From Pseudomonadota bacterium (GTDB lineage Bacteria > Bdellovibrionota_B > Oligoflexia > Oligoflexales > CAIMVM01): a stretch of DNA of 64,000 nt. The notes beneath the pieces are model-generated. The model was not told where the DNA came from. It made no database searches and saw only the letters and a list, made by a program, of their open reading frames with translations. The stretch covers positions 14,562 to 78,561 of the forward strand of contig JBAXBA010000006.1 of NCBI GenBank assembly GCA_037142195.1, in the 5' to 3' direction. The translations under genes and the position numbers were made by a program. Positions 1 to 64,000 of the stretch are shown here, one piece after another; within the stretch, counting starts at the first letter, position 1; every line of letters starts with the position of its first letter.

Positions 1-1
1 C

Positions 2-775
2 TTTTATATATCCATGATCATCAACGTCAACCCACGGTAGAAAAATGTCAGAATTAGGTTTGTGGCCGATAGCATAGAAAAGCCCGTCAATTTTAATATC
101 TTCTTTTGCTGAATTTTCGAGGTTTATAAGGGTAACTCCCGTGAGCCCTGTTTCATCGCTAAGTGTTTTTTCAATGGTCCAGGGAGTCCTAATCTTGATT
201 TTAGGATTGTTTTTGACGCGATCAATCATAATGCTGGCAGCCCGAAACGTGTCTCTACGGTGAACTAAAATGACTTCCCCGGCAAGATTGGCTAAGTAAC
301 TCGCCTCTTCCATGGCAGAGTCACCCCCACCGATAATCATAACTTTTTTCCCGCGATAGAAAAAACCATCACAGGTAGCGCATGTGGAAAGACCTCGACC
401 CATAAGCGCCGCTTCCCCAGGTAGGCCTAGGGTTTTGGCTGTAGCTCCGGTGCTGATAATCACAGTTTTTGTTTCTATGAGTTCTTGATCTGCCCATAGC
501 TTCAATTTTGAAGGATTTGAAAAATCAACTTTTGTAATGGTGTCGTAAACAATGCGGGTTCCTACTCGCTCTGCTTGCGCGGTCATTTCTGCCATAAGCT
601 TTGGGCCTTGAATGCCCTCAGCAAAGCCAGGAAAATTTTCTACTTCCGTTGTGGTAGTAAGTTGACCACCATGTTGAATGCCAGCATATATTACGGGTTT
701 GAAGCCAGCTCTTGCCGCATAAATAGCCGCAGTCAATCCAGCAGGTCCAGTTCCAACTATAGTTACATCGTTCAT
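2..775 (-). CDS. trxB: Thioredoxin-disulfide reductase, 3'-truncated by the window edge
   Basis: Not in the ORF track. Manual translation from ATG at 775 (RBS AGGGG) gives MNDVTIVGTGPAGLTAAIYAARAG..., redox motif STCATCDGFF and NADPH-binding IGGGDSAMEEA. Confidence 0.95.
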   Translation of the reverse strand, partial: MNDVTIVGTGPAGLTAAIYAARAGFKPVIYAGIQHGGQLTTTTEVENFPGFAEGIQGPKLMAEMTAQAERVGTRIVYDTITKVDFSNPSKLKLWADQELIETKTVIISTGATAKTLGLPGEAALMGRGLSTCATCDGFFYRGKKVMIIGGGDSAMEEASYLANLAGEVILVHRRDTFRAASIMIDRVKNNPKIKIRTPWTIEKTLSDETGLTGVTLINLENSAKEDIKIDGLFYAIGHKPNSDIFLPWVDVDDHGYIK

Positions 776-913
776 AGAAGCCCCTAAGTAAAATCATCTA
801 GGGACGGATCCTATCAAGAGGCAGATCAATTGTCATTAAGACCCTTGCAAGGCTTAAGCTTTGGGCATCCCGGTTCTATCTGGTTACCTGATGTGTGGTG
901 GGCCTAAAATGAA

Positions 914-938
914 AGCGGCAGGGCAAAACCCTGCCGCT
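914..938 (-). terminator. Intrinsic terminator after the 965-1615 gene
   Basis: Perfect 10-bp stem AGCGGCAGGG/CCCTGCCGCT with a 5-nt loop, followed on the minus strand by TTCATTTT. Confidence 0.75.
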
Positions 939-964
939 ATGTCCTCATAAAAAGAACAGGAACG

Positions 965-1615
965 CTATTTTGTGAGAAGTTTAAAGGCATGATGCCAAGT
1001 GTTGGATGTTGCACCGAATCCAAGCCAAGTGATGCACATGGCTTCAAGAGCACCAGAAAGTGCCATAGATCCCACATCTTTAGCTCCCCAACCAAAGGAC
1101 TTTACGAGCTCCGTGGCTGCAAGTTTGGCTTCATGGTTGTCACCACAAATAAACATATCAGGAGTGCCGTCTTTAAAGTTCGGCTTATAGAAGAATCCAT
1201 GACCCACCGTATTGAAGCATTTTACGACTTTGGCGTCTGGAGCCGCTTTTTGACAAGCTGAGCCGGCTGACTGACCTCCTATGTAAGCAAGCTTTGGGGG
1301 GAATCCTGCTGAAAAATCCAAGGGGTTCGTGGCGTCAAGGACCAGCTTTCCGGCGAGATTTTGAGGCCCAGCACCATTTATCGTGGAAACGATTTCCGTG
1401 CCTAAAGTGGCCACAACGATGGTGTCAGCCCATTTTGCCACCTCTGAAAAAGTACCCCCTTCAGCTGAAAAACCACCGTCTGTGAGTTTCTTAAGTGCCT
1501 CAGCTAGCTTAGTGCCGGAAGTTCGCGAACCAATTTTTACAGAGTGTTTTTCTGATAGAAAGCCTTTGGCGAGAGACTGAGCCACATCGCCAGTGCCCAA
1601 AATTGCAATTTTCAT
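965..1615 (-). CDS. NADP oxidoreductase, F420-dependent family (COG2085-like dinucleotide-binding enzyme)
   Basis: N-terminal Rossmann motif KIAILGTGDVA, plus family-typical LDATNPL and VVKCFNTV; 216 aa. Confidence 0.8.
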   Translation of the reverse strand: MKIAILGTGDVAQSLAKGFLSEKHSVKIGSRTSGTKLAEALKKLTDGGFSAEGGTFSEVAKWADTIVVATLGTEIVSTINGAGPQNLAGKLVLDATNPLDFSAGFPPKLAYIGGQSAGSACQKAAPDAKVVKCFNTVGHGFFYKPNFKDGTPDMFICGDNHEAKLAATELVKSFGWGAKDVGSMALSGALEAMCITWLGFGATSNTWHHAFKLLTK

Positions 1616-1665
1616 AAGTTATCCTGAATAAGAATAACGATAATTGTACAATATAAATGTAAAAT

Positions 1666-1689
1666 AGCACAAAAGCACAAAAGCACAAA
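1666..1689. repeat. Tandem 8-mer (AGCACAAA)x3 in a divergent promoter region
   Basis: Read directly; lies between the starts of the oxidoreductase (1615, -) and dacB (1713, +). Confidence 0.85.
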
Positions 1690-1712
1690 AAGCTTAAAAA
1701 GGGAGCCATTCT

Positions 1713-3167
1713 ATGCGTTATTTTATATTTTTAATGGGGCTTTCTGCTTTTTCAAAAGAGCTATTTGCCAATTCTGCGATTCAAAATCTCGTGGCAAAAG
1801 TGGAAACTCGTTCGAAGCAATCCATAGAAGTGGTTCGCGTTTCTGATGGAAAAACGATTTTTGCCCATAATGATCAAGTGCTTCTCACTCCCGCAAGCGT
1901 TTCTAAACTTACCATTGCGGCTGCCGCCTTGGAAATGTGGGGCCCACAATATACTTTTTCAACGAAAGTCTATTATACAGGGAATTTTTCCAATGGGGTG
2001 ATCTCTGGAGATTTGATCGTAAAAGGCGATGGCGATCCTTTTTTGGTAAATGAAAAGATTTCAGTTCTTGCTTCAGATTTAAAAAATCGGGGAGTTAAAG
2101 AAGTAAAAGGAAGATTTATATTAGATCCCTCACTCTTTGATTTGGAGACAAGGGATGAATCTCGCGAAGAAGGAAAGTTATCTTCAGACAATGCTTATGA
2201 CGCACCCATTTCAGGTGCAGGCGTGAACTTTAATACCTTTGAAATTGCTATTTCACCAGATGAGAGTGGCGCACGGGTTTTGTTTTCCCCCTTTCCGTTA
2301 AAGGGATTTTCTATAACGAATAAAGTGAAGGTAGGATCATCGACCAATGTGCAAGTCGAGCGATTTTCATCAAAGGATGGGCGCGCAAGCCTTGTTGCCA
2401 CAGGAACAGTTGCGAAGGATGCAGGCCTCATCAAGATGTACCGCTCGGTAAATAATCCTCACCTAGCTTCCGCAGAGATGGTCAGGGCATTTATAGAAAA
2501 TCAGGGAATCTTGATTCGTGGAGACATTGGGATTTCCGAAACCCCTAAAGCTTCTAACGAGATTTTGACGTTAACAGGATACTCGCTGGATTTTATAGTC
2601 AAAGGACTTAACAATTTTTCCAACAACTACATCGCAGATATGTTACTCAAACGTATGGGATCGGCATTTCCAGCCAGTGGGCTGGCAGATCAGCCAGGAT
2701 CTGGAACGGAAAGCAATGGGCTTAAGGTATTAGAAAGATACCTTAAATCCCAAGTGGGAATTAAGACACCGTTTGTTCTTAAGAATGCCTCTGGACTATC
2801 ATTCGAGAATCGACTCTCGGCGGGGCAAATCAATCAAATTCTTCTTCGCATGGCGAAGAGTCTCGATGTTTTTCCTGAATTCTTTGCCAGCCTTCCAGCA
2901 GCTGGAAGGGACGGGACCCTTAAGAAAAGGTTTCAAAATAATGAAGGTAAATCTCAGGCAGCAAATATTAGAGCCAAAACGGGAACCCTTACATCTCCTC
3001 GGTCCGTCTCGTCTTTAGCCGGCTATGTGAAAACGCCCCATGATGGCCTTTTGGCATTTGCTATTATCGGAAATGGAATAGAAGGAAAAGCTCAGCCGAC
3101 TATAAATGAACTTCATGGATTTCAAGATAAGTTGGTGTCACTACTCGCGAGTGGTGACTACAAATAA
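1713..3167 (+). CDS. dacB: D-alanyl-D-alanine carboxypeptidase/endopeptidase (PBP4, peptidase S13)
   Basis: Signal peptide; PASVSK (SxxK), GDGDP, SNN (SxN), ASGLS and AKTGTL (KTG) motifs. Confidence 0.93.
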   Translation: MRYFIFLMGLSAFSKELFANSAIQNLVAKVETRSKQSIEVVRVSDGKTIFAHNDQVLLTPASVSKLTIAAAALEMWGPQYTFSTKVYYTGNFSNGVISGDLIVKGDGDPFLVNEKISVLASDLKNRGVKEVKGRFILDPSLFDLETRDESREEGKLSSDNAYDAPISGAGVNFNTFEIAISPDESGARVLFSPFPLKGFSITNKVKVGSSTNVQVERFSSKDGRASLVATGTVAKDAGLIKMYRSVNNPHLASAEMVRAFIENQGILIRGDIGISETPKASNEILTLTGYSLDFIVKGLNNFSNNYIADMLLKRMGSAFPASGLADQPGSGTESNGLKVLERYLKSQVGIKTPFVLKNASGLSFENRLSAGQINQILLRMAKSLDVFPEFFASLPAAGRDGTLKKRFQNNEGKSQAANIRAKTGTLTSPRSVSSLAGYVKTPHDGLLAFAIIGNGIEGKAQPTINELHGFQDKLVSLLASGDYK

Positions 3168-3206
3168 CCGCATTCTCAGAATTAACTGTGGAATGCGGCT
3201 ATTTGT
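3160..3206. terminator. Bidirectional hairpin terminator between convergent dacB and pckG
   Basis: Inverted repeat ACAAATAACCGCATTC ... GAATGCGGCTATTTGT with one mismatch/wobble. Confidence 0.7.
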
Positions 3207-3239
3207 GTAGTTTGTATCGTTTGTGTCGTGATTCTTTTT

Positions 3240-4982
3240 TCAGTTTAGCTCAGCAATAACTCTTTCTTGCTCAGCTCGAAGGCGCTCGGGCAGGCGTTCT
3301 CCATAGGTATCGAGATATTCCTTAATGGATTTTGCCTCCTCACGGTAGGCGGCTTTGTCAACCGCTAAGAGATCCTTAAGAGCATTTTGATCGATATCAA
3401 GTCCCTTAACATCAAGATCCTTAGGTAAGGGTAAGTTACCGATAGCTGTTTTTTCAGCGTCAATTTTTCCCGAACAGCGATCTAAAATCCACTTGAGTAC
3501 ACGCATGTTGTCGCCAAATCCAGGCCATAAGAATTTACCCGCTTTATCTTGGCGGAACCAGTTCACATGAAAAATTTTGGGTGGATGAGTCAATTTCTTT
3601 TCCATAGAGAGCCAGTGGGCCCAATAATCCCCAAAGTTATAACCAGCGAACGGCTGCATGGCCATGGGGTCTCGACGCATCACGCCGACTTTTCCTGTGG
3701 AGGCTGCTGTGGTTTGACTTCCAACTGATGCTCCCACAAGCACTCCGTGGGGCCAAGATAGGGATTCAAATACCAGTGGCACAAGCGTTGAGCGGCGGCC
3801 ACCGAAAACAATAGCGGATATAGGCACGCCATTTGGATTTTCTGCTTCTGTGGAGTAGCTTTCACATTGTTTTGCGGGCACCGTAAATCTGGAATTGGGC
3901 TGAGCAGCGGGACCAGTTTCTTTTTTATAGGGACGTCCTTGCCAATCTTTTGCCGGTGTTCCTTTAGTAAGCCCTTCCCACCAAGGTTCATTGTTTTCAG
4001 TAAGTCCCACATTGGTAAAAATACAATTGCGGTCAAGCATGTTTAAGGCATTTGGATTGGTTAACTCTGAAGTTCCCGGGGCTACGCCGAAGTAACCCGC
4101 TTCTGGATTGATGGCGTAAAGACGGCCATCTGACCCAGGGTGAAGCCAAGCGATGTCATCCCCCACTGTCCAAACTTTCCATCCTTTGTAAGCAGGAGGT
4201 GGAATAAGCATGGCCAAATTGGTCTTACCACAAGCAGAGGGAAAAGCTGCGGCGACATATTGCTTTTCACCTTGAGGGTTTTCGATGCCCACAATCAGCA
4301 TGTGTTCAGCGAGCCAGCCCTCGGTACGGCCTTGCCAAGAAGCAATACGCAAGGCGTGACACTTCTTCCCTAAAAGAGCATTGCCACCATAACCAGAGCC
4401 AACTGACTTTATGAGGAGCTCGTTAGGAAAATGCATGATTCTGCGATGTTCGACTTTCAAGTCACCCAGAGAATGCAGGCCGCGGACAAACTTATTCTCA
4501 GATTCGATTCTTTTTAGAGCCGGCGTACCCATTCTGGTCATAATATGCATATTGGCCACTACATACTTAGAATCAGTGATTTCCACACCGCATCTCGAAA
4601 ATGGCGAATCTATGGGCCCCATGCAATAGGGAATGACATACATCACTCGATTTTTCATCGCCCCAGCAAAGAATCCGTCTATTTCCTTATGGGCCTCGGA
4701 GGGGTCCTTCCAATTGTTATTGGGGCCGGCATCAATTTTTTGTGGAGTGCAAATAAACGTGAGGTGTTCAGTACGAGCCACATCGTTTGGGTCGGAGCGA
4801 TGGAGATAACAGTTGGGAAAGGATTCTTCGTTAAGCTTTATAAACTCGCCGCTATCTACCATTTCTTTTGCGAGCTGATCATACTCAGCCTTGCTTCCAT
4901 TACACCAAACCACTCTCTCAGGTTGTGTAAGTGAAGCCACTTCATCTACCCATTTTAATAATTGAGCATTGCTAGTAGTCAT
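3240..4982 (-). CDS. pckG: Phosphoenolpyruvate carboxykinase (GTP)
   Basis: FPSACGKTN, GDDIAW, NPEAGYFG and PNSRF signatures. Start moved from 5021 to ATG 4982 (MTTSN..., RBS AGGGGTG). Confidence 0.95.
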   Translation of the reverse strand: MTTSNAQLLKWVDEVASLTQPERVVWCNGSKAEYDQLAKEMVDSGEFIKLNEESFPNCYLHRSDPNDVARTEHLTFICTPQKIDAGPNNNWKDPSEAHKEIDGFFAGAMKNRVMYVIPYCMGPIDSPFSRCGVEITDSKYVVANMHIMTRMGTPALKRIESENKFVRGLHSLGDLKVEHRRIMHFPNELLIKSVGSGYGGNALLGKKCHALRIASWQGRTEGWLAEHMLIVGIENPQGEKQYVAAAFPSACGKTNLAMLIPPPAYKGWKVWTVGDDIAWLHPGSDGRLYAINPEAGYFGVAPGTSELTNPNALNMLDRNCIFTNVGLTENNEPWWEGLTKGTPAKDWQGRPYKKETGPAAQPNSRFTVPAKQCESYSTEAENPNGVPISAIVFGGRRSTLVPLVFESLSWPHGVLVGASVGSQTTAASTGKVGVMRRDPMAMQPFAGYNFGDYWAHWLSMEKKLTHPPKIFHVNWFRQDKAGKFLWPGFGDNMRVLKWILDRCSGKIDAEKTAIGNLPLPKDLDVKGLDIDQNALKDLLAVDKAAYREEAKSIKEYLDTYGERLPERLRAEQERVIAELN

Positions 4983-5167
4983 GTTCACCCCTATACGGTT
5001 TAAAAAGCCCTGCCCATCCAAGATAAAAATCTACGGGGAGGATCGCTTTGCAAGATGTCCCTATCGGTTTAATCTTTTTCCGCGTAATTGCCAACCACCG
5101 AGCAGTCAGAAATCGAGAAAAAGCGGTATAATGAGAGGGCGTTTCTAATCCAATTCATATTATAAGA

Positions 5168-8100
5168 ATGTATTTTATTAAAACTATGAAAAAAACAACT
5201 TTATTGAGACTCCTGAAATTTTCCCTTTGGATCGCAGGTATCGCACTCCTGCTCACGATTGCAACAGGGATAGCAGTCCGGGCCCTCGTCAAACAAAAAG
5301 ATATAGAACACTTCCTAAGCGGAGTGGTTAAAAAACAAACAGGCGGACAGCTTACCTTTCAAGTAGAAGCTTTTGATGTCTTGCGGGAGATCAGAATCAG
5401 CCACATCCAGTTTAATGGCCCTAAAACGGAAATAGGCTTTGGGGAGGGAGGAGAGCTTTCTGATGAGCCTCTGATTTCCATGGAACAAATTAAAATCGAT
5501 CTAGCTGTCCGAGGGCTCTGGCGCGGAGCTCTTAAAGTAGCAGCCTTTTTGGACAAGCCCAGCATCTCCCTCAATCTTCGAAAAGACCAAAGCAATCTTC
5601 GGGGGCTTCTTGCTTATAGAGCCAAAAACTTTCCCAAAGCAGAGAGTCTAACCCCATGGTTTGAATTGCCAACCCTTCCGATCTCATTAGACAAAATATT
5701 TGTTCCAGGATCTTTTCAACTCACCGATTTTCTAGTCTCGGATGTTTCATTAAAGTTTGTTAATGATTCTATAGACGTCCAACTGGGGCCTCTAGATATG
5801 TCTTCTTTTTTAAAGATATACCGCAAGACGATAAAAGGTTATTTGAAACTAGAGACAGATCGTACAAAACTGAAATTCAAAACTAAAGACAAAGAGGCTC
5901 TTTGGAACATGAGACTCCAAAATGAGTTTCAAATTCGCTCTTGGACGGAATATGGGCTCACGTCCACAAATAAAATTTCTGGCAGCTATTTAACCCAACC
6001 TCTAATCTTAAACCAATCCGTTCAAGTCAAAATAGCTCCAGATTTGACGTCTTTCCAGTTGGGCGATTTAAAATTTGATTTAGGAAATTACCTAAAGTTA
6101 GGTGGTGACTTTTATGTCCAATTCCCGAAACATTCTCTGCTAAATGGAACCCTGCGCAGTAATTTCCAAACGAATATCAATTTAGACAATCCGATCACTC
6201 ACATTCTTGAAAAAATGATGCAATTAAAAACCTCGGGACGAATTAAGGGTAAACTTTCCATAGACGGCCCCTTTGAGATCTCAGAAAATAAGCTTCCTAT
6301 CCAACTTCCTCTTTCTAACATCACGTTCCAAGCAGACCAAGTCCAAGCGTCTTTAGGAAAAGAGATCAACTTAAGAAATCTAAGATCACTTGGTGAGATT
6401 CATATCACTTCCACAGATAAAGACATTCACATAAGTCCCAAGGTTTCCCTTTCCTTTGCTGATTTTTCCTTTGAGAGTAATAATATCCAACTCAATGCGA
6501 GAGAGTTTGAATCATCTCTAACCTCACAAGCCACACTCTTCTTAAAGAAACTTGATTCCTTGAAATTAGCTCTAAACTTGGCTAGTATTTCAGCAAAAAT
6601 CGACAAAAAAGAAATCATAAATGAAAATTTAAAACTTAATGTAGAAGCAACTAGTTTAGAAAAACTGTCGAATTTCTTTATGTCTGGCACCGCCAGCATG
6701 GGGCATTTAGTTCAATCAAAATTTGAAATTAAGTGTAATAGTCCTTGTGGTAAAGTCGATGTAGGGGGAAGCTTTATAGCTCAAAAATTAATGCCTTTTG
6801 TAGAAATACTCAAAAACAATGTTGCAAAAGAAGCAGTAAAATATTTACCTTCATTTCTCGAAGGAAGCGTTGAAGGTGGCTTGGAAGCAGCTTTTTTGGT
6901 GCCATCATTTGATAAAAAAGAATTTCTACCTGAAGACCTCGCGCCAACCTGGAAAATTCATGGAGATTTAAAGAACCTCTCTTTAAAGGTGCCTTTTCAA
7001 GCTGCAAGTCTGGCCGGACTCAACGCAGGTATTAAAGCCGAAGGAACCCTGCTAAAGGGTTCCATCTCGACAGGGTTCCATTTGGAAAATCTCGGAATCT
7101 CCCCATCTGCGACCCAAAGCTTTCAAATAGAAAAAGTAGATTTTTCCGCAAAGACGGACGTTAACCTAGCGAACCTCAAAATTATAAAGGAAAAAGCAAC
7201 CACGGCCACAAGCTGGCAATTGAAAGCTAAAGATATCCAAGCATCTCTTCCTAAAGAGTATTCACTTTCTAATCATAGCGTGGAAGGTCGCCTCTCTACC
7301 TCTGGCATCAAAAATGTCCAGCTAGACATAGATAAAGCATCAATTGCAAATGGTGCGCTAGATGCAAAGTTGCAGTTGTCCGCAAACCTAAACGCAAAAG
7401 ATATAAATTCCCATTTTTTGGTTCATATCTATCCCGAGAAATTCGAAACCTATGTGCCCGGACTAAAGGCGGGCGGAATGCTGTCCTATCAAGGAAATCT
7501 TGACGTAAAGTCTTTTGATAGACTTTCTTTAACTTCGTTTTCAAAACTGGAGGCGATTCACTTATCCTATGTACAAGCGGGAGGAAATCGTTTTGGTATC
7601 GGCTCCATTGAGGGTCGAATTCCTATTTCATTTCATGAAAACATTTCAGATCTTAAAAACTGGTTCCAGAAAAGTGAAAACAAAAATCTTTCAGACACGA
7701 TTGCAAATTATTTAAAAAGCGAGTCCCAAGTTAATGAAATCTCAATGCCGGAATCAAATCTTCTGTCGTGGCGTGATGCTCATCCTGCCCAAGAAAGAAA
7801 TCTAAAAATTTATAAAGCCTTTATTAATGGAGTTGGTATCGAAGAATTTGAAGGTGGTGTTGAAATTTCCTCTAAAGCCATTATGGTTAAAAACTTTTTA
7901 GGCAAGGTTCTGGGAGGTCGGATACAAGGGAGCGCTTTTTTACCTATATCTCCGATGCCGGAACGCATACTTCTCACAGCACACGTTAAAGGAATTGATT
8001 CCAGCCAGATTCCTCTGCTCATCGGAAAAAAGAACTCTGGCGGAACATCACTGCCCATAAGCGGAAATTTTCACTTAGACTTTCTAGTAAGAAATAGTCA

Positions 8101-8392
8101 ATTAGATGGCGTCTTTGATGTCACATCTATCGGTGCCGAACAAATGAATTATATGCTTGAGATGGTAGATCCAGACCACGCAGATTCTTCTATCAATAAC
8201 ATTCGAAGAGCTTTGAAAATAGGATCTCTTAAGAAGGCTCTTGTAGTGATTAAAAGGGGCGAGATGAGCCTTGATATGGATGTAAGGTTAGTGGGAGCGC
8301 CGATTCCGCTTCCAAATCTGAATGGAATAAAAGTTTCTAATATGATTGAAAATATAAAAGCCGACATTTTAGAGAAAAAGGAGTCTTTGTGA
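5168..8392 (+). CDS. AsmA/YdbH-like large beta-rich intermembrane bridge protein (putative)
   Basis: Single N-terminal TM anchor, about 1070 aa of alternating beta-strand-like sequence, C-terminal VLGGRIQG-type motif, followed by a YnbE/YdbL-like lipoprotein. The start may be the ATG at 5186. Confidence 0.6.
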   Translation: MYFIKTMKKTTLLRLLKFSLWIAGIALLLTIATGIAVRALVKQKDIEHFLSGVVKKQTGGQLTFQVEAFDVLREIRISHIQFNGPKTEIGFGEGGELSDEPLISMEQIKIDLAVRGLWRGALKVAAFLDKPSISLNLRKDQSNLRGLLAYRAKNFPKAESLTPWFELPTLPISLDKIFVPGSFQLTDFLVSDVSLKFVNDSIDVQLGPLDMSSFLKIYRKTIKGYLKLETDRTKLKFKTKDKEALWNMRLQNEFQIRSWTEYGLTSTNKISGSYLTQPLILNQSVQVKIAPDLTSFQLGDLKFDLGNYLKLGGDFYVQFPKHSLLNGTLRSNFQTNINLDNPITHILEKMMQLKTSGRIKGKLSIDGPFEISENKLPIQLPLSNITFQADQVQASLGKEINLRNLRSLGEIHITSTDKDIHISPKVSLSFADFSFESNNIQLNAREFESSLTSQATLFLKKLDSLKLALNLASISAKIDKKEIINENLKLNVEATSLEKLSNFFMSGTASMGHLVQSKFEIKCNSPCGKVDVGGSFIAQKLMPFVEILKNNVAKEAVKYLPSFLEGSVEGGLEAAFLVPSFDKKEFLPEDLAPTWKIHGDLKNLSLKVPFQAASLAGLNAGIKAEGTLLKGSISTGFHLENLGISPSATQSFQIEKVDFSAKTDVNLANLKIIKEKATTATSWQLKAKDIQASLPKEYSLSNHSVEGRLSTSGIKNVQLDIDKASIANGALDAKLQLSANLNAKDINSHFLVHIYPEKFETYVPGLKAGGMLSYQGNLDVKSFDRLSLTSFSKLEAIHLSYVQAGGNRFGIGSIEGRIPISFHENISDLKNWFQKSENKNLSDTIANYLKSESQVNEISMPESNLLSWRDAHPAQERNLKIYKAFINGVGIEEFEGGVEISSKAIMVKNFLGKVLGGRIQGSAFLPISPMPERILLTAHVKGIDSSQIPLLIGKKNSGGTSLPISGNFHLDFLVRNSQLDGVFDVTSIGAEQMNYMLEMVDPDHADSSINNIRRALKIGSLKKALVVIKRGEMSLDMDVRLVGAPIPLPNLNGIKVSNMIENIKADILEKKESL

Positions 8393-8883
8393 AACTAAAC
8401 TTCGTAAGAATTTTGGCTGTGTCTGTTTTTATCTCAACCGGGTGTGTCATAAAAGTGGAAGTCCCCACATCAAAAACTAAACTAGAGAAGCAAATATCTG
8501 GCGATCTAATTCCCACAGAGGAATCTGTTTTAATGAGAGCAGTGACCAGAGGACAGAGTGAAATAGGTGTGCCTAGTGAGATTTCTAATATGGAACTGAT
8601 GAAGCGAGAAGAGGCTTGGATCCAACTATCTTATCGTTACCTAGATGCTGGCTATCTTGGCTGGAAGCCGGATGAAGGTCTAGAAAAAGTGCCCTCGCGA
8701 CAGGATGAATCCTCTGAGTACTATGAAGCACTCGTCCTATGTGGGCGGTTAAATCAGATTGTCCGCGAGGTTAAAAAAAGAGGCCTAGAGAGCAAATTGG
8801 CCTCAGGTTTTCGACCTGAGATAAAAAAAGGTTGGTACGTTTTTGAAAATGGAGTGTGGAGCCAATTTGGAGTTGACCGATGA
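8389..8883 (+). CDS. Lipoprotein, YnbE-like N-terminus plus YdbL/DUF1318-like C-terminus
   Basis: Lipobox STGC followed by VIKVEV; GYLGWKPDEGL and GWYVFENGVW resemble DUF1318 motifs; GTGA overlap with the upstream gene. Confidence 0.55.
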   Translation: MKLNFVRILAVSVFISTGCVIKVEVPTSKTKLEKQISGDLIPTEESVLMRAVTRGQSEIGVPSEISNMELMKREEAWIQLSYRYLDAGYLGWKPDEGLEKVPSRQDESSEYYEALVLCGRLNQIVREVKKRGLESKLASGFRPEIKKGWYVFENGVWSQFGVDR

Positions 8884-11800
8884 GCATTCCGACATGGCGC
8901 AGCTTGGTTTTCTGGCTTCTTGGACTCACTTTAGGGTCTTCTTATGGCTATGCGATCTGTGAATTTAATGGACCAGGAAATTATTGCAAGGGTCAGGCAA
9001 TCTCAATAGCTGCAGGAAACATAACGGACTTTGTGTTGGTTCCTGGCTCAGACTGGATTATCGGTGTTTCGGACGCAAAAGGCCAAAAAGATTTAGTTGG
9101 CATTAACAAAACCAACTCTACATTCCTATTTCTTACGGATTCAACTTCCGATGAAGAGTCTCCCTCGGTGTCACCAGATGGAAAATTTGTATCCTATATT
9201 TCTCGCGCCAATGATCCGCTAGGCAATGTGGTTGTTGCGAAACTTTCCGTTGGAAAGAAAATTTCACTAACACAAGTTGATGAAATAAAATTGCCAAATT
9301 CCCAGGAATCCCATCCTACTTTGACAAATAACGCTGTCTACTTCTCCAGTAATATGGTTACTGATAACAACTCAAAGATTTTTACAAAAACTTTGAAAAC
9401 AAGAGAAATTTCAAATTTTTCCGTTGGTGATACCCCCGTGGTATCTGCAAGCGACCAAGTTGTCTGGAATCAAAATGGCAGATTGATTATCGGAAAAAAT
9501 AGCAACTTAAGGCCATTATTTAAAAAAGATGGTTTTTTGCGGCGCAGTGCCATCTTTGTGGGTGAATCTACATTAATATATCTTAGGTATTCCGCGGATA
9601 GCAATGGGGACGGTAAGATTGACTCGACAGATGACTACGAGGTTGTAAAAGTAGGCATCAAAGACCTAGGCGTAGTAGGCGAAGAAGAGATTCTAAAATT
9701 TGGAGACCTTCAAATATTGACTCTCGCATCGACCCAGGGAAAGCTCATAGTTTCTGAGCGTACAAAATCTGGCTACCAGCTGATGGAGTACCAGGAAACA
9801 CCACGAGAATGCTCTCTCGCTTCTGCTGTAGAGAGAGATCAATACGAGACTTTTATTTCAGTTTGCAGTGCGGCTACCTTTGGTGTCATGAGGTCTCTAG
9901 AATGGCGCTATGTGATTAGAAATACAACTCTATCAGGCAGTCCGGCCGCGATGACCCTAAATCAAAATAGTTGCCCCCATTCGGAATGTGATTTTGCTTC
10001 GGTTAAAGCACGCTACACCAGTGAGCTTTCGTCTCTACTAAGCTCTAGGTCTTATAGTTTTCCAGCCGAAATTCTAGTCGACTTTGCACTGAGAACAAAA
10101 AGACTAAAAAATGAAGATGCTTATTTTTTGTTAAGAACTGTCAAAAATCTTAGTCCCTATACTCTTTCAAGACTCATAGGGTTCATGTCTAGCTCTCCGA
10201 GCTATCTCCAATACTTGAGAAATCTAGTTCAAAGTACCGAACTTAATACAGCATTTTTTGCATCTCTTGGAATCGTATCTCATATAGCTGAAGCAGGAGA
10301 TTCAGACTTGGCACTTAACCAACTGGCTTTCACCACCAGAGAGTTTGCTAAGCGAGGTCTAGATGTCAGCCCAGCACTTAAAAAAGCTTGTGAGCTTTCT
10401 TCTGCGGCCGGACTGAGAGGGCTGATGAAGATTCCTCTTCTAGAATTATCAACGGCGAGCTTTTCAGCCCCTTGGATCAAACAGAAGTCATATTATTCTG
10501 CAAAAAACTACCTTGTCGGAGAAGGCAATGATGCGATAGCAAAGGGAGAGCAGGCGGTAGCAAGATCATCGTTTCTTTCTGCGCTGACCTTTGATCCCAA
10601 TAGCCTTGGTGCCAAAAAAGGTCTCGTTCAGCTGGGCTATCCTCTGCCTGGACATCAAGAAATAGATCAAATTCTAAAGAAGACATCTGAAATCAATATC
10701 AATCTAGATCCCTCAAAGCGCAGTAGCTTGGCGAGGGAGATTCTGACAGAAATCCGCAAATTTTCTGGAGTCTATGATCATGAAAGCGAATATTTTCGTT
10801 TGCTGGGATGGCTAAACTTTCAAATACATCTGGCTGAGGTTGCCAATAGCAATTCTGTAAGCGGATTCTTTAAAAATAGAATGGATATACTTGGGGGAAT
10901 TTTTGGATTTTCACCAACAAACTACCTGGAAGAATCCTTAACTGAGCTTAGGCGGGCTGAAAAAATCGAAAGAAACTTCGGCAGCATATCTCCTCTGCTT
11001 TCGCAAGATCTTGCCATTGTTCTATTTGAACAGGGAGACTTTAAGTCAGCATTCAGTTTAAGTTTAGAGCGGGTACGGAGTATTTCTGCACTTAAGTTTG
11101 AAGATGCCGAGGTTGCTTCCTACTTTTTAAGCCTTGCCAGTTCAGCGGCCGGTAAACTTGATGAGCATAATATAGCTATTCAGTTGGCAGGCGCTGCTGA
11201 GATCGAGGCAAGAAAAATCAATGACTCTGCTCTTCTTAAAATCAAAAAATCAAAGGTATACCTCCTTTTCCAAGCTGGTCGCTATGAAGAAGCTGCCGCA
11301 GAAGCATCGACGATTGCTGCTGTTTCAGAAGAGGGGATCGCTACTAGGTTTAAATTGCTTCGAGTTTGGTTTTTACGTCTGGCGGGAAAAACGAGTCTTT
11401 CTCAAAAAGAATTTAAATCCCTTGACCTTACCCACTTAGAATCTCTGAAGCCAGTTTTGGGCGAAGATGTATTTCAATTGGCAAAATGGCTACAAAGGGA
11501 AATGACATCTCTTCCGGCCGAAAAGGATCAAATTCTAGCTGATGTGAACCAGGCTCAGACTCAAGTGGGCTTCTTTGGGCGAATCGTAAATCGCGTATTG
11601 GGCAATACAGATATCTTTGTTTCCAGGGCGAAGCTAGCCATAGATTCCGCACAAAAGCTTTCCCGCGCAGGTTTGACAGATGACGCAGCTAAAGTTTTGA
11701 CGAATAGCAGGTCCGATTTGGATCGTGTGGCCAGTGACGTATTTAACCGCGAGACTTCCTTAATTTTGGGATATTGGCTAGATTTGAGTCTCGCGGTCTC

Positions 11801-14800
11801 AAAAAATCGACAGGAAATTCAGAGCGACATGCTCCGCTTCTTAGAATTAGCGGAAAAGGGCTGTAAGAAAATTGACAATGGGGATCGCAATAAGAACTGC
11901 ATCGCCATAAAGTCATCTATTGAGTCGCGAATGAGTTTAGGAAGTTTCTCGTATCATGGCGGCTTGGATTATCATTCGTCAAGGCCATTCTATTTAAGTT
12001 CCCCTGAAAAAATCTCCTTATTTCTTTCGGAAGAAGGCGAAAAGATGGAAGGCGCCCGCCGTTGGATTAGCCTTGTTGCTGTAAATCGAATCGAGGATGG
12101 GCTTGCTCTTTGGGCTAAAGGGGTGCTTTCTGGAGAGCTTCGCGGATATGATTTAGACGAGGTTCTGTCCTACTTTTCAAGACTTCCGATTGCCAGCCAA
12201 AACGTTTTGAATAGGGGCATTTTTCGTGGAGCGAAGCTCGTAAGAATGAGACAGGCATTAGGTCTAGATTCCTCTGAAATGCTCGATTATCTGGCTAAAG
12301 TCGATTTTTCTGGCAATAAAAGTGCGGACTATTCGGGAAGATTTAATTTCTTGACCCATGAAAAAGTCTCTAACGAATTCTTTATGTTTGATGTTGCGGT
12401 TTCTGATGTTGCTTTGTCGGAATCAAACGTTCGTCTTCCTGTGGCAGATACTTCCGCTCTGAAGTGGATTCCGTTGCAAGTGGATCTCGCAAAATTAGAC
12501 AGCTTAAAACCGTTGTTGAATGACTTGAAATCTTCCGGAAAAGAAGGCGTTCAATTGACGGTTTGCGCGACAAAAACTCAAAGTGAGAGGCCTCTGTCTA
12601 AGGGAGATGAAGAGTCACTGGATCGGCTCTATGCTTCCACCTGGGACTATTTTAAAGGAAATATTGTTATTTCCTTTGAGTGCTTAGACTCCACAAAGTC
12701 TGAACCTTTATCCGAAGACTATTTTGATGCAATAGATTCAGGCCTCTCAGATGCCGCATACTTTAAAGCATGGAGCTCTGGACTAGCAAAGGAAGCCGAT
12801 CCGAAACTAAGATCCGAACTCCTGGATAGACTGTCTAAAGAATTAGTCGGTAGAAAAAACAACACCTTGGCCTATCAAGTTCTATCTGTTTTGACTTATC
12901 TACCTGATAGAGACGTTTCAAAAAGCTATACAGCTCTTGCAACTATTGCATCTAGGCTCAAAAAATGGGACTTAGTAAAGCGGGCTCTAGATCACCTTGA
13001 CTCTTATTATTCGTCTCACGAGGTAGAGCCCGCTCTGCGCCTCGACTTGCTGAGAATGAAAGCCATATTGGCTGAAAGCACCTTAAAGAAAGAGGATGTC
13101 ATCTCTCAGTGGCAGAGATTTATTGAGGCATCGCAAGCCAAATTAGACCACCAGGCTAAGGTGCGCGGTTTAGTTTCTCTTGGCAATTACCTACTTGATA
13201 AGGTTTCTGATTTTTCTGGGGCTCAAAAGTATTATGCAGAAGCTGCATCCTATGCTGAGGAAAAGAAAATCGGCTCATTTGAGGCAAAATTTGGCCTTGC
13301 AATGATTAAAATGCGGTCAAATTCCTTCAATGGAGCGCTTTCCGATTTGAAGCAACTTGAGGTCGATGAAACTTCGACCGGCAATGATTTGATAACATTA
13401 AAAATAAATCAACAGCTCAATTCTGCGCTTTTTGGACTTGGTCGACTTTCTGAAGCTTCCATTCGGCAGGGTAAAACCAGGGCGCTATTTGCAAAATTAA
13501 ATTCGGCATCACTCAGATCTCGATATGAAATATTAGATTTAAATTTAAATGGTATGATTTTAGCTAAGCAGGGGTGGTATCAGCTTGCTACACAACAATT
13601 CACGAAAGCATTGAGTCTAAGCGAGGAGTCTAAGTTTCCAGAACTCATGTCACTTGTTCTAGCGAATCAAGGTTTTTGGATGAGAGCCTATGGTTTTGTA
13701 GACCTTTCAGTCAAGAACTATGAAAGGGCCTTGCAGCTTGATGATCCGCTTGATGAGACAGCAATTGCAAGTGATAAAAGAAATCTTGGACTTGCTGCTT
13801 TGGCGGCATTTGACTTAGCTTCCTCCCATCGCTATTTGTCGGAATCTGAAAGCCTTTCTATTCGACTTGGCCTCGATAGTAACCTGGCACTCTCTCGGAT
13901 GGGACTTTCAGAGATTCTCTATAAAGGACAAAACTTTGAAGAAGCTTTAAAAAAAATCAATCTCTCAATAAGCTATTTTTTGAAGGATTATAATCCAGAG
14001 TACTTTTGGCGGGCTCTATATGCTCGTAGTGAGATAAGTCGAAAACGCGGGGCCATTGAGGCAGCCCAGAAAGATTTAGATCGTGCCCTGTTGGTTGCGC
14101 TCTCTCTCCCTCCCGGCCAACGCCTAGGACTTGGTCCTGATACAACCTGGGTAGATGTTACTATGAGAGATGTTGTGGATCGTTGGTTGGAGTATAGTGG
14201 TGCGCGTGATCCGAATCTTGCAGCTGGAATTTTAGGCTACTTTCAGTTTCGCGAGCAAATGGATCAATTGACATCTATTCCTGGCGCCTCCGAGAAATTG
14301 TCTGACTTAACGATCAAGCTTGCCAAGGAGCTTGGCGATGGAGAAGCTTCTGCAAAGTCTTCTGATGATCAAGTCAAGACGCAACTTAGTTCCCTTTCCC
14401 AATCTTTTTTGGCTCGGCTTCCCTCTGACACTTTGGTTCTATGGTCGCTCAAAGTAAATGTTGTAGCTCTAAGACGCATGGAAGGAAAGTTTGCTTTTTA
14501 TTCCATACCTTTTGAAAAATCGGTACTTTCGCGTTATGGTGATTTTTCGGAAAAGCTTTTGTCTTTTAGTGGAGAAACTGAAATTCTAAGGGTTAACCTT
14601 TTTGATGAGCTTTTGAAGCCGGTCTTCCCATCAGAATTGCCAAAGAATATTTCTATAATAGCGTCTAAAGAATTTTTGCCGCTGCCACTAGAACTGCTAG
14701 GTCCAGAAAAAAATCGCTATTTGGGGATTGAAACTAAAGTCAATTGGCTTTTGCCAAAGCTGGGTCCTGATTTATCCTCGCGAGAGAATGGATTCTGGGG

Positions 14801-15299
14801 AGGAACCGTATTCGATGGATTGGACCGTCTAGAACTCGTTCAGGAGGGCGCCAAACAATTTAAGGTAAATATGAGAGGCAAAGTAGCCCTCGATTCAAAA
14901 ATTCAGGGGGAATTCCATCTCCTAGAGATTAGCGGGCATCACCTAATAGGCAAAGATGGGCTGCCTATTCTTGCTTTGGGAAAGGATCAAAACTACCCCC
15001 CGCTCGATGTCTTTGGAGTGTTGCCAGCAAGTCAGACGCTATTTTTGAATATTTGTGGGACCGATTTAGGTTCCCCCCTTCTTAGGGCTATAGCTTCTGC
15101 TAAGGGTTCTCGTCAAATCATTGATGCAAGGGGGGCCGTTTCGGAGCTCAGTAGCTTCATGGTCTCTAAAACATTGATGCCTTTGGTTGCATCTGGGCAA
15201 AAAATAGACGAGGCGCTGCAAAACACCCGCGATATACTTGCAAGACAGGGAAAGCATCCCAGCTATTGGGCGAGGTTTAGAGCTTGGGCTACTTATTAG
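8880..15299 (+). CDS. 2139-aa exported protein: TolB-like (PD40) propeller, TPR array, C-terminal CHAT (caspase-like) domain
   Basis: Signal peptide; PSVSPDGKFVSY and ESHPTLT PD40 repeats; DSNGDGKIDSTDD Ca-loop; TPR-like helices; CHAT motifs LFDELLKPV, LPLELL, LEISGHH, LFLNICGT, HPSYWARF. ATGA overlap with the upstream gene. Confidence 0.8.
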   Translation: MSIPTWRSLVFWLLGLTLGSSYGYAICEFNGPGNYCKGQAISIAAGNITDFVLVPGSDWIIGVSDAKGQKDLVGINKTNSTFLFLTDSTSDEESPSVSPDGKFVSYISRANDPLGNVVVAKLSVGKKISLTQVDEIKLPNSQESHPTLTNNAVYFSSNMVTDNNSKIFTKTLKTREISNFSVGDTPVVSASDQVVWNQNGRLIIGKNSNLRPLFKKDGFLRRSAIFVGESTLIYLRYSADSNGDGKIDSTDDYEVVKVGIKDLGVVGEEEILKFGDLQILTLASTQGKLIVSERTKSGYQLMEYQETPRECSLASAVERDQYETFISVCSAATFGVMRSLEWRYVIRNTTLSGSPAAMTLNQNSCPHSECDFASVKARYTSELSSLLSSRSYSFPAEILVDFALRTKRLKNEDAYFLLRTVKNLSPYTLSRLIGFMSSSPSYLQYLRNLVQSTELNTAFFASLGIVSHIAEAGDSDLALNQLAFTTREFAKRGLDVSPALKKACELSSAAGLRGLMKIPLLELSTASFSAPWIKQKSYYSAKNYLVGEGNDAIAKGEQAVARSSFLSALTFDPNSLGAKKGLVQLGYPLPGHQEIDQILKKTSEININLDPSKRSSLAREILTEIRKFSGVYDHESEYFRLLGWLNFQIHLAEVANSNSVSGFFKNRMDILGGIFGFSPTNYLEESLTELRRAEKIERNFGSISPLLSQDLAIVLFEQGDFKSAFSLSLERVRSISALKFEDAEVASYFLSLASSAAGKLDEHNIAIQLAGAAEIEARKINDSALLKIKKSKVYLLFQAGRYEEAAAEASTIAAVSEEGIATRFKLLRVWFLRLAGKTSLSQKEFKSLDLTHLESLKPVLGEDVFQLAKWLQREMTSLPAEKDQILADVNQAQTQVGFFGRIVNRVLGNTDIFVSRAKLAIDSAQKLSRAGLTDDAAKVLTNSRSDLDRVASDVFNRETSLILGYWLDLSLAVSKNRQEIQSDMLRFLELAEKGCKKIDNGDRNKNCIAIKSSIESRMSLGSFSYHGGLDYHSSRPFYLSSPEKISLFLSEEGEKMEGARRWISLVAVNRIEDGLALWAKGVLSGELRGYDLDEVLSYFSRLPIASQNVLNRGIFRGAKLVRMRQALGLDSSEMLDYLAKVDFSGNKSADYSGRFNFLTHEKVSNEFFMFDVAVSDVALSESNVRLPVADTSALKWIPLQVDLAKLDSLKPLLNDLKSSGKEGVQLTVCATKTQSERPLSKGDEESLDRLYASTWDYFKGNIVISFECLDSTKSEPLSEDYFDAIDSGLSDAAYFKAWSSGLAKEADPKLRSELLDRLSKELVGRKNNTLAYQVLSVLTYLPDRDVSKSYTALATIASRLKKWDLVKRALDHLDSYYSSHEVEPALRLDLLRMKAILAESTLKKEDVISQWQRFIEASQAKLDHQAKVRGLVSLGNYLLDKVSDFSGAQKYYAEAASYAEEKKIGSFEAKFGLAMIKMRSNSFNGALSDLKQLEVDETSTGNDLITLKINQQLNSALFGLGRLSEASIRQGKTRALFAKLNSASLRSRYEILDLNLNGMILAKQGWYQLATQQFTKALSLSEESKFPELMSLVLANQGFWMRAYGFVDLSVKNYERALQLDDPLDETAIASDKRNLGLAALAAFDLASSHRYLSESESLSIRLGLDSNLALSRMGLSEILYKGQNFEEALKKINLSISYFLKDYNPEYFWRALYARSEISRKRGAIEAAQKDLDRALLVALSLPPGQRLGLGPDTTWVDVTMRDVVDRWLEYSGARDPNLAAGILGYFQFREQMDQLTSIPGASEKLSDLTIKLAKELGDGEASAKSSDDQVKTQLSSLSQSFLARLPSDTLVLWSLKVNVVALRRMEGKFAFYSIPFEKSVLSRYGDFSEKLLSFSGETEILRVNLFDELLKPVFPSELPKNISIIASKEFLPLPLELLGPEKNRYLGIETKVNWLLPKLGPDLSSRENGFWGGTVFDGLDRLELVQEGAKQFKVNMRGKVALDSKIQGEFHLLEISGHHLIGKDGLPILALGKDQNYPPLDVFGVLPASQTLFLNICGTDLGSPLLRAIASAKGSRQIIDARGAVSELSSFMVSKTLMPLVASGQKIDEALQNTRDILARQGKHPSYWARFRAWATY

Positions 15300-16705
15300 T
15301 TTTCTTCTTGATGTTTTGGGCTTGTGGAAAAGACAAGTCTAAATGGGATGCGTCAGGCGGGAATGAAGACCCTCCCGGCCCCACAGATTCTGGACTGACT
15401 TCGGTATCTGGTTTGATTCAGGTAAATGGCTCTCCAACAGAAAACCTAACCGTTTCCTCGCTAGATTTGACAACAGGCTCAAGGCTATCAGCCACAACCA
15501 GTAAACTTGGCACGTGGCAGTTTAAAACGAGCCAATTTTCCGTGGGTCATGAATACAGTTTTCAGATCTTAAGTGCCGACCAGGTATTGTTGGCAATTAT
15601 GGATTTTTCTGATGTTTCTGGGCTACAAGGAGCGATTTCTTATAACGGTGGCTTTGGAATGGATGTAGGAATCCTTGATTTGCCAGTGGACAACTTTGGC
15701 CTCGTCGATCTCGCTCGCCTACGTGCGACACCTCCTCGCGCAGCGATTTCAGGTGGATTTTCCGTGGTGGTGGGTAAGTCTGGAACCATTGATGAGGTCA
15801 CTTTGCCTTCATTTCTTGATGGCTCCAAATCCAGTTTTGGACATTCTTTAAATTGTAGTTTGGAATCAGATATTTTGAATGGGTTCTATTTGAAATCGAC
15901 GAACCCAGCCCTATATCAGCAAGTTTTAAATAAGTGTAGCGGCTTTTTTCTTCACTACACACCTGCAACAGACAAAACCCTAAAGCAGTTATGGGCTGCT
16001 ATTCCATCGCCTTGGATGCAGCTGGCTAGAAAAAAAAAGGATATGTTTTCCAGCGAGACTTCGGCTGATCCCTGGGATGCAACGAAACGCTTTCTTTTGG
16101 CTGAGAGTGGCGTGATATCTGGTGATTTTACATTGCCAAAACTTCCGTGCTTTGGCTGTGTCATGGATTTCTATATATCCGAATCTTCGAGTTCTACTCC
16201 CCAGCTTATTTCTCAAGGTGTTGCCGCGCGTTTGGCCATGATCCCAAAGCCTTTGGCTGCGGATAAAGGCTCCACGTCCTATTCCATTTCCTACTCAAAT
16301 TCCATCCTAGATAACGGCCTGAATCGGCCTTTTGCACTCGCTTCGAATTCAAACCCCGTCGTGTTGAGTTTGTCGAGGCCTTTACTAGAAAGTCAAGTTC
16401 CACCCGTCGATTCTCGCTGGATCTATATCAAGCCCACATACTATCTGTCAGGGGTTGAGATAACACCATCTGCTTCAGATTATAGCTCTCCTTACAATGA
16501 AGACTATAAAAATGGCTCTTACCAGTGGGTTGCAAGCACTCGCTTATTAACCCTTGAAATAACTGATGGCACGAACCCTGATAGTGTAAGTATCCCGGAT
16601 GAAATCTTTCTAAGAGGAAGTTCCAAGTCAGATTTCGTAAAGCTTAAAATTATATATGAAACCAAAACTTCTAAATCCGGGACGATTGTAAACTTTAAAA
16701 AATAA
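15284..16705 (+). CDS. Hypothetical lipoprotein, beta-rich
   Basis: TTG start overlapping the CHAT gene end, hydrophobic leader with FWAC lipobox, low-complexity linker; no family recognised. Confidence 0.7.
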   Translation: MGYLLVFFLMFWACGKDKSKWDASGGNEDPPGPTDSGLTSVSGLIQVNGSPTENLTVSSLDLTTGSRLSATTSKLGTWQFKTSQFSVGHEYSFQILSADQVLLAIMDFSDVSGLQGAISYNGGFGMDVGILDLPVDNFGLVDLARLRATPPRAAISGGFSVVVGKSGTIDEVTLPSFLDGSKSSFGHSLNCSLESDILNGFYLKSTNPALYQQVLNKCSGFFLHYTPATDKTLKQLWAAIPSPWMQLARKKKDMFSSETSADPWDATKRFLLAESGVISGDFTLPKLPCFGCVMDFYISESSSSTPQLISQGVAARLAMIPKPLAADKGSTSYSISYSNSILDNGLNRPFALASNSNPVVLSLSRPLLESQVPPVDSRWIYIKPTYYLSGVEITPSASDYSSPYNEDYKNGSYQWVASTRLLTLEITDGTNPDSVSIPDEIFLRGSSKSDFVKLKIIYETKTSKSGTIVNFKK

Positions 16706-16709
16706 AGTT

Positions 16710-18857
16710 CTAGCCTACCTTGTCAACCCCAAGAGTTTCCGCCCTTTTAATAGATTCTCGCGGCATAAATCGCGGCTGCTTTTTTTGGAGCATCTTGCTT
16801 ATGAGCTCATGAGGCTTCGTATCCTTTACAATTTTGTAGCAGCCTAAGTCTCCAGCTTTCTTTTCAATGGCTTCGATGCTTGCGTTGTTTTCTTCCTTCA
16901 CTGTCAATTCATTCGGACTACCGATTTCTAGTGATGGTGAGGCATCATTCGTCTTTAGTTTGAATTCTATTCCATCTCTAATAGATTTGCCGATTCTATC
17001 TCTCAGTGAGTGAGCTTTCTTTTCAATCTTGGTAGGACCCAAGGCTAAAGCGTCATTAACTGCATTTTGGGCATCCATTAAACTATTTTGCTTGATCATG
17101 GCAAGAGCTAAATTGTACTTAACTATAGCTCTAACTTCTATTCTATCTTGCGGAATAGAGTCATAAGTTTTGTTGTAGAGCGTGATTCCTTCTGGAGATT
17201 TTCCAGATTTAGAAAAGGCGACAGCACGATTATTCATATAAGAGATGATGTCCGTAAGGGAGTCCATTTTTTCCATGATAGATCTTGCCTCGGAAATGTC
17301 TCCACCATTCAGAGCAACCTTCGCTGCGGTTTCCGTCACTTCTGGCGAAGTAGGATCTTGTTCTTTTGCTTTTTCTAGATTCTCTTTCGCCGCTTGGGCC
17401 TGCCCCTGTTCGGAATGAACAGCAGCTATCTCACATAAACGCCCAATATTCATTGGGGACAGCATTTGTGCTCTTTCAAAACATTTAAGTGATGCAGCAT
17501 AATCACCTAGGCGCAAGAAGCATTTTCCAAGAAGGCTTAAAAGTGTGATGGAATCTGTAGACATTTTTAGAGCCGCTATGCCAGCATCTCGAGCTTCGGA
17601 AAATTTATTTTCTGCGAGAAAAAATTCGGCTTCTATTTTCAGCTTTCTTGATTTAGGTATGCTTTGGTCGTCTGCAACCTGATTTCTATAGCTTCCAGCT
17701 GTTTGAAAGTCTTTTGCAGCTATGGCTTGCCTTATTTTTCTTTCAAGTGCGTCTATGTCTGTAGGGGAGCGATCTTGTTGAATAGTGTAAATGATTTCAC
17801 TTAAAATTTTGGGTCTATCGGAGGGTTTTGAAATCGTAGCGGAAACACCCATTTCATGAACCAACGGCTTGTCAGATTCCTCAAACACACTAGTCGCCAC
17901 AATAACTGGCGCCATAGGGAACTTATGACGTATGCGTTGTAGTAAAAGAGGCCCTGTCAGTCCAGGTATCTTCCATTCGTGTATAACTAGGCCGACCTTT
18001 TCTTGTGTGTCAAACCATTTCCAAGCTTCCTCACCATCGGAAAAGCAGTGAACCCCTGGAACGCCCGCATCTTTTAGGGCAGTTTCTAATTCTGAGTTAA
18101 ATCCCGCATCGGGATCAACGATGGCAACTGTCTCGATGCCTAGCAGATTGGCCCCATCAAGACCTATTTTTTGACTTAAGTACTCATCGCTTCCTAGCAG
18201 AGTCTTAGATATTTCGGAAGCAGAAGGAGTTAATGAAGGATCAAGAGTAATGGCTTGTTTGAATGCAATTTTCGCGAGATCCTGCTTCCCATTTCCGGCA
18301 TAGGCTTTTCCTAGTAGCATCAAAAACATGGGGTTACCCGGATTTATTTTGAGAATAAAGTTTTTTATGGATTCAATTCTCTCGTCGTGGCGCTCCTTTT
18401 TTTCCAAATACTCGTCATACTTGTGAAGAGAATACTGGGTCTCGTCAAATTGGAACTTTTCTAAATCTTGTAAAATCTGTTTCAGATTTGTTGTTAAGGA
18501 GTCTTTATTGAACGGCTTAGATAGCCAACCCAAGCCTCCTCTTTCTACTAAAGATGGTATCAAATCCAACTCGGTTTCTTCTAATACAGCTGTGACTCGA
18601 GTGTGGCGGAGTTCAGGGAAATCGATAATGGTTTGCAGAAGGTGAAGAATGTTGAAGTCCTGGTCTGCTGAGACCGGTGATATGATCCAATCGACCTTTT
18701 CTACTTCAAGCAGGCTATATAGATCTTTAATAGAACTAATTCCCTGGACATTTTCAAAACCAAGTGACCGCATTACGTCTGCTAGGAGCTGTCTAACTGG
18801 GGCAGATGCATCTATAGCGACGACCTTGATGGATTTATTCTTTAGATTTGATGGCAT
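16710..18857 (-). CDS. Atypical double-receiver/TPR response regulator
   Basis: Two REC-like domains (VVAIDAS...KPF and IVDPD...LVIHEWKIPGLTG...KP) interleaved with TPR motifs; no DNA-binding output domain. Confidence 0.8.
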   Translation of the reverse strand: MPSNLKNKSIKVVAIDASAPVRQLLADVMRSLGFENVQGISSIKDLYSLLEVEKVDWIISPVSADQDFNILHLLQTIIDFPELRHTRVTAVLEETELDLIPSLVERGGLGWLSKPFNKDSLTTNLKQILQDLEKFQFDETQYSLHKYDEYLEKKERHDERIESIKNFILKINPGNPMFLMLLGKAYAGNGKQDLAKIAFKQAITLDPSLTPSASEISKTLLGSDEYLSQKIGLDGANLLGIETVAIVDPDAGFNSELETALKDAGVPGVHCFSDGEEAWKWFDTQEKVGLVIHEWKIPGLTGPLLLQRIRHKFPMAPVIVATSVFEESDKPLVHEMGVSATISKPSDRPKILSEIIYTIQQDRSPTDIDALERKIRQAIAAKDFQTAGSYRNQVADDQSIPKSRKLKIEAEFFLAENKFSEARDAGIAALKMSTDSITLLSLLGKCFLRLGDYAASLKCFERAQMLSPMNIGRLCEIAAVHSEQGQAQAAKENLEKAKEQDPTSPEVTETAAKVALNGGDISEARSIMEKMDSLTDIISYMNNRAVAFSKSGKSPEGITLYNKTYDSIPQDRIEVRAIVKYNLALAMIKQNSLMDAQNAVNDALALGPTKIEKKAHSLRDRIGKSIRDGIEFKLKTNDASPSLEIGSPNELTVKEENNASIEAIEKKAGDLGCYKIVKDTKPHELISKMLQKKQPRFMPRESIKRAETLGVDKVG

Positions 18858-18900
18858 CCTGACAACCCCATAAAACTGGTTACTTTTATAACTTAACCTT

Positions 18901-18928
18901 GTTTCGGAATATGGCTAAAAACGTTGAG
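18901..18928 (-). promoter_or_regulatory. sigma28/FliA-like promoter for the REC-TPR gene
   Basis: Minus strand CTCAAC-N14-TCCGAAAC, about 45 nt upstream of ATG 18857; imperfect match. Confidence 0.4.
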
Positions 18929-19052
18929 TAAATACGTGACTTTAAATAAATAGTGCAATATAATCGATTGGTTGAGCATTGTGGCTTTTTGTTTTTTGGG
19001 AATTACATTAGCCTCGGGTCAAAGTTTTAATAGAAGTGCGGGGGATCTTGAA

Positions 19053-20042
19053 TTGAGCGAGAAGCTAAAAACGATGGTTTGGACGAGTTTAAAGTTAGCG
19101 GTCGCTTTTGGGATGATCTTTTGGATGATCAAAAGCGGAAAATTGGATATGGCTTCTCTTAAAGTTTTCATGGACCATCCCTGGGCGCTTTTTGCTTGTT
19201 TTGTTTATTGGCTCTTTTTTGGATTATTGTGTGGATCTACCCGCTGGTTTCTGCTCTTGCGCGGTTTAGGTATCGCGTTGCCCTATTTTCAAGCTATCCG
19301 TCTTTCCTTAATTGGATTGTTTTTTAACTCTGCCATGCCTGGGGCTGTAGGCGGTGATGTCATTAAGGCTATTTATATTTCCAAATCGGCACACCATGGA
19401 CAAAAAGGGGCCACCTTGGTGTCTGTCGTGCTTGATCGAGTGGTAGGGCTTTACGGCCTATTTACCTTTGCTGCCTTTATTTCCATCTTGGCTTGGAGCG
19501 GTTTGTCACAAAATCCCATTTTAAGTCATATGTCCCATATCGTACTTTTTCTATTTGGCGCCATTACTCTCGCTTTTGCTCACGTTCTTTTTCATCCTAA
19601 ACGATTTGATGTTGTCGACAAGGTACTTAGTATTTCTCTTCTTCGTAAATTCAGGGGGCTTTATCATTCTCTTTTGCGGTATAGAGAGGCCAAGTCCTGT
19701 TTATTTTTTGCATGGCTTATTTCCATAGGAATTCAGGGCGCTTCTATATTGTTATATTGGAAAATTGCGGAGCTATTGACGGAGCAAAATATAGGATTTG
19801 TTAAATTTTGTACCGCGGCTCCCCTGGCTATTTTGGCAACGGCTATTCCTCTTGCTCCAGGAGGTCTGGGAGTTGGCCACGTGGCATTTGAGAGAATTTT
19901 AGGATTTATTGGTGTGGATGGAGGCGCCAATATATTTAACGTAGTATTCTTGACTTCCATGGCTTTCAATTTTTCCGGGATCATCCCCTATTTGATGCAA
20001 TCTAAAGTAAAACTTCATGCCGAAGTCAAAACGAATAGATAG
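19053..20042 (+). CDS. Lysylphosphatidylglycerol-synthase-TM / UPF0104 flippase-like membrane protein
   Basis: RW...L, FFNSAMPGAVGGDVIK, VLDRVVGL and PLAPGGLGV motifs, multiple TM helices. Start moved to TTG 19053 (GGGGG RBS). Confidence 0.85.
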   Translation: MSEKLKTMVWTSLKLAVAFGMIFWMIKSGKLDMASLKVFMDHPWALFACFVYWLFFGLLCGSTRWFLLLRGLGIALPYFQAIRLSLIGLFFNSAMPGAVGGDVIKAIYISKSAHHGQKGATLVSVVLDRVVGLYGLFTFAAFISILAWSGLSQNPILSHMSHIVLFLFGAITLAFAHVLFHPKRFDVVDKVLSISLLRKFRGLYHSLLRYREAKSCLFFAWLISIGIQGASILLYWKIAELLTEQNIGFVKFCTAAPLAILATAIPLAPGGLGVGHVAFERILGFIGVDGGANIFNVVFLTSMAFNFSGIIPYLMQSKVKLHAEVKTNR

Positions 20043-20205
20043 TTAAGACGGGACTCCATCACCATTTCATAGCATAGAAAGAGCCACCTCCAGAAGCTCT
20101 TAAGAATGAAATTTAGAATACATGGGCTTTGATTGATTTCTCTTAAGCTTCCTGGCGCTCGTGCCTCCTATGAGAATTCATTTTCGAATAGGCAGTTGGA
20201 AATGG

Positions 20206-20237
20206 AAAAGCCAGGCTAGCATATATACCGGCCTGGC
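20206..20237 (-). terminator. Probable intrinsic terminator after nrdB
   Basis: GCCAGGC...GCCTGGC stem followed on the minus strand by TTTT. Confidence 0.55.
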
Positions 20238-20274
20238 CCTAACGGTATAGGATGGGAGGCAGAGCCTCGCCATT

Positions 20275-21270
20275 TTAGAACTCTTCGTTAAAACTCACGT
20301 CGCCTTCAATTCCTACCTGATAAGCGGAAACGCGTCGTTCGAAAAAGTTTGTTAACTCTTGTACATCCTGAAGTTCCATAAATGAAAATGGATTCTCTGC
20401 ATGATATACGGGGCTAATTCCAAGTGCTATCAATCTTTGGTCTGCACAATGCTCTAGATATTTTCTCATGTCTACCTTTGGCAGGCCAATCACACCAAAC
20501 TGCAAAGCATCTTCAGCAAAAAGCATCTCACATTCAATGGCTTCATCAATCATGGTAACTATGCGTCGTTGTAGATCGAGGTCAAAAAGACTAGGGTCTT
20601 CTTGTCTTGCGGTCCTGATGACTTCAAAAGCAAATTCCATGTGGCATGACTCATCGCGGAATACCCAGTTGGTTCCGGTCGCTAGTCCATGGAGAAGCCC
20701 TTTAGATCTCAAAAAATACACGTAAGCAAATGCGGCGAAGAAAAACAGACCTTCGATGCAACTAGCAAAACAAACCATATTAAGAATAAATTGTTTCTTA
20801 TCGTCCCTGGTTTCAATTTTTTCGAGGCTATTGATGCTATCGATATATTTAAAACAAAAGTCAGCTTTTTGTTTAATGGAAGAGATGTTCTCAACAGCTT
20901 GGAAAGCTTGAGCTCTCTCTTTTTCATCGGGAAGATAGGTGTCTAGCAAAGTCAAATAGAGTTGAACATGTAGGGCTTCCTCATAGATTTGACGGGAAAG
21001 ATACATTCGTGCTTCTGGCGAATTAATGTGCTTGTAAAGATTAAGCACGAGATTATTGGAAACGATAGAATCCCCGGTTGCAAAAAATGCCACAAGACGT
21101 TTTATGAGATGTTGCTCTCCTGGAGAAAGTTTTTCCAAGTCTTTAATGTCATTTGAGAAGTCAACTTCTTCAACGGTCCAAGTGTTTTTAATGGCGTTTC
21201 TATACATATCATAGAATTTGGGGTATTTCATGGGCCTTAGATTTAGATTAAATCCTGGGTCTAGTAGCAT
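20275..21270 (-). CDS. nrdB: Ribonucleoside-diphosphate reductase beta subunit (class Ia)
   Basis: Di-metal ligands ATGDSIV, EEALH, IEG and DESCH; radical-position Tyr (HVQLY); C-terminal NFFERRVSAY. Confidence 0.95.
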   Translation of the reverse strand: MLLDPGFNLNLRPMKYPKFYDMYRNAIKNTWTVEEVDFSNDIKDLEKLSPGEQHLIKRLVAFFATGDSIVSNNLVLNLYKHINSPEARMYLSRQIYEEALHVQLYLTLLDTYLPDEKERAQAFQAVENISSIKQKADFCFKYIDSINSLEKIETRDDKKQFILNMVCFASCIEGLFFFAAFAYVYFLRSKGLLHGLATGTNWVFRDESCHMEFAFEVIRTARQEDPSLFDLDLQRRIVTMIDEAIECEMLFAEDALQFGVIGLPKVDMRKYLEHCADQRLIALGISPVYHAENPFSFMELQDVQELTNFFERRVSAYQVGIEGDVSFNEEF

Positions 21271-21307
21271 TTGGTCTCACTTTCTTTAAAAAAATCATTT
21301 TAGGGTC

Positions 21308-23713
21308 TTATTGACAGGCTTCACATGCTTCTGGGTTTTCTAGGGAACAGCTAATCGCCTGCGCGTCGGTATATCCTGTGGCATTTATTTCTGATTCCGA
21401 AGAGCCAACGGTCGTCTTCGCGATTTTAGTTGCTCCTCGAGATCTTAAATAGTAGGTCGTTTTTAGGCCTTTTTTCCAAGCGTAGGCATACATCGAGGAA
21501 ACTTTTCCGATGGTAGGGCTTTCCATAAACAAGTTTAGGGACTGACTTTGATCGATATAAGCTCCACGTGATGCTGCCATGTCGATTAAAGATTTCATGG
21601 GTAGTTCCCAAACGGTTCTGTATGTCTTTCTAATGACCTCTGGAATTTCTTCAAACCCTTGAATTGAGCCCTCAGCAAGCTTTATTTTTTCTTTCATTTC
21701 TTTAGTCCACAGATTCAATTTTCGAAGCTCGTGTACTAAATAGGTGTTGACTTGAAGAAACTCACCAGACAGGGTTTCACGCTTAAATAAGTTTGAAATT
21801 TGCGGTTCAATGCACTCATAGGAGCCTGTTATGGAAGCTATGGTTGCAGTCGGAGCAATGGCAATTAAAAGACTATTGCGAAGACCATATTTGGTGATGT
21901 CTCCTTTAAGTAAGTCAAATCTTTCCTTAGAGGCTGGGGTAATATCCCAAAAATCAAACTGAAGCTTTCCTTCTGCAGCTCGGGTTTCTGAAAAACTTGG
22001 GTGTGGACCGAATTTTCTAGCGAGCTCATTCGATTCTACGAGAGAGTGATAATAAATTTCTTCTTGAATTCTTGTGGAAAGTTCAAGGGCCTGCTCAGAA
22101 TCAAAGGGTAGTTGCATCTGGAAGAACACATTTTGTAAGCCCATGATACCTAAGCCGACTGGACGCCATCTTGCATTTGAGGTTGCCGCGGAGTTGATGG
22201 GATAGAAATTTATGTCGACAACTCGATCCAGATATCTGACGGCAATTCTGACATTCTTGCCCAGCTTGTCAAATTGGAATTGTCCATTTTCTACATACTT
22301 TGCAAGATTTAAGGAGCCGAGATTACATACCGCGGTCTCGCTGTTATCTGTTACTTCCAGGATTTCAGTGCAGAGATTCGACAGGTGAATTACGTTTTCT
22401 TTTTTTGCGGTTTGATTCGATTTGAGGTTTGAGGCGTCTTTAAAGGTCATCCAGCCATTGCCGGTTTGGGCGAGAGTACGCATCATCTTGCCATAAAGAT
22501 CGCGGGCCTTCATAACCTTCTTTGCAATACCGTTCTTTTCAGCAAGGGAATAAGCTGACTCAAATTCATTGCCGAAGAGATCTACAAGCTCGGGGACATC
22601 ATTGGGATCAAAAAGTGACCAATTTCCATCCTCCTCAACGCGCTTCATAAACAAATCTGGAATCCAATTTGCAATATTGAGATTGTGCGCTCTTAACGCT
22701 TCATCTCCCGTGTTTTCACGAAGGTCAAGGAAATCTATTGTGTCAGCATGCCACGGCTCTAGGTATACGCATGCGGCACCTTTGCGCTTTCCACCTTGGT
22801 TTACCGCCGCTACTGAAGAGTCTAAGGTTTTTAGAAAGGGAATGATTCCATTGGACTTGCCATTTGTGCCCTTGATAAGTGAGCCTCTAGAGCGCACTCT
22901 GGAATAGGCTAGTCCGATGCCTCCCGCAAATTTGGAAAGCATCGCTACATCCATATATTTGGTATAAATGCTTTCTAAACTGTCTTGTGGGGAATCTAAC
23001 AGGTAGCAAGAAGACATTTGAGGGTGAAGGGTCCCAGAATTAAATAAAGTCGGTGTAGAAGGCATATATTCAAAGGAGCTCATCAATTGGTAAAACTCTA
23101 AAACTTCGTTAACATCTTCTGCAAGGCCACAAGCCACACGCATGAAAAAGAATTGAGGCGTTTCAATAACGGTTCTATTTGAGGGATCTTTCAAAAGGTA
23201 TCGGTCGAAAATAGTTCTAAGGCCGAAGTACTCGAATAAATCGCAACGTTCTTCCAAAATGGCTGCATTAAAGATATTAGAGTTTTCTGCCACGAATCTC
23301 GCTGTTTTTTCTGCGATAAGACCAACTTTATAGCCATGCATTACGGAAGCTGAAAATGAGTGAATGCCTAAGGTGCTCACTTCCTTATCTATGTAGTCTG
23401 TCAGCAAGCGGGCGGCAAGTTTTGAGTACTCTGGATCTTCACCAATCATCATAGCAGCTGTTTGCATAAGAAGGCTATCAAGCTCGGTGGTTGTAACCCC
23501 GTCGTAAATGCCGCTAATGGCCTTAGAGGCGATCAGATAAGGATTGATATGACTCAGCCCAGCGCCATAGCGGGCTACTTTTTTCGTGATTTGAATGACA
23601 TCTACAGGCTCCATGGATCCATCGCGCTTCTTTACGCTCATGGTAGGCTCAGCTGTTCCGAATAAAAATGGGTTCTTCGGATTGGATTGGATAGCATCGT
23701 TTGTAATAGTCAT
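21308..23713 (-). CDS. nrdA: Ribonucleoside-diphosphate reductase alpha subunit with N-terminal ATP-cone
   Basis: VKKRDG ATP-cone; TPTLFNSG, SSCYL, SNLCTEI, VCNLGS, APTATIA, TYYLR motifs; C-terminal CEAC. Confidence 0.96.
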   Translation of the reverse strand: MTITNDAIQSNPKNPFLFGTAEPTMSVKKRDGSMEPVDVIQITKKVARYGAGLSHINPYLIASKAISGIYDGVTTTELDSLLMQTAAMMIGEDPEYSKLAARLLTDYIDKEVSTLGIHSFSASVMHGYKVGLIAEKTARFVAENSNIFNAAILEERCDLFEYFGLRTIFDRYLLKDPSNRTVIETPQFFFMRVACGLAEDVNEVLEFYQLMSSFEYMPSTPTLFNSGTLHPQMSSCYLLDSPQDSLESIYTKYMDVAMLSKFAGGIGLAYSRVRSRGSLIKGTNGKSNGIIPFLKTLDSSVAAVNQGGKRKGAACVYLEPWHADTIDFLDLRENTGDEALRAHNLNIANWIPDLFMKRVEEDGNWSLFDPNDVPELVDLFGNEFESAYSLAEKNGIAKKVMKARDLYGKMMRTLAQTGNGWMTFKDASNLKSNQTAKKENVIHLSNLCTEILEVTDNSETAVCNLGSLNLAKYVENGQFQFDKLGKNVRIAVRYLDRVVDINFYPINSAATSNARWRPVGLGIMGLQNVFFQMQLPFDSEQALELSTRIQEEIYYHSLVESNELARKFGPHPSFSETRAAEGKLQFDFWDITPASKERFDLLKGDITKYGLRNSLLIAIAPTATIASITGSYECIEPQISNLFKRETLSGEFLQVNTYLVHELRKLNLWTKEMKEKIKLAEGSIQGFEEIPEVIRKTYRTVWELPMKSLIDMAASRGAYIDQSQSLNLFMESPTIGKVSSMYAYAWKKGLKTTYYLRSRGATKIAKTTVGSSESEINATGYTDAQAISCSLENPEACEACQ

Positions 23714-23806
23714 TTTAAGTCTCCATTTAGGAACACATATCGCCTTTTGGCTATTTCCAGTCGCCAGGTGGAAGCAATCAAGGTCTGTATGTGTGTGTTA
23801 CATCTG

Positions 23807-23854
23807 AAAGCATATCTAGTGTCTATCCAGGCGGTCAACCACTAAATGTAGTGT
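23807..23854. promoter_or_regulatory. Tandem NrdR boxes upstream of nrdAB
   Basis: 16-mers AAAGCATATCTAGTGT (23807) and CCACTAAATGTAGTGT (23839) match the consensus acaCwAtATaTwGtgt; starts are 32 bp apart, the typical NrdR-box spacing. Confidence 0.85.
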
Positions 23855-24074
23855 TTTTTAAAGTGCATGCGCCCCAGTGCCTTGGTCGAAGAAAATTTTT
23901 CAATCCTATGAATATCAAGTACTTCAGCCTGGTCATAACGTGAGCTGCTTGATTTTCAACATGAACAAGCAGGCGACTCTAGTTTTTGGCGCAAGAATCT
24001 GCTCTACTAGCTAGCAGTGACGGCTGTATTTGCACAGTAAATAGCTAACTAGATGATTAGTAAAAAGGCTCCTT

Positions 24075-24845
24075 ATGAATCAAAAAAGTAAAATATTTCA
24101 TTTGACACTTGGCGATCATGGCCCCTGGGTGACTCTTATCAATGGCCATGCTCGCACACATAGAGATTTTAGAAATCTGTCCCAACAGCTGATTAACCAT
24201 GGCTTTCGAGTGCTACTTCTAGACAATCGAGGAAGCGGTGATTCTACAGTAGAAGAACCATTTGAAATGACAGATATGGTGCAAGATGTAGTCGATTTAT
24301 GGACACAACTTGAAATTACATCGAGCTATGTTTTAGGAATATCTATGGGGGGTATGATCGCCCTTTCTCTCGCGACAAGCTCCAATATACCAAAAGCTTT
24401 GATATTGGTTTCCACCGCAGCGAGCTTAGAGTTCTATCGCGCAAATATCTCAGAGTGGGCTACAGATCAGCAAGGCGTAATATCTCAATTGAAACCTTAT
24501 TTTGATCTTAATTTTTTTGAATCGAATAAACTTCTTGTAGCAGCGATGGCAAAGCAGCTTGTTCAGTCCCATCAGGCGGACCATAGTCAAAATACCCTGC
24601 AAAGGGCCGCCATTAAAAGATTTCAATTGGAAGATGACAAGATTGCAGGGATTCAAATTCCAACTTTGGTGATCCATGGGGAGGAGGATCAAATTATTTC
24701 TTCCAAGGCTGCAGATCATATCCAAGAAAAGATTAAAGGGTCTGTCAATCTTAGATACCAACAAACGGGCCATCTCATTTTGGCTGAGAGACCCACTCGG
24801 TTCTACGAAGATGTTATAAAATTTCTTAAATCCCAGAATGGATAA
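24075..24845 (+). CDS. Alpha/beta-fold hydrolase
   Basis: DNRGSGDS, nucleophile elbow GISMGG, PTLVIHGEEDQI (Asp) and TGHL (His). Confidence 0.9.
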   Translation: MNQKSKIFHLTLGDHGPWVTLINGHARTHRDFRNLSQQLINHGFRVLLLDNRGSGDSTVEEPFEMTDMVQDVVDLWTQLEITSSYVLGISMGGMIALSLATSSNIPKALILVSTAASLEFYRANISEWATDQQGVISQLKPYFDLNFFESNKLLVAAMAKQLVQSHQADHSQNTLQRAAIKRFQLEDDKIAGIQIPTLVIHGEEDQIISSKAADHIQEKIKGSVNLRYQQTGHLILAERPTRFYEDVIKFLKSQNG

Positions 24846-25428
24846 ATTTTTTAACGAGTTCCACTTCGCTACGGGCCATGCCCAAACGCTTTGATACAGC
24901 GTCTACGGTGTTTCCTGAGCTTAAAAGCACTCTTGCATCCTCATACTTCTTATCTTGAATATCGTCTAAGGCGCCTTGATAACTCTCTTTTTTCCCAAAA
25001 AATTTTGTGAGATCCTCAGCTCTGGCCACTGCGCGCTCAATAGACTCTCTTTCCGATTTAATTTTCTTGTATTGGAGATCTAGAGCGCCTTGGCGTTGAG
25101 CCAATTCTTTAAGGGGGCCATCAAAACGAACAGAAATCTGCCTAGAAATATCCTCTACGGAACTTTGCATTCCCACATTGATCTTGGATACTTCCTGCTC
25201 AGCTTCGGCGGCCAAATGGCTAAAGCGATTAAAGAGTTCTTTTTGGCGTGTTTCAGCCGATTGAATCTCTGATCGCATTCTGTCGTGCATATCTTTTAAA
25301 AGAAATCTTTCTTCAGTTAGATCAGAAATCGTGGCTTCATGGGCGTTTTGCCGCCGCGTCAACCGAAGAATCACAACGAGTAAGGCAATGTCAGCAAAAA
25401 TGAGAGCTATAACAGGCAAGTTGCTCAC
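24826..25428 (-). CDS. Membrane-anchored coiled-coil protein with C-terminal HTH-like end (DUF2802-like), last gene of the flagellar operon
   Basis: N-terminal TM helix, heptad-rich middle, C-terminal ARVLLSSGNTVDAVSKRLGMARSEVELV. Confidence 0.6.
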   Translation of the reverse strand: MSNLPVIALIFADIALLVVILRLTRRQNAHEATISDLTEERFLLKDMHDRMRSEIQSAETRQKELFNRFSHLAAEAEQEVSKINVGMQSSVEDISRQISVRFDGPLKELAQRQGALDLQYKKIKSERESIERAVARAEDLTKFFGKKESYQGALDDIQDKKYEDARVLLSSGNTVDAVSKRLGMARSEVELVKKFIHSGI

Positions 25429-25838
25429 TTACCCTCCTGTAGAAAGTCTCGCAGTACTTTCTCATCAACTTGGTCGATATTGACAGTTTGAACGGTTACA
25501 ACCTTCTTTCGACCTCTTTTTCCGATGTCCTCTGTCTTTACGACCCGGGCCAAAACCTTAAAAGTATCAGGAGCGTTAATTCTGGTATAGTCGACAAATT
25601 GCTGTTTTCGAGACCAATAGTTGGGGAGCTTCACTTCAATTTTGAGCAAGGTGCCTTCGCCATAATCGGCAGGCGCTTGAAATTCCAAACCATGTGGACT
25701 AATGAAGGAGGTTTGAATTTTGTCATTATTGGGCGCAGCATTATCTTCAATATTATAGGGACTAACCTGAATTGCTACTTTGCGATTTGAAGATGGAAAT
25801 TGGGTGATGAGATCCAAATTGAATTCAGTCTTTGACAT
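25425..25838 (-). CDS. PilZ-like domain protein (degenerate)
   Basis: ISPHGLEF, GTLLKIEVKLP, ARVVK and terminal helix DEKVLRDFL follow the PilZ pattern; located after cheY. Confidence 0.55.
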   Translation of the reverse strand: MSKTEFNLDLITQFPSSNRKVAIQVSPYNIEDNAAPNNDKIQTSFISPHGLEFQAPADYGEGTLLKIEVKLPNYWSRKQQFVDYTRINAPDTFKVLARVVKTEDIGKRGRKKVVTVQTVNIDQVDEKVLRDFLQEGK

Positions 25839-25862
25839 ATTCGTGACTCCCTCTTTTTCAAG

Positions 25863-26273
25863 TTAAGCTGGTTTTTTAGCTGCCAGATTTTGGAAGACTT
25901 TCGCCATTTTTTCTTTAAGGGTGGCAGCAGTAAATGGCTTCACCACATAGTTACTGACCCCACTCTTTACAGCTTCAATAATATTTTCTTTTTCAGCTTC
26001 TGCGGTTACCATTAAGAAAGGCAAATGCTTAAATTTTTCATCAGCTCTAACGGTCTTAAGAAGCTCAAGACCTGTCATATTGGGCATATTCCAATCCGAA
26101 ACTATAAATTCAATATCGGGAGTTGCTTTTAGCATTTTGTAAGCCAATTCTCCATCTTCAGCCTCAATGATATTGGTATACCCAAGTTGACGAAGAAGCG
26201 TTTTTACAATTCTTCTCATGGTGGGAAAGTCGTCAACTACAAGAATCTTCATATCTGGTTTTCCAAGCGCCAT
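25863..26273 (-). CDS. cheY: Chemotaxis response regulator CheY
   Basis: [30 protein letters not shown] and YVVKPFT. Confidence 0.93.
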
Positions 26274-26287
26274 TTTTTACCCCTTTA

Positions 26288-27052
26288 TTATTCTTCTGAA
26301 ATTAAATTTTTAAGTCTAGATCTTAGTTTCTCTACGGCCTGCGTGTGTAATTGACTTACACGAGATTCAGTAACGTCCAAAATACGTCCTATTTCTTTGA
26401 GGTTTAGATCCTCAAAGTAATACAGTGAAAGAACTAGCCTTTGCTTTTCTGGCAAATCGCCAATTTTTTTCTTGAGATCCTCTTCAATCCCTTTGCTTTT
26501 TAAGTGTTGGTAGGGATTCTTTATATTTGGATTCTCAAGGACTTCTAAAAGGCTCTTTTTGTCCGGTTGGGTCGGGGAAGACAACTCGTCGACAGACAAC
26601 AGTTGTACGCCCTTAACTTTAGAAACAATGTCATAATAGTCGTCTAGTCTTATTCCCATAGCATCTGAAAGTTCCGAATCTGAGACTGAACGCCCATAGC
26701 GTTGTTCCAGCTCTTGATTGGTGCGTTCCATTTTTTTTGCTTTGTCACGCACAGAACGTGGCACCCAATCTTGGGACCGGAGCTCGTCTAGAATAGCCCC
26801 CCTGATCCGAAACTCCGCGTAGGTCTTGAATTTATTGTCACGGCTCGGATCATATTTTTCAATAGCATCCATGAGACCAATTACACCGGCGCTAATTAAA
26901 TCGTCGATTTCAATGTTTGAAGGCAGTCGCGAGGAGATCCTTTGGGCGACGTAGCGAATAAGTGGCGCATAGTCCATGATCAATTGATCGCGTAGCTTTC
27001 CATCGACACCGCTAGTGTCTTGCTTGTATCGTTTTATTAAACCCTTACTCAT
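26288..27052 (-). CDS. fliA: RNA polymerase sigma-28 factor (FliA/WhiG)
   Basis: DLISAGVIGL, FRIRGAILDELRSQDWVPRS and LKEIGRILDVTESRVSQLH. Confidence 0.96.
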   Translation of the reverse strand: MSKGLIKRYKQDTSGVDGKLRDQLIMDYAPLIRYVAQRISSRLPSNIEIDDLISAGVIGLMDAIEKYDPSRDNKFKTYAEFRIRGAILDELRSQDWVPRSVRDKAKKMERTNQELEQRYGRSVSDSELSDAMGIRLDDYYDIVSKVKGVQLLSVDELSSPTQPDKKSLLEVLENPNIKNPYQHLKSKGIEEDLKKKIGDLPEKQRLVLSLYYFEDLNLKEIGRILDVTESRVSQLHTQAVEKLRSRLKNLISEE

Positions 27053-27067
27053 CTATTGGCTCCGAGT

Positions 27068-27862
27068 CTAATATTCCAGGCCTAAGCCCAGAGATGGTTG
27101 TTGAAACCGAATATTGGGTTCGGCAGTGAACTCAGAAAGCTTGTGAGATATCTTTGCCCAGGCACACCCAGCAAGTGTCTGAAAGGAAAACGACGCTTCA
27201 CTAGTTCTTCGTCGAAGCAGCGCCGAAACTTGGGGGTCTGAGGGCACGCTGCCCAAATAGTTTGGTCTGAAACCTAGAAATGTTTCACTGACATCAGCGA
27301 TTCGAGAAAAAGCCTTTTCTCCCTCTTCCGAGGTCCGCACCTGATTTACTAAAATGGATATATTTGTTTCGCGGCTAGACTCACTGAGAATTTTAATTAG
27401 GGCATAGGCATCAGTCATGGCATGAGTTTCAGGAGTAGTGACGACTATGCTTTGGTCGGAAACTTCATTCATCTCTATTACCGTTGGTGAGATGCCGGCT
27501 CCCGCATCAATAATGGTGACATCAAAGTGGCAAGCTAGAGATTTGATATAAGACATAAACATTAATTTATCTGTTTCTCTCATTTGTGAAAGTTGTGATA
27601 TTCCACTACCGCCGTGCAATATTTTGATGCCTAATGGTCCTTCTTCTAAAGCCTCAAACGGATCTACCGTTCCATTAAAGACATCTAATATATTGTAGCG
27701 GGGCTTAATTCCCATCACAACATCGACATTAGAAAGACCTACGTCACCATCCACAATTAATACACTTTTTCCGGATTTTTTGAGAGAAAGAGCAAAATAC
27801 ACAGATGATAAAGTTTTGCCTACTCCACCCTTACCACTCGATATACAATAAATTGATGACAC
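27068..27862 (-). CDS. flhG: MinD-like flagellar number regulator FlhG/FleN
   Basis: SGKGGVGKT deviant Walker A, DAGAGI, TTPE...TDAYALIK; lies between flhF and fliA. Confidence 0.9.
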   Translation of the reverse strand: MSSIYCISSGKGGVGKTLSSVYFALSLKKSGKSVLIVDGDVGLSNVDVVMGIKPRYNILDVFNGTVDPFEALEEGPLGIKILHGGSGISQLSQMRETDKLMFMSYIKSLACHFDVTIIDAGAGISPTVIEMNEVSDQSIVVTTPETHAMTDAYALIKILSESSRETNISILVNQVRTSEEGEKAFSRIADVSETFLGFRPNYLGSVPSDPQVSALLRRRTSEASFSFQTLAGCAWAKISHKLSEFTAEPNIRFQQPSLGLGLEY

Positions 27863-27878
27863 CTATGACTCCTGGATA

Positions 27879-29042
27879 TTAAAGTGAAAATATACGTTCA
27901 ATGACTCGCTCACGACTGGCACGCTCGATCGAACCAGGCACATTTTGCCCAGTGGAAAAGAAGCTCAATGGTAGTGACCATTTTTGAGATATGTTGTAGA
28001 CATCTCCGTAGGTCCAGCATTCATCCATTCTAGAAAATATCAAAGATGCCAAACCAATAGCGCTGAAACTTCGAACCGATCGATCAAGTTGAATTTGTTT
28101 TTCGGTGAGTGGTAGCACCAAGTGGACATCTACAGGAAATCCCATTCTAGCGAATTCCTTGAAGTCAGATATCTGAGTTTCATTACGTGGATTGACGCCA
28201 GCAGTGTCGACTAATACAAGCTGAGCATCTCTATGATCCAAGACGACTTTTTTGAGCTCTGAAAGACCATCAATGGATGCGTAGCCTACTCCAAGAAGCT
28301 TGGCCATGAGGCGCAAGTGGTCTCCAGCGCCGACTTTATGGTTATCTGCACTCACTAGAAGCACTTGGGCATCGCTCTCCTTTTTGGCCATGGCGGCCAG
28401 CTTAGCAATGGCTGTGGACTTTCCGGAGCCTGAGTTTCCTACAAACGCATGAACGCAAGTCGAACCCTGTGAAATTGACCATTTTGGAGCAACTTTGATT
28501 CTTTTAAGCATCCAGAGAATGGCGTTTGATCGATAGAAATCTAGACGCTCTGGAGCTGTCTTTAATGACTTCATTTCATCTTTGGGAAGAGAATTTAGAA
28601 AGTTAATCAGTGCTCCACAATGAGTCTCTTCCACGCCCATTACAGATAGTTGGTGGTAGATGCTGGCAAGATCTTCCGATAGGTTCTCCAGCACGCCACC
28701 ATCTTTCTTTCTTAGGGCTTCAAGGAGCAACATTTTAACCTCTGACAGTCCACTCTCAAGGCGATGAAGATCATCATGGGTAGGAACCTTTTCAATGAGG
28801 CCATTGAGACGCGTCTCTAGGAGGGTCACATGGCTTCTCAACGCATCGTTTTTGTTCCCTTCATGGCTTGCAGTTTCGATTTTGGCACTAGAAGATGTTG
28901 CGCGAACCTCAAAGATTTTGCTTCGACCTCCCTCGATGGGCCGTTCTTTGGTCGTTAATATGACAGCGTCTTTTCCAAGCTCTTTTTTTACCGCTTTCAT
29001 AGCGTCTGACATGGTAACACCTTCAAACTTTCTGACTTCCAT
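27879..29042 (-). CDS. flhF: SRP-family GTPase FlhF
   Basis: N-terminal AMKAVKKELGKDAVIL, P-loop GNSGSGKST, DTAG, GQNVP; follows flhA. Confidence 0.9.
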   Translation of the reverse strand: MEVRKFEGVTMSDAMKAVKKELGKDAVILTTKERPIEGGRSKIFEVRATSSSAKIETASHEGNKNDALRSHVTLLETRLNGLIEKVPTHDDLHRLESGLSEVKMLLLEALRKKDGGVLENLSEDLASIYHQLSVMGVEETHCGALINFLNSLPKDEMKSLKTAPERLDFYRSNAILWMLKRIKVAPKWSISQGSTCVHAFVGNSGSGKSTAIAKLAAMAKKESDAQVLLVSADNHKVGAGDHLRLMAKLLGVGYASIDGLSELKKVVLDHRDAQLVLVDTAGVNPRNETQISDFKEFARMGFPVDVHLVLPLTEKQIQLDRSVRSFSAIGLASLIFSRMDECWTYGDVYNISQKWSLPLSFFSTGQNVPGSIERASRERVIERIFSL

Positions 29043-29059
29043 TAGGATCTCCCTTGCTG

Positions 29060-31150
29060 TTATATGCTAATTATGCCGAGGTTTTGTGTCTTTATGTCTG
29101 AGGGAACTTCGTCAAAAGCCAGCACTACCAATCCCGGAATGAAGCGATTGACAAGCTTTTGAATGTCCCATCTAATTCTTGAGCCACAGAGTAGAATGGG
29201 AATGGTTCCTGCGGTCTGAAATTTGTCCATTCCTACAGCAATGTTATTGAGGAGCGTTTGGGCAATTTCAGGTTCGATGTTTAAAGCGGTGGTTCCATCC
29301 TCATTTTGATGAAGTCCAGAAATAAGAAGGTCTTCGACGGCCCGGTCAAGAGAGCAGACGATGAGCTTGGAATCTCCATCGAGATATTTTCTAGTGATAG
29401 ATCTACCTAAAGCTTTTCTGACATGGCGAGTCAGGGCGTCAGGGTGTTTGATAGATCGACAGTGGTCTGCCATAGTCTCAAATACGGTTAAAAAGTCGCG
29501 AACGGAGACGTTTTCGGCGAGGAGATTTTGCATGATCTTCACAACGTCGCCAAGAGTAAGCCCATCAGTATGAATGACCTCTTCGACGACTTTTGGATAT
29601 TTTTGCTTCAGTCCATCAATAAGTGATTGTGCCTCTTGACGTCCCAGCAGTGCAGCACAGTTTTCACTGATGACTTTGGTGAGGTGGGTAACAATTACGG
29701 TAGAACAATTGACGACAGTATAGCCTCTAAAGGAGGCTTCGTCTTTTTGAGACGTCTTGATCCATACCGCATCAAGCCCGTAAGCCGGCTCTTTGGTCCT
29801 AAGTCCATCGAGAGGGTCAGATATCTCATCAGGGGCCATTGCCATTAAGTAATCTGGCATCAGATTACCCGTAGCAATGGGATTGCCTTTGAGCATGATT
29901 TGATATTCTCCTGGCCTCAATTGAATATTGTCTCGTACCATGATCATGGGTACGACGATCCCTAGGTCTTGGGCAAATTGCTTCCTAGATGAGACTATGC
30001 GCTCCAACACTTCTCCATCTTGTTCGGTGTCCACCAAAGGAATGAGACCAACTCCCACTTCAAGAGCAAGAATATCAACACTCAGAAACGCTTCCAAAGT
30101 TTCCTCATTTGTTTTTGCTTCTTCCTTGTTTTGTTTTGCATTAATAGCGGCATCCTGCTCACGCTTTATAAGTTCTTTATCGGCGGATCTAGCCAAGAAG
30201 TAGCAGCTTAAGGCTAGAAACATAAATGGTAGAAAAGGAAGACCTGGGACCAAAGATAATATGGCCATTAGGGCAGAGGCAATGTAGAGCGGTTTTGGCT
30301 GTACTAGAAGCTGGGTGTTGATATCTTCAGAGAAGGCCTTTTCACTTGCGGCTCTTGTCACTACCATACCAGCTGCTACTGAGATAATTAGAGCAGGTAT
30401 TTGACTTATGAGTCCATCACCCACAGTCAAGATGGTGTACTTAGCCGCAGCGCTGGCAAGAGTCATATTGTGCTGCACCACGCCAATCAAGAGACCGACA
30501 ACAACGTTGATGAGAGTGATGATAATTGCCGCGATAGCATCGCCTTTTACGAATTTTGAGGCACCGTCCATGGCCCCGTAAAAGTCAGACTCGCGCTCAA
30601 TTTTTGTCCGTCGACGCTTGGCTTCGTCTTTTTCAATCAAACCTGCATTGAGTTCGGCATCAATAGCCATCTGCTTTCCAGGCATAGCATCCAAGGTAAA
30701 TCGTGCACCAACCTCTGCTACCCGGCCGGCACCTTTAGTGATAACCATAAAATTGATAACAATGAGAATTGCAAAAATGACAATACCCACAAAATAATTG
30801 CCCCCGACTACGAAATTTCCGAAGGAGGTTACAACGGCACTTACTTCATCCTGAGGACCTGACAAAAGGATGGATCTTGTTGTTGCTACGTTTAGTGAAA
30901 GTCTAAAGAGGGTACTAATAAGCAAGATCGACGGAAAAGTCGAAAATTCTAGCGGCTCTCGAATGTAAACAGACACGAGTAGAATTAAGACACTGGCCGT
31001 TACAGATACTGATAGGAGAATGTCTAGTAAAAGCGGAGGAAGAGGAACGATCATCATAAAGACGACCGCTAGAATACCTACTGCTAGTTGGACATCTTTG
31101 CTTTTTAACATCGTTAAGAGATTGTTTTGATTTGTCGCAGCCTGCGCCAT
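29060..31150 (-). CDS. flhA: Flagellar export gate protein FlhA
   Basis: RVAEVGARFTLDAMPGKQMAIDAELNAG, FYGAMDGASKFVKGDAIA and GDGLISQIPAL. Confidence 0.98.
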   Translation of the reverse strand: MAQAATNQNNLLTMLKSKDVQLAVGILAVVFMMIVPLPPLLLDILLSVSVTASVLILLVSVYIREPLEFSTFPSILLISTLFRLSLNVATTRSILLSGPQDEVSAVVTSFGNFVVGGNYFVGIVIFAILIVINFMVITKGAGRVAEVGARFTLDAMPGKQMAIDAELNAGLIEKDEAKRRRTKIERESDFYGAMDGASKFVKGDAIAAIIITLINVVVGLLIGVVQHNMTLASAAAKYTILTVGDGLISQIPALIISVAAGMVVTRAASEKAFSEDINTQLLVQPKPLYIASALMAILSLVPGLPFLPFMFLALSCYFLARSADKELIKREQDAAINAKQNKEEAKTNEETLEAFLSVDILALEVGVGLIPLVDTEQDGEVLERIVSSRKQFAQDLGIVVPMIMVRDNIQLRPGEYQIMLKGNPIATGNLMPDYLMAMAPDEISDPLDGLRTKEPAYGLDAVWIKTSQKDEASFRGYTVVNCSTVIVTHLTKVISENCAALLGRQEAQSLIDGLKQKYPKVVEEVIHTDGLTLGDVVKIMQNLLAENVSVRDFLTVFETMADHCRSIKHPDALTRHVRKALGRSITRKYLDGDSKLIVCSLDRAVEDLLISGLHQNEDGTTALNIEPEIAQTLLNNIAVGMDKFQTAGTIPILLCGSRIRWDIQKLVNRFIPGLVVLAFDEVPSDIKTQNLGIISI

Positions 31151-32236
31151 TTAGGAAACCCTCCTTTCACCGAAGTTTTTTCCTTTAAGCCTAAATACAT
31201 AGCGGATCACTTCAGAAACAGCTTTGTAGAGACCCTCTGGGATCTCATCTCCAACCTCTAAGGTTTTATACATGGCCCTTGCTAGAGGCTTATTCTCAAC
31301 AATAGGAACATCTGCTTCTTTTGCGGTTTCCCTCATTTTAAGGGCAAGAAAATCGACCCCCTTCGCAACAATAATCGGGGCGCCCATGCCTAATTCATAA
31401 TGAAGCGCTACCGCATAGTGAGTTGGATTGGTTATGACAACGGTGGCTTTCTTTGTCGCCGATATCATTTTTCCTGCAATCATGTCTCGTCCCATTTTTC
31501 GAATTCTGTTCTTGATTTGGGGGTCAACTTCCTTCTTTTTAAATTCTTCTTTTAAGTCTTGCTTACTCATCATCATTTTCTTTTCAAGGCTTATCCACTG
31601 ATAGAAATAATCAGCTCCAGATATCACAAGAAGAGCCGCACAGACGGTCCAAAAAAGATTTTTAATAATCTCTAGAAAGTAGACCAGCATTTGTGCCGGA
31701 GGTAGGTTGATAAGGCTAGGAAGACGGTTAATTTGGTTTCCCAATATGATCCAAGAGGCCGTAGCCACAACACACATTTTAGCAATTCCTTTGAGGAGTT
31801 CGACGATATTTTGCATGCTTAGAAGGCGCGCAAAGCCTGATATAGGATTGATTTTTTCAAAACTGGGTTCAAGTTTGCTCCAAGAGAAATTAAGCTTTGT
31901 CTGAAGGAGGGTAGAAGTAATCGCAACTAAGGACGGGATGAGACAAATGGGCAAGATGATTGTAAGACCTGATATCCAGATTTGACTAAAAATTACGGAG
32001 AAATTGAGCTCAGTGATTTCGTGACTGGCGATTCTGCCGAAAAACAGCATGAAAACGCCTCGTATTTGTTCAAATAGCCATGATGAATTGAGGACTAGAA
32101 AGGCGAATACACTGATAAGGGCTAAGGTGCTAGTCAGATCTCTAGACATGGCGACATCGCCACGTTCGCGGAAGTCTTCGCGACGCTCATCGGAAGCGTC
32201 TTCGGTCTTGTCTTGTTGATCTTGATCTTCAGCCAC
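31151..32236 (-). CDS. flhB: Flagellar export protein FlhB
   Basis: KTEDAS N-terminus, TNPTHYAVAL autocleavage motif, ENKPLAR. Confidence 0.97.
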   Translation of the reverse strand: MAEDQDQQDKTEDASDERREDFRERGDVAMSRDLTSTLALISVFAFLVLNSSWLFEQIRGVFMLFFGRIASHEITELNFSVIFSQIWISGLTIILPICLIPSLVAITSTLLQTKLNFSWSKLEPSFEKINPISGFARLLSMQNIVELLKGIAKMCVVATASWIILGNQINRLPSLINLPPAQMLVYFLEIIKNLFWTVCAALLVISGADYFYQWISLEKKMMMSKQDLKEEFKKKEVDPQIKNRIRKMGRDMIAGKMISATKKATVVITNPTHYAVALHYELGMGAPIIVAKGVDFLALKMRETAKEADVPIVENKPLARAMYKTLEVGDEIPEGLYKAVSEVIRYVFRLKGKNFGERRVS

Positions 32237-33030
32237 TAGTTACCTCTTGGGGCTAAAAGATGAATGGACGTAAAAATGCTGTTAGCTTGCTGTTCAAAGT
32301 TTCCTTTAAGCCAGGTGGAATAGAAGCTCATGGTGCCTATATAGAGGAGGAGACCAACCATGAAGTTGACAGCAAAGCTTAAGGAAAATACGTTAAGCGC
32401 AGGTACAGCTCTCGCCATAAATCCCAACGCGGCGGTGCTAAACAGAAGCGCAACGGTGATCGGAGCAGCAATTTGGATAGCGGAATGGAACATGGCCCCG
32501 CTGCACTGAATCATGGAAGTGGCAAGTTCTGGATTGAGTGAAAATCCTCCTGGGGGGATCACTTTAAAGGTTTCGATAATGCCCATTATAAAGACGTGGT
32601 GAAGGTTCAAGGAGAAGAATATCAATATATATACGGTTCTTTGAAATGAAGTGAAGGAATCCATAGTCATATTGGAGCCGGGAGCCATGAGATTTCCAGC
32701 CCCAAAGCCCATTTGATACGACACGAGGTTAGAACCGAGTAGGATCGCGTCAAAGGCTAGTCGAGCTGCAAGACCAACGACAAAGCCAATGGCAATTTCT
32801 TTGAGTACGAGAGAGGTTAGAACCAAGGGGTTTGTATCGATTGGCGTGAGCCAGGCCCCGGAAAGCATCGGTGTTAAGATCAAGGAAAGAGATAGGGCTA
32901 TAAACATACGAGACTTTACCGGTACAATCGACTCACCAAAAACAGGCAAAGCAAAAAGTATGGCACCTGTCCTTAGAAATACTAAGGCCGTCCTAAATAT
33001 CAGGTCTGTATCAATAAAGTCAAATTTCAT
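32236..33030 (-). CDS. fliR: Flagellar export protein FliR
   Basis: Hydrophobic 264 aa with YQMGF and ARAVPALNVF; position in the fliPQR-flhB order. Confidence 0.93.
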   Translation of the reverse strand: MKFDFIDTDLIFRTALVFLRTGAILFALPVFGESIVPVKSRMFIALSLSLILTPMLSGAWLTPIDTNPLVLTSLVLKEIAIGFVVGLAARLAFDAILLGSNLVSYQMGFGAGNLMAPGSNMTMDSFTSFQRTVYILIFFSLNLHHVFIMGIIETFKVIPPGGFSLNPELATSMIQCSGAMFHSAIQIAAPITVALLFSTAALGFMARAVPALNVFSLSFAVNFMVGLLLYIGTMSFYSTWLKGNFEQQANSIFTSIHLLAPRGN

Positions 33031-33034
33031 GGAC

Positions 33035-33304
33035 CTACCTGGTAATATTGGGAATGCTTTGGATAAGGGTTTTTGTGTAGAAGATAAATTGTTGAAGTAT
33101 CCAAGGTCCTGTGATGATCATGGATGCCGTAATGGCTATGATTTTCGGCACAAAGGAAACCGTTTGTTCTTGAACCTGAGTAGCAGCTTGAATCACTGAG
33201 ATAAGGATACCTACGACAAGTGCCGCAATCAATGCTGGTGCAGCCACTTTGAGAGTGAGCCAAACGGCTCCTGTTGCCACATCGATAACATACTGTTCAG
33301 ACAT
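33035..33304 (-). CDS. fliQ: Flagellar export protein FliQ
   Basis: ISVIQAATQVQEQTVSFVPK. Confidence 0.96.
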   Translation of the reverse strand: MSEQYVIDVATGAVWLTLKVAAPALIAALVVGILISVIQAATQVQEQTVSFVPKIIAITASMIITGPWILQQFIFYTKTLIQSIPNITR

Positions 33305-33318
33305 TCTTTAATCCTTTT

Positions 33319-34098
33319 TTAGCTGAATATGTGAAAGCTTTTAACTAAGGACGTAATGATAAGCGACCATCCATCAACCAATACAAATAGGATGATTTTA
33401 AAAGGGAGTGAGACGACAGTAGGCGGAAGCATCATCATACCCATAGCCATTAGAATGGAAGATATGACCATGTCGATGATCAAAAAAGGAATATAAATTA
33501 GAAAGCCGATTTGAAATGCTGTCTTTAGCTCTGAGATCATAAAAGCAGGCATGAGAACGTTAAAGGGAACATCCTCAGGTCCTTTTGGTTTCTCGATTTT
33601 TGCTACGTTATAGAACAGCGCTAAATCATCTTGTCGGGTTTCCGATAACATAAAATTTCTAATCGGAGTCTTTACTTGCTCCAAGGCTTGATCCGTTGTG
33701 ATCTTCTTTTCAACATAGGGAGTGTAAGCTCGCTCGTTTATATAGGAAATGACGGGACTCATTGTGAACATCGTTAGAAACAGAGCGAGCCCTACTATGA
33801 CCTGATTGGGTGGCATGGATTGTGTTCCAATAGCCTGTCGCACGAACCCTAGAACTACTAAAATACGCGTAAAAGATGTGGTCATAAGGAGAATAGCCGG
33901 AGCGACCGCTAAGACTGTCAGTATGGCTACTATCTTCAGAGAAGGAACAATGTCGTCAGCGCCATTGCCCTCTGCCAAATTGATACTCAAGGTGGGGACT
34001 TTGGATTCTGCAAGAGCCCAAGTGCTATTTATAAATAGCATCAGCGTCGCTAAGATGCGCAGGATGTCTTCCTTAGATATTTTGGCGACTAGTTTCAC
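33319..34098 (-). CDS. fliP: Flagellar export protein FliP
   Basis: TSFTRI, PPNQVIVGLALFLT, PAFMISELKTAFQIGF and GMMMLPP. Confidence 0.97.
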   Translation of the reverse strand: MKLVAKISKEDILRILATLMLFINSTWALAESKVPTLSINLAEGNGADDIVPSLKIVAILTVLAVAPAILLMTTSFTRILVVLGFVRQAIGTQSMPPNQVIVGLALFLTMFTMSPVISYINERAYTPYVEKKITTDQALEQVKTPIRNFMLSETRQDDLALFYNVAKIEKPKGPEDVPFNVLMPAFMISELKTAFQIGFLIYIPFLIIDMVISSILMAMGMMMLPPTVVSLPFKIILFVLVDGWSLIITSLVKSFHIFS

Positions 34099-34107
34099 TT
34101 TTTATCC

Positions 34108-35322
34108 TTAAAATTTAGGAAGATCTTTCATTTTTTGTCTAATAATACTTGTTACATCTTTGATGGCGTCTGTTGAATTTGGTTTCGCGCCGTTGTCATC
34201 AATTTTGACGTTGATTTTACTACCTTTGATAGGAGCTGAAGTTTCGTTTTCTTGATCAACATTTTTTTGAAAAATTGATTTGCGAGGTAGTGAGTCCTGA
34301 TCTGAGGATCTAAAAGATCGGTTATCCATAGATTTCGATTCCATCGAAGGGAGCGCCTTTCTAACAGCAGGACCAGCGATTTCAGGAGCCATCTGTTTTG
34401 TCGCACTTAGTTTTATGGGTGCTTCAGGTTTTTGAATGTGGGTGATAAGGCTAACACTATCGTTGGAAACTGCTAAAAGAAGCTTTTCACCACCAACTTC
34501 AATAAGGGACAACTGTTGCTTGGCATTTAATGCCATTGTTGAAAGTCGTTTCATGGAAACCATGTCTGAGTTGGATCCAAGTGATTTTCGGTTCTTTATA
34601 ACGCCCTTCATATAGAAGGCGGCGATAGCTAAAATCATAATAAAAGCGATGAACAAGCTCGCATTACGCATATTCGCGGCAAGACTCATTTTTTCTTCAC
34701 GTTTGGGAGAGTCAGTGGATAGGGCAGCGACCTTTTCTTTGGCGTCATTTGCAGATTGCTGGGAAGCCAGGCTAGTGGCTATATCTGCCTTTTGCAAAGA
34801 GGCAGTTTGTTCTGGCAAGGCGGTTTTTGGCTGCTGAAGGGCCAAGAATTCTTTATGATTGAGCGTGAGAATGATGCGATTTTCTACGATATCCATTTTT
34901 ATAGTTTGCTTGATTTGTAGAGCGTCATCGGCAAATATGCGGATAGAAGAAGATGAGGTTTCAGGCTGGAAGATGGCTATTTTCTTGAAATAGGGACTGG
35001 TAGTTTCCATAAAAGTACCAGGTTTTGCAGCTTGTGAATCGGCGATCTCTAGTTGTAGAAAGGTGCCATGTTCTGAAAGAGCTACCTTAGTCGGGTTGAT
35101 CGGTTGGGAAAAAATGACAGTAATTCTTGAGATATCAGAGTCAGCATCGGATTCCACGGTATTAAGGGTAGCTTCAGATGGACCCGATTTGGAAGTGCTT
35201 TCTTCGATAGATTTCATAGCCGTCTTTTTGGAAGGGCTTGAGGAGGATGCCGCCAGGCAGATTGACGACAAAAAGTATAGTGCGGCAGCTGCAAAAGTTT
35301 TTTTAATCATCGATTTTTTCAT
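34108..35322 (-). CDS. fliO: Extended FliO with N-terminal periplasmic (AMIN-like) domain
   Basis: Between fliN and fliP; internal TM helix followed by a FliO-like segment (LNAKQQLSLIEVGGEKLLLAVS); signal peptide plus about 200-aa beta domain. Confidence 0.75.
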   Translation of the reverse strand: MKKSMIKKTFAAAALYFLSSICLAASSSSPSKKTAMKSIEESTSKSGPSEATLNTVESDADSDISRITVIFSQPINPTKVALSEHGTFLQLEIADSQAAKPGTFMETTSPYFKKIAIFQPETSSSSIRIFADDALQIKQTIKMDIVENRIILTLNHKEFLALQQPKTALPEQTASLQKADIATSLASQQSANDAKEKVAALSTDSPKREEKMSLAANMRNASLFIAFIMILAIAAFYMKGVIKNRKSLGSNSDMVSMKRLSTMALNAKQQLSLIEVGGEKLLLAVSNDSVSLITHIQKPEAPIKLSATKQMAPEIAGPAVRKALPSMESKSMDNRSFRSSDQDSLPRKSIFQKNVDQENETSAPIKGSKINVKIDDNGAKPNSTDAIKDVTSIIRQKMKDLPKF

Positions 35323-35336
35323 ATTTTTTCCTTCTG

Positions 35337-35753
35337 TTAATCCAAGTTGCCAATTTGACCGAGTCCAAATTGAGCGGTTACGTCGGTAAGTCGAACGCCA
35401 AACTTCTCGTTGACCACCACGACTTCACCCAGCGCAACGAGCTTATTGTTGATGAGAATCTCCATAGGCTCTCCTGCGATTTTGTCTAATTCAATTACGG
35501 ATCCTTGACCCAATTGAAGGAGATCATTGATCAACATCTTGGTTCTTCCGAGTTCGACTGATACTTTAAGAGGGACATCAAGGATCATTTTAAGCTTCGA
35601 AAAGTCAGTTTTTGATGCTCTTGCATCATCAAAACCAGCTAGGTTCTTGGCACGGTCGGTCTCCGCATGGCTTTCTCCGCCCTGGGAATCCGATATTGCC
35701 TGGTCAAATTCTTGTCCTAGTCCAAAATCTTCTGGGTTCATTCCGTCTGCCAT
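35337..35753 (-). CDS. fliN: Flagellar motor switch protein FliN
   Basis: [25 protein letters not shown] and [13 protein letters not shown]. Confidence 0.96.
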
Positions 35754-35762
35754 AGTAGCTCC

Positions 35763-36749
35763 TTAAGATTCTATAAGTGATTCGGTTATTTTTACGGCTC
35801 TTTGCCCTTTTAATACTCCTGGAATGCACTTAAATTTGGTGATGCCCTCTACTAACAAATCTAAGGGTTTGGTGGCGTCATGGCTAAGTTGTATGACATC
35901 TCCAGGTTCCAGGTGGGCAAGGTCGTGGACAGTTATATCGGCTGTTCCCAGGCTAATAAGGATGTTGGCATGAGTGCGCATGATTTGTTCTTTAATCCTG
36001 TGGATCCAAATATAGTCCACTTCCAACTGTTCAGATTGAAATCCTACGCTTAGTTTTGATTTGATAGGCTCGAGAGTAGAATAAGGGATGACTATTTTTA
36101 TGGTCCCAGAAACTTTTTCTAGCTCGACGTCAAAGGTAGTCGCGATTACCACGTCTGATGGTGGGACTACAGCTACGAATTGAGGATTTATTTCCGTTCT
36201 GCTGTAGCCTATTTTAAGAGGATATACGGGTTCCCAAGCTTTTTCTAAATCATCTATCGCTGATAGCACGACTCGCCGCGCGATCTTAATTTCGATTTGT
36301 GTGAAGTCTTTGCCTTCAATTTTTGTATAGGGTACATCGTTTCCGCCGAAGAATGAGTCTACGAGGGCATACAGTAGCTTTGACTCGATCACCATAACAG
36401 CTGCGCCTCTCAGCGGATCGAGGCGGAGTATGTTGAGGCATGATGGAAGGGGGAGCGAATTCATAAATTCTGAGAACTTAAGAGGCCCCGTAGAATTTAC
36501 GGACAGGTTGGCCATTTTTCTCAAGGAGTTTGATAGTGTCACTCGAAAGAGTCGAATGAATCTATCGTGGATGATGTCTAGGGTAGGCATTCTTCCGCGA
36601 ATAATTCGATCTTGATTTGCTAGATCATACTGGACGACTCCTGCAGCCGCATTGAGTTCGGAGCTAGCACCGTCATCGACATCTATGCGGTTGTCAGATA
36701 CAGCTGATAACAGTGCATCGACTTCAGATTGTGAAAGAACTGAATTCAT
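35763..36749 (-). CDS. fliM: Flagellar motor switch protein FliM
   Basis: LSQSEVDALL CheY-binding peptide, RGRMPTL, FTQIE, EINPQF. Confidence 0.96.
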   Translation of the reverse strand: MNSVLSQSEVDALLSAVSDNRIDVDDGASSELNAAAGVVQYDLANQDRIIRGRMPTLDIIHDRFIRLFRVTLSNSLRKMANLSVNSTGPLKFSEFMNSLPLPSCLNILRLDPLRGAAVMVIESKLLYALVDSFFGGNDVPYTKIEGKDFTQIEIKIARRVVLSAIDDLEKAWEPVYPLKIGYSRTEINPQFVAVVPPSDVVIATTFDVELEKVSGTIKIVIPYSTLEPIKSKLSVGFQSEQLEVDYIWIHRIKEQIMRTHANILISLGTADITVHDLAHLEPGDVIQLSHDATKPLDLLVEGITKFKCIPGVLKGQRAVKITESLIES

Positions 36750-36757
36750 GTTTTTCC

Positions 36758-37474
36758 CTATTCAACGAGAATATCAGTGATGTAAACAGCCTCGACTTTT
36801 TTATCTAGAACTTGATTGAGTCTGGTAAATATTTCATATCTAAGTTGGTCTTTGCCGTCAGGTCCTAGAAGAAACTCCATGGTTTTTCTTGAAGAAGTGC
36901 TGACCACGATGTCTCGGATTTGGGGAACTCGACTATCGAGCTCAGTTTTTTGAGGGTCTCCTCCTCTGTACTCAAGGGTTACTTCAAGCCGAAGGTATTT
37001 ATTTTCCAAAGGGTTTCCGAGGTTCATATGAAATGGTTTTAATGGGAATGTTTGTCCATAGTTGGAAGCAGCTGCGTCGGTTTTTTCTTTTTTTCCGTCT
37101 CCATGGCCATCGTCTTTTTTAGCTTCGCCATGTTCATCGGTCTTTTTGGCTTCGCCGTGCCCATCGTCTTTTTTGGCTTCACCGTGCCCATCGTCTTTTT
37201 TGGCTTCACCGTGCCCATCGTCTTTTTTGGCTTCTCCATGCTCGTCGCCATGGCCTTCCGCGCTCGCCTGTTCTCCATGACTGTCGGGAGCATTTTGCGC
37301 TGCAGCTTTTTTGGACCCTTTACTAAGAAAGAAAAAAGCTCCTCCTGCTCCTAGAAGAACCACTAAAAGACCAGCTCCCCCCATGATGAGGAGTTTCTTT
37401 TTGTTGGGTTGTTCTTTAACTTCCTCACCAGCTGGGGCTGCGGGGTCTTTTTTTTCTTCCTTTTTGTCGCTCAT
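36758..37474 (-). CDS. fliL: Flagellar basal-body protein FliL with His/Lys/Asp-rich repeat linker
   Basis: N-terminal TM helix, C-terminal FliL domain (FHMNL, PQIRD, GKDQLR, VYITD); first gene of the operon. Confidence 0.9.
   Translation of the reverse strand: MSDKKEEKKDPAAPAGEEVKEQPNKKKLLIMGGAGLLVVLLGAGGAFFFLSKGSKKAAAQNAPDSHGEQASAEGHGDEHGEAKKDDGHGEAKKDDGHGEAKKDDGHGEAKKTDEHGEAKKDDGHGDGKKEKTDAAASNYGQTFPLKPFHMNLGNPLENKYLRLEVTLEYRGGDPQKTELDSRVPQIRDIVVSTSSRKTMEFLLGPDGKDQLRYEIFTRLNQVLDKKVEAVYITDILVE
37101..37235 (-). repeat. Five in-frame 27-bp tandem repeats in fliL (EAKKDDGHG-type units)
   Basis: Plus-strand unit CCRTGCCCATCGTCTTTTTTGGCTTCN repeated 5 times with few substitutions. Confidence 0.93.
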
Positions 37475-38061
37475 GATTCGCCAATCCTTTGACGCAAATA
37501 TTTAAGTTTCGATTTTCTTGTGACGGTTTGCATGTAGCTTGCAAGAAGTGTGACAGTTTTTTTAGTTCGTTTGCCTAGCTGAAACTTGCTAGACAATCGT
37601 TAACTAATTGTGAAAGTCTCAATTTTTAGATGGTGCAGCGCTGAATTCGGGCGTCATAGATTGGGCGCTACGACAAATAGATGACATAGCCTAGGTTGAG
37701 ATTTGACACCCGCCCTCTTTCCATGCTTCATCTCGAAGGCTGTTGATATTTTCAACAGCCCTGAAAGCTAAGCGTCGTGAATGAATAGGAATTTGTATTA
37801 GGTTTTCTGTTTTCTAAGCCTTCATGTATGTAAATAAGGTTATAGAAGTGCACAATAAAGATACACGCCGTGCCTGGCGTATGTGAAATCTCAAAATTTG
37901 AGATTCTGGTGAAGTTTTTTTCCAGTAATAAAGGTATGATGAAAGTTCAGGCTCATTACTATGTTAAGCCTTGGTAATGTATTATATATTGTTGGTATTA
38001 GCTGCGCTCATTTACGGTTGTGCTTTAAGCTGGTGCCTAGTTTTCCTTGAGGGAGAGGATC

Positions 38062-38526
38062 ATGATGTTTCGCAAAGCAGTCAGTTTTATTTTTGTAGCC
38101 TTTTTTGTGTTTGCATGTACCCGTCAGCATGACCCAAGAGCTTATTGGGCTCAATATAAAAAGGAACGCTTAGATTCAGCGGTTCAGGCGCCAAAACTAA
38201 ATGCGGATGGGACTATTCCTGAAGTAAAAACACAAGCCAAAGTCGCTGCTTCTCCTGGCGACGCTAAGTATGAATCCTTATGTGTTTCTTGTCATGGCTC
38301 AGACGGGGCCGCAGCAGGCCCTGCGGCTTTAGCTATGAATCCAAAGCCAAGGAACTTCACTGACGCCGCATGGCAAGGAAAAGTGACGGATGAACATATT
38401 GCTTTGGTGATCAAGAATGGTGGGGCTGCAAATGGACTCTCTGCTACGATGCCAGCTTGGGGAGCCGTAGTAAGCGACTCTGAAATTGCGGACCTCGTGA
38501 AAAAGGTTAGATCATTTAAAAAGTAA
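38062..38526 (+). CDS. Monoheme c-type cytochrome, probable lipoprotein
   Basis: VFAC lipobox, CVSCH heme motif, PKPRNFT, distal Met in MPAW. Start moved to ATG 38062/38065 after a GGAGAGG RBS. Confidence 0.9.
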   Translation: MMFRKAVSFIFVAFFVFACTRQHDPRAYWAQYKKERLDSAVQAPKLNADGTIPEVKTQAKVAASPGDAKYESLCVSCHGSDGAAAGPAALAMNPKPRNFTDAAWQGKVTDEHIALVIKNGGAANGLSATMPAWGAVVSDSEIADLVKKVRSFKK

Positions 38527-38576
38527 TTTAAACTCGACAAATTGAGACTCTCCTAGAACAATTAATTTTTGCAAGT

Positions 38577-38612
38577 GAATCGGCCGTCTTCATGGAGACG
38601 GCCAATTCTTTT
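38577..38612 (+). terminator. Intrinsic terminator after the cytochrome c gene
   Basis: GGCCGTCT/AGACGGCC stem followed by AATTCTTTT; lies between convergent genes. Confidence 0.7.
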
Positions 38613-38753
38613 CATAGTTTTTTTTCAAAATGGAAAAGCAATGCACAGCTTTCCTTTTTGCAACTTTAGAGTTACTGCTTTGAAGTATAGAGCCCGCTGT
38701 CTCTTTACTTCAAATATCGCTTCGAAGATTTTCCTAATTCAACCAAATAGATC

Positions 38754-40391
38754 TCAAGCAGATCGTCTTAATTTTACAAATTCGCCGAGTCCTTTACGAG
38801 AGCCCGTAGTACCCGTCTTTTCTTCCAAAAATTCAATAACACCCCGTTGCAAATCGCCTAATCTAGTGGATGAATTTGAAGACTTCAAGTTTCCTTCGGT
38901 TCTCAGATCGTCTCCAGACCAAGTGACATTTGTCCCGCCTGGATCTTTTACAACACTAGAGTCTCGTTTGTCGATCTCTTCTAAATTGGCATAGAGTGCA
39001 TCTTTTAAATTTCCTGCACCGCCTGGGGCCATTACAAACCCAAAGCTTATGTCATTGTCATTTAAGGCAGCTCCTCGCCCTCCCTCGGACATTACGACTA
39101 CAATCAAATTGTGTCCTTCTGCTATGGTCGATGCGAGCATATTTAAGGATAAAGCCAGTTGTCGCATCCCTTCGATATAGGTGAGAGATTTAATGACATC
39201 TTCTGGCTTATTTTGCGTATCAATAATGATACTATCTAAACTACTTCCGTCGAGGTCGTTAATATTGAGAAATAATTGAAAATTCCGAAAGGGTTTACCA
39301 GGTATTTTCACGGCGTTTTGGACAAATTTCGCTTGGGCAAGAAATTCAAGGGATGCTCCCTTTCCTGTATTCGCTTGATTGCATGCAGTTTGTACATTGA
39401 TATTTTGAAACTTGGACTCAAGTTGACCTGCCGCATTAAGAGAAACCAAACTATCAAGTAACTTTTGTTGGTTACCCAGAAGTTCCATTCTTAGTTTAGG
39501 ATCTTTTTGAATGAGCCGGTCAAATTTTAAAGTTAGATTTTTTTGAGGGTCAGTTTGTAAGTCAACATGTTTTGCTTTGACACTTTGCTCTACTATACTT
39601 ACAAAATCCTTTACGGGGCGCCCATTGAAAATGGGCTGCTCGCCGACGTTCCCAAGAATTACGTTGGTCGGATTACTTCCCTCCGCCTTGTCGTAATTGC
39701 CCCCCATATTAAAGGCCGCAATTCCCAACGGGCTTTTGATGACGCCTGTTTCACCCAAATGCAGTGCTAATTCTGAGCGATCGGTTGCAAGCTTGAAAGC
39801 TTTTAAAGAATGATTGTTGCTCATGGTTTGACTTAATGACAGAGCCGCCTGAATGGCTACTTTTGACTCATCAGGAAATGGACTCAGTTGCAAGCCTGCA
39901 TTATTGAGAATATCCGTGTCTGCTTTGCCAGTAGCTAAAATATCAGCAAACCATTTATTCATTCTAAGGTTAGAAAAACGAGGTATATCTGAGATTGCAT
40001 CAGCTCCTTTTAACTCCATATGTGCGCCAGCTTCGCCTGATTTTGATTTAATACTTGGGTTGTCGCCAGTGACTATATTTCCATCCCTTTTTCCAAGTTT
40101 AAACACTAATGGCGTGTGCACGTGATTGACGACTTTGATGGTTACCAATGTCCAAGTGTCTTGGGACGACTGCGCCTGAGCCATGGAATGTTCCAAGCGA
40201 AGAAAATGGCCTACGGATTGGGACACCATAGCAAGGTTATACCAAGCGTCGGTGGCAGCTAGTCTAGAAAGTATTCGAGGATCCGTTAAACTTGAAAATA
40301 GGGGTACACCCCCTAGTCGATCAAGAGCAAAAGCGCCTGCAAATCCAGTAAATAGTGATTGATGTAAAAATTTTCTTCTGTCCATAGTCAT
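38754..40391 (-). CDS. Tat-exported DUF1501-like protein (cassette A)
   Basis: Twin-arginine leader DRRKFL; C-terminal LIVVVMSEGGRG resembles the DUF1501 vv.sEfGR motif. Confidence 0.6.
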   Translation of the reverse strand: MTMDRRKFLHQSLFTGFAGAFALDRLGGVPLFSSLTDPRILSRLAATDAWYNLAMVSQSVGHFLRLEHSMAQAQSSQDTWTLVTIKVVNHVHTPLVFKLGKRDGNIVTGDNPSIKSKSGEAGAHMELKGADAISDIPRFSNLRMNKWFADILATGKADTDILNNAGLQLSPFPDESKVAIQAALSLSQTMSNNHSLKAFKLATDRSELALHLGETGVIKSPLGIAAFNMGGNYDKAEGSNPTNVILGNVGEQPIFNGRPVKDFVSIVEQSVKAKHVDLQTDPQKNLTLKFDRLIQKDPKLRMELLGNQQKLLDSLVSLNAAGQLESKFQNINVQTACNQANTGKGASLEFLAQAKFVQNAVKIPGKPFRNFQLFLNINDLDGSSLDSIIIDTQNKPEDVIKSLTYIEGMRQLALSLNMLASTIAEGHNLIVVVMSEGGRGAALNDNDISFGFVMAPGGAGNLKDALYANLEEIDKRDSSVVKDPGGTNVTWSGDDLRTEGNLKSSNSSTRLGDLQRGVIEFLEEKTGTTGSRKGLGEFVKLRRSA

Positions 40392-40393
40392 CC

Positions 40394-41071
40394 CTATCTT
40401 GAAATAATAAACGCATAGGATGCGAGCATAGAAGCAACTGCCTTTTTAGGATCCATCAAACAGGCTTGTTGAAACTCCAATGCTACGGATTCATAAAGCT
40501 CATGCTTCGGAGAAATACTAGGCAGGCACCTAGCCATCATTTGTTTCGCGGTATCTATGGTATCGCATTGACAGAGCTTATTTGCAGGGGTGCAGTTGTC
40601 TGCTACCACATCAGCCACCGTATTTATAGATCCGAGATAGTTTATGCTTAGACTATCTGAGTTTGTCGACAGACGATTTTCGGTTTCTTTAGACAATAAG
40701 TCTTTTCCTGCAACTGTAATGGCGTTGCTATTTACTTTATATAAATCTTTATTCAAAAAGCCTTTACTATCGACACCCGTAACGATCATGTCGTCTTTGA
40801 CTAGGGCCATATTTTCACCTAGGCATGTATCAATAGATGAAGATAAAAGTTGCGAGTTCTTTACCTGCAATCCTGCTCCATTTCCGGACACCTCTGAATT
40901 TACTAAAATGGAATTCTGTTCAGTCGATTTATTGGCATTCTCTGAAGAGTTGCTTGAAGATACGCTACCTTGATTCAGGCGCCTTTTCATTTCTTTTGAG
41001 GAATTTTGATTGGAGCATGATGCAGATCCATAGATAGCGACTAACAAGAAAGAGATAGTTGAATAAAACAT
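40394..41071 (-). CDS. Cys-rich exported or lipoprotein of unknown function (cassette A)
   Basis: Hydrophobic leader ending SASC, Ser/Asn linker, 6 further Cys; 1-2 nt gaps to neighbouring genes. Confidence 0.7.
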   Translation of the reverse strand: MFYSTISFLLVAIYGSASCSNQNSSKEMKRRLNQGSVSSSNSSENANKSTEQNSILVNSEVSGNGAGLQVKNSQLLSSSIDTCLGENMALVKDDMIVTGVDSKGFLNKDLYKVNSNAITVAGKDLLSKETENRLSTNSDSLSINYLGSINTVADVVADNCTPANKLCQCDTIDTAKQMMARCLPSISPKHELYESVALEFQQACLMDPKKAVASMLASYAFIISR

Positions 41072-41072
41072 G

Positions 41073-42776
41073 TTATTTTAACTCCTTCATGCAGGAATAG
41101 GTTTCTGTAGCAAAGTAAGATTGAAATACTTTTTCAAGTTTACCTTCGGACAGCTCAAAAGCCATTTTGGTAGATTCCAGAGTTTCCAAGGAAATCGTGG
41201 AAAGATTTGAGAGACTCCTTGCCATGTGGATGGCAAGACCTTTGGATAGTAGAGAACCGTCTCCAATAATCTCTGTCATAAGTTCATTTACGGTTGCTAC
41301 TGGTTTTTGCACTTTACCGCTAACGACACAGGCCTTTTCATTGTTTCCTATAATGAAAGACTGCAGCAAGTCGAAAGTCACGGGCTTATTTACGCCCCCA
41401 TCTAGAACCACCCATGGCTCCTTAATGGCGGCACTGTAGTTAGTATCTTCTTGAATATTGAAGGCATTATAGAGCTGGCCTTTTGAGTTGAAGGGTCGAA
41501 ATAGGATAGAAGCAGAAGCCAAGTTTCGATTTAAATGGCAGGACTGACAAATATTGCCAGACTCAGGTATTGAGAGAGTACCGCGCGGAGCAACAGTGCC
41601 ATCTGAATTTACAAGTCCACGGCGATCCCCACTTTTAAAACAGCTTGGAATAGGATTCACGACTTCACCTACTGGTCCGTTGGTGGCTGCCTGCAGCGTC
41701 TGGCCATGGATCATAAAGTGGGCGATGGCCATCCGACCATAATTGTTATTTTCAATTAGGAAGCTCGAGGGTTTAGAAGAGAGAAAGCTTACAGATGTAA
41801 AATATCCTTGGCGTGGAAGAGATAATCGGCAGGACTGCCAGCCTGCAGTTGGGGACGGACAACCATAAAGGGAAGCGGTTTTAGAGCTGACCATGAGCGT
41901 GGGCCCCAAAAGCATGTCTTTATATTTTACGTTATCGTATCCACTTTTTAGAAGTTGATAGAATTCATCTTTGAGGTCTTCATCAAGTTCAGGACTATAA
42001 TTGACTTGATTAGCTCCTGATACCTTGTAGGCAAATTTCTTAAGCCCTTTATCTATAAATTCTGCTTTCCAATCTGTTGCGAGGCGATCTTTAATAAGGT
42101 ATCGATGCTTTTGCTCTACATTTATATCTGGATCAGATCCAGCCAGGGCTATTTCCCCTAAAGTGGGCTCTCTGGAAAAGGCGTCGTTGGTGACTCGTCT
42201 GATATATTCTCTAAATGTTGCCGGTGTTTTGCATTTAAAAGTGAGGTCTACTTTTACGTCATTTGCATCGATTTTGGCACCATCTGGATAAAGCAGATGG
42301 ACATCTCTAAGTATGCTCGGTGCTTTTGCCTTGTACCATGCAAAGAGTCGTTCTGTTTGCTTTGAGTCAATTTGTACTGCAGGTGGTGGCATGGGGGATG
42401 GGCCACTCGTAGATGATGTCATTCTGTTCACAATGGTCTGATAGACTTTTGCCGCGTCTGGGTCCAATTTAGCAGCTTCTACGCCATAGGATTTTGGTTC
42501 AAACGCCCAAAAACTTGCATATTCTCCTTTTGGTGTTTTTTCGTCGCCTTTACCGTGGCAGGAAGCACAGTTAGAGCTGAAGTAAACCATCGTTTCTTCG
42601 TCGGTCAGTGGAATTATGGGTTCCTCTGTTGCTGAGGGAGACTTTGTTCCGGAGGACGGATTTGACTTTTTTCCATCCATAGTTAATGCGGATGTTGTGC
42701 GCAAATTGACTACTTTAGACCCCTGTCGGTCACAGGCAGCCAAAAATATTAGAAAGATAATGGAAAGTTTGTGCAT
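41073..42776 (-). CDS. Two-CxxCH lipoprotein, planctomycete-cytochrome/DUF1549-1588-like (cassette A)
   Basis: LAAC lipobox; CASCH and CQSCH; YIRRVTNDAFSREPT and RQGYFTSVSFL resemble PSD/PSCyt motifs. Start moved to ATG 42776 (RBS GAGGGG). Confidence 0.7.
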   Translation of the reverse strand: MHKLSIIFLIFLAACDRQGSKVVNLRTTSALTMDGKKSNPSSGTKSPSATEEPIIPLTDEETMVYFSSNCASCHGKGDEKTPKGEYASFWAFEPKSYGVEAAKLDPDAAKVYQTIVNRMTSSTSGPSPMPPPAVQIDSKQTERLFAWYKAKAPSILRDVHLLYPDGAKIDANDVKVDLTFKCKTPATFREYIRRVTNDAFSREPTLGEIALAGSDPDINVEQKHRYLIKDRLATDWKAEFIDKGLKKFAYKVSGANQVNYSPELDEDLKDEFYQLLKSGYDNVKYKDMLLGPTLMVSSKTASLYGCPSPTAGWQSCRLSLPRQGYFTSVSFLSSKPSSFLIENNNYGRMAIAHFMIHGQTLQAATNGPVGEVVNPIPSCFKSGDRRGLVNSDGTVAPRGTLSIPESGNICQSCHLNRNLASASILFRPFNSKGQLYNAFNIQEDTNYSAAIKEPWVVLDGGVNKPVTFDLLQSFIIGNNEKACVVSGKVQKPVATVNELMTEIIGDGSLLSKGLAIHMARSLSNLSTISLETLESTKMAFELSEGKLEKVFQSYFATETYSCMKELK

Positions 42777-42796
42777 TTTGAACCCCTCATACCTAT

Positions 42797-42824
42797 TCAT
42801 CGGCCCCCCATTTAGAGAAATTGA
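42797..42824 (-). promoter_or_regulatory. sigma28/FliA-like promoter for cassette A
   Basis: Minus strand TCAAT-N15-GCCGATGA directly upstream of the RBS of the 42776 start. Confidence 0.6.
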
Positions 42825-43041
42825 AAAATATTTATTTTCGGTATTTATTTCAGATAGTTACAATGTGAATATAGGATTCATTTCAAAGACCTTTTATGAA
42901 GACCTTTTATTGAAGAAGATCCCTTGCTTCTTGCGTGCAAAGGTTTTTAAGCAGCTGTTTTTATGGGGATAAATTAGAACAAGTGATTGGAATTTATTCG
43001 GCAGTGTTCCATTACTGGATTTTGGCTTCAAGTAAAAATGG

Positions 43042-43097
43042 CTTAAGGAAGAACAGCTTAAAGAAGAACAACTTAAAGAAGAACAACTTAAAGAGGA
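43042..43097. repeat. Intergenic 15-bp tandem repeat (CTTAAAGAAGAACAA), about 3.7 copies
   Basis: Read directly; between tatB and cassette A; not inside a credible ORF. Confidence 0.9.
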
Positions 43098-43255
43098 TTG
43101 AAAGCAAATGACAATTGCTATGGCTTCTTTCAGTCTAAGGTAGAAAAAATTGCTAATCGCACCAGTTAAGACCGAATTCCATCATCAAAGAATTTTGGGT
43201 TGGGAGGATGGAAAATAGTTTTCATGAATTTTATCGGCGATCGGAGTTTTATGTC

Positions 43256-43705
43256 CTAAGGAGTCTTTTTTTCGTGGGGATCTTGGGGATTCAGTTCTGA
43301 AAGAGGGGCTTCAAATTTGCTATCCCCGTGGTTTGCCAGAGGCTCATGACGATCCGTGTGGTCACCATGGTGAGGGCCTCCTACGGCATTTTCAGGATAG
43401 AGATGGGCTTGGGCGTCCACAAATTCTTCTTTAACGGCTGCCACTGTCCCATGGACCGAGTGATTGACGTCCTGCCCTACTTTAGAAAGCTCTTTCTTTA
43501 GATTGACCAACTCTTCATCGCGGAGTTCGTTTTCAGCCTGGCGCATAAAGTGATCTACCCCAGACTTTACTTCAAAAGTAACGCGCCTAAATTTTACAAA
43601 CCACTTCCCGAACTGTCGGGCCATGTCAGGCATTCCCTTGGGACCTACGAGCATAAACGCTAGGAACCCAATCACTAGAATTTCACCAAATCCGATACCA
43701 AACAT
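43256..43705 (-). CDS. tatB: Twin-arginine translocase subunit TatB (TatA/B family)
   Basis: MFGIGFGEILVI...VGPKGMPDMARQFGKW: TM helix, GP hinge, amphipathic helix and long tail. Confidence 0.82.
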   Translation of the reverse strand: MFGIGFGEILVIGFLAFMLVGPKGMPDMARQFGKWFVKFRRVTFEVKSGVDHFMRQAENELRDEELVNLKKELSKVGQDVNHSVHGTVAAVKEEFVDAQAHLYPENAVGGPHHGDHTDRHEPLANHGDSKFEAPLSELNPQDPHEKKTP

Positions 43706-43834
43706 AATTTAGACTCCGGTAAGTCTTATTGGAGGAGCCTTCATCATAGTGTAAATTAGTCTTTTAAGGAATGGTTTGAATTTGTACTTTTCAAGCTATA
43801 TTTGCCGAACACTGTCGTAGCTAGCGGGGAAGAT

Positions 43835-44824
43835 ATGATCATTGTAACTGGGGGAGCCGGGTTTATTGGAAGCGCTTTTGTGAAGCGATTAAATACTTTG
43901 GGGATAAAAAACATCCTCATTGTGGATAACCTCGGGGTAAGTGACAAATGGCAAAATTTAAATAACATACAATTTAATGATTTCATTAACAAAAATGATA
44001 TTTTTTCGCTTTTCAACAAGTCCCCTTTGGTGCTTAAAGAAATAAGTGCAATAGTTCACATGGGAGCATGCTCTTCGACCACCGAAAGAGATGTTGATTA
44101 CCTGATGTCCAATAACTTCCAGTGTAGTAAAGACTATTGGAACCTCTGTGCAGAACATTCGATTCCCTTTATATACGCATCTTCAGCCGCGACTTATGGC
44201 AATGGCGAGCTGGGCTATTCAGATAATTTAGATATAATTTCGAAACTGAAGCCCATCAATCCCTATGGGTATTCCAAACAGATTTTCGATCTTTGGGCCC
44301 TTTCAGCCCGGCGGCGCCCTCCTTTTTGGGCAGGACTCAAGTTTTTCAATGTGTTCGGACCCAATGAGTACCATAAAGGCTCCATGATGAGTTTGGTGTG
44401 TAAGGCCGTGCCCCAAATTCTTGAAACTGGAACATTAAAGCTTTTTAAGTCCCACAAAGAGGGGATTGCCCATGGTGAGCAAAAAAGAGACTTTGTTTAT
44501 ATAAAGGATGTGGTCGACGTTCTGATGCATTTTTACAGCTTACCGGTAGCAGGCATTCAGTCAGGCATTTACAACTTAGGCACGGGACAGGCCCGAAGTT
44601 TTGGAGATCTAGGTCGAGCTACCTTTAAGGCCCTCCAAGTTAAAGAAAACATCGAATGGATCGATATGCCCCTGGAAATGAGAGGTCAATATCAGTACTT
44701 TACTGAGGCCGATCTTTCCCGGCTTAGGAATCAAGGACGCTATACAAAGCCTTTCCTAAACCTCGAAAATGCGGTCGATGATTATGTCAAAAATTATCTT
44801 ATAAGCGCCAACAAGTTCTTATGA
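43835..44824 (+). CDS. hldD: ADP-L-glycero-D-manno-heptose 6-epimerase
   Basis: IIVTGGAGFIGS, HMGACSSTTE, YASSAATYG, YGYSK, FNVFGPNEYHKGSM, YQYFTEAD. Start moved to ATG 43835. Confidence 0.94.
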   Translation: MIIVTGGAGFIGSAFVKRLNTLGIKNILIVDNLGVSDKWQNLNNIQFNDFINKNDIFSLFNKSPLVLKEISAIVHMGACSSTTERDVDYLMSNNFQCSKDYWNLCAEHSIPFIYASSAATYGNGELGYSDNLDIISKLKPINPYGYSKQIFDLWALSARRRPPFWAGLKFFNVFGPNEYHKGSMMSLVCKAVPQILETGTLKLFKSHKEGIAHGEQKRDFVYIKDVVDVLMHFYSLPVAGIQSGIYNLGTGQARSFGDLGRATFKALQVKENIEWIDMPLEMRGQYQYFTEADLSRLRNQGRYTKPFLNLENAVDDYVKNYLISANKFL

Positions 44825-46080
44825 AATTTCTACTCATTTTATGGGGACTTTTTTCCTTTTATTCGTTTTATTCCTATGGGGACGTGTTTACGTTTAAAGG
44901 CTTAGACAGGACGGATGAGTCCTGGATGAGAGACTATCTCACCCTCGATCTCAGCAAATCCTATACGGATCAAGAACTTGAGCAGCTCAAGACAAAACTT
45001 TTGACCACTGGCGTCTTTACTTCCGTTGAGGTGGCGCGCACAGGGTCTGAAGTGACGGTCACAGTTGAAGAAAAATGGACCACAATCCCCGTTGCTCGGG
45101 GCGAATTCGGTGGGGGAACCCCCCTGCGGGTTTTGGGGCTCTATGATATTCATACCTTTGGTCGCCTTGTTTCAGCAGGAGCTGAGCTTAGACAGTATGG
45201 ATCGAGCGATCCCGGCTTTGTTACATGGATGAAGTCCCCACGCTTTAAAGACGGTAGATATACTCTTGGTGTCGAGTTGTGGAAGGATATCCGACGCCGC
45301 AACATTTATGATGAGGCCCGCCAACTTCTCGGAGAAGTCGAAGAGAGAAGTAAGCGCATCCGGTTTCAATATTTAGGGCCGTTGTCCATGCTAAGCTTTC
45401 TTTCAGATCGCCCTGGCTGGCAGATCGGCGCAGATGCCCATGTTATCAAGTCAGAACCTACGGACTTTGAACCACAATTTGCAGGGGCTCAATCGCCCTT
45501 TCTCATTGAAGACAAAACAAAGTGGGAATCTAAGTTTTTTTTGACGACCGTCTATGATGATATTGCCGTGAATCAATATGATCTCGATGGAATGAGAAAT
45601 ATCTTTTGTTTCGGTAAAGACAGCACTAATTCTTTGATTTGGGATTTTGAATCATTTGCTTATCAATTAAGGGGAAATCTTAATTTAAGCGCCCATTTAT
45701 ATTTACAAAATCGAGTAGGAAAAGAACTCACTTCGCAGCGTTTCTTGGGAGGATTTGACGGTGTTCGTGGGGTATTTGACGGCATGCAGGTGGGGCCTAG
45801 GTCATGGCAACTCAATCAAGAAATAAAGACGAATGTATACAGATCTAAGGACCTCTGGCTTATGGGTGCAGGTTTTTTTGACTTAGGTAAGGCATCTGAT
45901 ACTTGGGGCATCCGAGATCCGCTAGCGACCATGGGGGTAGGGATTAGAATCGCAAGCCCTAAAATATATCGACTTATGCTTCGAATAGACCATGGCTGGG
46001 CTATCGATGGTTCTAAACAAAAAGGATTTTCCATCGGGCTAAATGATTTCTTTCAGCCCTATCGACCGATTCAACATTAG
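44821..46080 (+). CDS. Omp85/BamA-TamA superfamily outer-membrane protein with a single POTRA
   Basis: Signal peptide; POTRA-like GLDRTDESW...LLTTGVFTSVEV...VTVEEKW; barrel motifs LGGFDGVRG, FFDLG, GVGIRI, LRIDHG. ATGA overlap with hldD. Confidence 0.8.
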   Translation: MKFLLILWGLFSFYSFYSYGDVFTFKGLDRTDESWMRDYLTLDLSKSYTDQELEQLKTKLLTTGVFTSVEVARTGSEVTVTVEEKWTTIPVARGEFGGGTPLRVLGLYDIHTFGRLVSAGAELRQYGSSDPGFVTWMKSPRFKDGRYTLGVELWKDIRRRNIYDEARQLLGEVEERSKRIRFQYLGPLSMLSFLSDRPGWQIGADAHVIKSEPTDFEPQFAGAQSPFLIEDKTKWESKFFLTTVYDDIAVNQYDLDGMRNIFCFGKDSTNSLIWDFESFAYQLRGNLNLSAHLYLQNRVGKELTSQRFLGGFDGVRGVFDGMQVGPRSWQLNQEIKTNVYRSKDLWLMGAGFFDLGKASDTWGIRDPLATMGVGIRIASPKIYRLMLRIDHGWAIDGSKQKGFSIGLNDFFQPYRPIQH

Positions 46081-46245
46081 ATCTAGAAGTCTCTGACTCT
46101 TTCTATTTTAATAAGATTTTGCGAACTTGGGCCCAAAGGCCGCAAAAATAGTAGCTAGGACCCGTGTCGCATTTCATGGATAATCAGATTCAGGAAAAAT
46201 GCAGTCCCGCCTAGAAGCTTTGGGCCATTCGTTCCGAGGCTTCCC

Positions 46246-49200
46246 TTAACCTTCGGCAGATGTTTCCTTAAATGCTTTTTGTAAATGCGCAGGGATATCT
46301 TTACTCATATCCACACCAACCACTTTGGAAACTCCCGGCTCCTGCATGGTGACGCCATAGAGGGTATCAAGGACTTCCATTGTCCGCCTGTTATGGGTGA
46401 TGACGATAAATTGGAATCTTTCAGACAGAGCTTCTAGGACGCGATTGTAGCGACCGACGTTGGTTTCGTCGAGAGGCGCATCGACTTCGTCTAGGAAGCA
46501 GAATGGTGTTGGTTTTGATTTGAGAAGAGCAAAAATAAGGGCAATGGCTGTTAAGGCTTTTTCACCACCGCTAAATAAGCGCATCGGCTGGCGCTTCTTA
46601 CCAGGAAGCCGGACCATAATCTCTATGCCGCCATCGAGTGCTTTTTGTTCATTGGTGAGAAGAAGGTGCCCGTCGCCGCCGGGAAATAAGATAGGGAATA
46701 GTTCCTGAAATTCCCGATTGAGATTATGAAATGCTGCTAGAAACTTCTCTTCTGAGTTCTCCTCGATTTCATCGATAGCAGATTCCAATAAACTAGCAGA
46801 AGCTTCTACTTCATCTTTTTGTTTGGAAATAAAAGATTCTCTTGAGGATATGGTTTCATATTCCTCAATAGCCATCATATTGATCGGACCCATTGTATCT
46901 AAGTAGGAACGAATCTTTTGGACGTCTTTCGTGTATTTTTCTTGATGAAAACCTTCTGGCAGTTCTTCGTTGTAGTCCGCAATCTCAATCAAATAGCGTT
47001 CTTTGGCCTGTTCCATTGTGGAGGCAACCCCAAGGCTCACCCGCTCTAATTCGATGTTTTTTTCGCCGAGTTCTTTTTGAACTTTATGAAGAAGGGTTCT
47101 TTGCTCTTTGATGCGGCTTTCTAAAGTCCTAATTTGCTCTACAAGTCCAGAATTAGCTTCGCGCTTTGAGAGCAACTTGTCTTCTAAGTCTTCGCGTCTT
47201 AGAATGAAAGACTCAATGTCTTTTTCTAAGGTTTCCTTCCTGGTGTGAGCTTCCGCCATGTCTTTAGTAAGACGGTCGATCGCTTCTTTTCGTCTCTCAA
47301 TCTTAATGACAATGCTATCAATTTGAGATTTGAACTGCTCAAAGTTCTCACGCATAGAGCTGGCACGGGCCTTGGCAGTCGCCAGATCCATTTGCTTTTG
47401 CCCATATTGTCTTTGAATTTCATTTCTTTCATCTTCCATTCCAGACATGTCGATTTGAAGCTGTTCTTTTTCTGTTTGTGTCTTGGACTTTTGAGAGTCT
47501 AGGTTTGAAGACTCCTCTAAAAGCCTCATCTTTTCGGATTTGAGCTTACGGATTCCATCTTCTAAAATAGAATAGTCTTCTCGAACTTGGGTGGAAAACT
47601 CTTTTCTACTTTCGGCGTTACGTCGAGTATTTTCCAATTCGCTCATGGCCGCCATCCATTCGTGGTTGGCGACTTGAAGTTTTTGATCCACTTCTTTTAA
47701 GAGGATTTGATCATTTTGGGCGTCGGTTTCAATTTCTTGAATCTTAGTTGCAGCAGTAAGGAGTTCTTTTTCTAAATGCTCTAAGTCTTTTTCAAGTTTT
47801 TGGATCTCGGCTTTGCGGCCTAAAAGGCCGGCCTTATTTTCAGGGCTTCCTACAATGACGTCAGCGCTTCCTGTCCATATCATTCCATCATGGGTAAATA
47901 GAATGGCACCTTTTGGAATCTCAGAAAGATCTTCAGGAAGGCCTGAAGCTAAGATCATCCGCGAAAGTAGGCCGTTTAAATCATCGGTCTCAGACTTCAC
48001 GTAAATAGAAGCAGGTTCAAAACCTTGCTGCTGTGCCCAAACTCTCGTTGTAGCAGAGTTTTCGTCTGAATCCACGAGGGCGACAGCAAAGCTAGGGGTG
48101 TCTTGCTTTTGGCAAGAGTCTCTAAGAGTGTTTAAGGAGTCATGATCGAGCACATAGGCACGCTCTAGAAACTTTTCTAAGCTCCTTAGGCAAGAAGGCG
48201 TGAGAGCCTTGGCCTTATCCGTAAAAGAGAGGTGATCGGAAAGTAGCCCAGCTTTATTGCCTAATTCGCCCATGGCGGAGCGTATGGCATCGACCTTTCC
48301 GCTTTGCTCTTCACTAAGGGCTCTTAAAACCTCAATGCGAGACTTGACGGTCATTAGCTGATTTTGGGTTTGATCTTTGCTTTTATTTAAATGAGAAAGG
48401 TCTTGGATCTTTTTTTGTACCAGGTCTTGAGTTTCTGCTTTTTTACCAGCGATGTCATCGAGGGTGCGTTTTCGGTTGGCAACTTTAATGTTGGCCCCAT
48501 CAAGAACGATCTTTAATTGACTAAGTTCATTGTCAGCGCTGGAAATTTTCCCTGAAAAGCCAAGAATATTAGCTTCAGATTGGTTAAGGTCACGCTCTGT
48601 AGTTTCAAGCTTTAGAGTGTTTCCTACCATAAGCCGGTCAAGATTTCTGAGCTCTTGATCGAGTTCATGAATCTTAGAAGAATAGGTTTTAAACTTTTCT
48701 TCATTTTCCGAGACGATTTGATCAAAGTTTTCTATGTAATGATTAAAGCGCGTCTCTTCTTCGACCGCCTTTTCCATAGCTTGTTCTACTGCTGCAAACC
48801 GCTGATTGGCTTCGGCAAACACCACCTCTTCTTCACCAAGTTCATGATTGAGTTCGGCAAGTCTTTGATCACCACCACCAAGTAAAAGAAGAGCACTCGC
48901 CAGCTGGGCTTCGGATGAAGCCGCTTTTTCACGAATGACGGTAATTTCTTCACTTAAGGCATGAACCTCAGGATCTGCACTCGCGAGATCTTCCTGGACG
49001 CCAAGGAGCTGACCTTCAAAGGACGTGATGTTATTTTGGAATTCGATCTCAGAAAAATTACCGGTATCGATGGCTTTTTTAAGGGATTCTAGCTTTTCTC
49101 TAAAAAAACGAAAGTTATGTGCAAATAACGCGAGTTCTTTAAGTTTGAGCTCTTCGGACTTTGTTTTATAAGTGGTAGCTTTTTCTACCTGATCTTTGAG

Positions 49201-49830
49201 AGCTTTTTTCTGGCGATCCAGTTCTTTGAGAATGTCATCAATACGAGAAAGATTGAGCTTCGTATTTTCTAGCTTCTTTTGCGCTTCTGCTTTTCTCTTT
49301 TTAAAGACGAGAGTTCCTGCTGCTTCTTCGATGATTTCTCGAAGCTCTTCAGGTTTCGCCTGAAGAATGCGGTCTACCTGTCCCTGTTGGATCATGGAGT
49401 AGCTTTTGCCGCCAAGACCTGTATAGGCAAAGAAATCTAAAAGGTCTTTTAAACGGCAAGGTTTTTTGTTGATAAAGTATTCGCGTTCCCCATCGGCATA
49501 GATGCGGCGCGTCAGAGAAATCTCCTGTTCATGGCGGAACTCAGGTGGGCAAAAGGGTGAGGCCTCATGATTATCAAAAATCAAGGTCACTTCAGCCATA
49601 CCGTGTGGTTTGCGCTTTTCTGAGCCATTAAATATGATATCTGTGGCCTTATCGCCACGGAGCATTTTAGCGTTTTGCTCGCCCATGACCCAACGAACCG
49701 CGTCAATGGTGTTGCTTTTACCAGAGCCATTGGGTCCGACAATCCCAGTGATATGATTCTTCTCTAGGTTTATGGTCACACGGTCTGCAAAGGATTTAAA
49801 TCCTGATGCTATAATTTTTTTGAGATACAT
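46246..49830 (-). CDS. smc: Chromosome segregation protein SMC
   Basis: GFKSF, GPNGSGKSN, Q-loop IQQGQV, long coiled coils, LFSGGEKALTA and FLDEVDAPLD. Confidence 0.96.
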   Translation of the reverse strand: MYLKKIIASGFKSFADRVTINLEKNHITGIVGPNGSGKSNTIDAVRWVMGEQNAKMLRGDKATDIIFNGSEKRKPHGMAEVTLIFDNHEASPFCPPEFRHEQEISLTRRIYADGEREYFINKKPCRLKDLLDFFAYTGLGGKSYSMIQQGQVDRILQAKPEELREIIEEAAGTLVFKKRKAEAQKKLENTKLNLSRIDDILKELDRQKKALKDQVEKATTYKTKSEELKLKELALFAHNFRFFREKLESLKKAIDTGNFSEIEFQNNITSFEGQLLGVQEDLASADPEVHALSEEITVIREKAASSEAQLASALLLLGGGDQRLAELNHELGEEEVVFAEANQRFAAVEQAMEKAVEEETRFNHYIENFDQIVSENEEKFKTYSSKIHELDQELRNLDRLMVGNTLKLETTERDLNQSEANILGFSGKISSADNELSQLKIVLDGANIKVANRKRTLDDIAGKKAETQDLVQKKIQDLSHLNKSKDQTQNQLMTVKSRIEVLRALSEEQSGKVDAIRSAMGELGNKAGLLSDHLSFTDKAKALTPSCLRSLEKFLERAYVLDHDSLNTLRDSCQKQDTPSFAVALVDSDENSATTRVWAQQQGFEPASIYVKSETDDLNGLLSRMILASGLPEDLSEIPKGAILFTHDGMIWTGSADVIVGSPENKAGLLGRKAEIQKLEKDLEHLEKELLTAATKIQEIETDAQNDQILLKEVDQKLQVANHEWMAAMSELENTRRNAESRKEFSTQVREDYSILEDGIRKLKSEKMRLLEESSNLDSQKSKTQTEKEQLQIDMSGMEDERNEIQRQYGQKQMDLATAKARASSMRENFEQFKSQIDSIVIKIERRKEAIDRLTKDMAEAHTRKETLEKDIESFILRREDLEDKLLSKREANSGLVEQIRTLESRIKEQRTLLHKVQKELGEKNIELERVSLGVASTMEQAKERYLIEIADYNEELPEGFHQEKYTKDVQKIRSYLDTMGPINMMAIEEYETISSRESFISKQKDEVEASASLLESAIDEIEENSEEKFLAAFHNLNREFQELFPILFPGGDGHLLLTNEQKALDGGIEIMVRLPGKKRQPMRLFSGGEKALTAIALIFALLKSKPTPFCFLDEVDAPLDETNVGRYNRVLEALSERFQFIVITHNRRTMEVLDTLYGVTMQEPGVSKVVGVDMSKDIPAHLQKAFKETSAEG

Positions 49831-49871
49831 GGTACCTCGCCTCCGCGGCTGGTTCGCAGGTTATTGCCTAT

Positions 49872-51284
49872 TTACTGGATGCGCTTTCCTTCGGTTATAA
49901 CACCTGTGCTGGAGATGTCCAACATGATTAAGGTATCTGCAAAAAATGATAGGGTGATTCCTTTACCAGCCGGTGTGACGGCAAAACCTAAAAAAGCATT
50001 CCTTGTATCGGTTTTTTCAATTTTGTGATCAGCAGTGGGTTCTGTTGAAGAGGCGCCAAACGTAGATACAGCGCCAATTCGAAAGTAGTTTTGTTTAAAG
50101 ACAATGCTGTCGCGATAGTCGTTGAAGATCAAAAGAGGAGCACCGCTATTTATAGAGAGATACTGAAACTCCCCTGGATAGGCTCTAAGGTCTTTACCTG
50201 CGTGGTAGCCATAAAACCCTTCGAAGGTAAAATTATCTGAGGTTTTAGGGACAACGCCATTTTGGGATCTAGGATCCCCTGATACGGTTACCTTGACAAT
50301 ACCTGCAGCGTCTGGTGTTACGCCCGCATCCCTGTTTCCCCGGTGGGAGAGGTAAAAAACATTGGGATCTGTGGGATCTGCTTCAGCGGACCAAAAATTA
50401 GTTCTGTAGTATTTTTGGTCAGCAGTAGGTCCCGTGTTGCCTGCCCTTAAGACATCAAAATAGACATAGCGCATCTCTTTGCTGGCTTCGAGGTCCTTGC
50501 TCGACTTCTCTGGAAAGCCAGCCGCTTCGCCGGCTGCTAGGTCATAAACAAGAAACTTATAAGTATTCTTCAAATTGGTTTTTTGTTCTGAAAGTGTTCT
50601 TGACCTTTCAAAATCATCAGGCACTTCGTTAGCGCCTTCTATTGCCACATAGTCTTTGCCATAGCTGTATTTATCCGCCTGTTTGGTGTCGTTTAAGGAG
50701 GATTCTCCAATATCGCTTACAAAGGCATAAAGGAGGTTTCTTGCGGTATCAATATGCATGGCCCTACGCGTAAATCCGTCAGATCCTCTTATTTTTGAGA
50801 GGGTCGAATTGGCCCCATTGAGCTTGCCAGCGTAAATGCTTCCGGAGAGGCAACTTAAGGCAATGTAGTTAGAACGCTCTATGGCATTGTTGGGCGTGCA
50901 GTCGAGTTCAAAGGTCTTGACGAGGCTTGGCTCTGTAGGATTGCCAGTGTCATAGATCTCGAGCTTGGCCTTTGTATTCACACCTGTTTCGGGGTCAGCG
51001 CTAAAGCCAGCCAAAAGATAGTTGCCAGATTCTGTCGCTTTTAAAAACTGTCCCACCCTCGGAGTAGACAGGGCCTTAATCTTATTTCCTTCGGTGTCGA
51101 GGATAAGAATCGAGCCGTCACGGTATTGATGGGAAAAGTTTCCGTTTAGGACGTAAAAATAATTCCCCCCGCCGTGGGCAGCGACTGCGATGGGGCTGGA
51201 AATAGCTGTTCCGATGGATTTCTGACTTATCTTAGAGCTACAGCCGATCATGGCCAATGCACTTAAGATTGCGACATACCTCAT
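49872..51284 (-). CDS. Hypothetical lipoprotein, probable beta-propeller
   Basis: MIGC lipobox; repeated short beta-strand blades (YFYVLN, LLYAFV, VFYLSH); same strand as and 41 nt upstream of smc. Confidence 0.65.
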   Translation of the reverse strand: MRYVAILSALAMIGCSSKISQKSIGTAISSPIAVAAHGGGNYFYVLNGNFSHQYRDGSILILDTEGNKIKALSTPRVGQFLKATESGNYLLAGFSADPETGVNTKAKLEIYDTGNPTEPSLVKTFELDCTPNNAIERSNYIALSCLSGSIYAGKLNGANSTLSKIRGSDGFTRRAMHIDTARNLLYAFVSDIGESSLNDTKQADKYSYGKDYVAIEGANEVPDDFERSRTLSEQKTNLKNTYKFLVYDLAAGEAAGFPEKSSKDLEASKEMRYVYFDVLRAGNTGPTADQKYYRTNFWSAEADPTDPNVFYLSHRGNRDAGVTPDAAGIVKVTVSGDPRSQNGVVPKTSDNFTFEGFYGYHAGKDLRAYPGEFQYLSINSGAPLLIFNDYRDSIVFKQNYFRIGAVSTFGASSTEPTADHKIEKTDTRNAFLGFAVTPAGKGITLSFFADTLIMLDISSTGVITEGKRIQ

Positions 51285-51536
51285 AATTTATCTCCCCATG
51301 GAACATTAATTCCTGCGCGGCTGGCAACAGTTAGCCCGCCCCTTTTGGTGGCTATTGATCAGGAGACTTACAATTACATGAGCCTTGGAAGGAAGAAAGT
51401 AGAAAATTTAGTTGTGAGCAGGTTTTTGTGTGGTGTATTCCTTTAATGAAATTTATTTTGTCACAAGCAGTTTTTCGACACTACCGGCTATACTTTGGGT
51501 TTGACGGCCTAAACGGCCCAGCAGAAGGAGTTTATT

Positions 51537-52085
51537 ATGGCATCGATCAATAAAGTTATGGTTATGGGCCGACTTGGCCAGGATCCCGATCTTAAGCACA
51601 CAGCTAGCCAGCAGTCTGTATGCACTTTAAGCGTAGCCACCACCGAATTTAGAACCGGTCAAGACGGAAATCGTCAAGAGTTAACCGAATGGCACAGGGT
51701 TGTGGTTTGGGGAAAGCAGGCTGAAAACTGCAAGAAATATCTCACCAAAGGTCGCATGGTATTTGTGGAAGGTCGTATTCAGACGCGTTCTTGGGATGAT
51801 CAAAGCGGACAAAAGCGCTACTCTACCGAGATCGTCGCGAACAATGTTCAGTTTCTTCCTCAGGGCTCAGGTGCGGGAGCAGGTAACTCTTCCTACAATC
51901 AAGGACAGAGCTCATTTGGCGGCTCTACACATGATGACGGCGGCAGTACATTTAATCGCGGTGGCGGCTTCGAGCCCGCATCTTTTGGTTCTTCCTTTGA
52001 TTCAGGAGCAGGCTTTCCAGCAGCAGAGCCACAGGCTTTTAATCAAAATGGTGGATCTACAGCTTTTGATGATGTTCCCTTTTAA
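51537..52085 (+). CDS. ssb: Single-stranded DNA-binding protein
   Basis: INKVMVMGRLGQDP, TEWHRVVVWG, VEGRIQTRSW, Gly-rich linker, acidic DDVPF tail. Confidence 0.98.
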   Translation: MASINKVMVMGRLGQDPDLKHTASQQSVCTLSVATTEFRTGQDGNRQELTEWHRVVVWGKQAENCKKYLTKGRMVFVEGRIQTRSWDDQSGQKRYSTEIVANNVQFLPQGSGAGAGNSSYNQGQSSFGGSTHDDGGSTFNRGGGFEPASFGSSFDSGAGFPAAEPQAFNQNGGSTAFDDVPF

Positions 52086-52140
52086 AGCAGCTCTTCAGGT
52101 ATCTGGCTTTAAATGAGAATGCCGACGTCTACAATTTAAG

Positions 52141-52174
52141 ATGCCCTTATCTTTCGGGAGAGGGCATTTTTTTC
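52141..52174 (+). terminator. Intrinsic terminator after ssb
   Basis: ATGCCCT...AGGGCAT stem followed by a T run. Confidence 0.8.
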
Positions 52175-52240
52175 TGCCCTTTTTCCCTGAAGAACCGCAA
52201 AAAACCAAGTGCTCCCAAATGGAAGAATAGCTCCCAGAGA

Positions 52241-52348
52241 ATCGACGTACAGATCGTCTGGGGTGCGCCACGCTGTGCTATCTATGGATATTTGATTTTA
52301 GAAATCGCGAATATTCTGCGGCAATCCTGCGGAAGGTTCGGAATTGGC
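52241..52348 (+). pseudogene. Possible relic of an IS200/IS605-type TnpA N-terminus
   Basis: Manual translation IDVQIVWGAPRCAIYGYLILEIANILRQSCGRFGI resembles the TnpA start (YHIVW..KYR...IYG.L..EIG.ILR.LC...G); no start codon and no HUH motif. Confidence 0.35.
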
Positions 52349-52365
52349 GCACGGCACAAGTCTCG

Positions 52366-52788
52366 CTACGAGCGGCTTTGCACAATTTTTTGAGCCCATT
52401 GCAAAATGGATTCCGTTTTGGTCACTACATCGCTCGCTTCTTCATGGGTCAGTGTTAACGCACCCTCCTCGTATGTGCGAATAGACGCAAATTCCGAAAG
52501 TCCTGCCAGCTCATACCCAAACTCCATATTGGTAGAAGCTGGAATTTTTCCTACCAGCACCCCTAGTTCATGAACCATGGGAACCGGTAGTTCCAAAGCG
52601 CATAAAACAGCTTTGAGTGACTTTTCAATGGCCTGTTGCGACAAAAAGAAAATATTTTCAGCCCGACCTGTATCATCCGCAAAGTGCATCAATAGAATTC
52701 GCGCACTGCCCAAATCGCCATTGGCAATTTTGAGGAGCTCTTGGGCATATTCCTTCTTAAAAATCCGCTCTTGCTTGGATGGACTCAC
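52366..52788 (-). CDS. HEPN domain protein
   Basis: A.GDL..A, SQQAIEKSLKAVL, VHELGVL and IRTYEE; 4-nt overlap with the upstream MNT gene. Confidence 0.88.
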   Translation of the reverse strand: MSPSKQERIFKKEYAQELLKIANGDLGSARILLMHFADDTGRAENIFFLSQQAIEKSLKAVLCALELPVPMVHELGVLVGKIPASTNMEFGYELAGLSEFASIRTYEEGALTLTHEEASDVVTKTESILQWAQKIVQSRS

Positions 52789-53138
52789 TCTAAGCTCCTT
52801 TGAAAAATTACCTTGCCCTCATCTGCAATAATCTCGCACACACCGCCGGTCCGCACTTTACGTGCAAAATCAGCTTCCACAAACAGGAGAATATCTTGAG
52901 GCCAGTCATCGTCTCGCGGCCTAGCAAAAAGGGTTTTGCGGCCTTCAGTCAAAGCATGGACGGATTCAAATAACACAGCAAAATCCACATCGGAATGATC
53001 GGCGAGTTCGCCGCGGGCAGCTGAACCAAACAGTATGACGCGTGTTGGTGAACAGCCTGCCAAAATCCACTTAAGCTTAGAATCTACCAGGTCCTTGGCC
53101 TCATCAGCAGATAGTTTTTGGGGAGAAAAACGGCTCAT
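52785..53138 (-). CDS. Minimal nucleotidyltransferase (MNT)
   Basis: ILFGSAARGELADHSDVDF is an exact GS-X10-DXD motif; C-terminal EGKVIF. Start moved from 53417 to ATG 53138 (RBS GGAGAAG), giving 117 aa. Confidence 0.88.
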   Translation of the reverse strand: MSRFSPQKLSADEAKDLVDSKLKWILAGCSPTRVILFGSAARGELADHSDVDFAVLFESVHALTEGRKTLFARPRDDDWPQDILLFVEADFARKVRTGGVCEIIADEGKVIFQRSLE

Positions 53139-53342
53139 AACTTCTCCACTTGTGAGGTTTACAATATACTGTGGTTTTAGGCTTGGGTCAAAGATGTTTG
53201 CTTTTGAGGATCGTTCCTTTTTTCCCATTTTAACTTTTGGGATCTCATCAGAAACAAAATCGTTCCAAATCAACTTTATAGCGGCGATCTGTAAGGGCCT
53301 AACAGGCGCCATCTCTAATAAGATCCAAAGGTGTGTAGAAGT

Positions 53343-53657
53343 TGCTATATCTCGAGGCCCCTTGTCGGGTGAATGTCTTGAAATTTCAGAGTCAGGCCAA
53401 GTAAAACTTAAACTCAAAATGGACTATAGTGATGGAACCAGCCAACACTCGTCACAACTGGGGATTTTTTAGAAAGGCTAAGGGACCTCATTCCTCCCCC
53501 AAAATGCCATTTAGCCAAATGGAGTGGGGTCTTGGCCTCTAACTCACCTTTTCGCAGTAAGATTGTTCTAAAACCCGAAGAAAAGAAGGGCACTCCCGTC
53601 AAAAGGAGCAGTCCAGACCGAAGTTCGATCAAAAATTCTAGAAGGAGGCAAGACTAA
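53343..53657 (+). mobile_element. Frameshifted fragment of an IS91/ISCR-family (rolling-circle) transposase
   Basis: Frame 1 reads ISRGPLSGECLEISESGQVKLKLKMDYSDGTS; after a shift near 53445, frame 2 reads TGDFLERLRDLIPPPKCHLAKWSGVLASNSPFRSKIV. This matches the IS91-family C-terminal pattern Y.sRp.ls.erl...G.v...lk....DGt....p.eFl.rLa.lvP.P..hl.ryhGvlapn...R. Confidence 0.75.
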
Positions 53658-53662
53658 AACCG

Positions 53663-54913
53663 CTATTCGACTTTTGAGATCTCTTCAAAAGACAAAGAAA
53701 ACTTATCTCCCTCTTTACCGAGCTCTTTACCGATGGTCATAGCGCTTTCCGTGAGGTACTCATTTTCACCTACCACTAAATCCAAGACATTAAATAACGA
53801 ATGAACAGGGTTCCATTTGCCATTCACTAAGACTTTAAGTCCTTTTACCTTAATTTTTCCAGGACCTACATATTTGGGGGCTTCAAAAAGATAACTTTGT
53901 GAGCCAGATGGGTCATAAACGGAGACGGCGATTTCTATTTTTCCTTGAGGGACGCCAAGTGTTGAAAGATCAAACTGCAAAACCTCACGTCCTATTTGGG
54001 GAGTTTTTAGTTCGGTCTTTAAGAAGTCAACATCTGTAACCACAAGCATATCTAGGTCCAAAGAGGAACCAACTACATTTAGCGAAAGGTTTTGGGGTTT
54101 TGCATTGGGAAATGCGTTCGCCGTTCCAGCCGTGAGTGTATTAAGTAGAACCCATTCAAACTTTTTAGCGGTGTTTTTAAGATTAAATGGCAAATTTATG
54201 GCTTGAGGGCTGTTCTGGCTATTTTCAAATGTAAACTGAGCGCTAAGTTGGCCTGCATCTGCACGTCTATATCTCGCCCAAATATAAAGGCTACTCACAG
54301 CTTCAATTTTTGCTTGATAGGATACCGTTGTTGGCGCAGAAGGAAAGCTTACAAAGCTCAATGAGTCCTCAAACTTGAAAGGCATGCCGTAGGACTCTTT
54401 TTCAATAACGATAAAACCTGGAGAAGAAATGACATGTTTATCAGTAGGAACAAGATTTTTAAAGGTCAGCTCGGGACTCATGTTTTTAAGTTCTGTTCCC
54501 GGCTTCTTAGGTATTTTAGAAAGGAGAGCTTCGATTTTAGCGCTAATAGCTTCACCGGTTTCATCGCACTTTTCGGGGGCGCCGCAATTATGACGGTCCT
54601 GTTTCATTCTCGCAACAAGTCTCGAGAGACTGGCCTTAGTAAAGTCGATTTTGTTGCCATCGAGAATGGCTTTAGCAGATTCATCTGGATTTGAAGACGC
54701 AAAAAAGGGCGCTGTCGATTGAGCGTGACATCCCCCACAATTTTGAGTCAGCAAAGGATAGAGATCATTTTTAAATGCAAGATTAAACTGGGAGTCCCAG
54801 GAGTCTGCATTTGAAGGTGAAGATGGATTCGTTTTTCTTAAATTCATGAGTGAATTCTTGCCACAAGAAGCCACAAGAGAAAGAACCAAAACTATGAGAA
54901 ATTTTCTTTTCAA
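53663..54913 (-). CDS. Lipoprotein with N-terminal c-type heme motif and beta-sandwich C-terminus (cassette B)
   Basis: TTG start with AAGGAG RBS, VASC lipobox, FKNDLYPLLTQNCGGCH, HNC...C. Confidence 0.75.
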   Translation of the reverse strand: MKRKFLIVLVLSLVASCGKNSLMNLRKTNPSSPSNADSWDSQFNLAFKNDLYPLLTQNCGGCHAQSTAPFFASSNPDESAKAILDGNKIDFTKASLSRLVARMKQDRHNCGAPEKCDETGEAISAKIEALLSKIPKKPGTELKNMSPELTFKNLVPTDKHVISSPGFIVIEKESYGMPFKFEDSLSFVSFPSAPTTVSYQAKIEAVSSLYIWARYRRADAGQLSAQFTFENSQNSPQAINLPFNLKNTAKKFEWVLLNTLTAGTANAFPNAKPQNLSLNVVGSSLDLDMLVVTDVDFLKTELKTPQIGREVLQFDLSTLGVPQGKIEIAVSVYDPSGSQSYLFEAPKYVGPGKIKVKGLKVLVNGKWNPVHSLFNVLDLVVGENEYLTESAMTIGKELGKEGDKFSLSFEEISKVE

Positions 54914-54975
54914 TGTAGACTCCTTTCCGCCTATGGCTTTTGGAATTGGCCTATCATAGGACCAAAAGATTTATT

Positions 54976-56379
54976 CTAAGATTTCTTATAGACCAGATAC
55001 TCCTGCAACTTTTGACTGATGGCATTGTCCCCAAAAAGGGTCTGCAATTTGCCTTCATCTCCGTTCAGGGCTAGGTAGTTGGCTGTAAATGCTAATGCTA
55101 AAGAAGGAGGGCTATTGCTTATGGCATTTACGGAAGCATCGACCGTGCTATCATTTTTATAGGCTCCCACTTGAGGATCTTTGCCATCAACGGTCTTGAC
55201 TCCCGCGGGGTGATAGCTAATCTGCAGAGCCGCAGATCGCACACCAGAGTCAGCCGTCCAAGCGCCAGAGTCGTCGGAACTAACACCGCCATCGGTTATG
55301 ATCATGATGGAAACAGGTCTGTTTTGAGTGGCAGCATAGGCAATAATTTGCCCGATAGTAACTCCCGCTTCTCTGTCTTTTGCATCGCCCGTAGTTCTAG
55401 TTCCGTCGTGATAGTCGTAGCCATTTTTGAGAATCACACCTACACCGGCGTTTCCGCTGATAACAAGCTTGGAAATGCAAGCCTCAGCACTTCCGTTTCC
55501 TCCTCCAAAGATGGTATTGATGTTGGCGTCTTTGGTGGGGTCGAGATTATCAGCACTAAACTCTGTTGCGAGTTTATAGGATTTTTCATAGCGGCAACCA
55601 CAAATAGCAGCCATTTGTTCCGAAAGAGATCTTCTAGAAATTTTGCATAGAGAGTCGATTCCCATATTTGCGGATGTTCTTAAAATTCGGTTCATAGCAT
55701 CATCATTTAAGGTAAGTGCAATTTTGTGTCTGTCGACAATAGATCTCACGTCGTTCGGTGAATTGATAACTACGGGAGAAAGTCCAGGCTCACGAAACCC
55801 TGTGTTTGACCTTGTGCCACCTGGTTTTCCGACCATTCCAGCCAGTTTTGCAATTTTACCCATAGCTCCCGCGTGCACTAGGTGATGACTTGGCAGGTAG
55901 AGATTGGTTTCGAGGTCATCATTTGAGATGGAGCAATATAGGATTCCTTTAACTTTGTCTTTTGTAGCCTGGTCCGTCAAAACCGAGTTGATTCCTGCCA
56001 GCATTTGGGAACTTGAGTTCCAAAGCAATCCATACTGCATTGAGGTCGGCGTTGCCGGTCCGCCGATGGTTTGGTAGGAAGGAAGTCTATCTCGTTGCCC
56101 TCCGCGACCACCGACAAAGACATTGGCGCCAGCTATATTGCCGCCACCTGCCAATTCGATCACTATAGCAGCCGTGCCACCAGCCGGGCCGCTATCGGTT
56201 TCGCAAGCTGCGGCAATGGATTCTTGACCTTGCGCAGTTTGCGAATAGATTGAGCCCAGAAGACTGGGTGCTAAAACCATTGCGCCGCCGGAAATGAGCC
56301 CTTGACCTAAAAGGTCCCTCCGAGTCACGGGCTTTCCATGACCTAGGGGGCGGATTGGTAATTGTTTTTTCTCGCTCAT
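54976..56379 (-). CDS. Tat-exported DUF1501-like protein (cassette B)
   Basis: VTRRDLL twin-Arg leader; IVIELAGGGN, GYDYHDG and IMIITDGG motifs. Start moved to ATG 56379 (RBS GGGAG). Confidence 0.65.
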   Translation of the reverse strand: MSEKKQLPIRPLGHGKPVTRRDLLGQGLISGGAMVLAPSLLGSIYSQTAQGQESIAAACETDSGPAGGTAAIVIELAGGGNIAGANVFVGGRGGQRDRLPSYQTIGGPATPTSMQYGLLWNSSSQMLAGINSVLTDQATKDKVKGILYCSISNDDLETNLYLPSHHLVHAGAMGKIAKLAGMVGKPGGTRSNTGFREPGLSPVVINSPNDVRSIVDRHKIALTLNDDAMNRILRTSANMGIDSLCKISRRSLSEQMAAICGCRYEKSYKLATEFSADNLDPTKDANINTIFGGGNGSAEACISKLVISGNAGVGVILKNGYDYHDGTRTTGDAKDREAGVTIGQIIAYAATQNRPVSIMIITDGGVSSDDSGAWTADSGVRSAALQISYHPAGVKTVDGKDPQVGAYKNDSTVDASVNAISNSPPSLALAFTANYLALNGDEGKLQTLFGDNAISQKLQEYLVYKKS

Positions 56380-56428
56380 ATTTGACTCCCATCCTGTTGC
56401 ATTTTCCAACTTTTCTAAGAACCACTTT

Positions 56429-57073
56429 CTACTGGACAATTACCGGTGCAGCACCCAAAACAGCAGCACAAAGACCTTGAGTGATGGCCTTTGTCGCCAC
56501 GGGCGTTTTTTTATCGGTTTTTCGCAGCTCGCTCACCAGGCTATCGAGCTCTTTTTTCATGTTTTCAAAAGGGGGAACTCCTTGACGCGGGCCCATCCAA
56601 AACTGAGAATAGAAAGTTTGATAGAGACTCGTCAGTGCCGGCTCCGTAAACGCTTGTTCAGGAATATTATTTAAGTCGAGATCTTTAATAGACCCTTTTG
56701 CCGCCGCTTGATCCACATAGACGCCGCAGAATTCCAAAGCTAATTTATTTACAGCAACCATTTGGGCTGCATCAAAAGCGTCGGGTTTGCTTTCTTGGGG
56801 GCAGGAACCTTCCACCTTTAAGTAGACAGCATTTACTTCGGGCGAGAGCCGCGAAACCCCAGTGAGCTTTTCCATGGCTCGTAAAATTTGATCACAATTT
56901 TTAATGGAAAGCACCGCAGGACTCGTCAAACTCGCCGATGCCGACGGGCCGGTATTAGCTCCGGCATTTTCTGAGTTTTTGCTCTTTCCAGAAATCGAAC
57001 GTCTGGACTCTTTGTTACCAGGATCGCAACCAATTAGAAAAATCGATATGAAAATTAGGTTTTTAAGTAGCAT
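56429..57073 (-). CDS. Cys-containing helical lipoprotein of unknown function (cassette B)
   Basis: LIGC lipobox, low-complexity linker, IKNCDQI, LALEFC, LCAAVLG. Confidence 0.75.
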   Translation of the reverse strand: MLLKNLIFISIFLIGCDPGNKESRRSISGKSKNSENAGANTGPSASASLTSPAVLSIKNCDQILRAMEKLTGVSRLSPEVNAVYLKVEGSCPQESKPDAFDAAQMVAVNKLALEFCGVYVDQAAAKGSIKDLDLNNIPEQAFTEPALTSLYQTFYSQFWMGPRQGVPPFENMKKELDSLVSELRKTDKKTPVATKAITQGLCAAVLGAAPVIVQ

Positions 57074-57076
57074 GAA

Positions 57077-58222
57077 TTACTCTCCCGCCTGGCAGCGTGT
57101 GGCCGTTTTTATAAAAAGAGTCTTTAAATTCTGATTGCTCGCTTTGAAATCTGCAGCTAGTTCCGACACAATTTTTTTGTCTGTGTCGTCAGTGGCGTCT
57201 TTTAAACAAACCGTTTTAAAGGTTCGCTTAGCCATACAAGTGTTGAATTCTTCAGTCTTGGAAAGCATCTCACCAAAAGAGGCGACGCCATTACCTTTGG
57301 TTAGATTTTGTGGCCAGCCAAATTTTGCGTTTTGTCCTTCAATCCAATTGTTCGCCCAGGAGTCATCAGTCGTAAAATATCCATTGATAAAGTACGGATT
57401 ATTACTGTATTTTTTGACGACGGATCCAGGTGTGTAAACTACCTTTTTGCTTGTCGCATCAAAATCATAGTAGGCCCAGGCTCCTCTAAAGAAGTCTTGC
57501 CCAGCGTGGCATCCTTTGCATTTGTTGTTATAGGTGGAGGCGTCACTTCCTGGGTTTCTTTCCACATCTCGCCCCACCATAGTGTCTGGACGTGTTGTGT
57601 CCATCATTTGCTCGAGATCAGTACAAAGATAGTTGATCATGGAAAAACGAACGGCACGACGGTTGGTGCCCAGGGAAAGAAAAGCTTCGCCAAAGGCGCG
57701 TGTGGTTAAAAGTCCAGACGCTTTTTCCATTTGTGCGTATTCGGACTGCTTTTTCTCCACCAAAACTTCCGCAAGATCAGCGCCGCTATTATCTAAAACT
57801 AAATAGTGGTCATTATTTGCTGGAGAATAGGCAGGTAAAGGAATAGTTCCTTTATATTTATTGGGGTCTGCCATATAGATGACGTCAGAATAGAGAAGTT
57901 CACCAAACGGCCTGCCGTCTCGGACTCCACCGATTACTGTGGCGCAGTAGTCATTGAGTTTTACATTAATCTTTTGGTCTTTGTTGGTTTGACCGGAGCA
58001 CCACTGCTTAACAGTGCATTCCAAAAACCCTCGATTTTGAGAAGCCAATTTCGCGGCTCCTTCACTATCCCCTTTTTTAATAAGGTCTGCCATCTGATCT
58101 AGTACATCTTTAGAAGGCGCTTCACAGGTAAGTCGATTGTGCAGTCTATAGGCTTGATCTTTTTCATCAGCCAAGACTGGTGCGCTCAGAGTCAAGGCCA
58201 GTATAGTCAGTGGAATTTTCAT
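57077..58222 (-). CDS. Exported single-CxxCH protein, DUF1585/1588-like (cassette B)
   Basis: Sec signal peptide; AYRLHNRLT...P, SGLLTTRAF, TNRR, CKGCH; C-terminal FNTCMAKRTF...NLKTLF. Confidence 0.7.
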   Translation of the reverse strand: MKIPLTILALTLSAPVLADEKDQAYRLHNRLTCEAPSKDVLDQMADLIKKGDSEGAAKLASQNRGFLECTVKQWCSGQTNKDQKINVKLNDYCATVIGGVRDGRPFGELLYSDVIYMADPNKYKGTIPLPAYSPANNDHYLVLDNSGADLAEVLVEKKQSEYAQMEKASGLLTTRAFGEAFLSLGTNRRAVRFSMINYLCTDLEQMMDTTRPDTMVGRDVERNPGSDASTYNNKCKGCHAGQDFFRGAWAYYDFDATSKKVVYTPGSVVKKYSNNPYFINGYFTTDDSWANNWIEGQNAKFGWPQNLTKGNGVASFGEMLSKTEEFNTCMAKRTFKTVCLKDATDDTDKKIVSELAADFKASNQNLKTLFIKTATRCQAGE

Positions 58223-58250
58223 ATGAGACTCCGTAAATATCTGTATATTA

Positions 58251-58279
58251 TTTTCGGCAGGTTCGTTCCGAGGCTTTAG
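58251..58279 (-). promoter_or_regulatory. sigma28/FliA-like promoter for cassette B
   Basis: Minus strand CTAAAG-N15-GCCGAAAA, ending about 29 nt upstream of ATG 58222. Confidence 0.65.
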
Positions 58280-58857
58280 GATTCTTTTAAAAATGGAAAT
58301 TTACGCCGTATTATCAATGCATTGTCTTACATTTGCCTGAGGTGTTTTCTTTTTCTTGTCACAAGTTTGTTCAGCAGTTTTTTTCGCCAGTCATATTTCT
58401 TCGACATGCCTCAAGCAGGTCCTAAAATGTTGCGTCGTTTGTCTACTGCCAATATTGATAGTATCGATCAAAAAAATGACGAAATACTAAAATGTACCTG
58501 GGGCAAAATTTGACAAAATAGATCCATTTTACTTATTTCCAAATATACCATTGGACCCATTTAAGACCATGTAAAGCGCCGGTGCAAAAAAAGGCGGTTT
58601 CTCTTTTTTGTTTTGACTAAAATAGATTTGAAGCTGACTTGATCGCTGGTTTGTGATTGAGCCCAGAGAAACCTAGATATTAAGAGATGAAGTGTTCGAA
58701 ATAGGAAGAATTCTAGAATTTCATGGGCAGCCTTAGAATTCTTATCGTTACTTTCACCTAGCGAAAATTGGACTGAACATCAATGCTTGCGGCAAATCCA
58801 TGGACAGTCTTTAGTTTAGTTCATGCTGAGAGATATCTGTTAGACTTAAATGCGAGC

Positions 58858-59352
58858 TCACTTTGAACTGCAATCAGGAAATCTTTCCACAATAAATTCG
58901 GCATGGCTAAACTTAAATTTTGCAGGGATCAAGACAAAAGCGTGTGGAGCATCCATTGCATCTGTAGTTATACAGTTCTCTCCTGGCTTTGTGCGCTTTA
59001 TTTTAGCTACAAAAGACTTAGGCTTTCCTTTTTTGCTATAACTCTCAATACTTTCCACACTTATAGTATGGCCGCCAGAACGAACGAATTCTTGAATTCC
59101 AAAGACCTGATATTTTTTAAAGTCTATCTTCAATGGCAAACGATCCCCTTCAATAAGATCGTTTTCTAGTTTTTTCCACTCTGCCTCTGATGTGATGTTA
59201 AAAATGAGGTGATCTTTCCCATTCCCCAATTGATTTTTTAAGTAAATTTTAAGTGGCTCAAATGGGATGGAGGATTTTTTTTCAGCAGCAAAAGCTGATG
59301 AGCCAAACATTGTCAAACTGATAAAAATGGAGGCGAAGATGGCATTGAGCAT
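58858..59352 (-). CDS. Exported PrcB C-terminal-like domain protein
   Basis: Signal peptide ending AFA; IDFKKYQV, SGGHTISVESI and PGENCITTDAMDAPHAFV fit the PrcB_C pattern. Start taken at MLNAIF. Confidence 0.65.
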   Translation of the reverse strand: MLNAIFASIFISLTMFGSSAFAAEKKSSIPFEPLKIYLKNQLGNGKDHLIFNITSEAEWKKLENDLIEGDRLPLKIDFKKYQVFGIQEFVRSGGHTISVESIESYSKKGKPKSFVAKIKRTKPGENCITTDAMDAPHAFVLIPAKFKFSHAEFIVERFPDCSSK

Positions 59353-59594
59353 ATCAATTTCCAATCATGAAAGATGAGGCATTTTAAAACTTAGGTTACA
59401 TCCTAGCTCATCTAGATCAACGCAAAAAGTGACATTTTTGAATTGTGAGAAAGGACGCTGATCAGGAACATGTTTTCATGTATGGACTCCAACTTTTTAT
59501 TTCCAAGCTTTCTGGGGAATTTCGATATGCTTTAAGGTTTTCTTTTATATAAAGTAGTCTGATTACAGAGACTTATATTTTTATAGCCTTTGCC

Positions 59595-59623
59595 CTGAAG
59601 TTTTCCAGTCGAAATTCCGATAG
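59595..59623 (+). promoter_or_regulatory. sigma28/FliA-like promoter for the 59747 lipoprotein
   Basis: CTGAAG-N15-TCCGATAG. Confidence 0.45.
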
Positions 59624-59746
59624 AAAAGCCAGGGATTCAGGAGTTCTGGGCATCACCCTACATATTTGAAAGCCAAATAACGCTGGTTTTAGAGTGCGCG
59701 AACCCAAGGGTGGAGATTTTCAGACGTACGATGGGGAGAAGAGTAT

Positions 59747-60526
59747 ATGAAGATGTCTATTTTTACGTGTCTAGTAGCGATCGTTGCTTGTAATTCCAAC
59801 AGCAATTTCAAAGGCGGATCCGCGTCTAAGAAGGCTGCAGTTTCAAATGCAAAGCCTGGGGATCCCTCCGGAGATGCAAATTCTACTGGTGAAGAAAGGA
59901 TAGGCCAATCAGGCGATGGAGATGCAAAGGCCATTGCTAGCCTTGCAAATCTTTGTAGTAGTGGGGTTATGAAGACGAGGTCTATTGTCGTTAATATTCC
60001 CTCTAATTCAGGCGCTAAATGTCCTTTTGGTCAAGGAGATAATTTGGGAGAATCTAATGGAAAAATTACCGCGCGCATAGAAAAAGATTTTCCTTTAGAT
60101 ATACCAAAATCCCATAAGGTTTGCGGTATGAAGGCTGACGCGTCGAACCAGCCGATGCGATATGATGACCATCTTTTTTTAACCTTAAACGGCAATGTCC
60201 TATTAGCTTCAACGACCGAGGCGGATAAGTTTTTAACGGGTTCTAATGGTTTCAAGCAGTATGATTGGAACAAAATTAAAGGCCAAGATAGTTCAGATCC
60301 TCCCAGTTATTGTGGTCCAGGTTTGACCTGCAAGCTGCCTAGAACGCAGGTTGAAGGTGATTTCAATTTTACTATTTCCCAGGATGCCAGCTCGAAGATT
60401 TTTGGCCCATTGTTGGGCTCCGATCTTAAGTTTAGCCTCATTCTGACAGGAGATAACGATCCCTCGTCGGATTGCCAATTGAATACCTCGCTTAAGGTTA
60501 ATCTAAGCTATTCTTATGTCGAGTAG
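59747..60526 (+). CDS. Hypothetical Cys-rich lipoprotein
   Basis: IVAC lipobox, Gly/Ser/Asp linker, six Cys in a beta-rich domain. Confidence 0.75.
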   Translation: MKMSIFTCLVAIVACNSNSNFKGGSASKKAAVSNAKPGDPSGDANSTGEERIGQSGDGDAKAIASLANLCSSGVMKTRSIVVNIPSNSGAKCPFGQGDNLGESNGKITARIEKDFPLDIPKSHKVCGMKADASNQPMRYDDHLFLTLNGNVLLASTTEADKFLTGSNGFKQYDWNKIKGQDSSDPPSYCGPGLTCKLPRTQVEGDFNFTISQDASSKIFGPLLGSDLKFSLILTGDNDPSSDCQLNTSLKVNLSYSYVE

Positions 60527-60703
60527 TCTTTAGGCCGCACATTTTTTTTGATTTCATTTCTTATAGAAAGGCGAAAGTATATTCATCGCCTTTCTTTTTT
60601 TCTCGTCTTATTTGAGACCCTAAAGAATTACTTTAAAATATGTTTCTTATCTTTTGTGATAGGATATAATGCAAGTTATTCACATTTTTTTGGGGTTTTT
60701 AAC

Positions 60704-61612
60704 ATGCGCTCACCTTTACTTTTAAGTCTAATCTTGAGTTTAGGGGGATGCAGTTTGCAAAATCAGGAAAAAAAGTCCTCAGGCACATTTCCGACCATTG
60801 ATATGAGTATTCCCAGCAATGCCTCCACGGGAGCTATCGCCTTGGCAGGAGATAGCAATGTATTCACAGAACACGGTGAACGCATGGAAAGTATCATTGC
60901 CCACGTCAATAAAGTCATGGATCGTCTAAACTCCTCCAAGAATTTGCAAGAAAAAGGCACCTCTTCTTTCGAAGCTGAAAACGGCAAAAAGATCAGCGTT
61001 TCCATTGCTGACGGAACCGGTTCTTATAAAAAACAGGCGATTATTTGCACAGAAAGTAAGCCCCATATGTTTATGGAGTGGAACGACTCGGTCGTTCATA
61101 TAAGAAAAGATTGGAACCAGGATGCTTGGCGCGTCAGTCCCTCCCCATATAAAGCTGAGATGTTATTTGACAGAAGTTCCGGCACCCTTGAGATTTATGG
61201 TTACGGGGTTCCGTGGACGATCCCCCCTGAAATAGCCTCTGATACGGCAAACGGTGGCAGCTTTAATGCGGAATACCTCAAAGGCACCTTGAATAGTGAC
61301 GGTAGTTTTGAACTTCAAGCAGTTAGGGCATGGGATGTGAGCGCTGTGACCAAATTTACGGGCGATGTTTGGTTTAGTGGCAAATTAAATGCCGATGGTT
61401 TCGGAACCGGGAAGGCATATAGACGCTGGAATACCGCCCAATGCGGCTTGACTACCTTTGATGAAGCTAGTGCAAACTGGTGTTTAGGCTTAATGATTGC
61501 AGCAGACGGAAGTTCGCAAAGAATGGCAGCACTTGGCATCGGCGATACGTATGTGCCTGCAAGTGAGTCTAAGCTTAAAGTTATCGACTTAAGCGACGTC
61601 GCGTGTCCCTAG
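60704..61612 (+). CDS. Hypothetical lipoprotein
   Basis: Start moved to ATG 60704 (MRSPLLLSLILSLGGC lipobox); four further Cys including the terminal ACP. Confidence 0.75.
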   Translation: MRSPLLLSLILSLGGCSLQNQEKKSSGTFPTIDMSIPSNASTGAIALAGDSNVFTEHGERMESIIAHVNKVMDRLNSSKNLQEKGTSSFEAENGKKISVSIADGTGSYKKQAIICTESKPHMFMEWNDSVVHIRKDWNQDAWRVSPSPYKAEMLFDRSSGTLEIYGYGVPWTIPPEIASDTANGGSFNAEYLKGTLNSDGSFELQAVRAWDVSAVTKFTGDVWFSGKLNADGFGTGKAYRRWNTAQCGLTTFDEASANWCLGLMIAADGSSQRMAALGIGDTYVPASESKLKVIDLSDVACP

Positions 61613-61666
61613 GGAATCGATGAATCGAAGTTCTGCCTTAGCGTTGAAAATGAACGGATTATAGAA

Positions 61667-62977
61667 ATGCCAGAAAGAACATCAGTGCAGACCTTAATAG
61701 AGTTCTATAAGTCGTCCAAAAAAGCCGTTTTTAACGGCGGTTTTCTAATACAATATGGTGTGTCTTTAGGGTCTGGAGTTGCTGGCTTTTTAAGTCTAGC
61801 CATGCTGGGTCGCGTGCTTCCCAGTGAGGCGATGTATTCTGCGGTAGCTGCTATTTTAGCGACATTTAGCACTTATTTTGTATTTTTTGATTTGGGCTAT
61901 ACCTCGGAATTGATGAGAGATCTCAATACAGCGCCACCAGCAAGACGAGAAGAGGCGGCTTCTCAGGGCTTTTTGTCCCTTCTCTATCTTCGATTCTTGA
62001 TTTGTCTTTTAGTGATCCCTTTGAGTTTGGTTCAAGGATTTATTTCAGGGGCAGATGGGGATCATGTCGCAGCCTTTGGGATTTTTTCTTTGTCATTTCT
62101 ATTTTTTGCTTTTTTTTCTACGCTAGATACCGTGTATTTTGCTGAGGCAAAACCGATCCAGGCTGTTTCTACAAAAATGTTGCGACTTGCGGCGAGTCTT
62201 ACGCTTCCCGTCATCGTATATATTCGGACAGATTTAAACCTCAGCGAACTTTTTTTGGCGTATTTGGCGATTCTAAGTGTTTTTTCGTTAATGGCCTTTG
62301 TTTTAAATCGTCATACGATTAAGAAGCTGTTTCATTTGGGCTGGATTCCAAAATCAGAGCCTTTTAAGTCCTTTCTCGTTCGGTGTATGAAGTCATCATT
62401 GACTCCTAGTCTAACGATGCTTGGGGCCTTTTTCATCCAAACGGCTCTTTATCGTGGTGAAGGACTGGGAAGCCTCAGTACTTATGTTGCGGGTGTATCC
62501 CTGATCTCTCCCATTTCCACCATGATGCAAACACTCTCCAGTTTAGTGCAGCGCGATCTGATACTTTCGGTTACATCAGACCTCAAGCTTGCGAAGTTGC
62601 AAGTCTATCGCACTTCTGGCCTTATTGCCCTAGTCGGCTTCCTGGGAATTTTGTCCGTCATAGGTCTCTACAAAATAGGTCTCATAAACTTCTTTTTAAA
62701 GCACATAGATGACAACTTTAGCCCCATATTTGCACTTTTAGGTGTTCAAATCACTGTAGCTACTATTTACACTCAGTTTTTCAATGTTTTACAGTTTAGA
62801 AAACGATACCGACTTCTCTTTAAAACAGGTGTTCTTCTTAATGGAGTGGGAGTCCCCGTGGTAGCTTATCTGTCTCTCAAAGAAGGCATTATGGGAAGCC
62901 TCTATGGTGGGTGTCTGCTGTCCTTGGCTACCCTTATTGTTTATTTTTGGTTATTTAAAAAAGATTTGGCAGAGTAA
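61667..62977 (+). CDS. Wzx/MOP-family polysaccharide flippase-like membrane protein
   Basis: About 12 TM helices; LGRVLP...FFDLGY...RDL N-terminal pattern typical of Wzx. Confidence 0.65.
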   Translation: MPERTSVQTLIEFYKSSKKAVFNGGFLIQYGVSLGSGVAGFLSLAMLGRVLPSEAMYSAVAAILATFSTYFVFFDLGYTSELMRDLNTAPPARREEAASQGFLSLLYLRFLICLLVIPLSLVQGFISGADGDHVAAFGIFSLSFLFFAFFSTLDTVYFAEAKPIQAVSTKMLRLAASLTLPVIVYIRTDLNLSELFLAYLAILSVFSLMAFVLNRHTIKKLFHLGWIPKSEPFKSFLVRCMKSSLTPSLTMLGAFFIQTALYRGEGLGSLSTYVAGVSLISPISTMMQTLSSLVQRDLILSVTSDLKLAKLQVYRTSGLIALVGFLGILSVIGLYKIGLINFFLKHIDDNFSPIFALLGVQITVATIYTQFFNVLQFRKRYRLLFKTGVLLNGVGVPVVAYLSLKEGIMGSLYGGCLLSLATLIVYFWLFKKDLAE

Positions 62978-63158
62978 CAGCAGAGTAATAATAGCGGGCC
63001 GTTACTTTCCCGTTTTGATATCCCGTTTTGCTTGGAGATGGTTGCTAGATAAAGGCCACTTAAAACAGAAAATTCAAGATTTCGGTTAATCTAGAGAAGT
63101 GGTTCCACCTGGTTTTTAGGTCACTTGAAAGTTCTAGAATTTAGTGGTTGAGTTTCCT

Positions 63159-63920
63159 CTAGGATTCTTGTCGCTGTAGGACAACTAACCAGTTTTGACA
63201 AAACATCCCGAAAATTCTGGAAAACAGGCTTTCAAGAAAATAGAATATTTGCAAGAACACTCGGCTACTAGCAAGAGTTGGGGGGAGTCTTTCCAGAGAG
63301 TTTTTTGGAAAAATTCCATATCTCTCAGCTTTTAAAACTTTGAATCCTGTGTTTTGAGCCATAGATTCGATGTCATTTTTGTTATAGAGAAATTGATGCT
63401 TAAATTTCTTTGGAAAAAACGTTCTTACGACATACTCTATCCAAGAATTTTTATTGGGGAGATGGCAGATAAAGAAAATGCCATTCGCCTTGAGAATGCG
63501 GTGCATCTCCCTTAGAGAGGAGGCCTCGCTTCCGCCGGTTTCTCTGACGTGTTCCAGTACCCCGATGCTAAACACAACTTCAAATTCATTTTTTTCAAAG
63601 GGCAAATGTACAGGCTCGCTAAAATCGCCTTCGATATAGGTCACATTTGACGGCAATAGTTCTTTGATGTAGCCAGGGGAATTGAATCCGATACTGGTGA
63701 CCTTTGCATTTTGGGTAGAAAGAAATACGGAAAAATGTCCCGAGCCACAACTCCAGTCAAGAACTGGTTCATTGGTTTTGATGTATCTTTTACAAGCTGA
63801 ATACACAGAAGCATATTGGGCAATGGTCAGCAAATTTGCCATCTGGAGTTCACTTATATTTTTGCTTCGATAGTGATCCCTGACTTTTTCGCATGTCTCT
63901 ATTTCAAATTTAGTCAGCAT
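63159..63920 (-). CDS. Class I SAM-dependent methyltransferase
   Basis: VLDWSCGSGH motif I, LPFEKNEFEVVFSIGVLEHV and EMHRILKANG. Confidence 0.88.
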   Translation of the reverse strand: MLTKFEIETCEKVRDHYRSKNISELQMANLLTIAQYASVYSACKRYIKTNEPVLDWSCGSGHFSVFLSTQNAKVTSIGFNSPGYIKELLPSNVTYIEGDFSEPVHLPFEKNEFEVVFSIGVLEHVRETGGSEASSLREMHRILKANGIFFICHLPNKNSWIEYVVRTFFPKKFKHQFLYNKNDIESMAQNTGFKVLKAERYGIFPKNSLERLPPTLASSRVFLQIFYFLESLFSRIFGMFCQNWLVVLQRQES

Positions 63921-64000
63921 TTTTCCGCCATTTTACCGCTTTTTTCCGCTTTTTTCCGCTTTTTTCCGCTTTTTTCCGCTTTTTTCCGCTTTTTTCCGCT
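63921..64000. repeat. 10-bp tandem repeat (TTTTTCCGCT), at least 6 perfect copies plus 2 variants, running off the window
   Basis: Read directly; abuts the ATG of the methyltransferase. Confidence 0.95.

Follow-up and report, generated by a model that had tools for sequence, protein, structure and literature searches.

Two heme-motif and Tat-protein cassettes in an Oligoflexales genome as probable divergent forms of the PSD/PSCyt3 and DUF1552/DUF1501 module

An uncultured freshwater Oligoflexales bacterium carries, within the 64,000-nucleotide stretch of DNA analysed here (the window), two minus-strand clusters in which a gene for a CxxCH protein is followed by genes for a lipoprotein and a Tat protein. 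A preliminary description took them for ancient duplicates of an uncharacterised four-component envelope redox or enzyme system expressed with the late flagellar programme. What are these cassettes related to, are they related to each other, and what might control them?

All seven open reading frames, their order, signal peptides and CxxCH motifs were found as described. Cassette A begins with A1 (41073..42776), a lipoprotein (lipobox LAAC) in which a class-I cytochrome c domain at the N-terminus (CASCH at residue 78) precedes a divergent PSD4-PSCyt3-PSD2 body (CQSCH at residue 418; long-ORF numbering), and continues with the Cys-rich lipoprotein A2 (40394..41071, 225 aa) and the Tat protein A3 (38754..40391, 545 aa). 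Cassette B comprises B1 (57077..58222), with a Sec signal and CKGCH in a body of the same type; the lipoprotein B2 (56429..57073, 214 aa); the Tat protein B3 (54976..56439); and B4 (53663..54913), a lipoprotein whose cytochrome c domain (CGGCH) is joined to a further, C-terminal domain. A terminator-like hairpin lies 3' of B4 (53591..53610, minus strand; a pattern match only). The Tat N-termini of A3 (MTMDRRKFL) and B3 (KPVTRRDLL) are each followed by a hydrophobic stretch and predict export; the RR pair is invariant across the B3 family and nearly so across the A3 family.

Gene order is conserved, A1-A2-A3 being kept in 21/23 loci with sufficient upstream DNA and the B-type order in 32/33. 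Six cassettes of this kind, belonging to five types, are present in the 4-Mb genome, among them a recent paralogue of cassette B on another contig. A and B fall into separate subfamilies that are distributed differently, and cassette A also occurs in genomes of Silvanigrellaceae, a family with cultured members. RNA data for the cassettes consisted of a single 274-nt metatranscriptome contig, inside A3. None of the seven proteins matched a Pfam or NCBIfam model at its cut-off.

Gene 1, the middle lipoproteins and mobile cytochrome domains

Proteins of the PSCyt3/PSD type, with the domain series DUF1587-DUF1595-DUF1592-DUF1588-DUF1585, are encoded beside a DUF1552-type gene in Planctomycetes, Verrucomicrobia and other groups, and were reportedly described by Studholme in 2004. 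We compared gene 1 with a canonical set of 14 PSD3-PSD5-PSD4-PSCyt3-PSD2 proteins, on four of which Pfam confirmed the domains. Both the A1 body (hhalign 95.9%, E 6e-9, 316 columns) and B1 (98.4%, E 6e-15, 295 columns) aligned colinearly along PSD4-PSCyt3-PSD2 (DUF1592/1588/1585), against 0.1-1.2% for unrelated control families, and their CxxCH fell in the canonical 'sCAxCH' column. Conservation of the motif is complete: both copies occur in 22/22 A1 family members, and the single motif in 34/34 members of the B1 family. Searched against the 9,835 ORFs of the genome, the canonical HMM retrieved six proteins and no others at E <= 0.01, including A1 (6.2e-5), B1 (4.2e-5) and B1'; B1 in turn aligned with C1 (94.8%) and D1 (96.5%), and the ESM Atlas grouped A1 with PSCyt3/PSD4/PSD2 clusters (0.94-0.95). 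By profile comparison, gene 1 of both cassettes is a PSD4-PSCyt3-PSD2 body with an invariant CxxCH, a putative heme motif.

In what He 2017 (PMC5615132) presents of PSCyt3/PSD + DUF1552-type pairs, we recognise the same colinear body with its CxxCH at the matching column, a downstream gene for a Tat-exported partner, and Laminin_G_3 (lectin-type) and extra cytochrome c domains in relatives. The present cassettes differ in their host, which is an Oligoflexales rather than a PVC bacterium, and in their divergence, all Pfam matches being below cut-off. Neither A1 nor B1 reached the gathering score of PSD4 (PF07631), PSCyt3 (PF07627) or PSD2 (PF07624): B1 scored 16.6 bits on PSD2 (cut-off 25.8), the sole Pfam match of A1 was to PSCyt2 (13.3 bits), and sub-threshold matches were found to PSD2 in 20/33 B1 relatives and to PSD4 in 8/22 A1 relatives. 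A further difference is that gene 1 lacks PSD3 (DUF1587) and PSD5 (DUF1595), the alignments of A1 and B1 beginning at canonical position ~237-240, past PSD5.

In one cassette type the missing part forms a lipoprotein of its own, whose gene follows gene 1: C2, of the third cassette of this genome (cassette C), is a detached PSD3-PSD5 module (hhalign 90.6-94.4%). The corresponding values were 0.7-2.8% for A2 and 0.3-7.7% for B2. A2 had no Pfam match, and profile comparison linked it significantly to none of B2, C2 and PSD3/PSD5. B2 matched the family of a cyt c-Laminin_G_3 fusion protein (hhalign 100%, E 4e-59) and is a homologue of the C-terminal domain of that protein, whose gene occupies the middle position in most B-type loci. 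The front of this cytochrome c/lectin-like middle protein has become B4, detached and relocated behind B3; in 26/33 related loci the B4-type front is fused to B2. The cytochrome domain had been described as fused to gene 1 in A and separate in B, and A1 and B4 do have related cytochrome domains (hhalign 50-76%), but the true fission in B splits a cyt c-Laminin_G_3-B2 protein. That cytochrome c domains shift between genes is borne out, a class-I domain being present in every cassette type: at the N-terminus of A1, at the C-termini of C1 and D1, and in B4 as a gene of its own.

Tat proteins and the link between the cassettes

B3 aligned with a profile of 18 DUF1501 proteins from related genomes (hhalign 93.9%, E 1.6e-7, 336 columns). 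Foldseek alone gave weak matches to its AlphaFold model (pLDDT 78.7; best E 2.4e-3), but a second look at those matches returned VIA Z scores of 11-12 to NPP, sulfatases and MCR-1, and in a Foldseek-independent search of 48,161 chains the best 50 were all from the alkaline-phosphatase superfamily (Z 8.8-11.4). The modelled core fold resembles NPP/ENPP, type I sulfatases and EptA/MCR-1 over 213-237 residues (Z 10.8-12.0, rmsd 3.9-4.7); it differs from these enzymes in sequence, with identities of 5-13%, and the sulfatase C/S-x-P-x-R motif was not seen by eye. GGYDYHD is invariant in the B3 family, with D342-Y343-H344 in 36/36 members aligned to GGFDTH. By profile and by model, B3 is distantly related to DUF1501 and has a predicted alpha/beta core of the alkaline-phosphatase type.

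A3 is more remote. Its alignment with DUF1501 reached hhalign 23-33% over 74-97 columns, and like A3 and B3 themselves, the 26 A3-family and 36 B3-family members had no match to Pfam DUF1501 (PF07394) or DUF1552 (PF07586). The D-x-H motif was not found in A3; the G-G-x-D-x-H metal-site feature is absent because the stretch aligned to it, DLDG..LD, contains no His. These observations, and the low A3-B3 values given below, would suit an unrelated Tat-exported protein that merely stands behind a PSD-type gene and is no counterpart of B3. We consider this very unlikely, since the weak matches consistently land on the corresponding SE(G/F)GR strand, against 0.1-0.3% for controls, and since 24 of the 30 nearest ESM Atlas clusters carry DUF1501 (features 0.95 to DUF1501 clusters). 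The Atlas model of A3, of low confidence (pLDDT 0.49), also scored TM 0.50-0.58 to DUF1501/DUF1552 clusters versus 0.36 to Phosphodiest and 0.39 to Sulfatase clusters. A3 is probably a degenerate DUF1501-like protein of the alkaline-phosphatase fold.

Compared directly, the cassettes show no significant similarity, either by BLASTP (A1/B1 E 0.33, A2/B2 E 1.4, A3/B3 E 1.9, A1/B4 E 0.016) or by hhalign of family profiles (A1-B1 7.3%, A2-B2 0.4%, A3-B3 6.9-14%; the full hhalign range for A3-B3 extends to 27.8%). The three by-eye matches on which their kinship had been proposed thus lack significance as direct matches, but two of them hold when the sequences are aligned via canonical families. RQGYFTS.. 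and ASGLLTT.., with the CxxCH of each, occupy the same PSCyt3 columns; VVMSEGG and IITDGG both lie on the DUF1501 'SDFGR' strand, with strong support for B3 and weak support for A3. The match between A2 and B2 gained no such support, that pair giving the 0.4%. In these alignments A and B are connected via canonical relatives and not by direct similarity, with homology at superfamily level for gene 1 and, for the Tat gene, firm for B3 and probable for A3.

Promoter motifs and FliA

A sigma-28-like motif does precede both first genes: TCAAT-N15-GCCGATGA in cassette A (42797..42824, minus strand), ending 20 nt before the ATG at 42776, and TAAAG-N15-GCCGAAAA in cassette B (58251..58278, minus strand), ending 28 nt before the B1 ATG. 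The window also encodes FliA (sigma-28; 26309..26983, minus strand; contig position G000:C6:40870-41544), identified by TIGR02479 at 280 bits, above the cut-off. The E. coli sigma-28 consensus is TAAA-N15-GCCGATAA, from which the motifs of A and B each depart at one box.

The motif might carry no regulatory meaning for these operons, being a chance match or read by a sigma factor other than FliA. The -35 part in A is TCAA and the -10 part in B is GCCGAAAA, and therefore neither motif is perfect. The motif is absent from cassettes C and D and represented only by a -10-like element in B' and E; the B paralogue on contig C36 carries GCCGATAT, which likewise ends at -28, with no TAAA box at N15-16. 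The full motif was found at 0/33 distant B1 loci, and the 20 other well-placed targets in the genome include no flagellar genes. Against this reading, 21/181 genome-wide sites of T[ACT]AA-N15/16-GCCGA are well placed (11.6%), versus 17/861 (2.0%) for seven permuted cores, and 8/23 A1 orthologue loci retain the full motif close to the start, against an estimated ~1% expected from base frequencies. It also fits the FliA logo that Karunker 2013 (PMC3627812) gives for Bdellovibrio bacteriovorus, where, in the part of that study dealing with attack-phase promoters, TTAAG-N16-CCGATA is reported in 92/140. The same part of the source shows likenesses in motif shape, spacing and short leaders, and downstream genes that are mostly non-flagellar and encode exported or signalling proteins. 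The differences are that our host is an Oligoflexales bacterium and that its flagellin genes lack an exact GCCGA.

On balance, a motif without meaning, or one that FliA does not read, seems unlikely to us, and the genomic distribution identifies T[ACT]AA-N15/16-GCCGA as a position-specific promoter class in this genome. Its proposed tie to the late flagellar programme found no support: in addition to the absence of flagellar genes among the other targets, an exact GCCGA was missing from the 140 nt upstream of the longest-ORF start in all eight flagellin genes. By eye, relaxed versions of the motif occur at two or three flagellin genes. A gene for the heme chaperone CcmE is among the carriers of the motif.

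The cassettes as probable split modules and their possible function

Gene modules combining PSD/PSCyt with DUF1552/DUF1501 proteins occur in Planctomycetes and Verrucomicrobia, and their function is stated to be unknown in the relevant passages of Kamneva 2012 (PMC3542564) and He 2017 (PMC5615132). In the literature we found no functional study of DUF1501, DUF1552, DUF1588, PSCyt, DUF1592 or DUF1585. With the DUF1501 (PF07394) + PSCyt1/PSCyt2/PSD1 modules of PVC bacteria, as far as PMC3542564 sets them out, the present cassettes share a DUF1501-type protein with a Tat or other signal peptide beside a cytochrome-motif partner, and numerous paralogous modules per genome with domains shuffled among them. 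They differ in that the partner is of the PSCyt3/PSD4/PSD2 rather than the PSCyt2/PSD1 type, and in that B3 (and still more A3) is only a remote relative. We conclude, with a probability of roughly 0.72, that both cassettes represent strongly diverged, split versions of the module made up of a PSD/PSCyt3 heme-motif protein and a DUF1552/DUF1501 Tat protein. Of the envelope system first proposed, predicted export and the label uncharacterised stand; four components are present in B only, and the cassettes are not an unknown kind of system but a very divergent, split form of these Planctomycetes and Verrucomicrobia modules.

The cassettes could instead constitute a true redox system, in which c-type heme proteins exchange electrons with a cofactor-bearing Tat enzyme for periplasmic oxidation or reduction rather than hydrolysis. 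The invariance of CxxCH in every family and the extra class-I cytochrome c domain in every cassette type are in keeping with this; so are Tat export, typical of cofactor-loaded enzymes, and the motif before the CcmE gene. The preliminary description read the cassettes in this way, and electron transfer is proposed for the PVC modules in the pertinent section of Kamneva 2012 (PMC3542564). Set against these points, Fe-S, molybdopterin and flavin families were unmatched in the family scans, and B3 has the predicted fold of the alkaline-phosphatase superfamily, whose known members are to our knowledge metallo-hydrolases, transferases or mutases without redox cofactors. We regard a redox system as unlikely.

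For the split-module reading, a mechanism can be sketched. The products would assemble into a lipid-anchored periplasmic complex, whose phosphatase/sulfatase-fold subunit may target an esterified envelope or extracellular glycan and whose heme subunit may bind substrate or serve in electron supply or sensing. A3 would share the fold of B3 but no longer have the D-x-H metal site. The middle lipoprotein may replace the PSD3-PSD5 stretch with which the canonical single protein begins, a suggestion drawn from cassette C only. In motile cells the operons would be activated by FliA, which in B. bacteriovorus activates many non-flagellar genes. More speculatively, and quite unlikely in its full form, Oligoflexia may have dismantled PSD/PSCyt + phosphatase-fold modules into lipid-anchored subunits (heme body, PSD3-PSD5-like lipoprotein, free cytochrome and Tat enzyme) under FliA control, yielding an envelope machine of the motile phase in which c-type heme chemistry would be linked to the de-esterification of a polymer that is external or comes from prey, with A3, its metal site lost, as a non-catalytic binding subunit.

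Among the unexplained gene families of Planctomycetes and Verrucomicrobia, the PSCyt/PSD + DUF1501/DUF1552 modules rank with the largest. Our analysis indicates that versions Pfam cannot see exist beyond the PVC group and that the module tolerates both splitting and reordering of its domains. A recognisable sigma-28-type promoter stands in front of two of the cassettes and makes it possible to test when these are used.

Gene content and distribution of cassettes A and B

All seven open reading frames attributed to cassettes A and B in the preliminary description were present, packed tightly on the minus strand. Cassette A encodes the CxxCH lipoprotein A1 (41073-42776), a second lipoprotein (A2, 40394-41071) and a Tat protein with the motif RRKFL (A3, 38754-40391). 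The ATG of A1 at 42776 gives MHKLSIIFLIFLAAC, a lipobox, while a longer A1 ORF, up to 42800, begins within the promoter motif. Cassette B encodes a CxxCH protein with a Sec signal (B1, 57077-58222), a lipoprotein (B2, 56429-57073), a Tat protein with the motif TRRDLL (B3, 54976-56439) and a cytochrome lipoprotein (B4, 53663-54913). No Pfam or NCBIfam model reached its cut-off on any of the seven proteins; the only hints, all sub-threshold, linked A1 to cytochrome c and PSCyt2, and B1 to PSD2.

Cassette A is immediately preceded, on its own strand, by a TatA/B-family gene (PF02416, E 3.9e-7; 43256-43705, minus strand), with a perfect GCCGATAA at 43232-43239, after its stop codon. The spacer between this gene and A1 contains, by eye, 3-4 tandem units of ~15 nt (CTTTAAGTTGTTCTT-like; about 43045-43100, minus strand). 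At the other end, a small cbb3-type cytochrome c gene (38047-38526, plus strand) is convergent with A3, and a hairpin with a 9-bp stem lies between the two (38582-38603). Just downstream of cassette B is a HEPN and nucleotidyltransferase pair of toxin-antitoxin type (52366-53417, minus strand), and the 635-nt spacer upstream of B1 (58223-58857) contains no ORF of at least 80 aa. An Rfam search of the window, including this spacer, found no match.

Within the phylum of the window, the A3 family occurred in 32 of 131 genomes (14 of 55 genera) and the B3 family in 42 of 131 (24 of 55 genera). A profile search of 1.84 billion representative proteins returned just 88 matching clusters for A3, and the nearest public copy (86% identical) came from an Oligoflexales MAG. 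By title, the genome matches to A3 were Oligoflexales, Silvanigrellaceae/Silvanigrellales, Myxococcales and Polyangiaceae, with looser titles of Pseudomonadota/Proteobacteria, Oligoflexia and, once, Betaproteobacteria. No relatives of A3 or B3 were found on viral contigs. A second A-type cassette is present in some genomes of the window's class (G115, G110, G107 and G108; loci L194-L197), with a well-conserved A1 (E about 1e-150) but a far more rapidly diverging A3 (E about 1e-27 to 1e-30).

Promoter motifs and expression

The promoter motifs described for cassettes A and B are both present in the sequence, and equal the TTAAG-N16-CCGATA logo reported for 92 of 140 attack-phase promoters in Bdellovibrio bacteriovorus (Karunker 2013, PMC3627812). 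Across the genome (a 4.0-Mb assembly in 203 contigs, 94% complete, with the window at C6:14562-78561), 21 of 181 sites matching [TC][ACT]AA-N15/16-GCCGA were positioned 10-45 nt before an ORF of 100 aa or longer; among sites with one of seven permuted cores, 17 of 861 were so placed. The cassette A site falls outside the 21 only because its longest ORF begins within it. The full motif was found near the start in 8 of 23 A1 orthologue loci and in none of 33 distant B1 loci. The cassette B paralogue elsewhere in the genome (B') keeps GCCGATAT at the same -28 position as in cassette B, but without the TAAA box.

The motif had been read as marking expression with the late flagellar programme. A fliA gene does lie within the window (26309-26983), but our data speak against this label: none of eight flagellin genes had an exact GCCGA in the 140 nt preceding its ORF start, and no flagellar gene was among the 20 other well-placed motif targets, which encode FHA/HD, response-regulator, cNMP-channel, Lon, CcmE, TPR and lectin-like proteins along with 11 unknowns. 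The ccmE gene (heme chaperone; contig C131:1444-1899, minus strand) has this same sigma-28-like motif, placed 30 nt before its start. RNA evidence consisted of one 274-nt metatranscriptome contig inside A3 (38989-39262), which carries no start-site information and came from a run containing 5% of the sampled words; two further RNA runs gave no match.

Relationship to DUF1501 and PSCyt/PSD proteins

The paralogy of the cassettes had been proposed from matches seen by eye. In direct BLASTP comparisons, A1/B1 (E 0.33), A2/B2 (E 1.4), A3/B3 (E 1.9) and the A1 N-terminus versus B4 (E 0.016) were all insignificant. From public data we assembled families of 45 A3 relatives and 47 B3 relatives, together with 37 genome loci of cassette A and 79 metagenome loci of cassette B (the latter from at least 543 matches); direct comparison of the family profiles by hhalign gave 7.3% for A1-B1, 0.4% for A2-B2 and 6.9-14% for A3-B3. 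The cytochrome front of A1 reached 50% against B4 and 76% against fused relatives of B4. Given these low direct scores, the by-eye matches are not significant by themselves.

A link emerged through canonical PSD/PSCyt3 proteins of the type found in Planctomycetes and Verrucomicrobia (DUF1587/1595/1592/1588/1585). Our canonical set comprised 14 proteins from related genomes, on four of which Pfam identified PSD3-PSD5-PSD4-PSCyt3-PSD2 (PSD2 in three of the four). Against this set, hhalign gave 95.9% for the A1 body (E 6e-9, 316 columns) and 98.4% for B1 (E 6e-15, 295 columns), while the A3, B3 and B4·B2 fusion families, used as controls, gave 0.1-1.2%. Both alignments span PSD4-PSCyt3-PSD2 and place the CxxCH on the canonical column; CxxCH motifs were found without exception across all families. 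Since A1 and B1 align on PSCyt3 with a shared CxxCH column, the match noted before this motif (RQGYFTS/ASGLLTT), though insignificant directly, corresponds to the PSCyt3 domain start in both proteins. Searched with a plain HMM built on these canonical proteins, the 9,835 ORFs of the genome yielded six proteins at E <= 0.01: B1 (4.2e-5), A1 (6.2e-5), their counterpart B1' in cassette B', and the PSD-type proteins C1, D1 and E1 of three further cassettes. In the ESM Atlas, A1 adjoins PSCyt3/PSD4/PSD2 clusters at 0.94-0.95. A sequence search of the PDB with a canonical PSD protein found no relative. At the level of sequence profiles, cassettes A and B thus link to a known module via these canonical relatives.

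Of the Tat proteins, B3 aligned with 18 DUF1501 proteins of related genomes at 93.9% over 336 columns (hhalign), its DLAGG, GGYDYHD and TDGG falling on DUF1501 motifs. Foldseek alone found no match to the AlphaFold model of B3 (pLDDT 78.7) at E <= 0.001 (best E 2.4e-3). In a Foldseek-independent search of 48,161 chains, the top 50 were exclusively from the alkaline-phosphatase superfamily, and a Z of 8 or more was reached by just 58 chains. With VIA-align, the model matched NPP/ENPP, sulfatases and MCR-1 at Z 11-12, with 210-237 residues aligned. A3 scored 23-33% against DUF1501, on the equivalent SE(G/F)GR segment and with the D-x-H motif absent, and adding diverged A3 copies raised this to 33% at most. 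DUF1501 occurred in 24 of the 30 ESM Atlas clusters nearest A3, and the low-confidence Atlas model of A3 gave TM 0.50-0.58 to DUF1501/DUF1552 clusters. Among the 88 A3-profile matches, eight that were scanned (including the five weakest full-length ones) contained neither DUF1501 nor another related Pfam family, one having an unrelated sub-threshold SOGP_4th match, and local HMM scores on ten (again including the five weakest full-length ones) were too low to count. PDB sequence searches with the A3 and B3 family profiles found no relative. A3 probably has the same fold as B3.

Gene fission and related cassettes

Cassette B' is complete, with four genes (contig C36:19928-24544, plus strand) sharing 66, 38, 60 and 42% identity with genes 1 to 4 of cassette B; three tandem CATGGCGTAGGGACT copies precede it. 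Cassette C (contig C21:30383-34438) has three genes. Its first product, C1, a lipoprotein of 643 aa, matches PSCyt3 (23.1 bits, cut-off 27) and PSD2 (17.5 bits, cut-off 25.8) below threshold and has cytochrome c as its C-terminal domain (Cytochrom_C, 22.8 bits, cut-off 21.3); the second product, C2, is a 240-aa lipoprotein, and the third is a Tat protein matching DUF1501 at 6e-12. Cassette D (contigs C94/C118) has a PSD2 and cytochrome c protein adjoining a clear DUF1501 protein; its fourth gene (392 aa) has no assigned family. Cassette E (contig C29:8498-11436) is a further pair of PSD and DUF1501 type. Cassette types C and D are each kept in seven related loci.

C2 matched the PSD3-PSD5 front of canonical proteins at 90.6-94.4% (hhalign), so in cassette C the canonical protein is split, and the order in which its two halves are encoded is reversed. 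A2 and B2 occupy the same position in their cassettes as C2; compared with each other, C2, PSD3-PSD5 and controls, they gave insignificant values (0.1-7.7%). The motif pair proposed for A2 and B2 shares this insignificance, though it does fall on the PSD3 start in the B2 alignment.

The proposed fusion-fission difference takes a different form in cassette B. At least 3.6 kb of upstream sequence was available for 33 B-type loci. Of these, 26 had a middle gene encoding a ~715-aa protein in which cytochrome c and Laminin_G_3 occur together with the C-terminal domain of B4 and the B2 domain; the split order B1-B2-B3-B4, as in the window, was present in six, and one had no middle match. B4 is thus the front of this middle protein, detached and moved behind B3. 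The order A1-A2-A3 was found in 21 of 23 loci.

Published descriptions of modules combining DUF1501 with PSCyt/PSD proteins record Tat signals, Laminin_G_3 domains and numerous paralogues in each genome, and give their function as unknown (Kamneva 2012, PMC3542564; He 2017, PMC5615132); our literature search found no functional study of them. The preliminary description, as a whole, is confirmed in part in its observations and supported in part in its interpretation: cassettes A and B represent a new version, split and highly diverged, of this known, functionally unexplained module.
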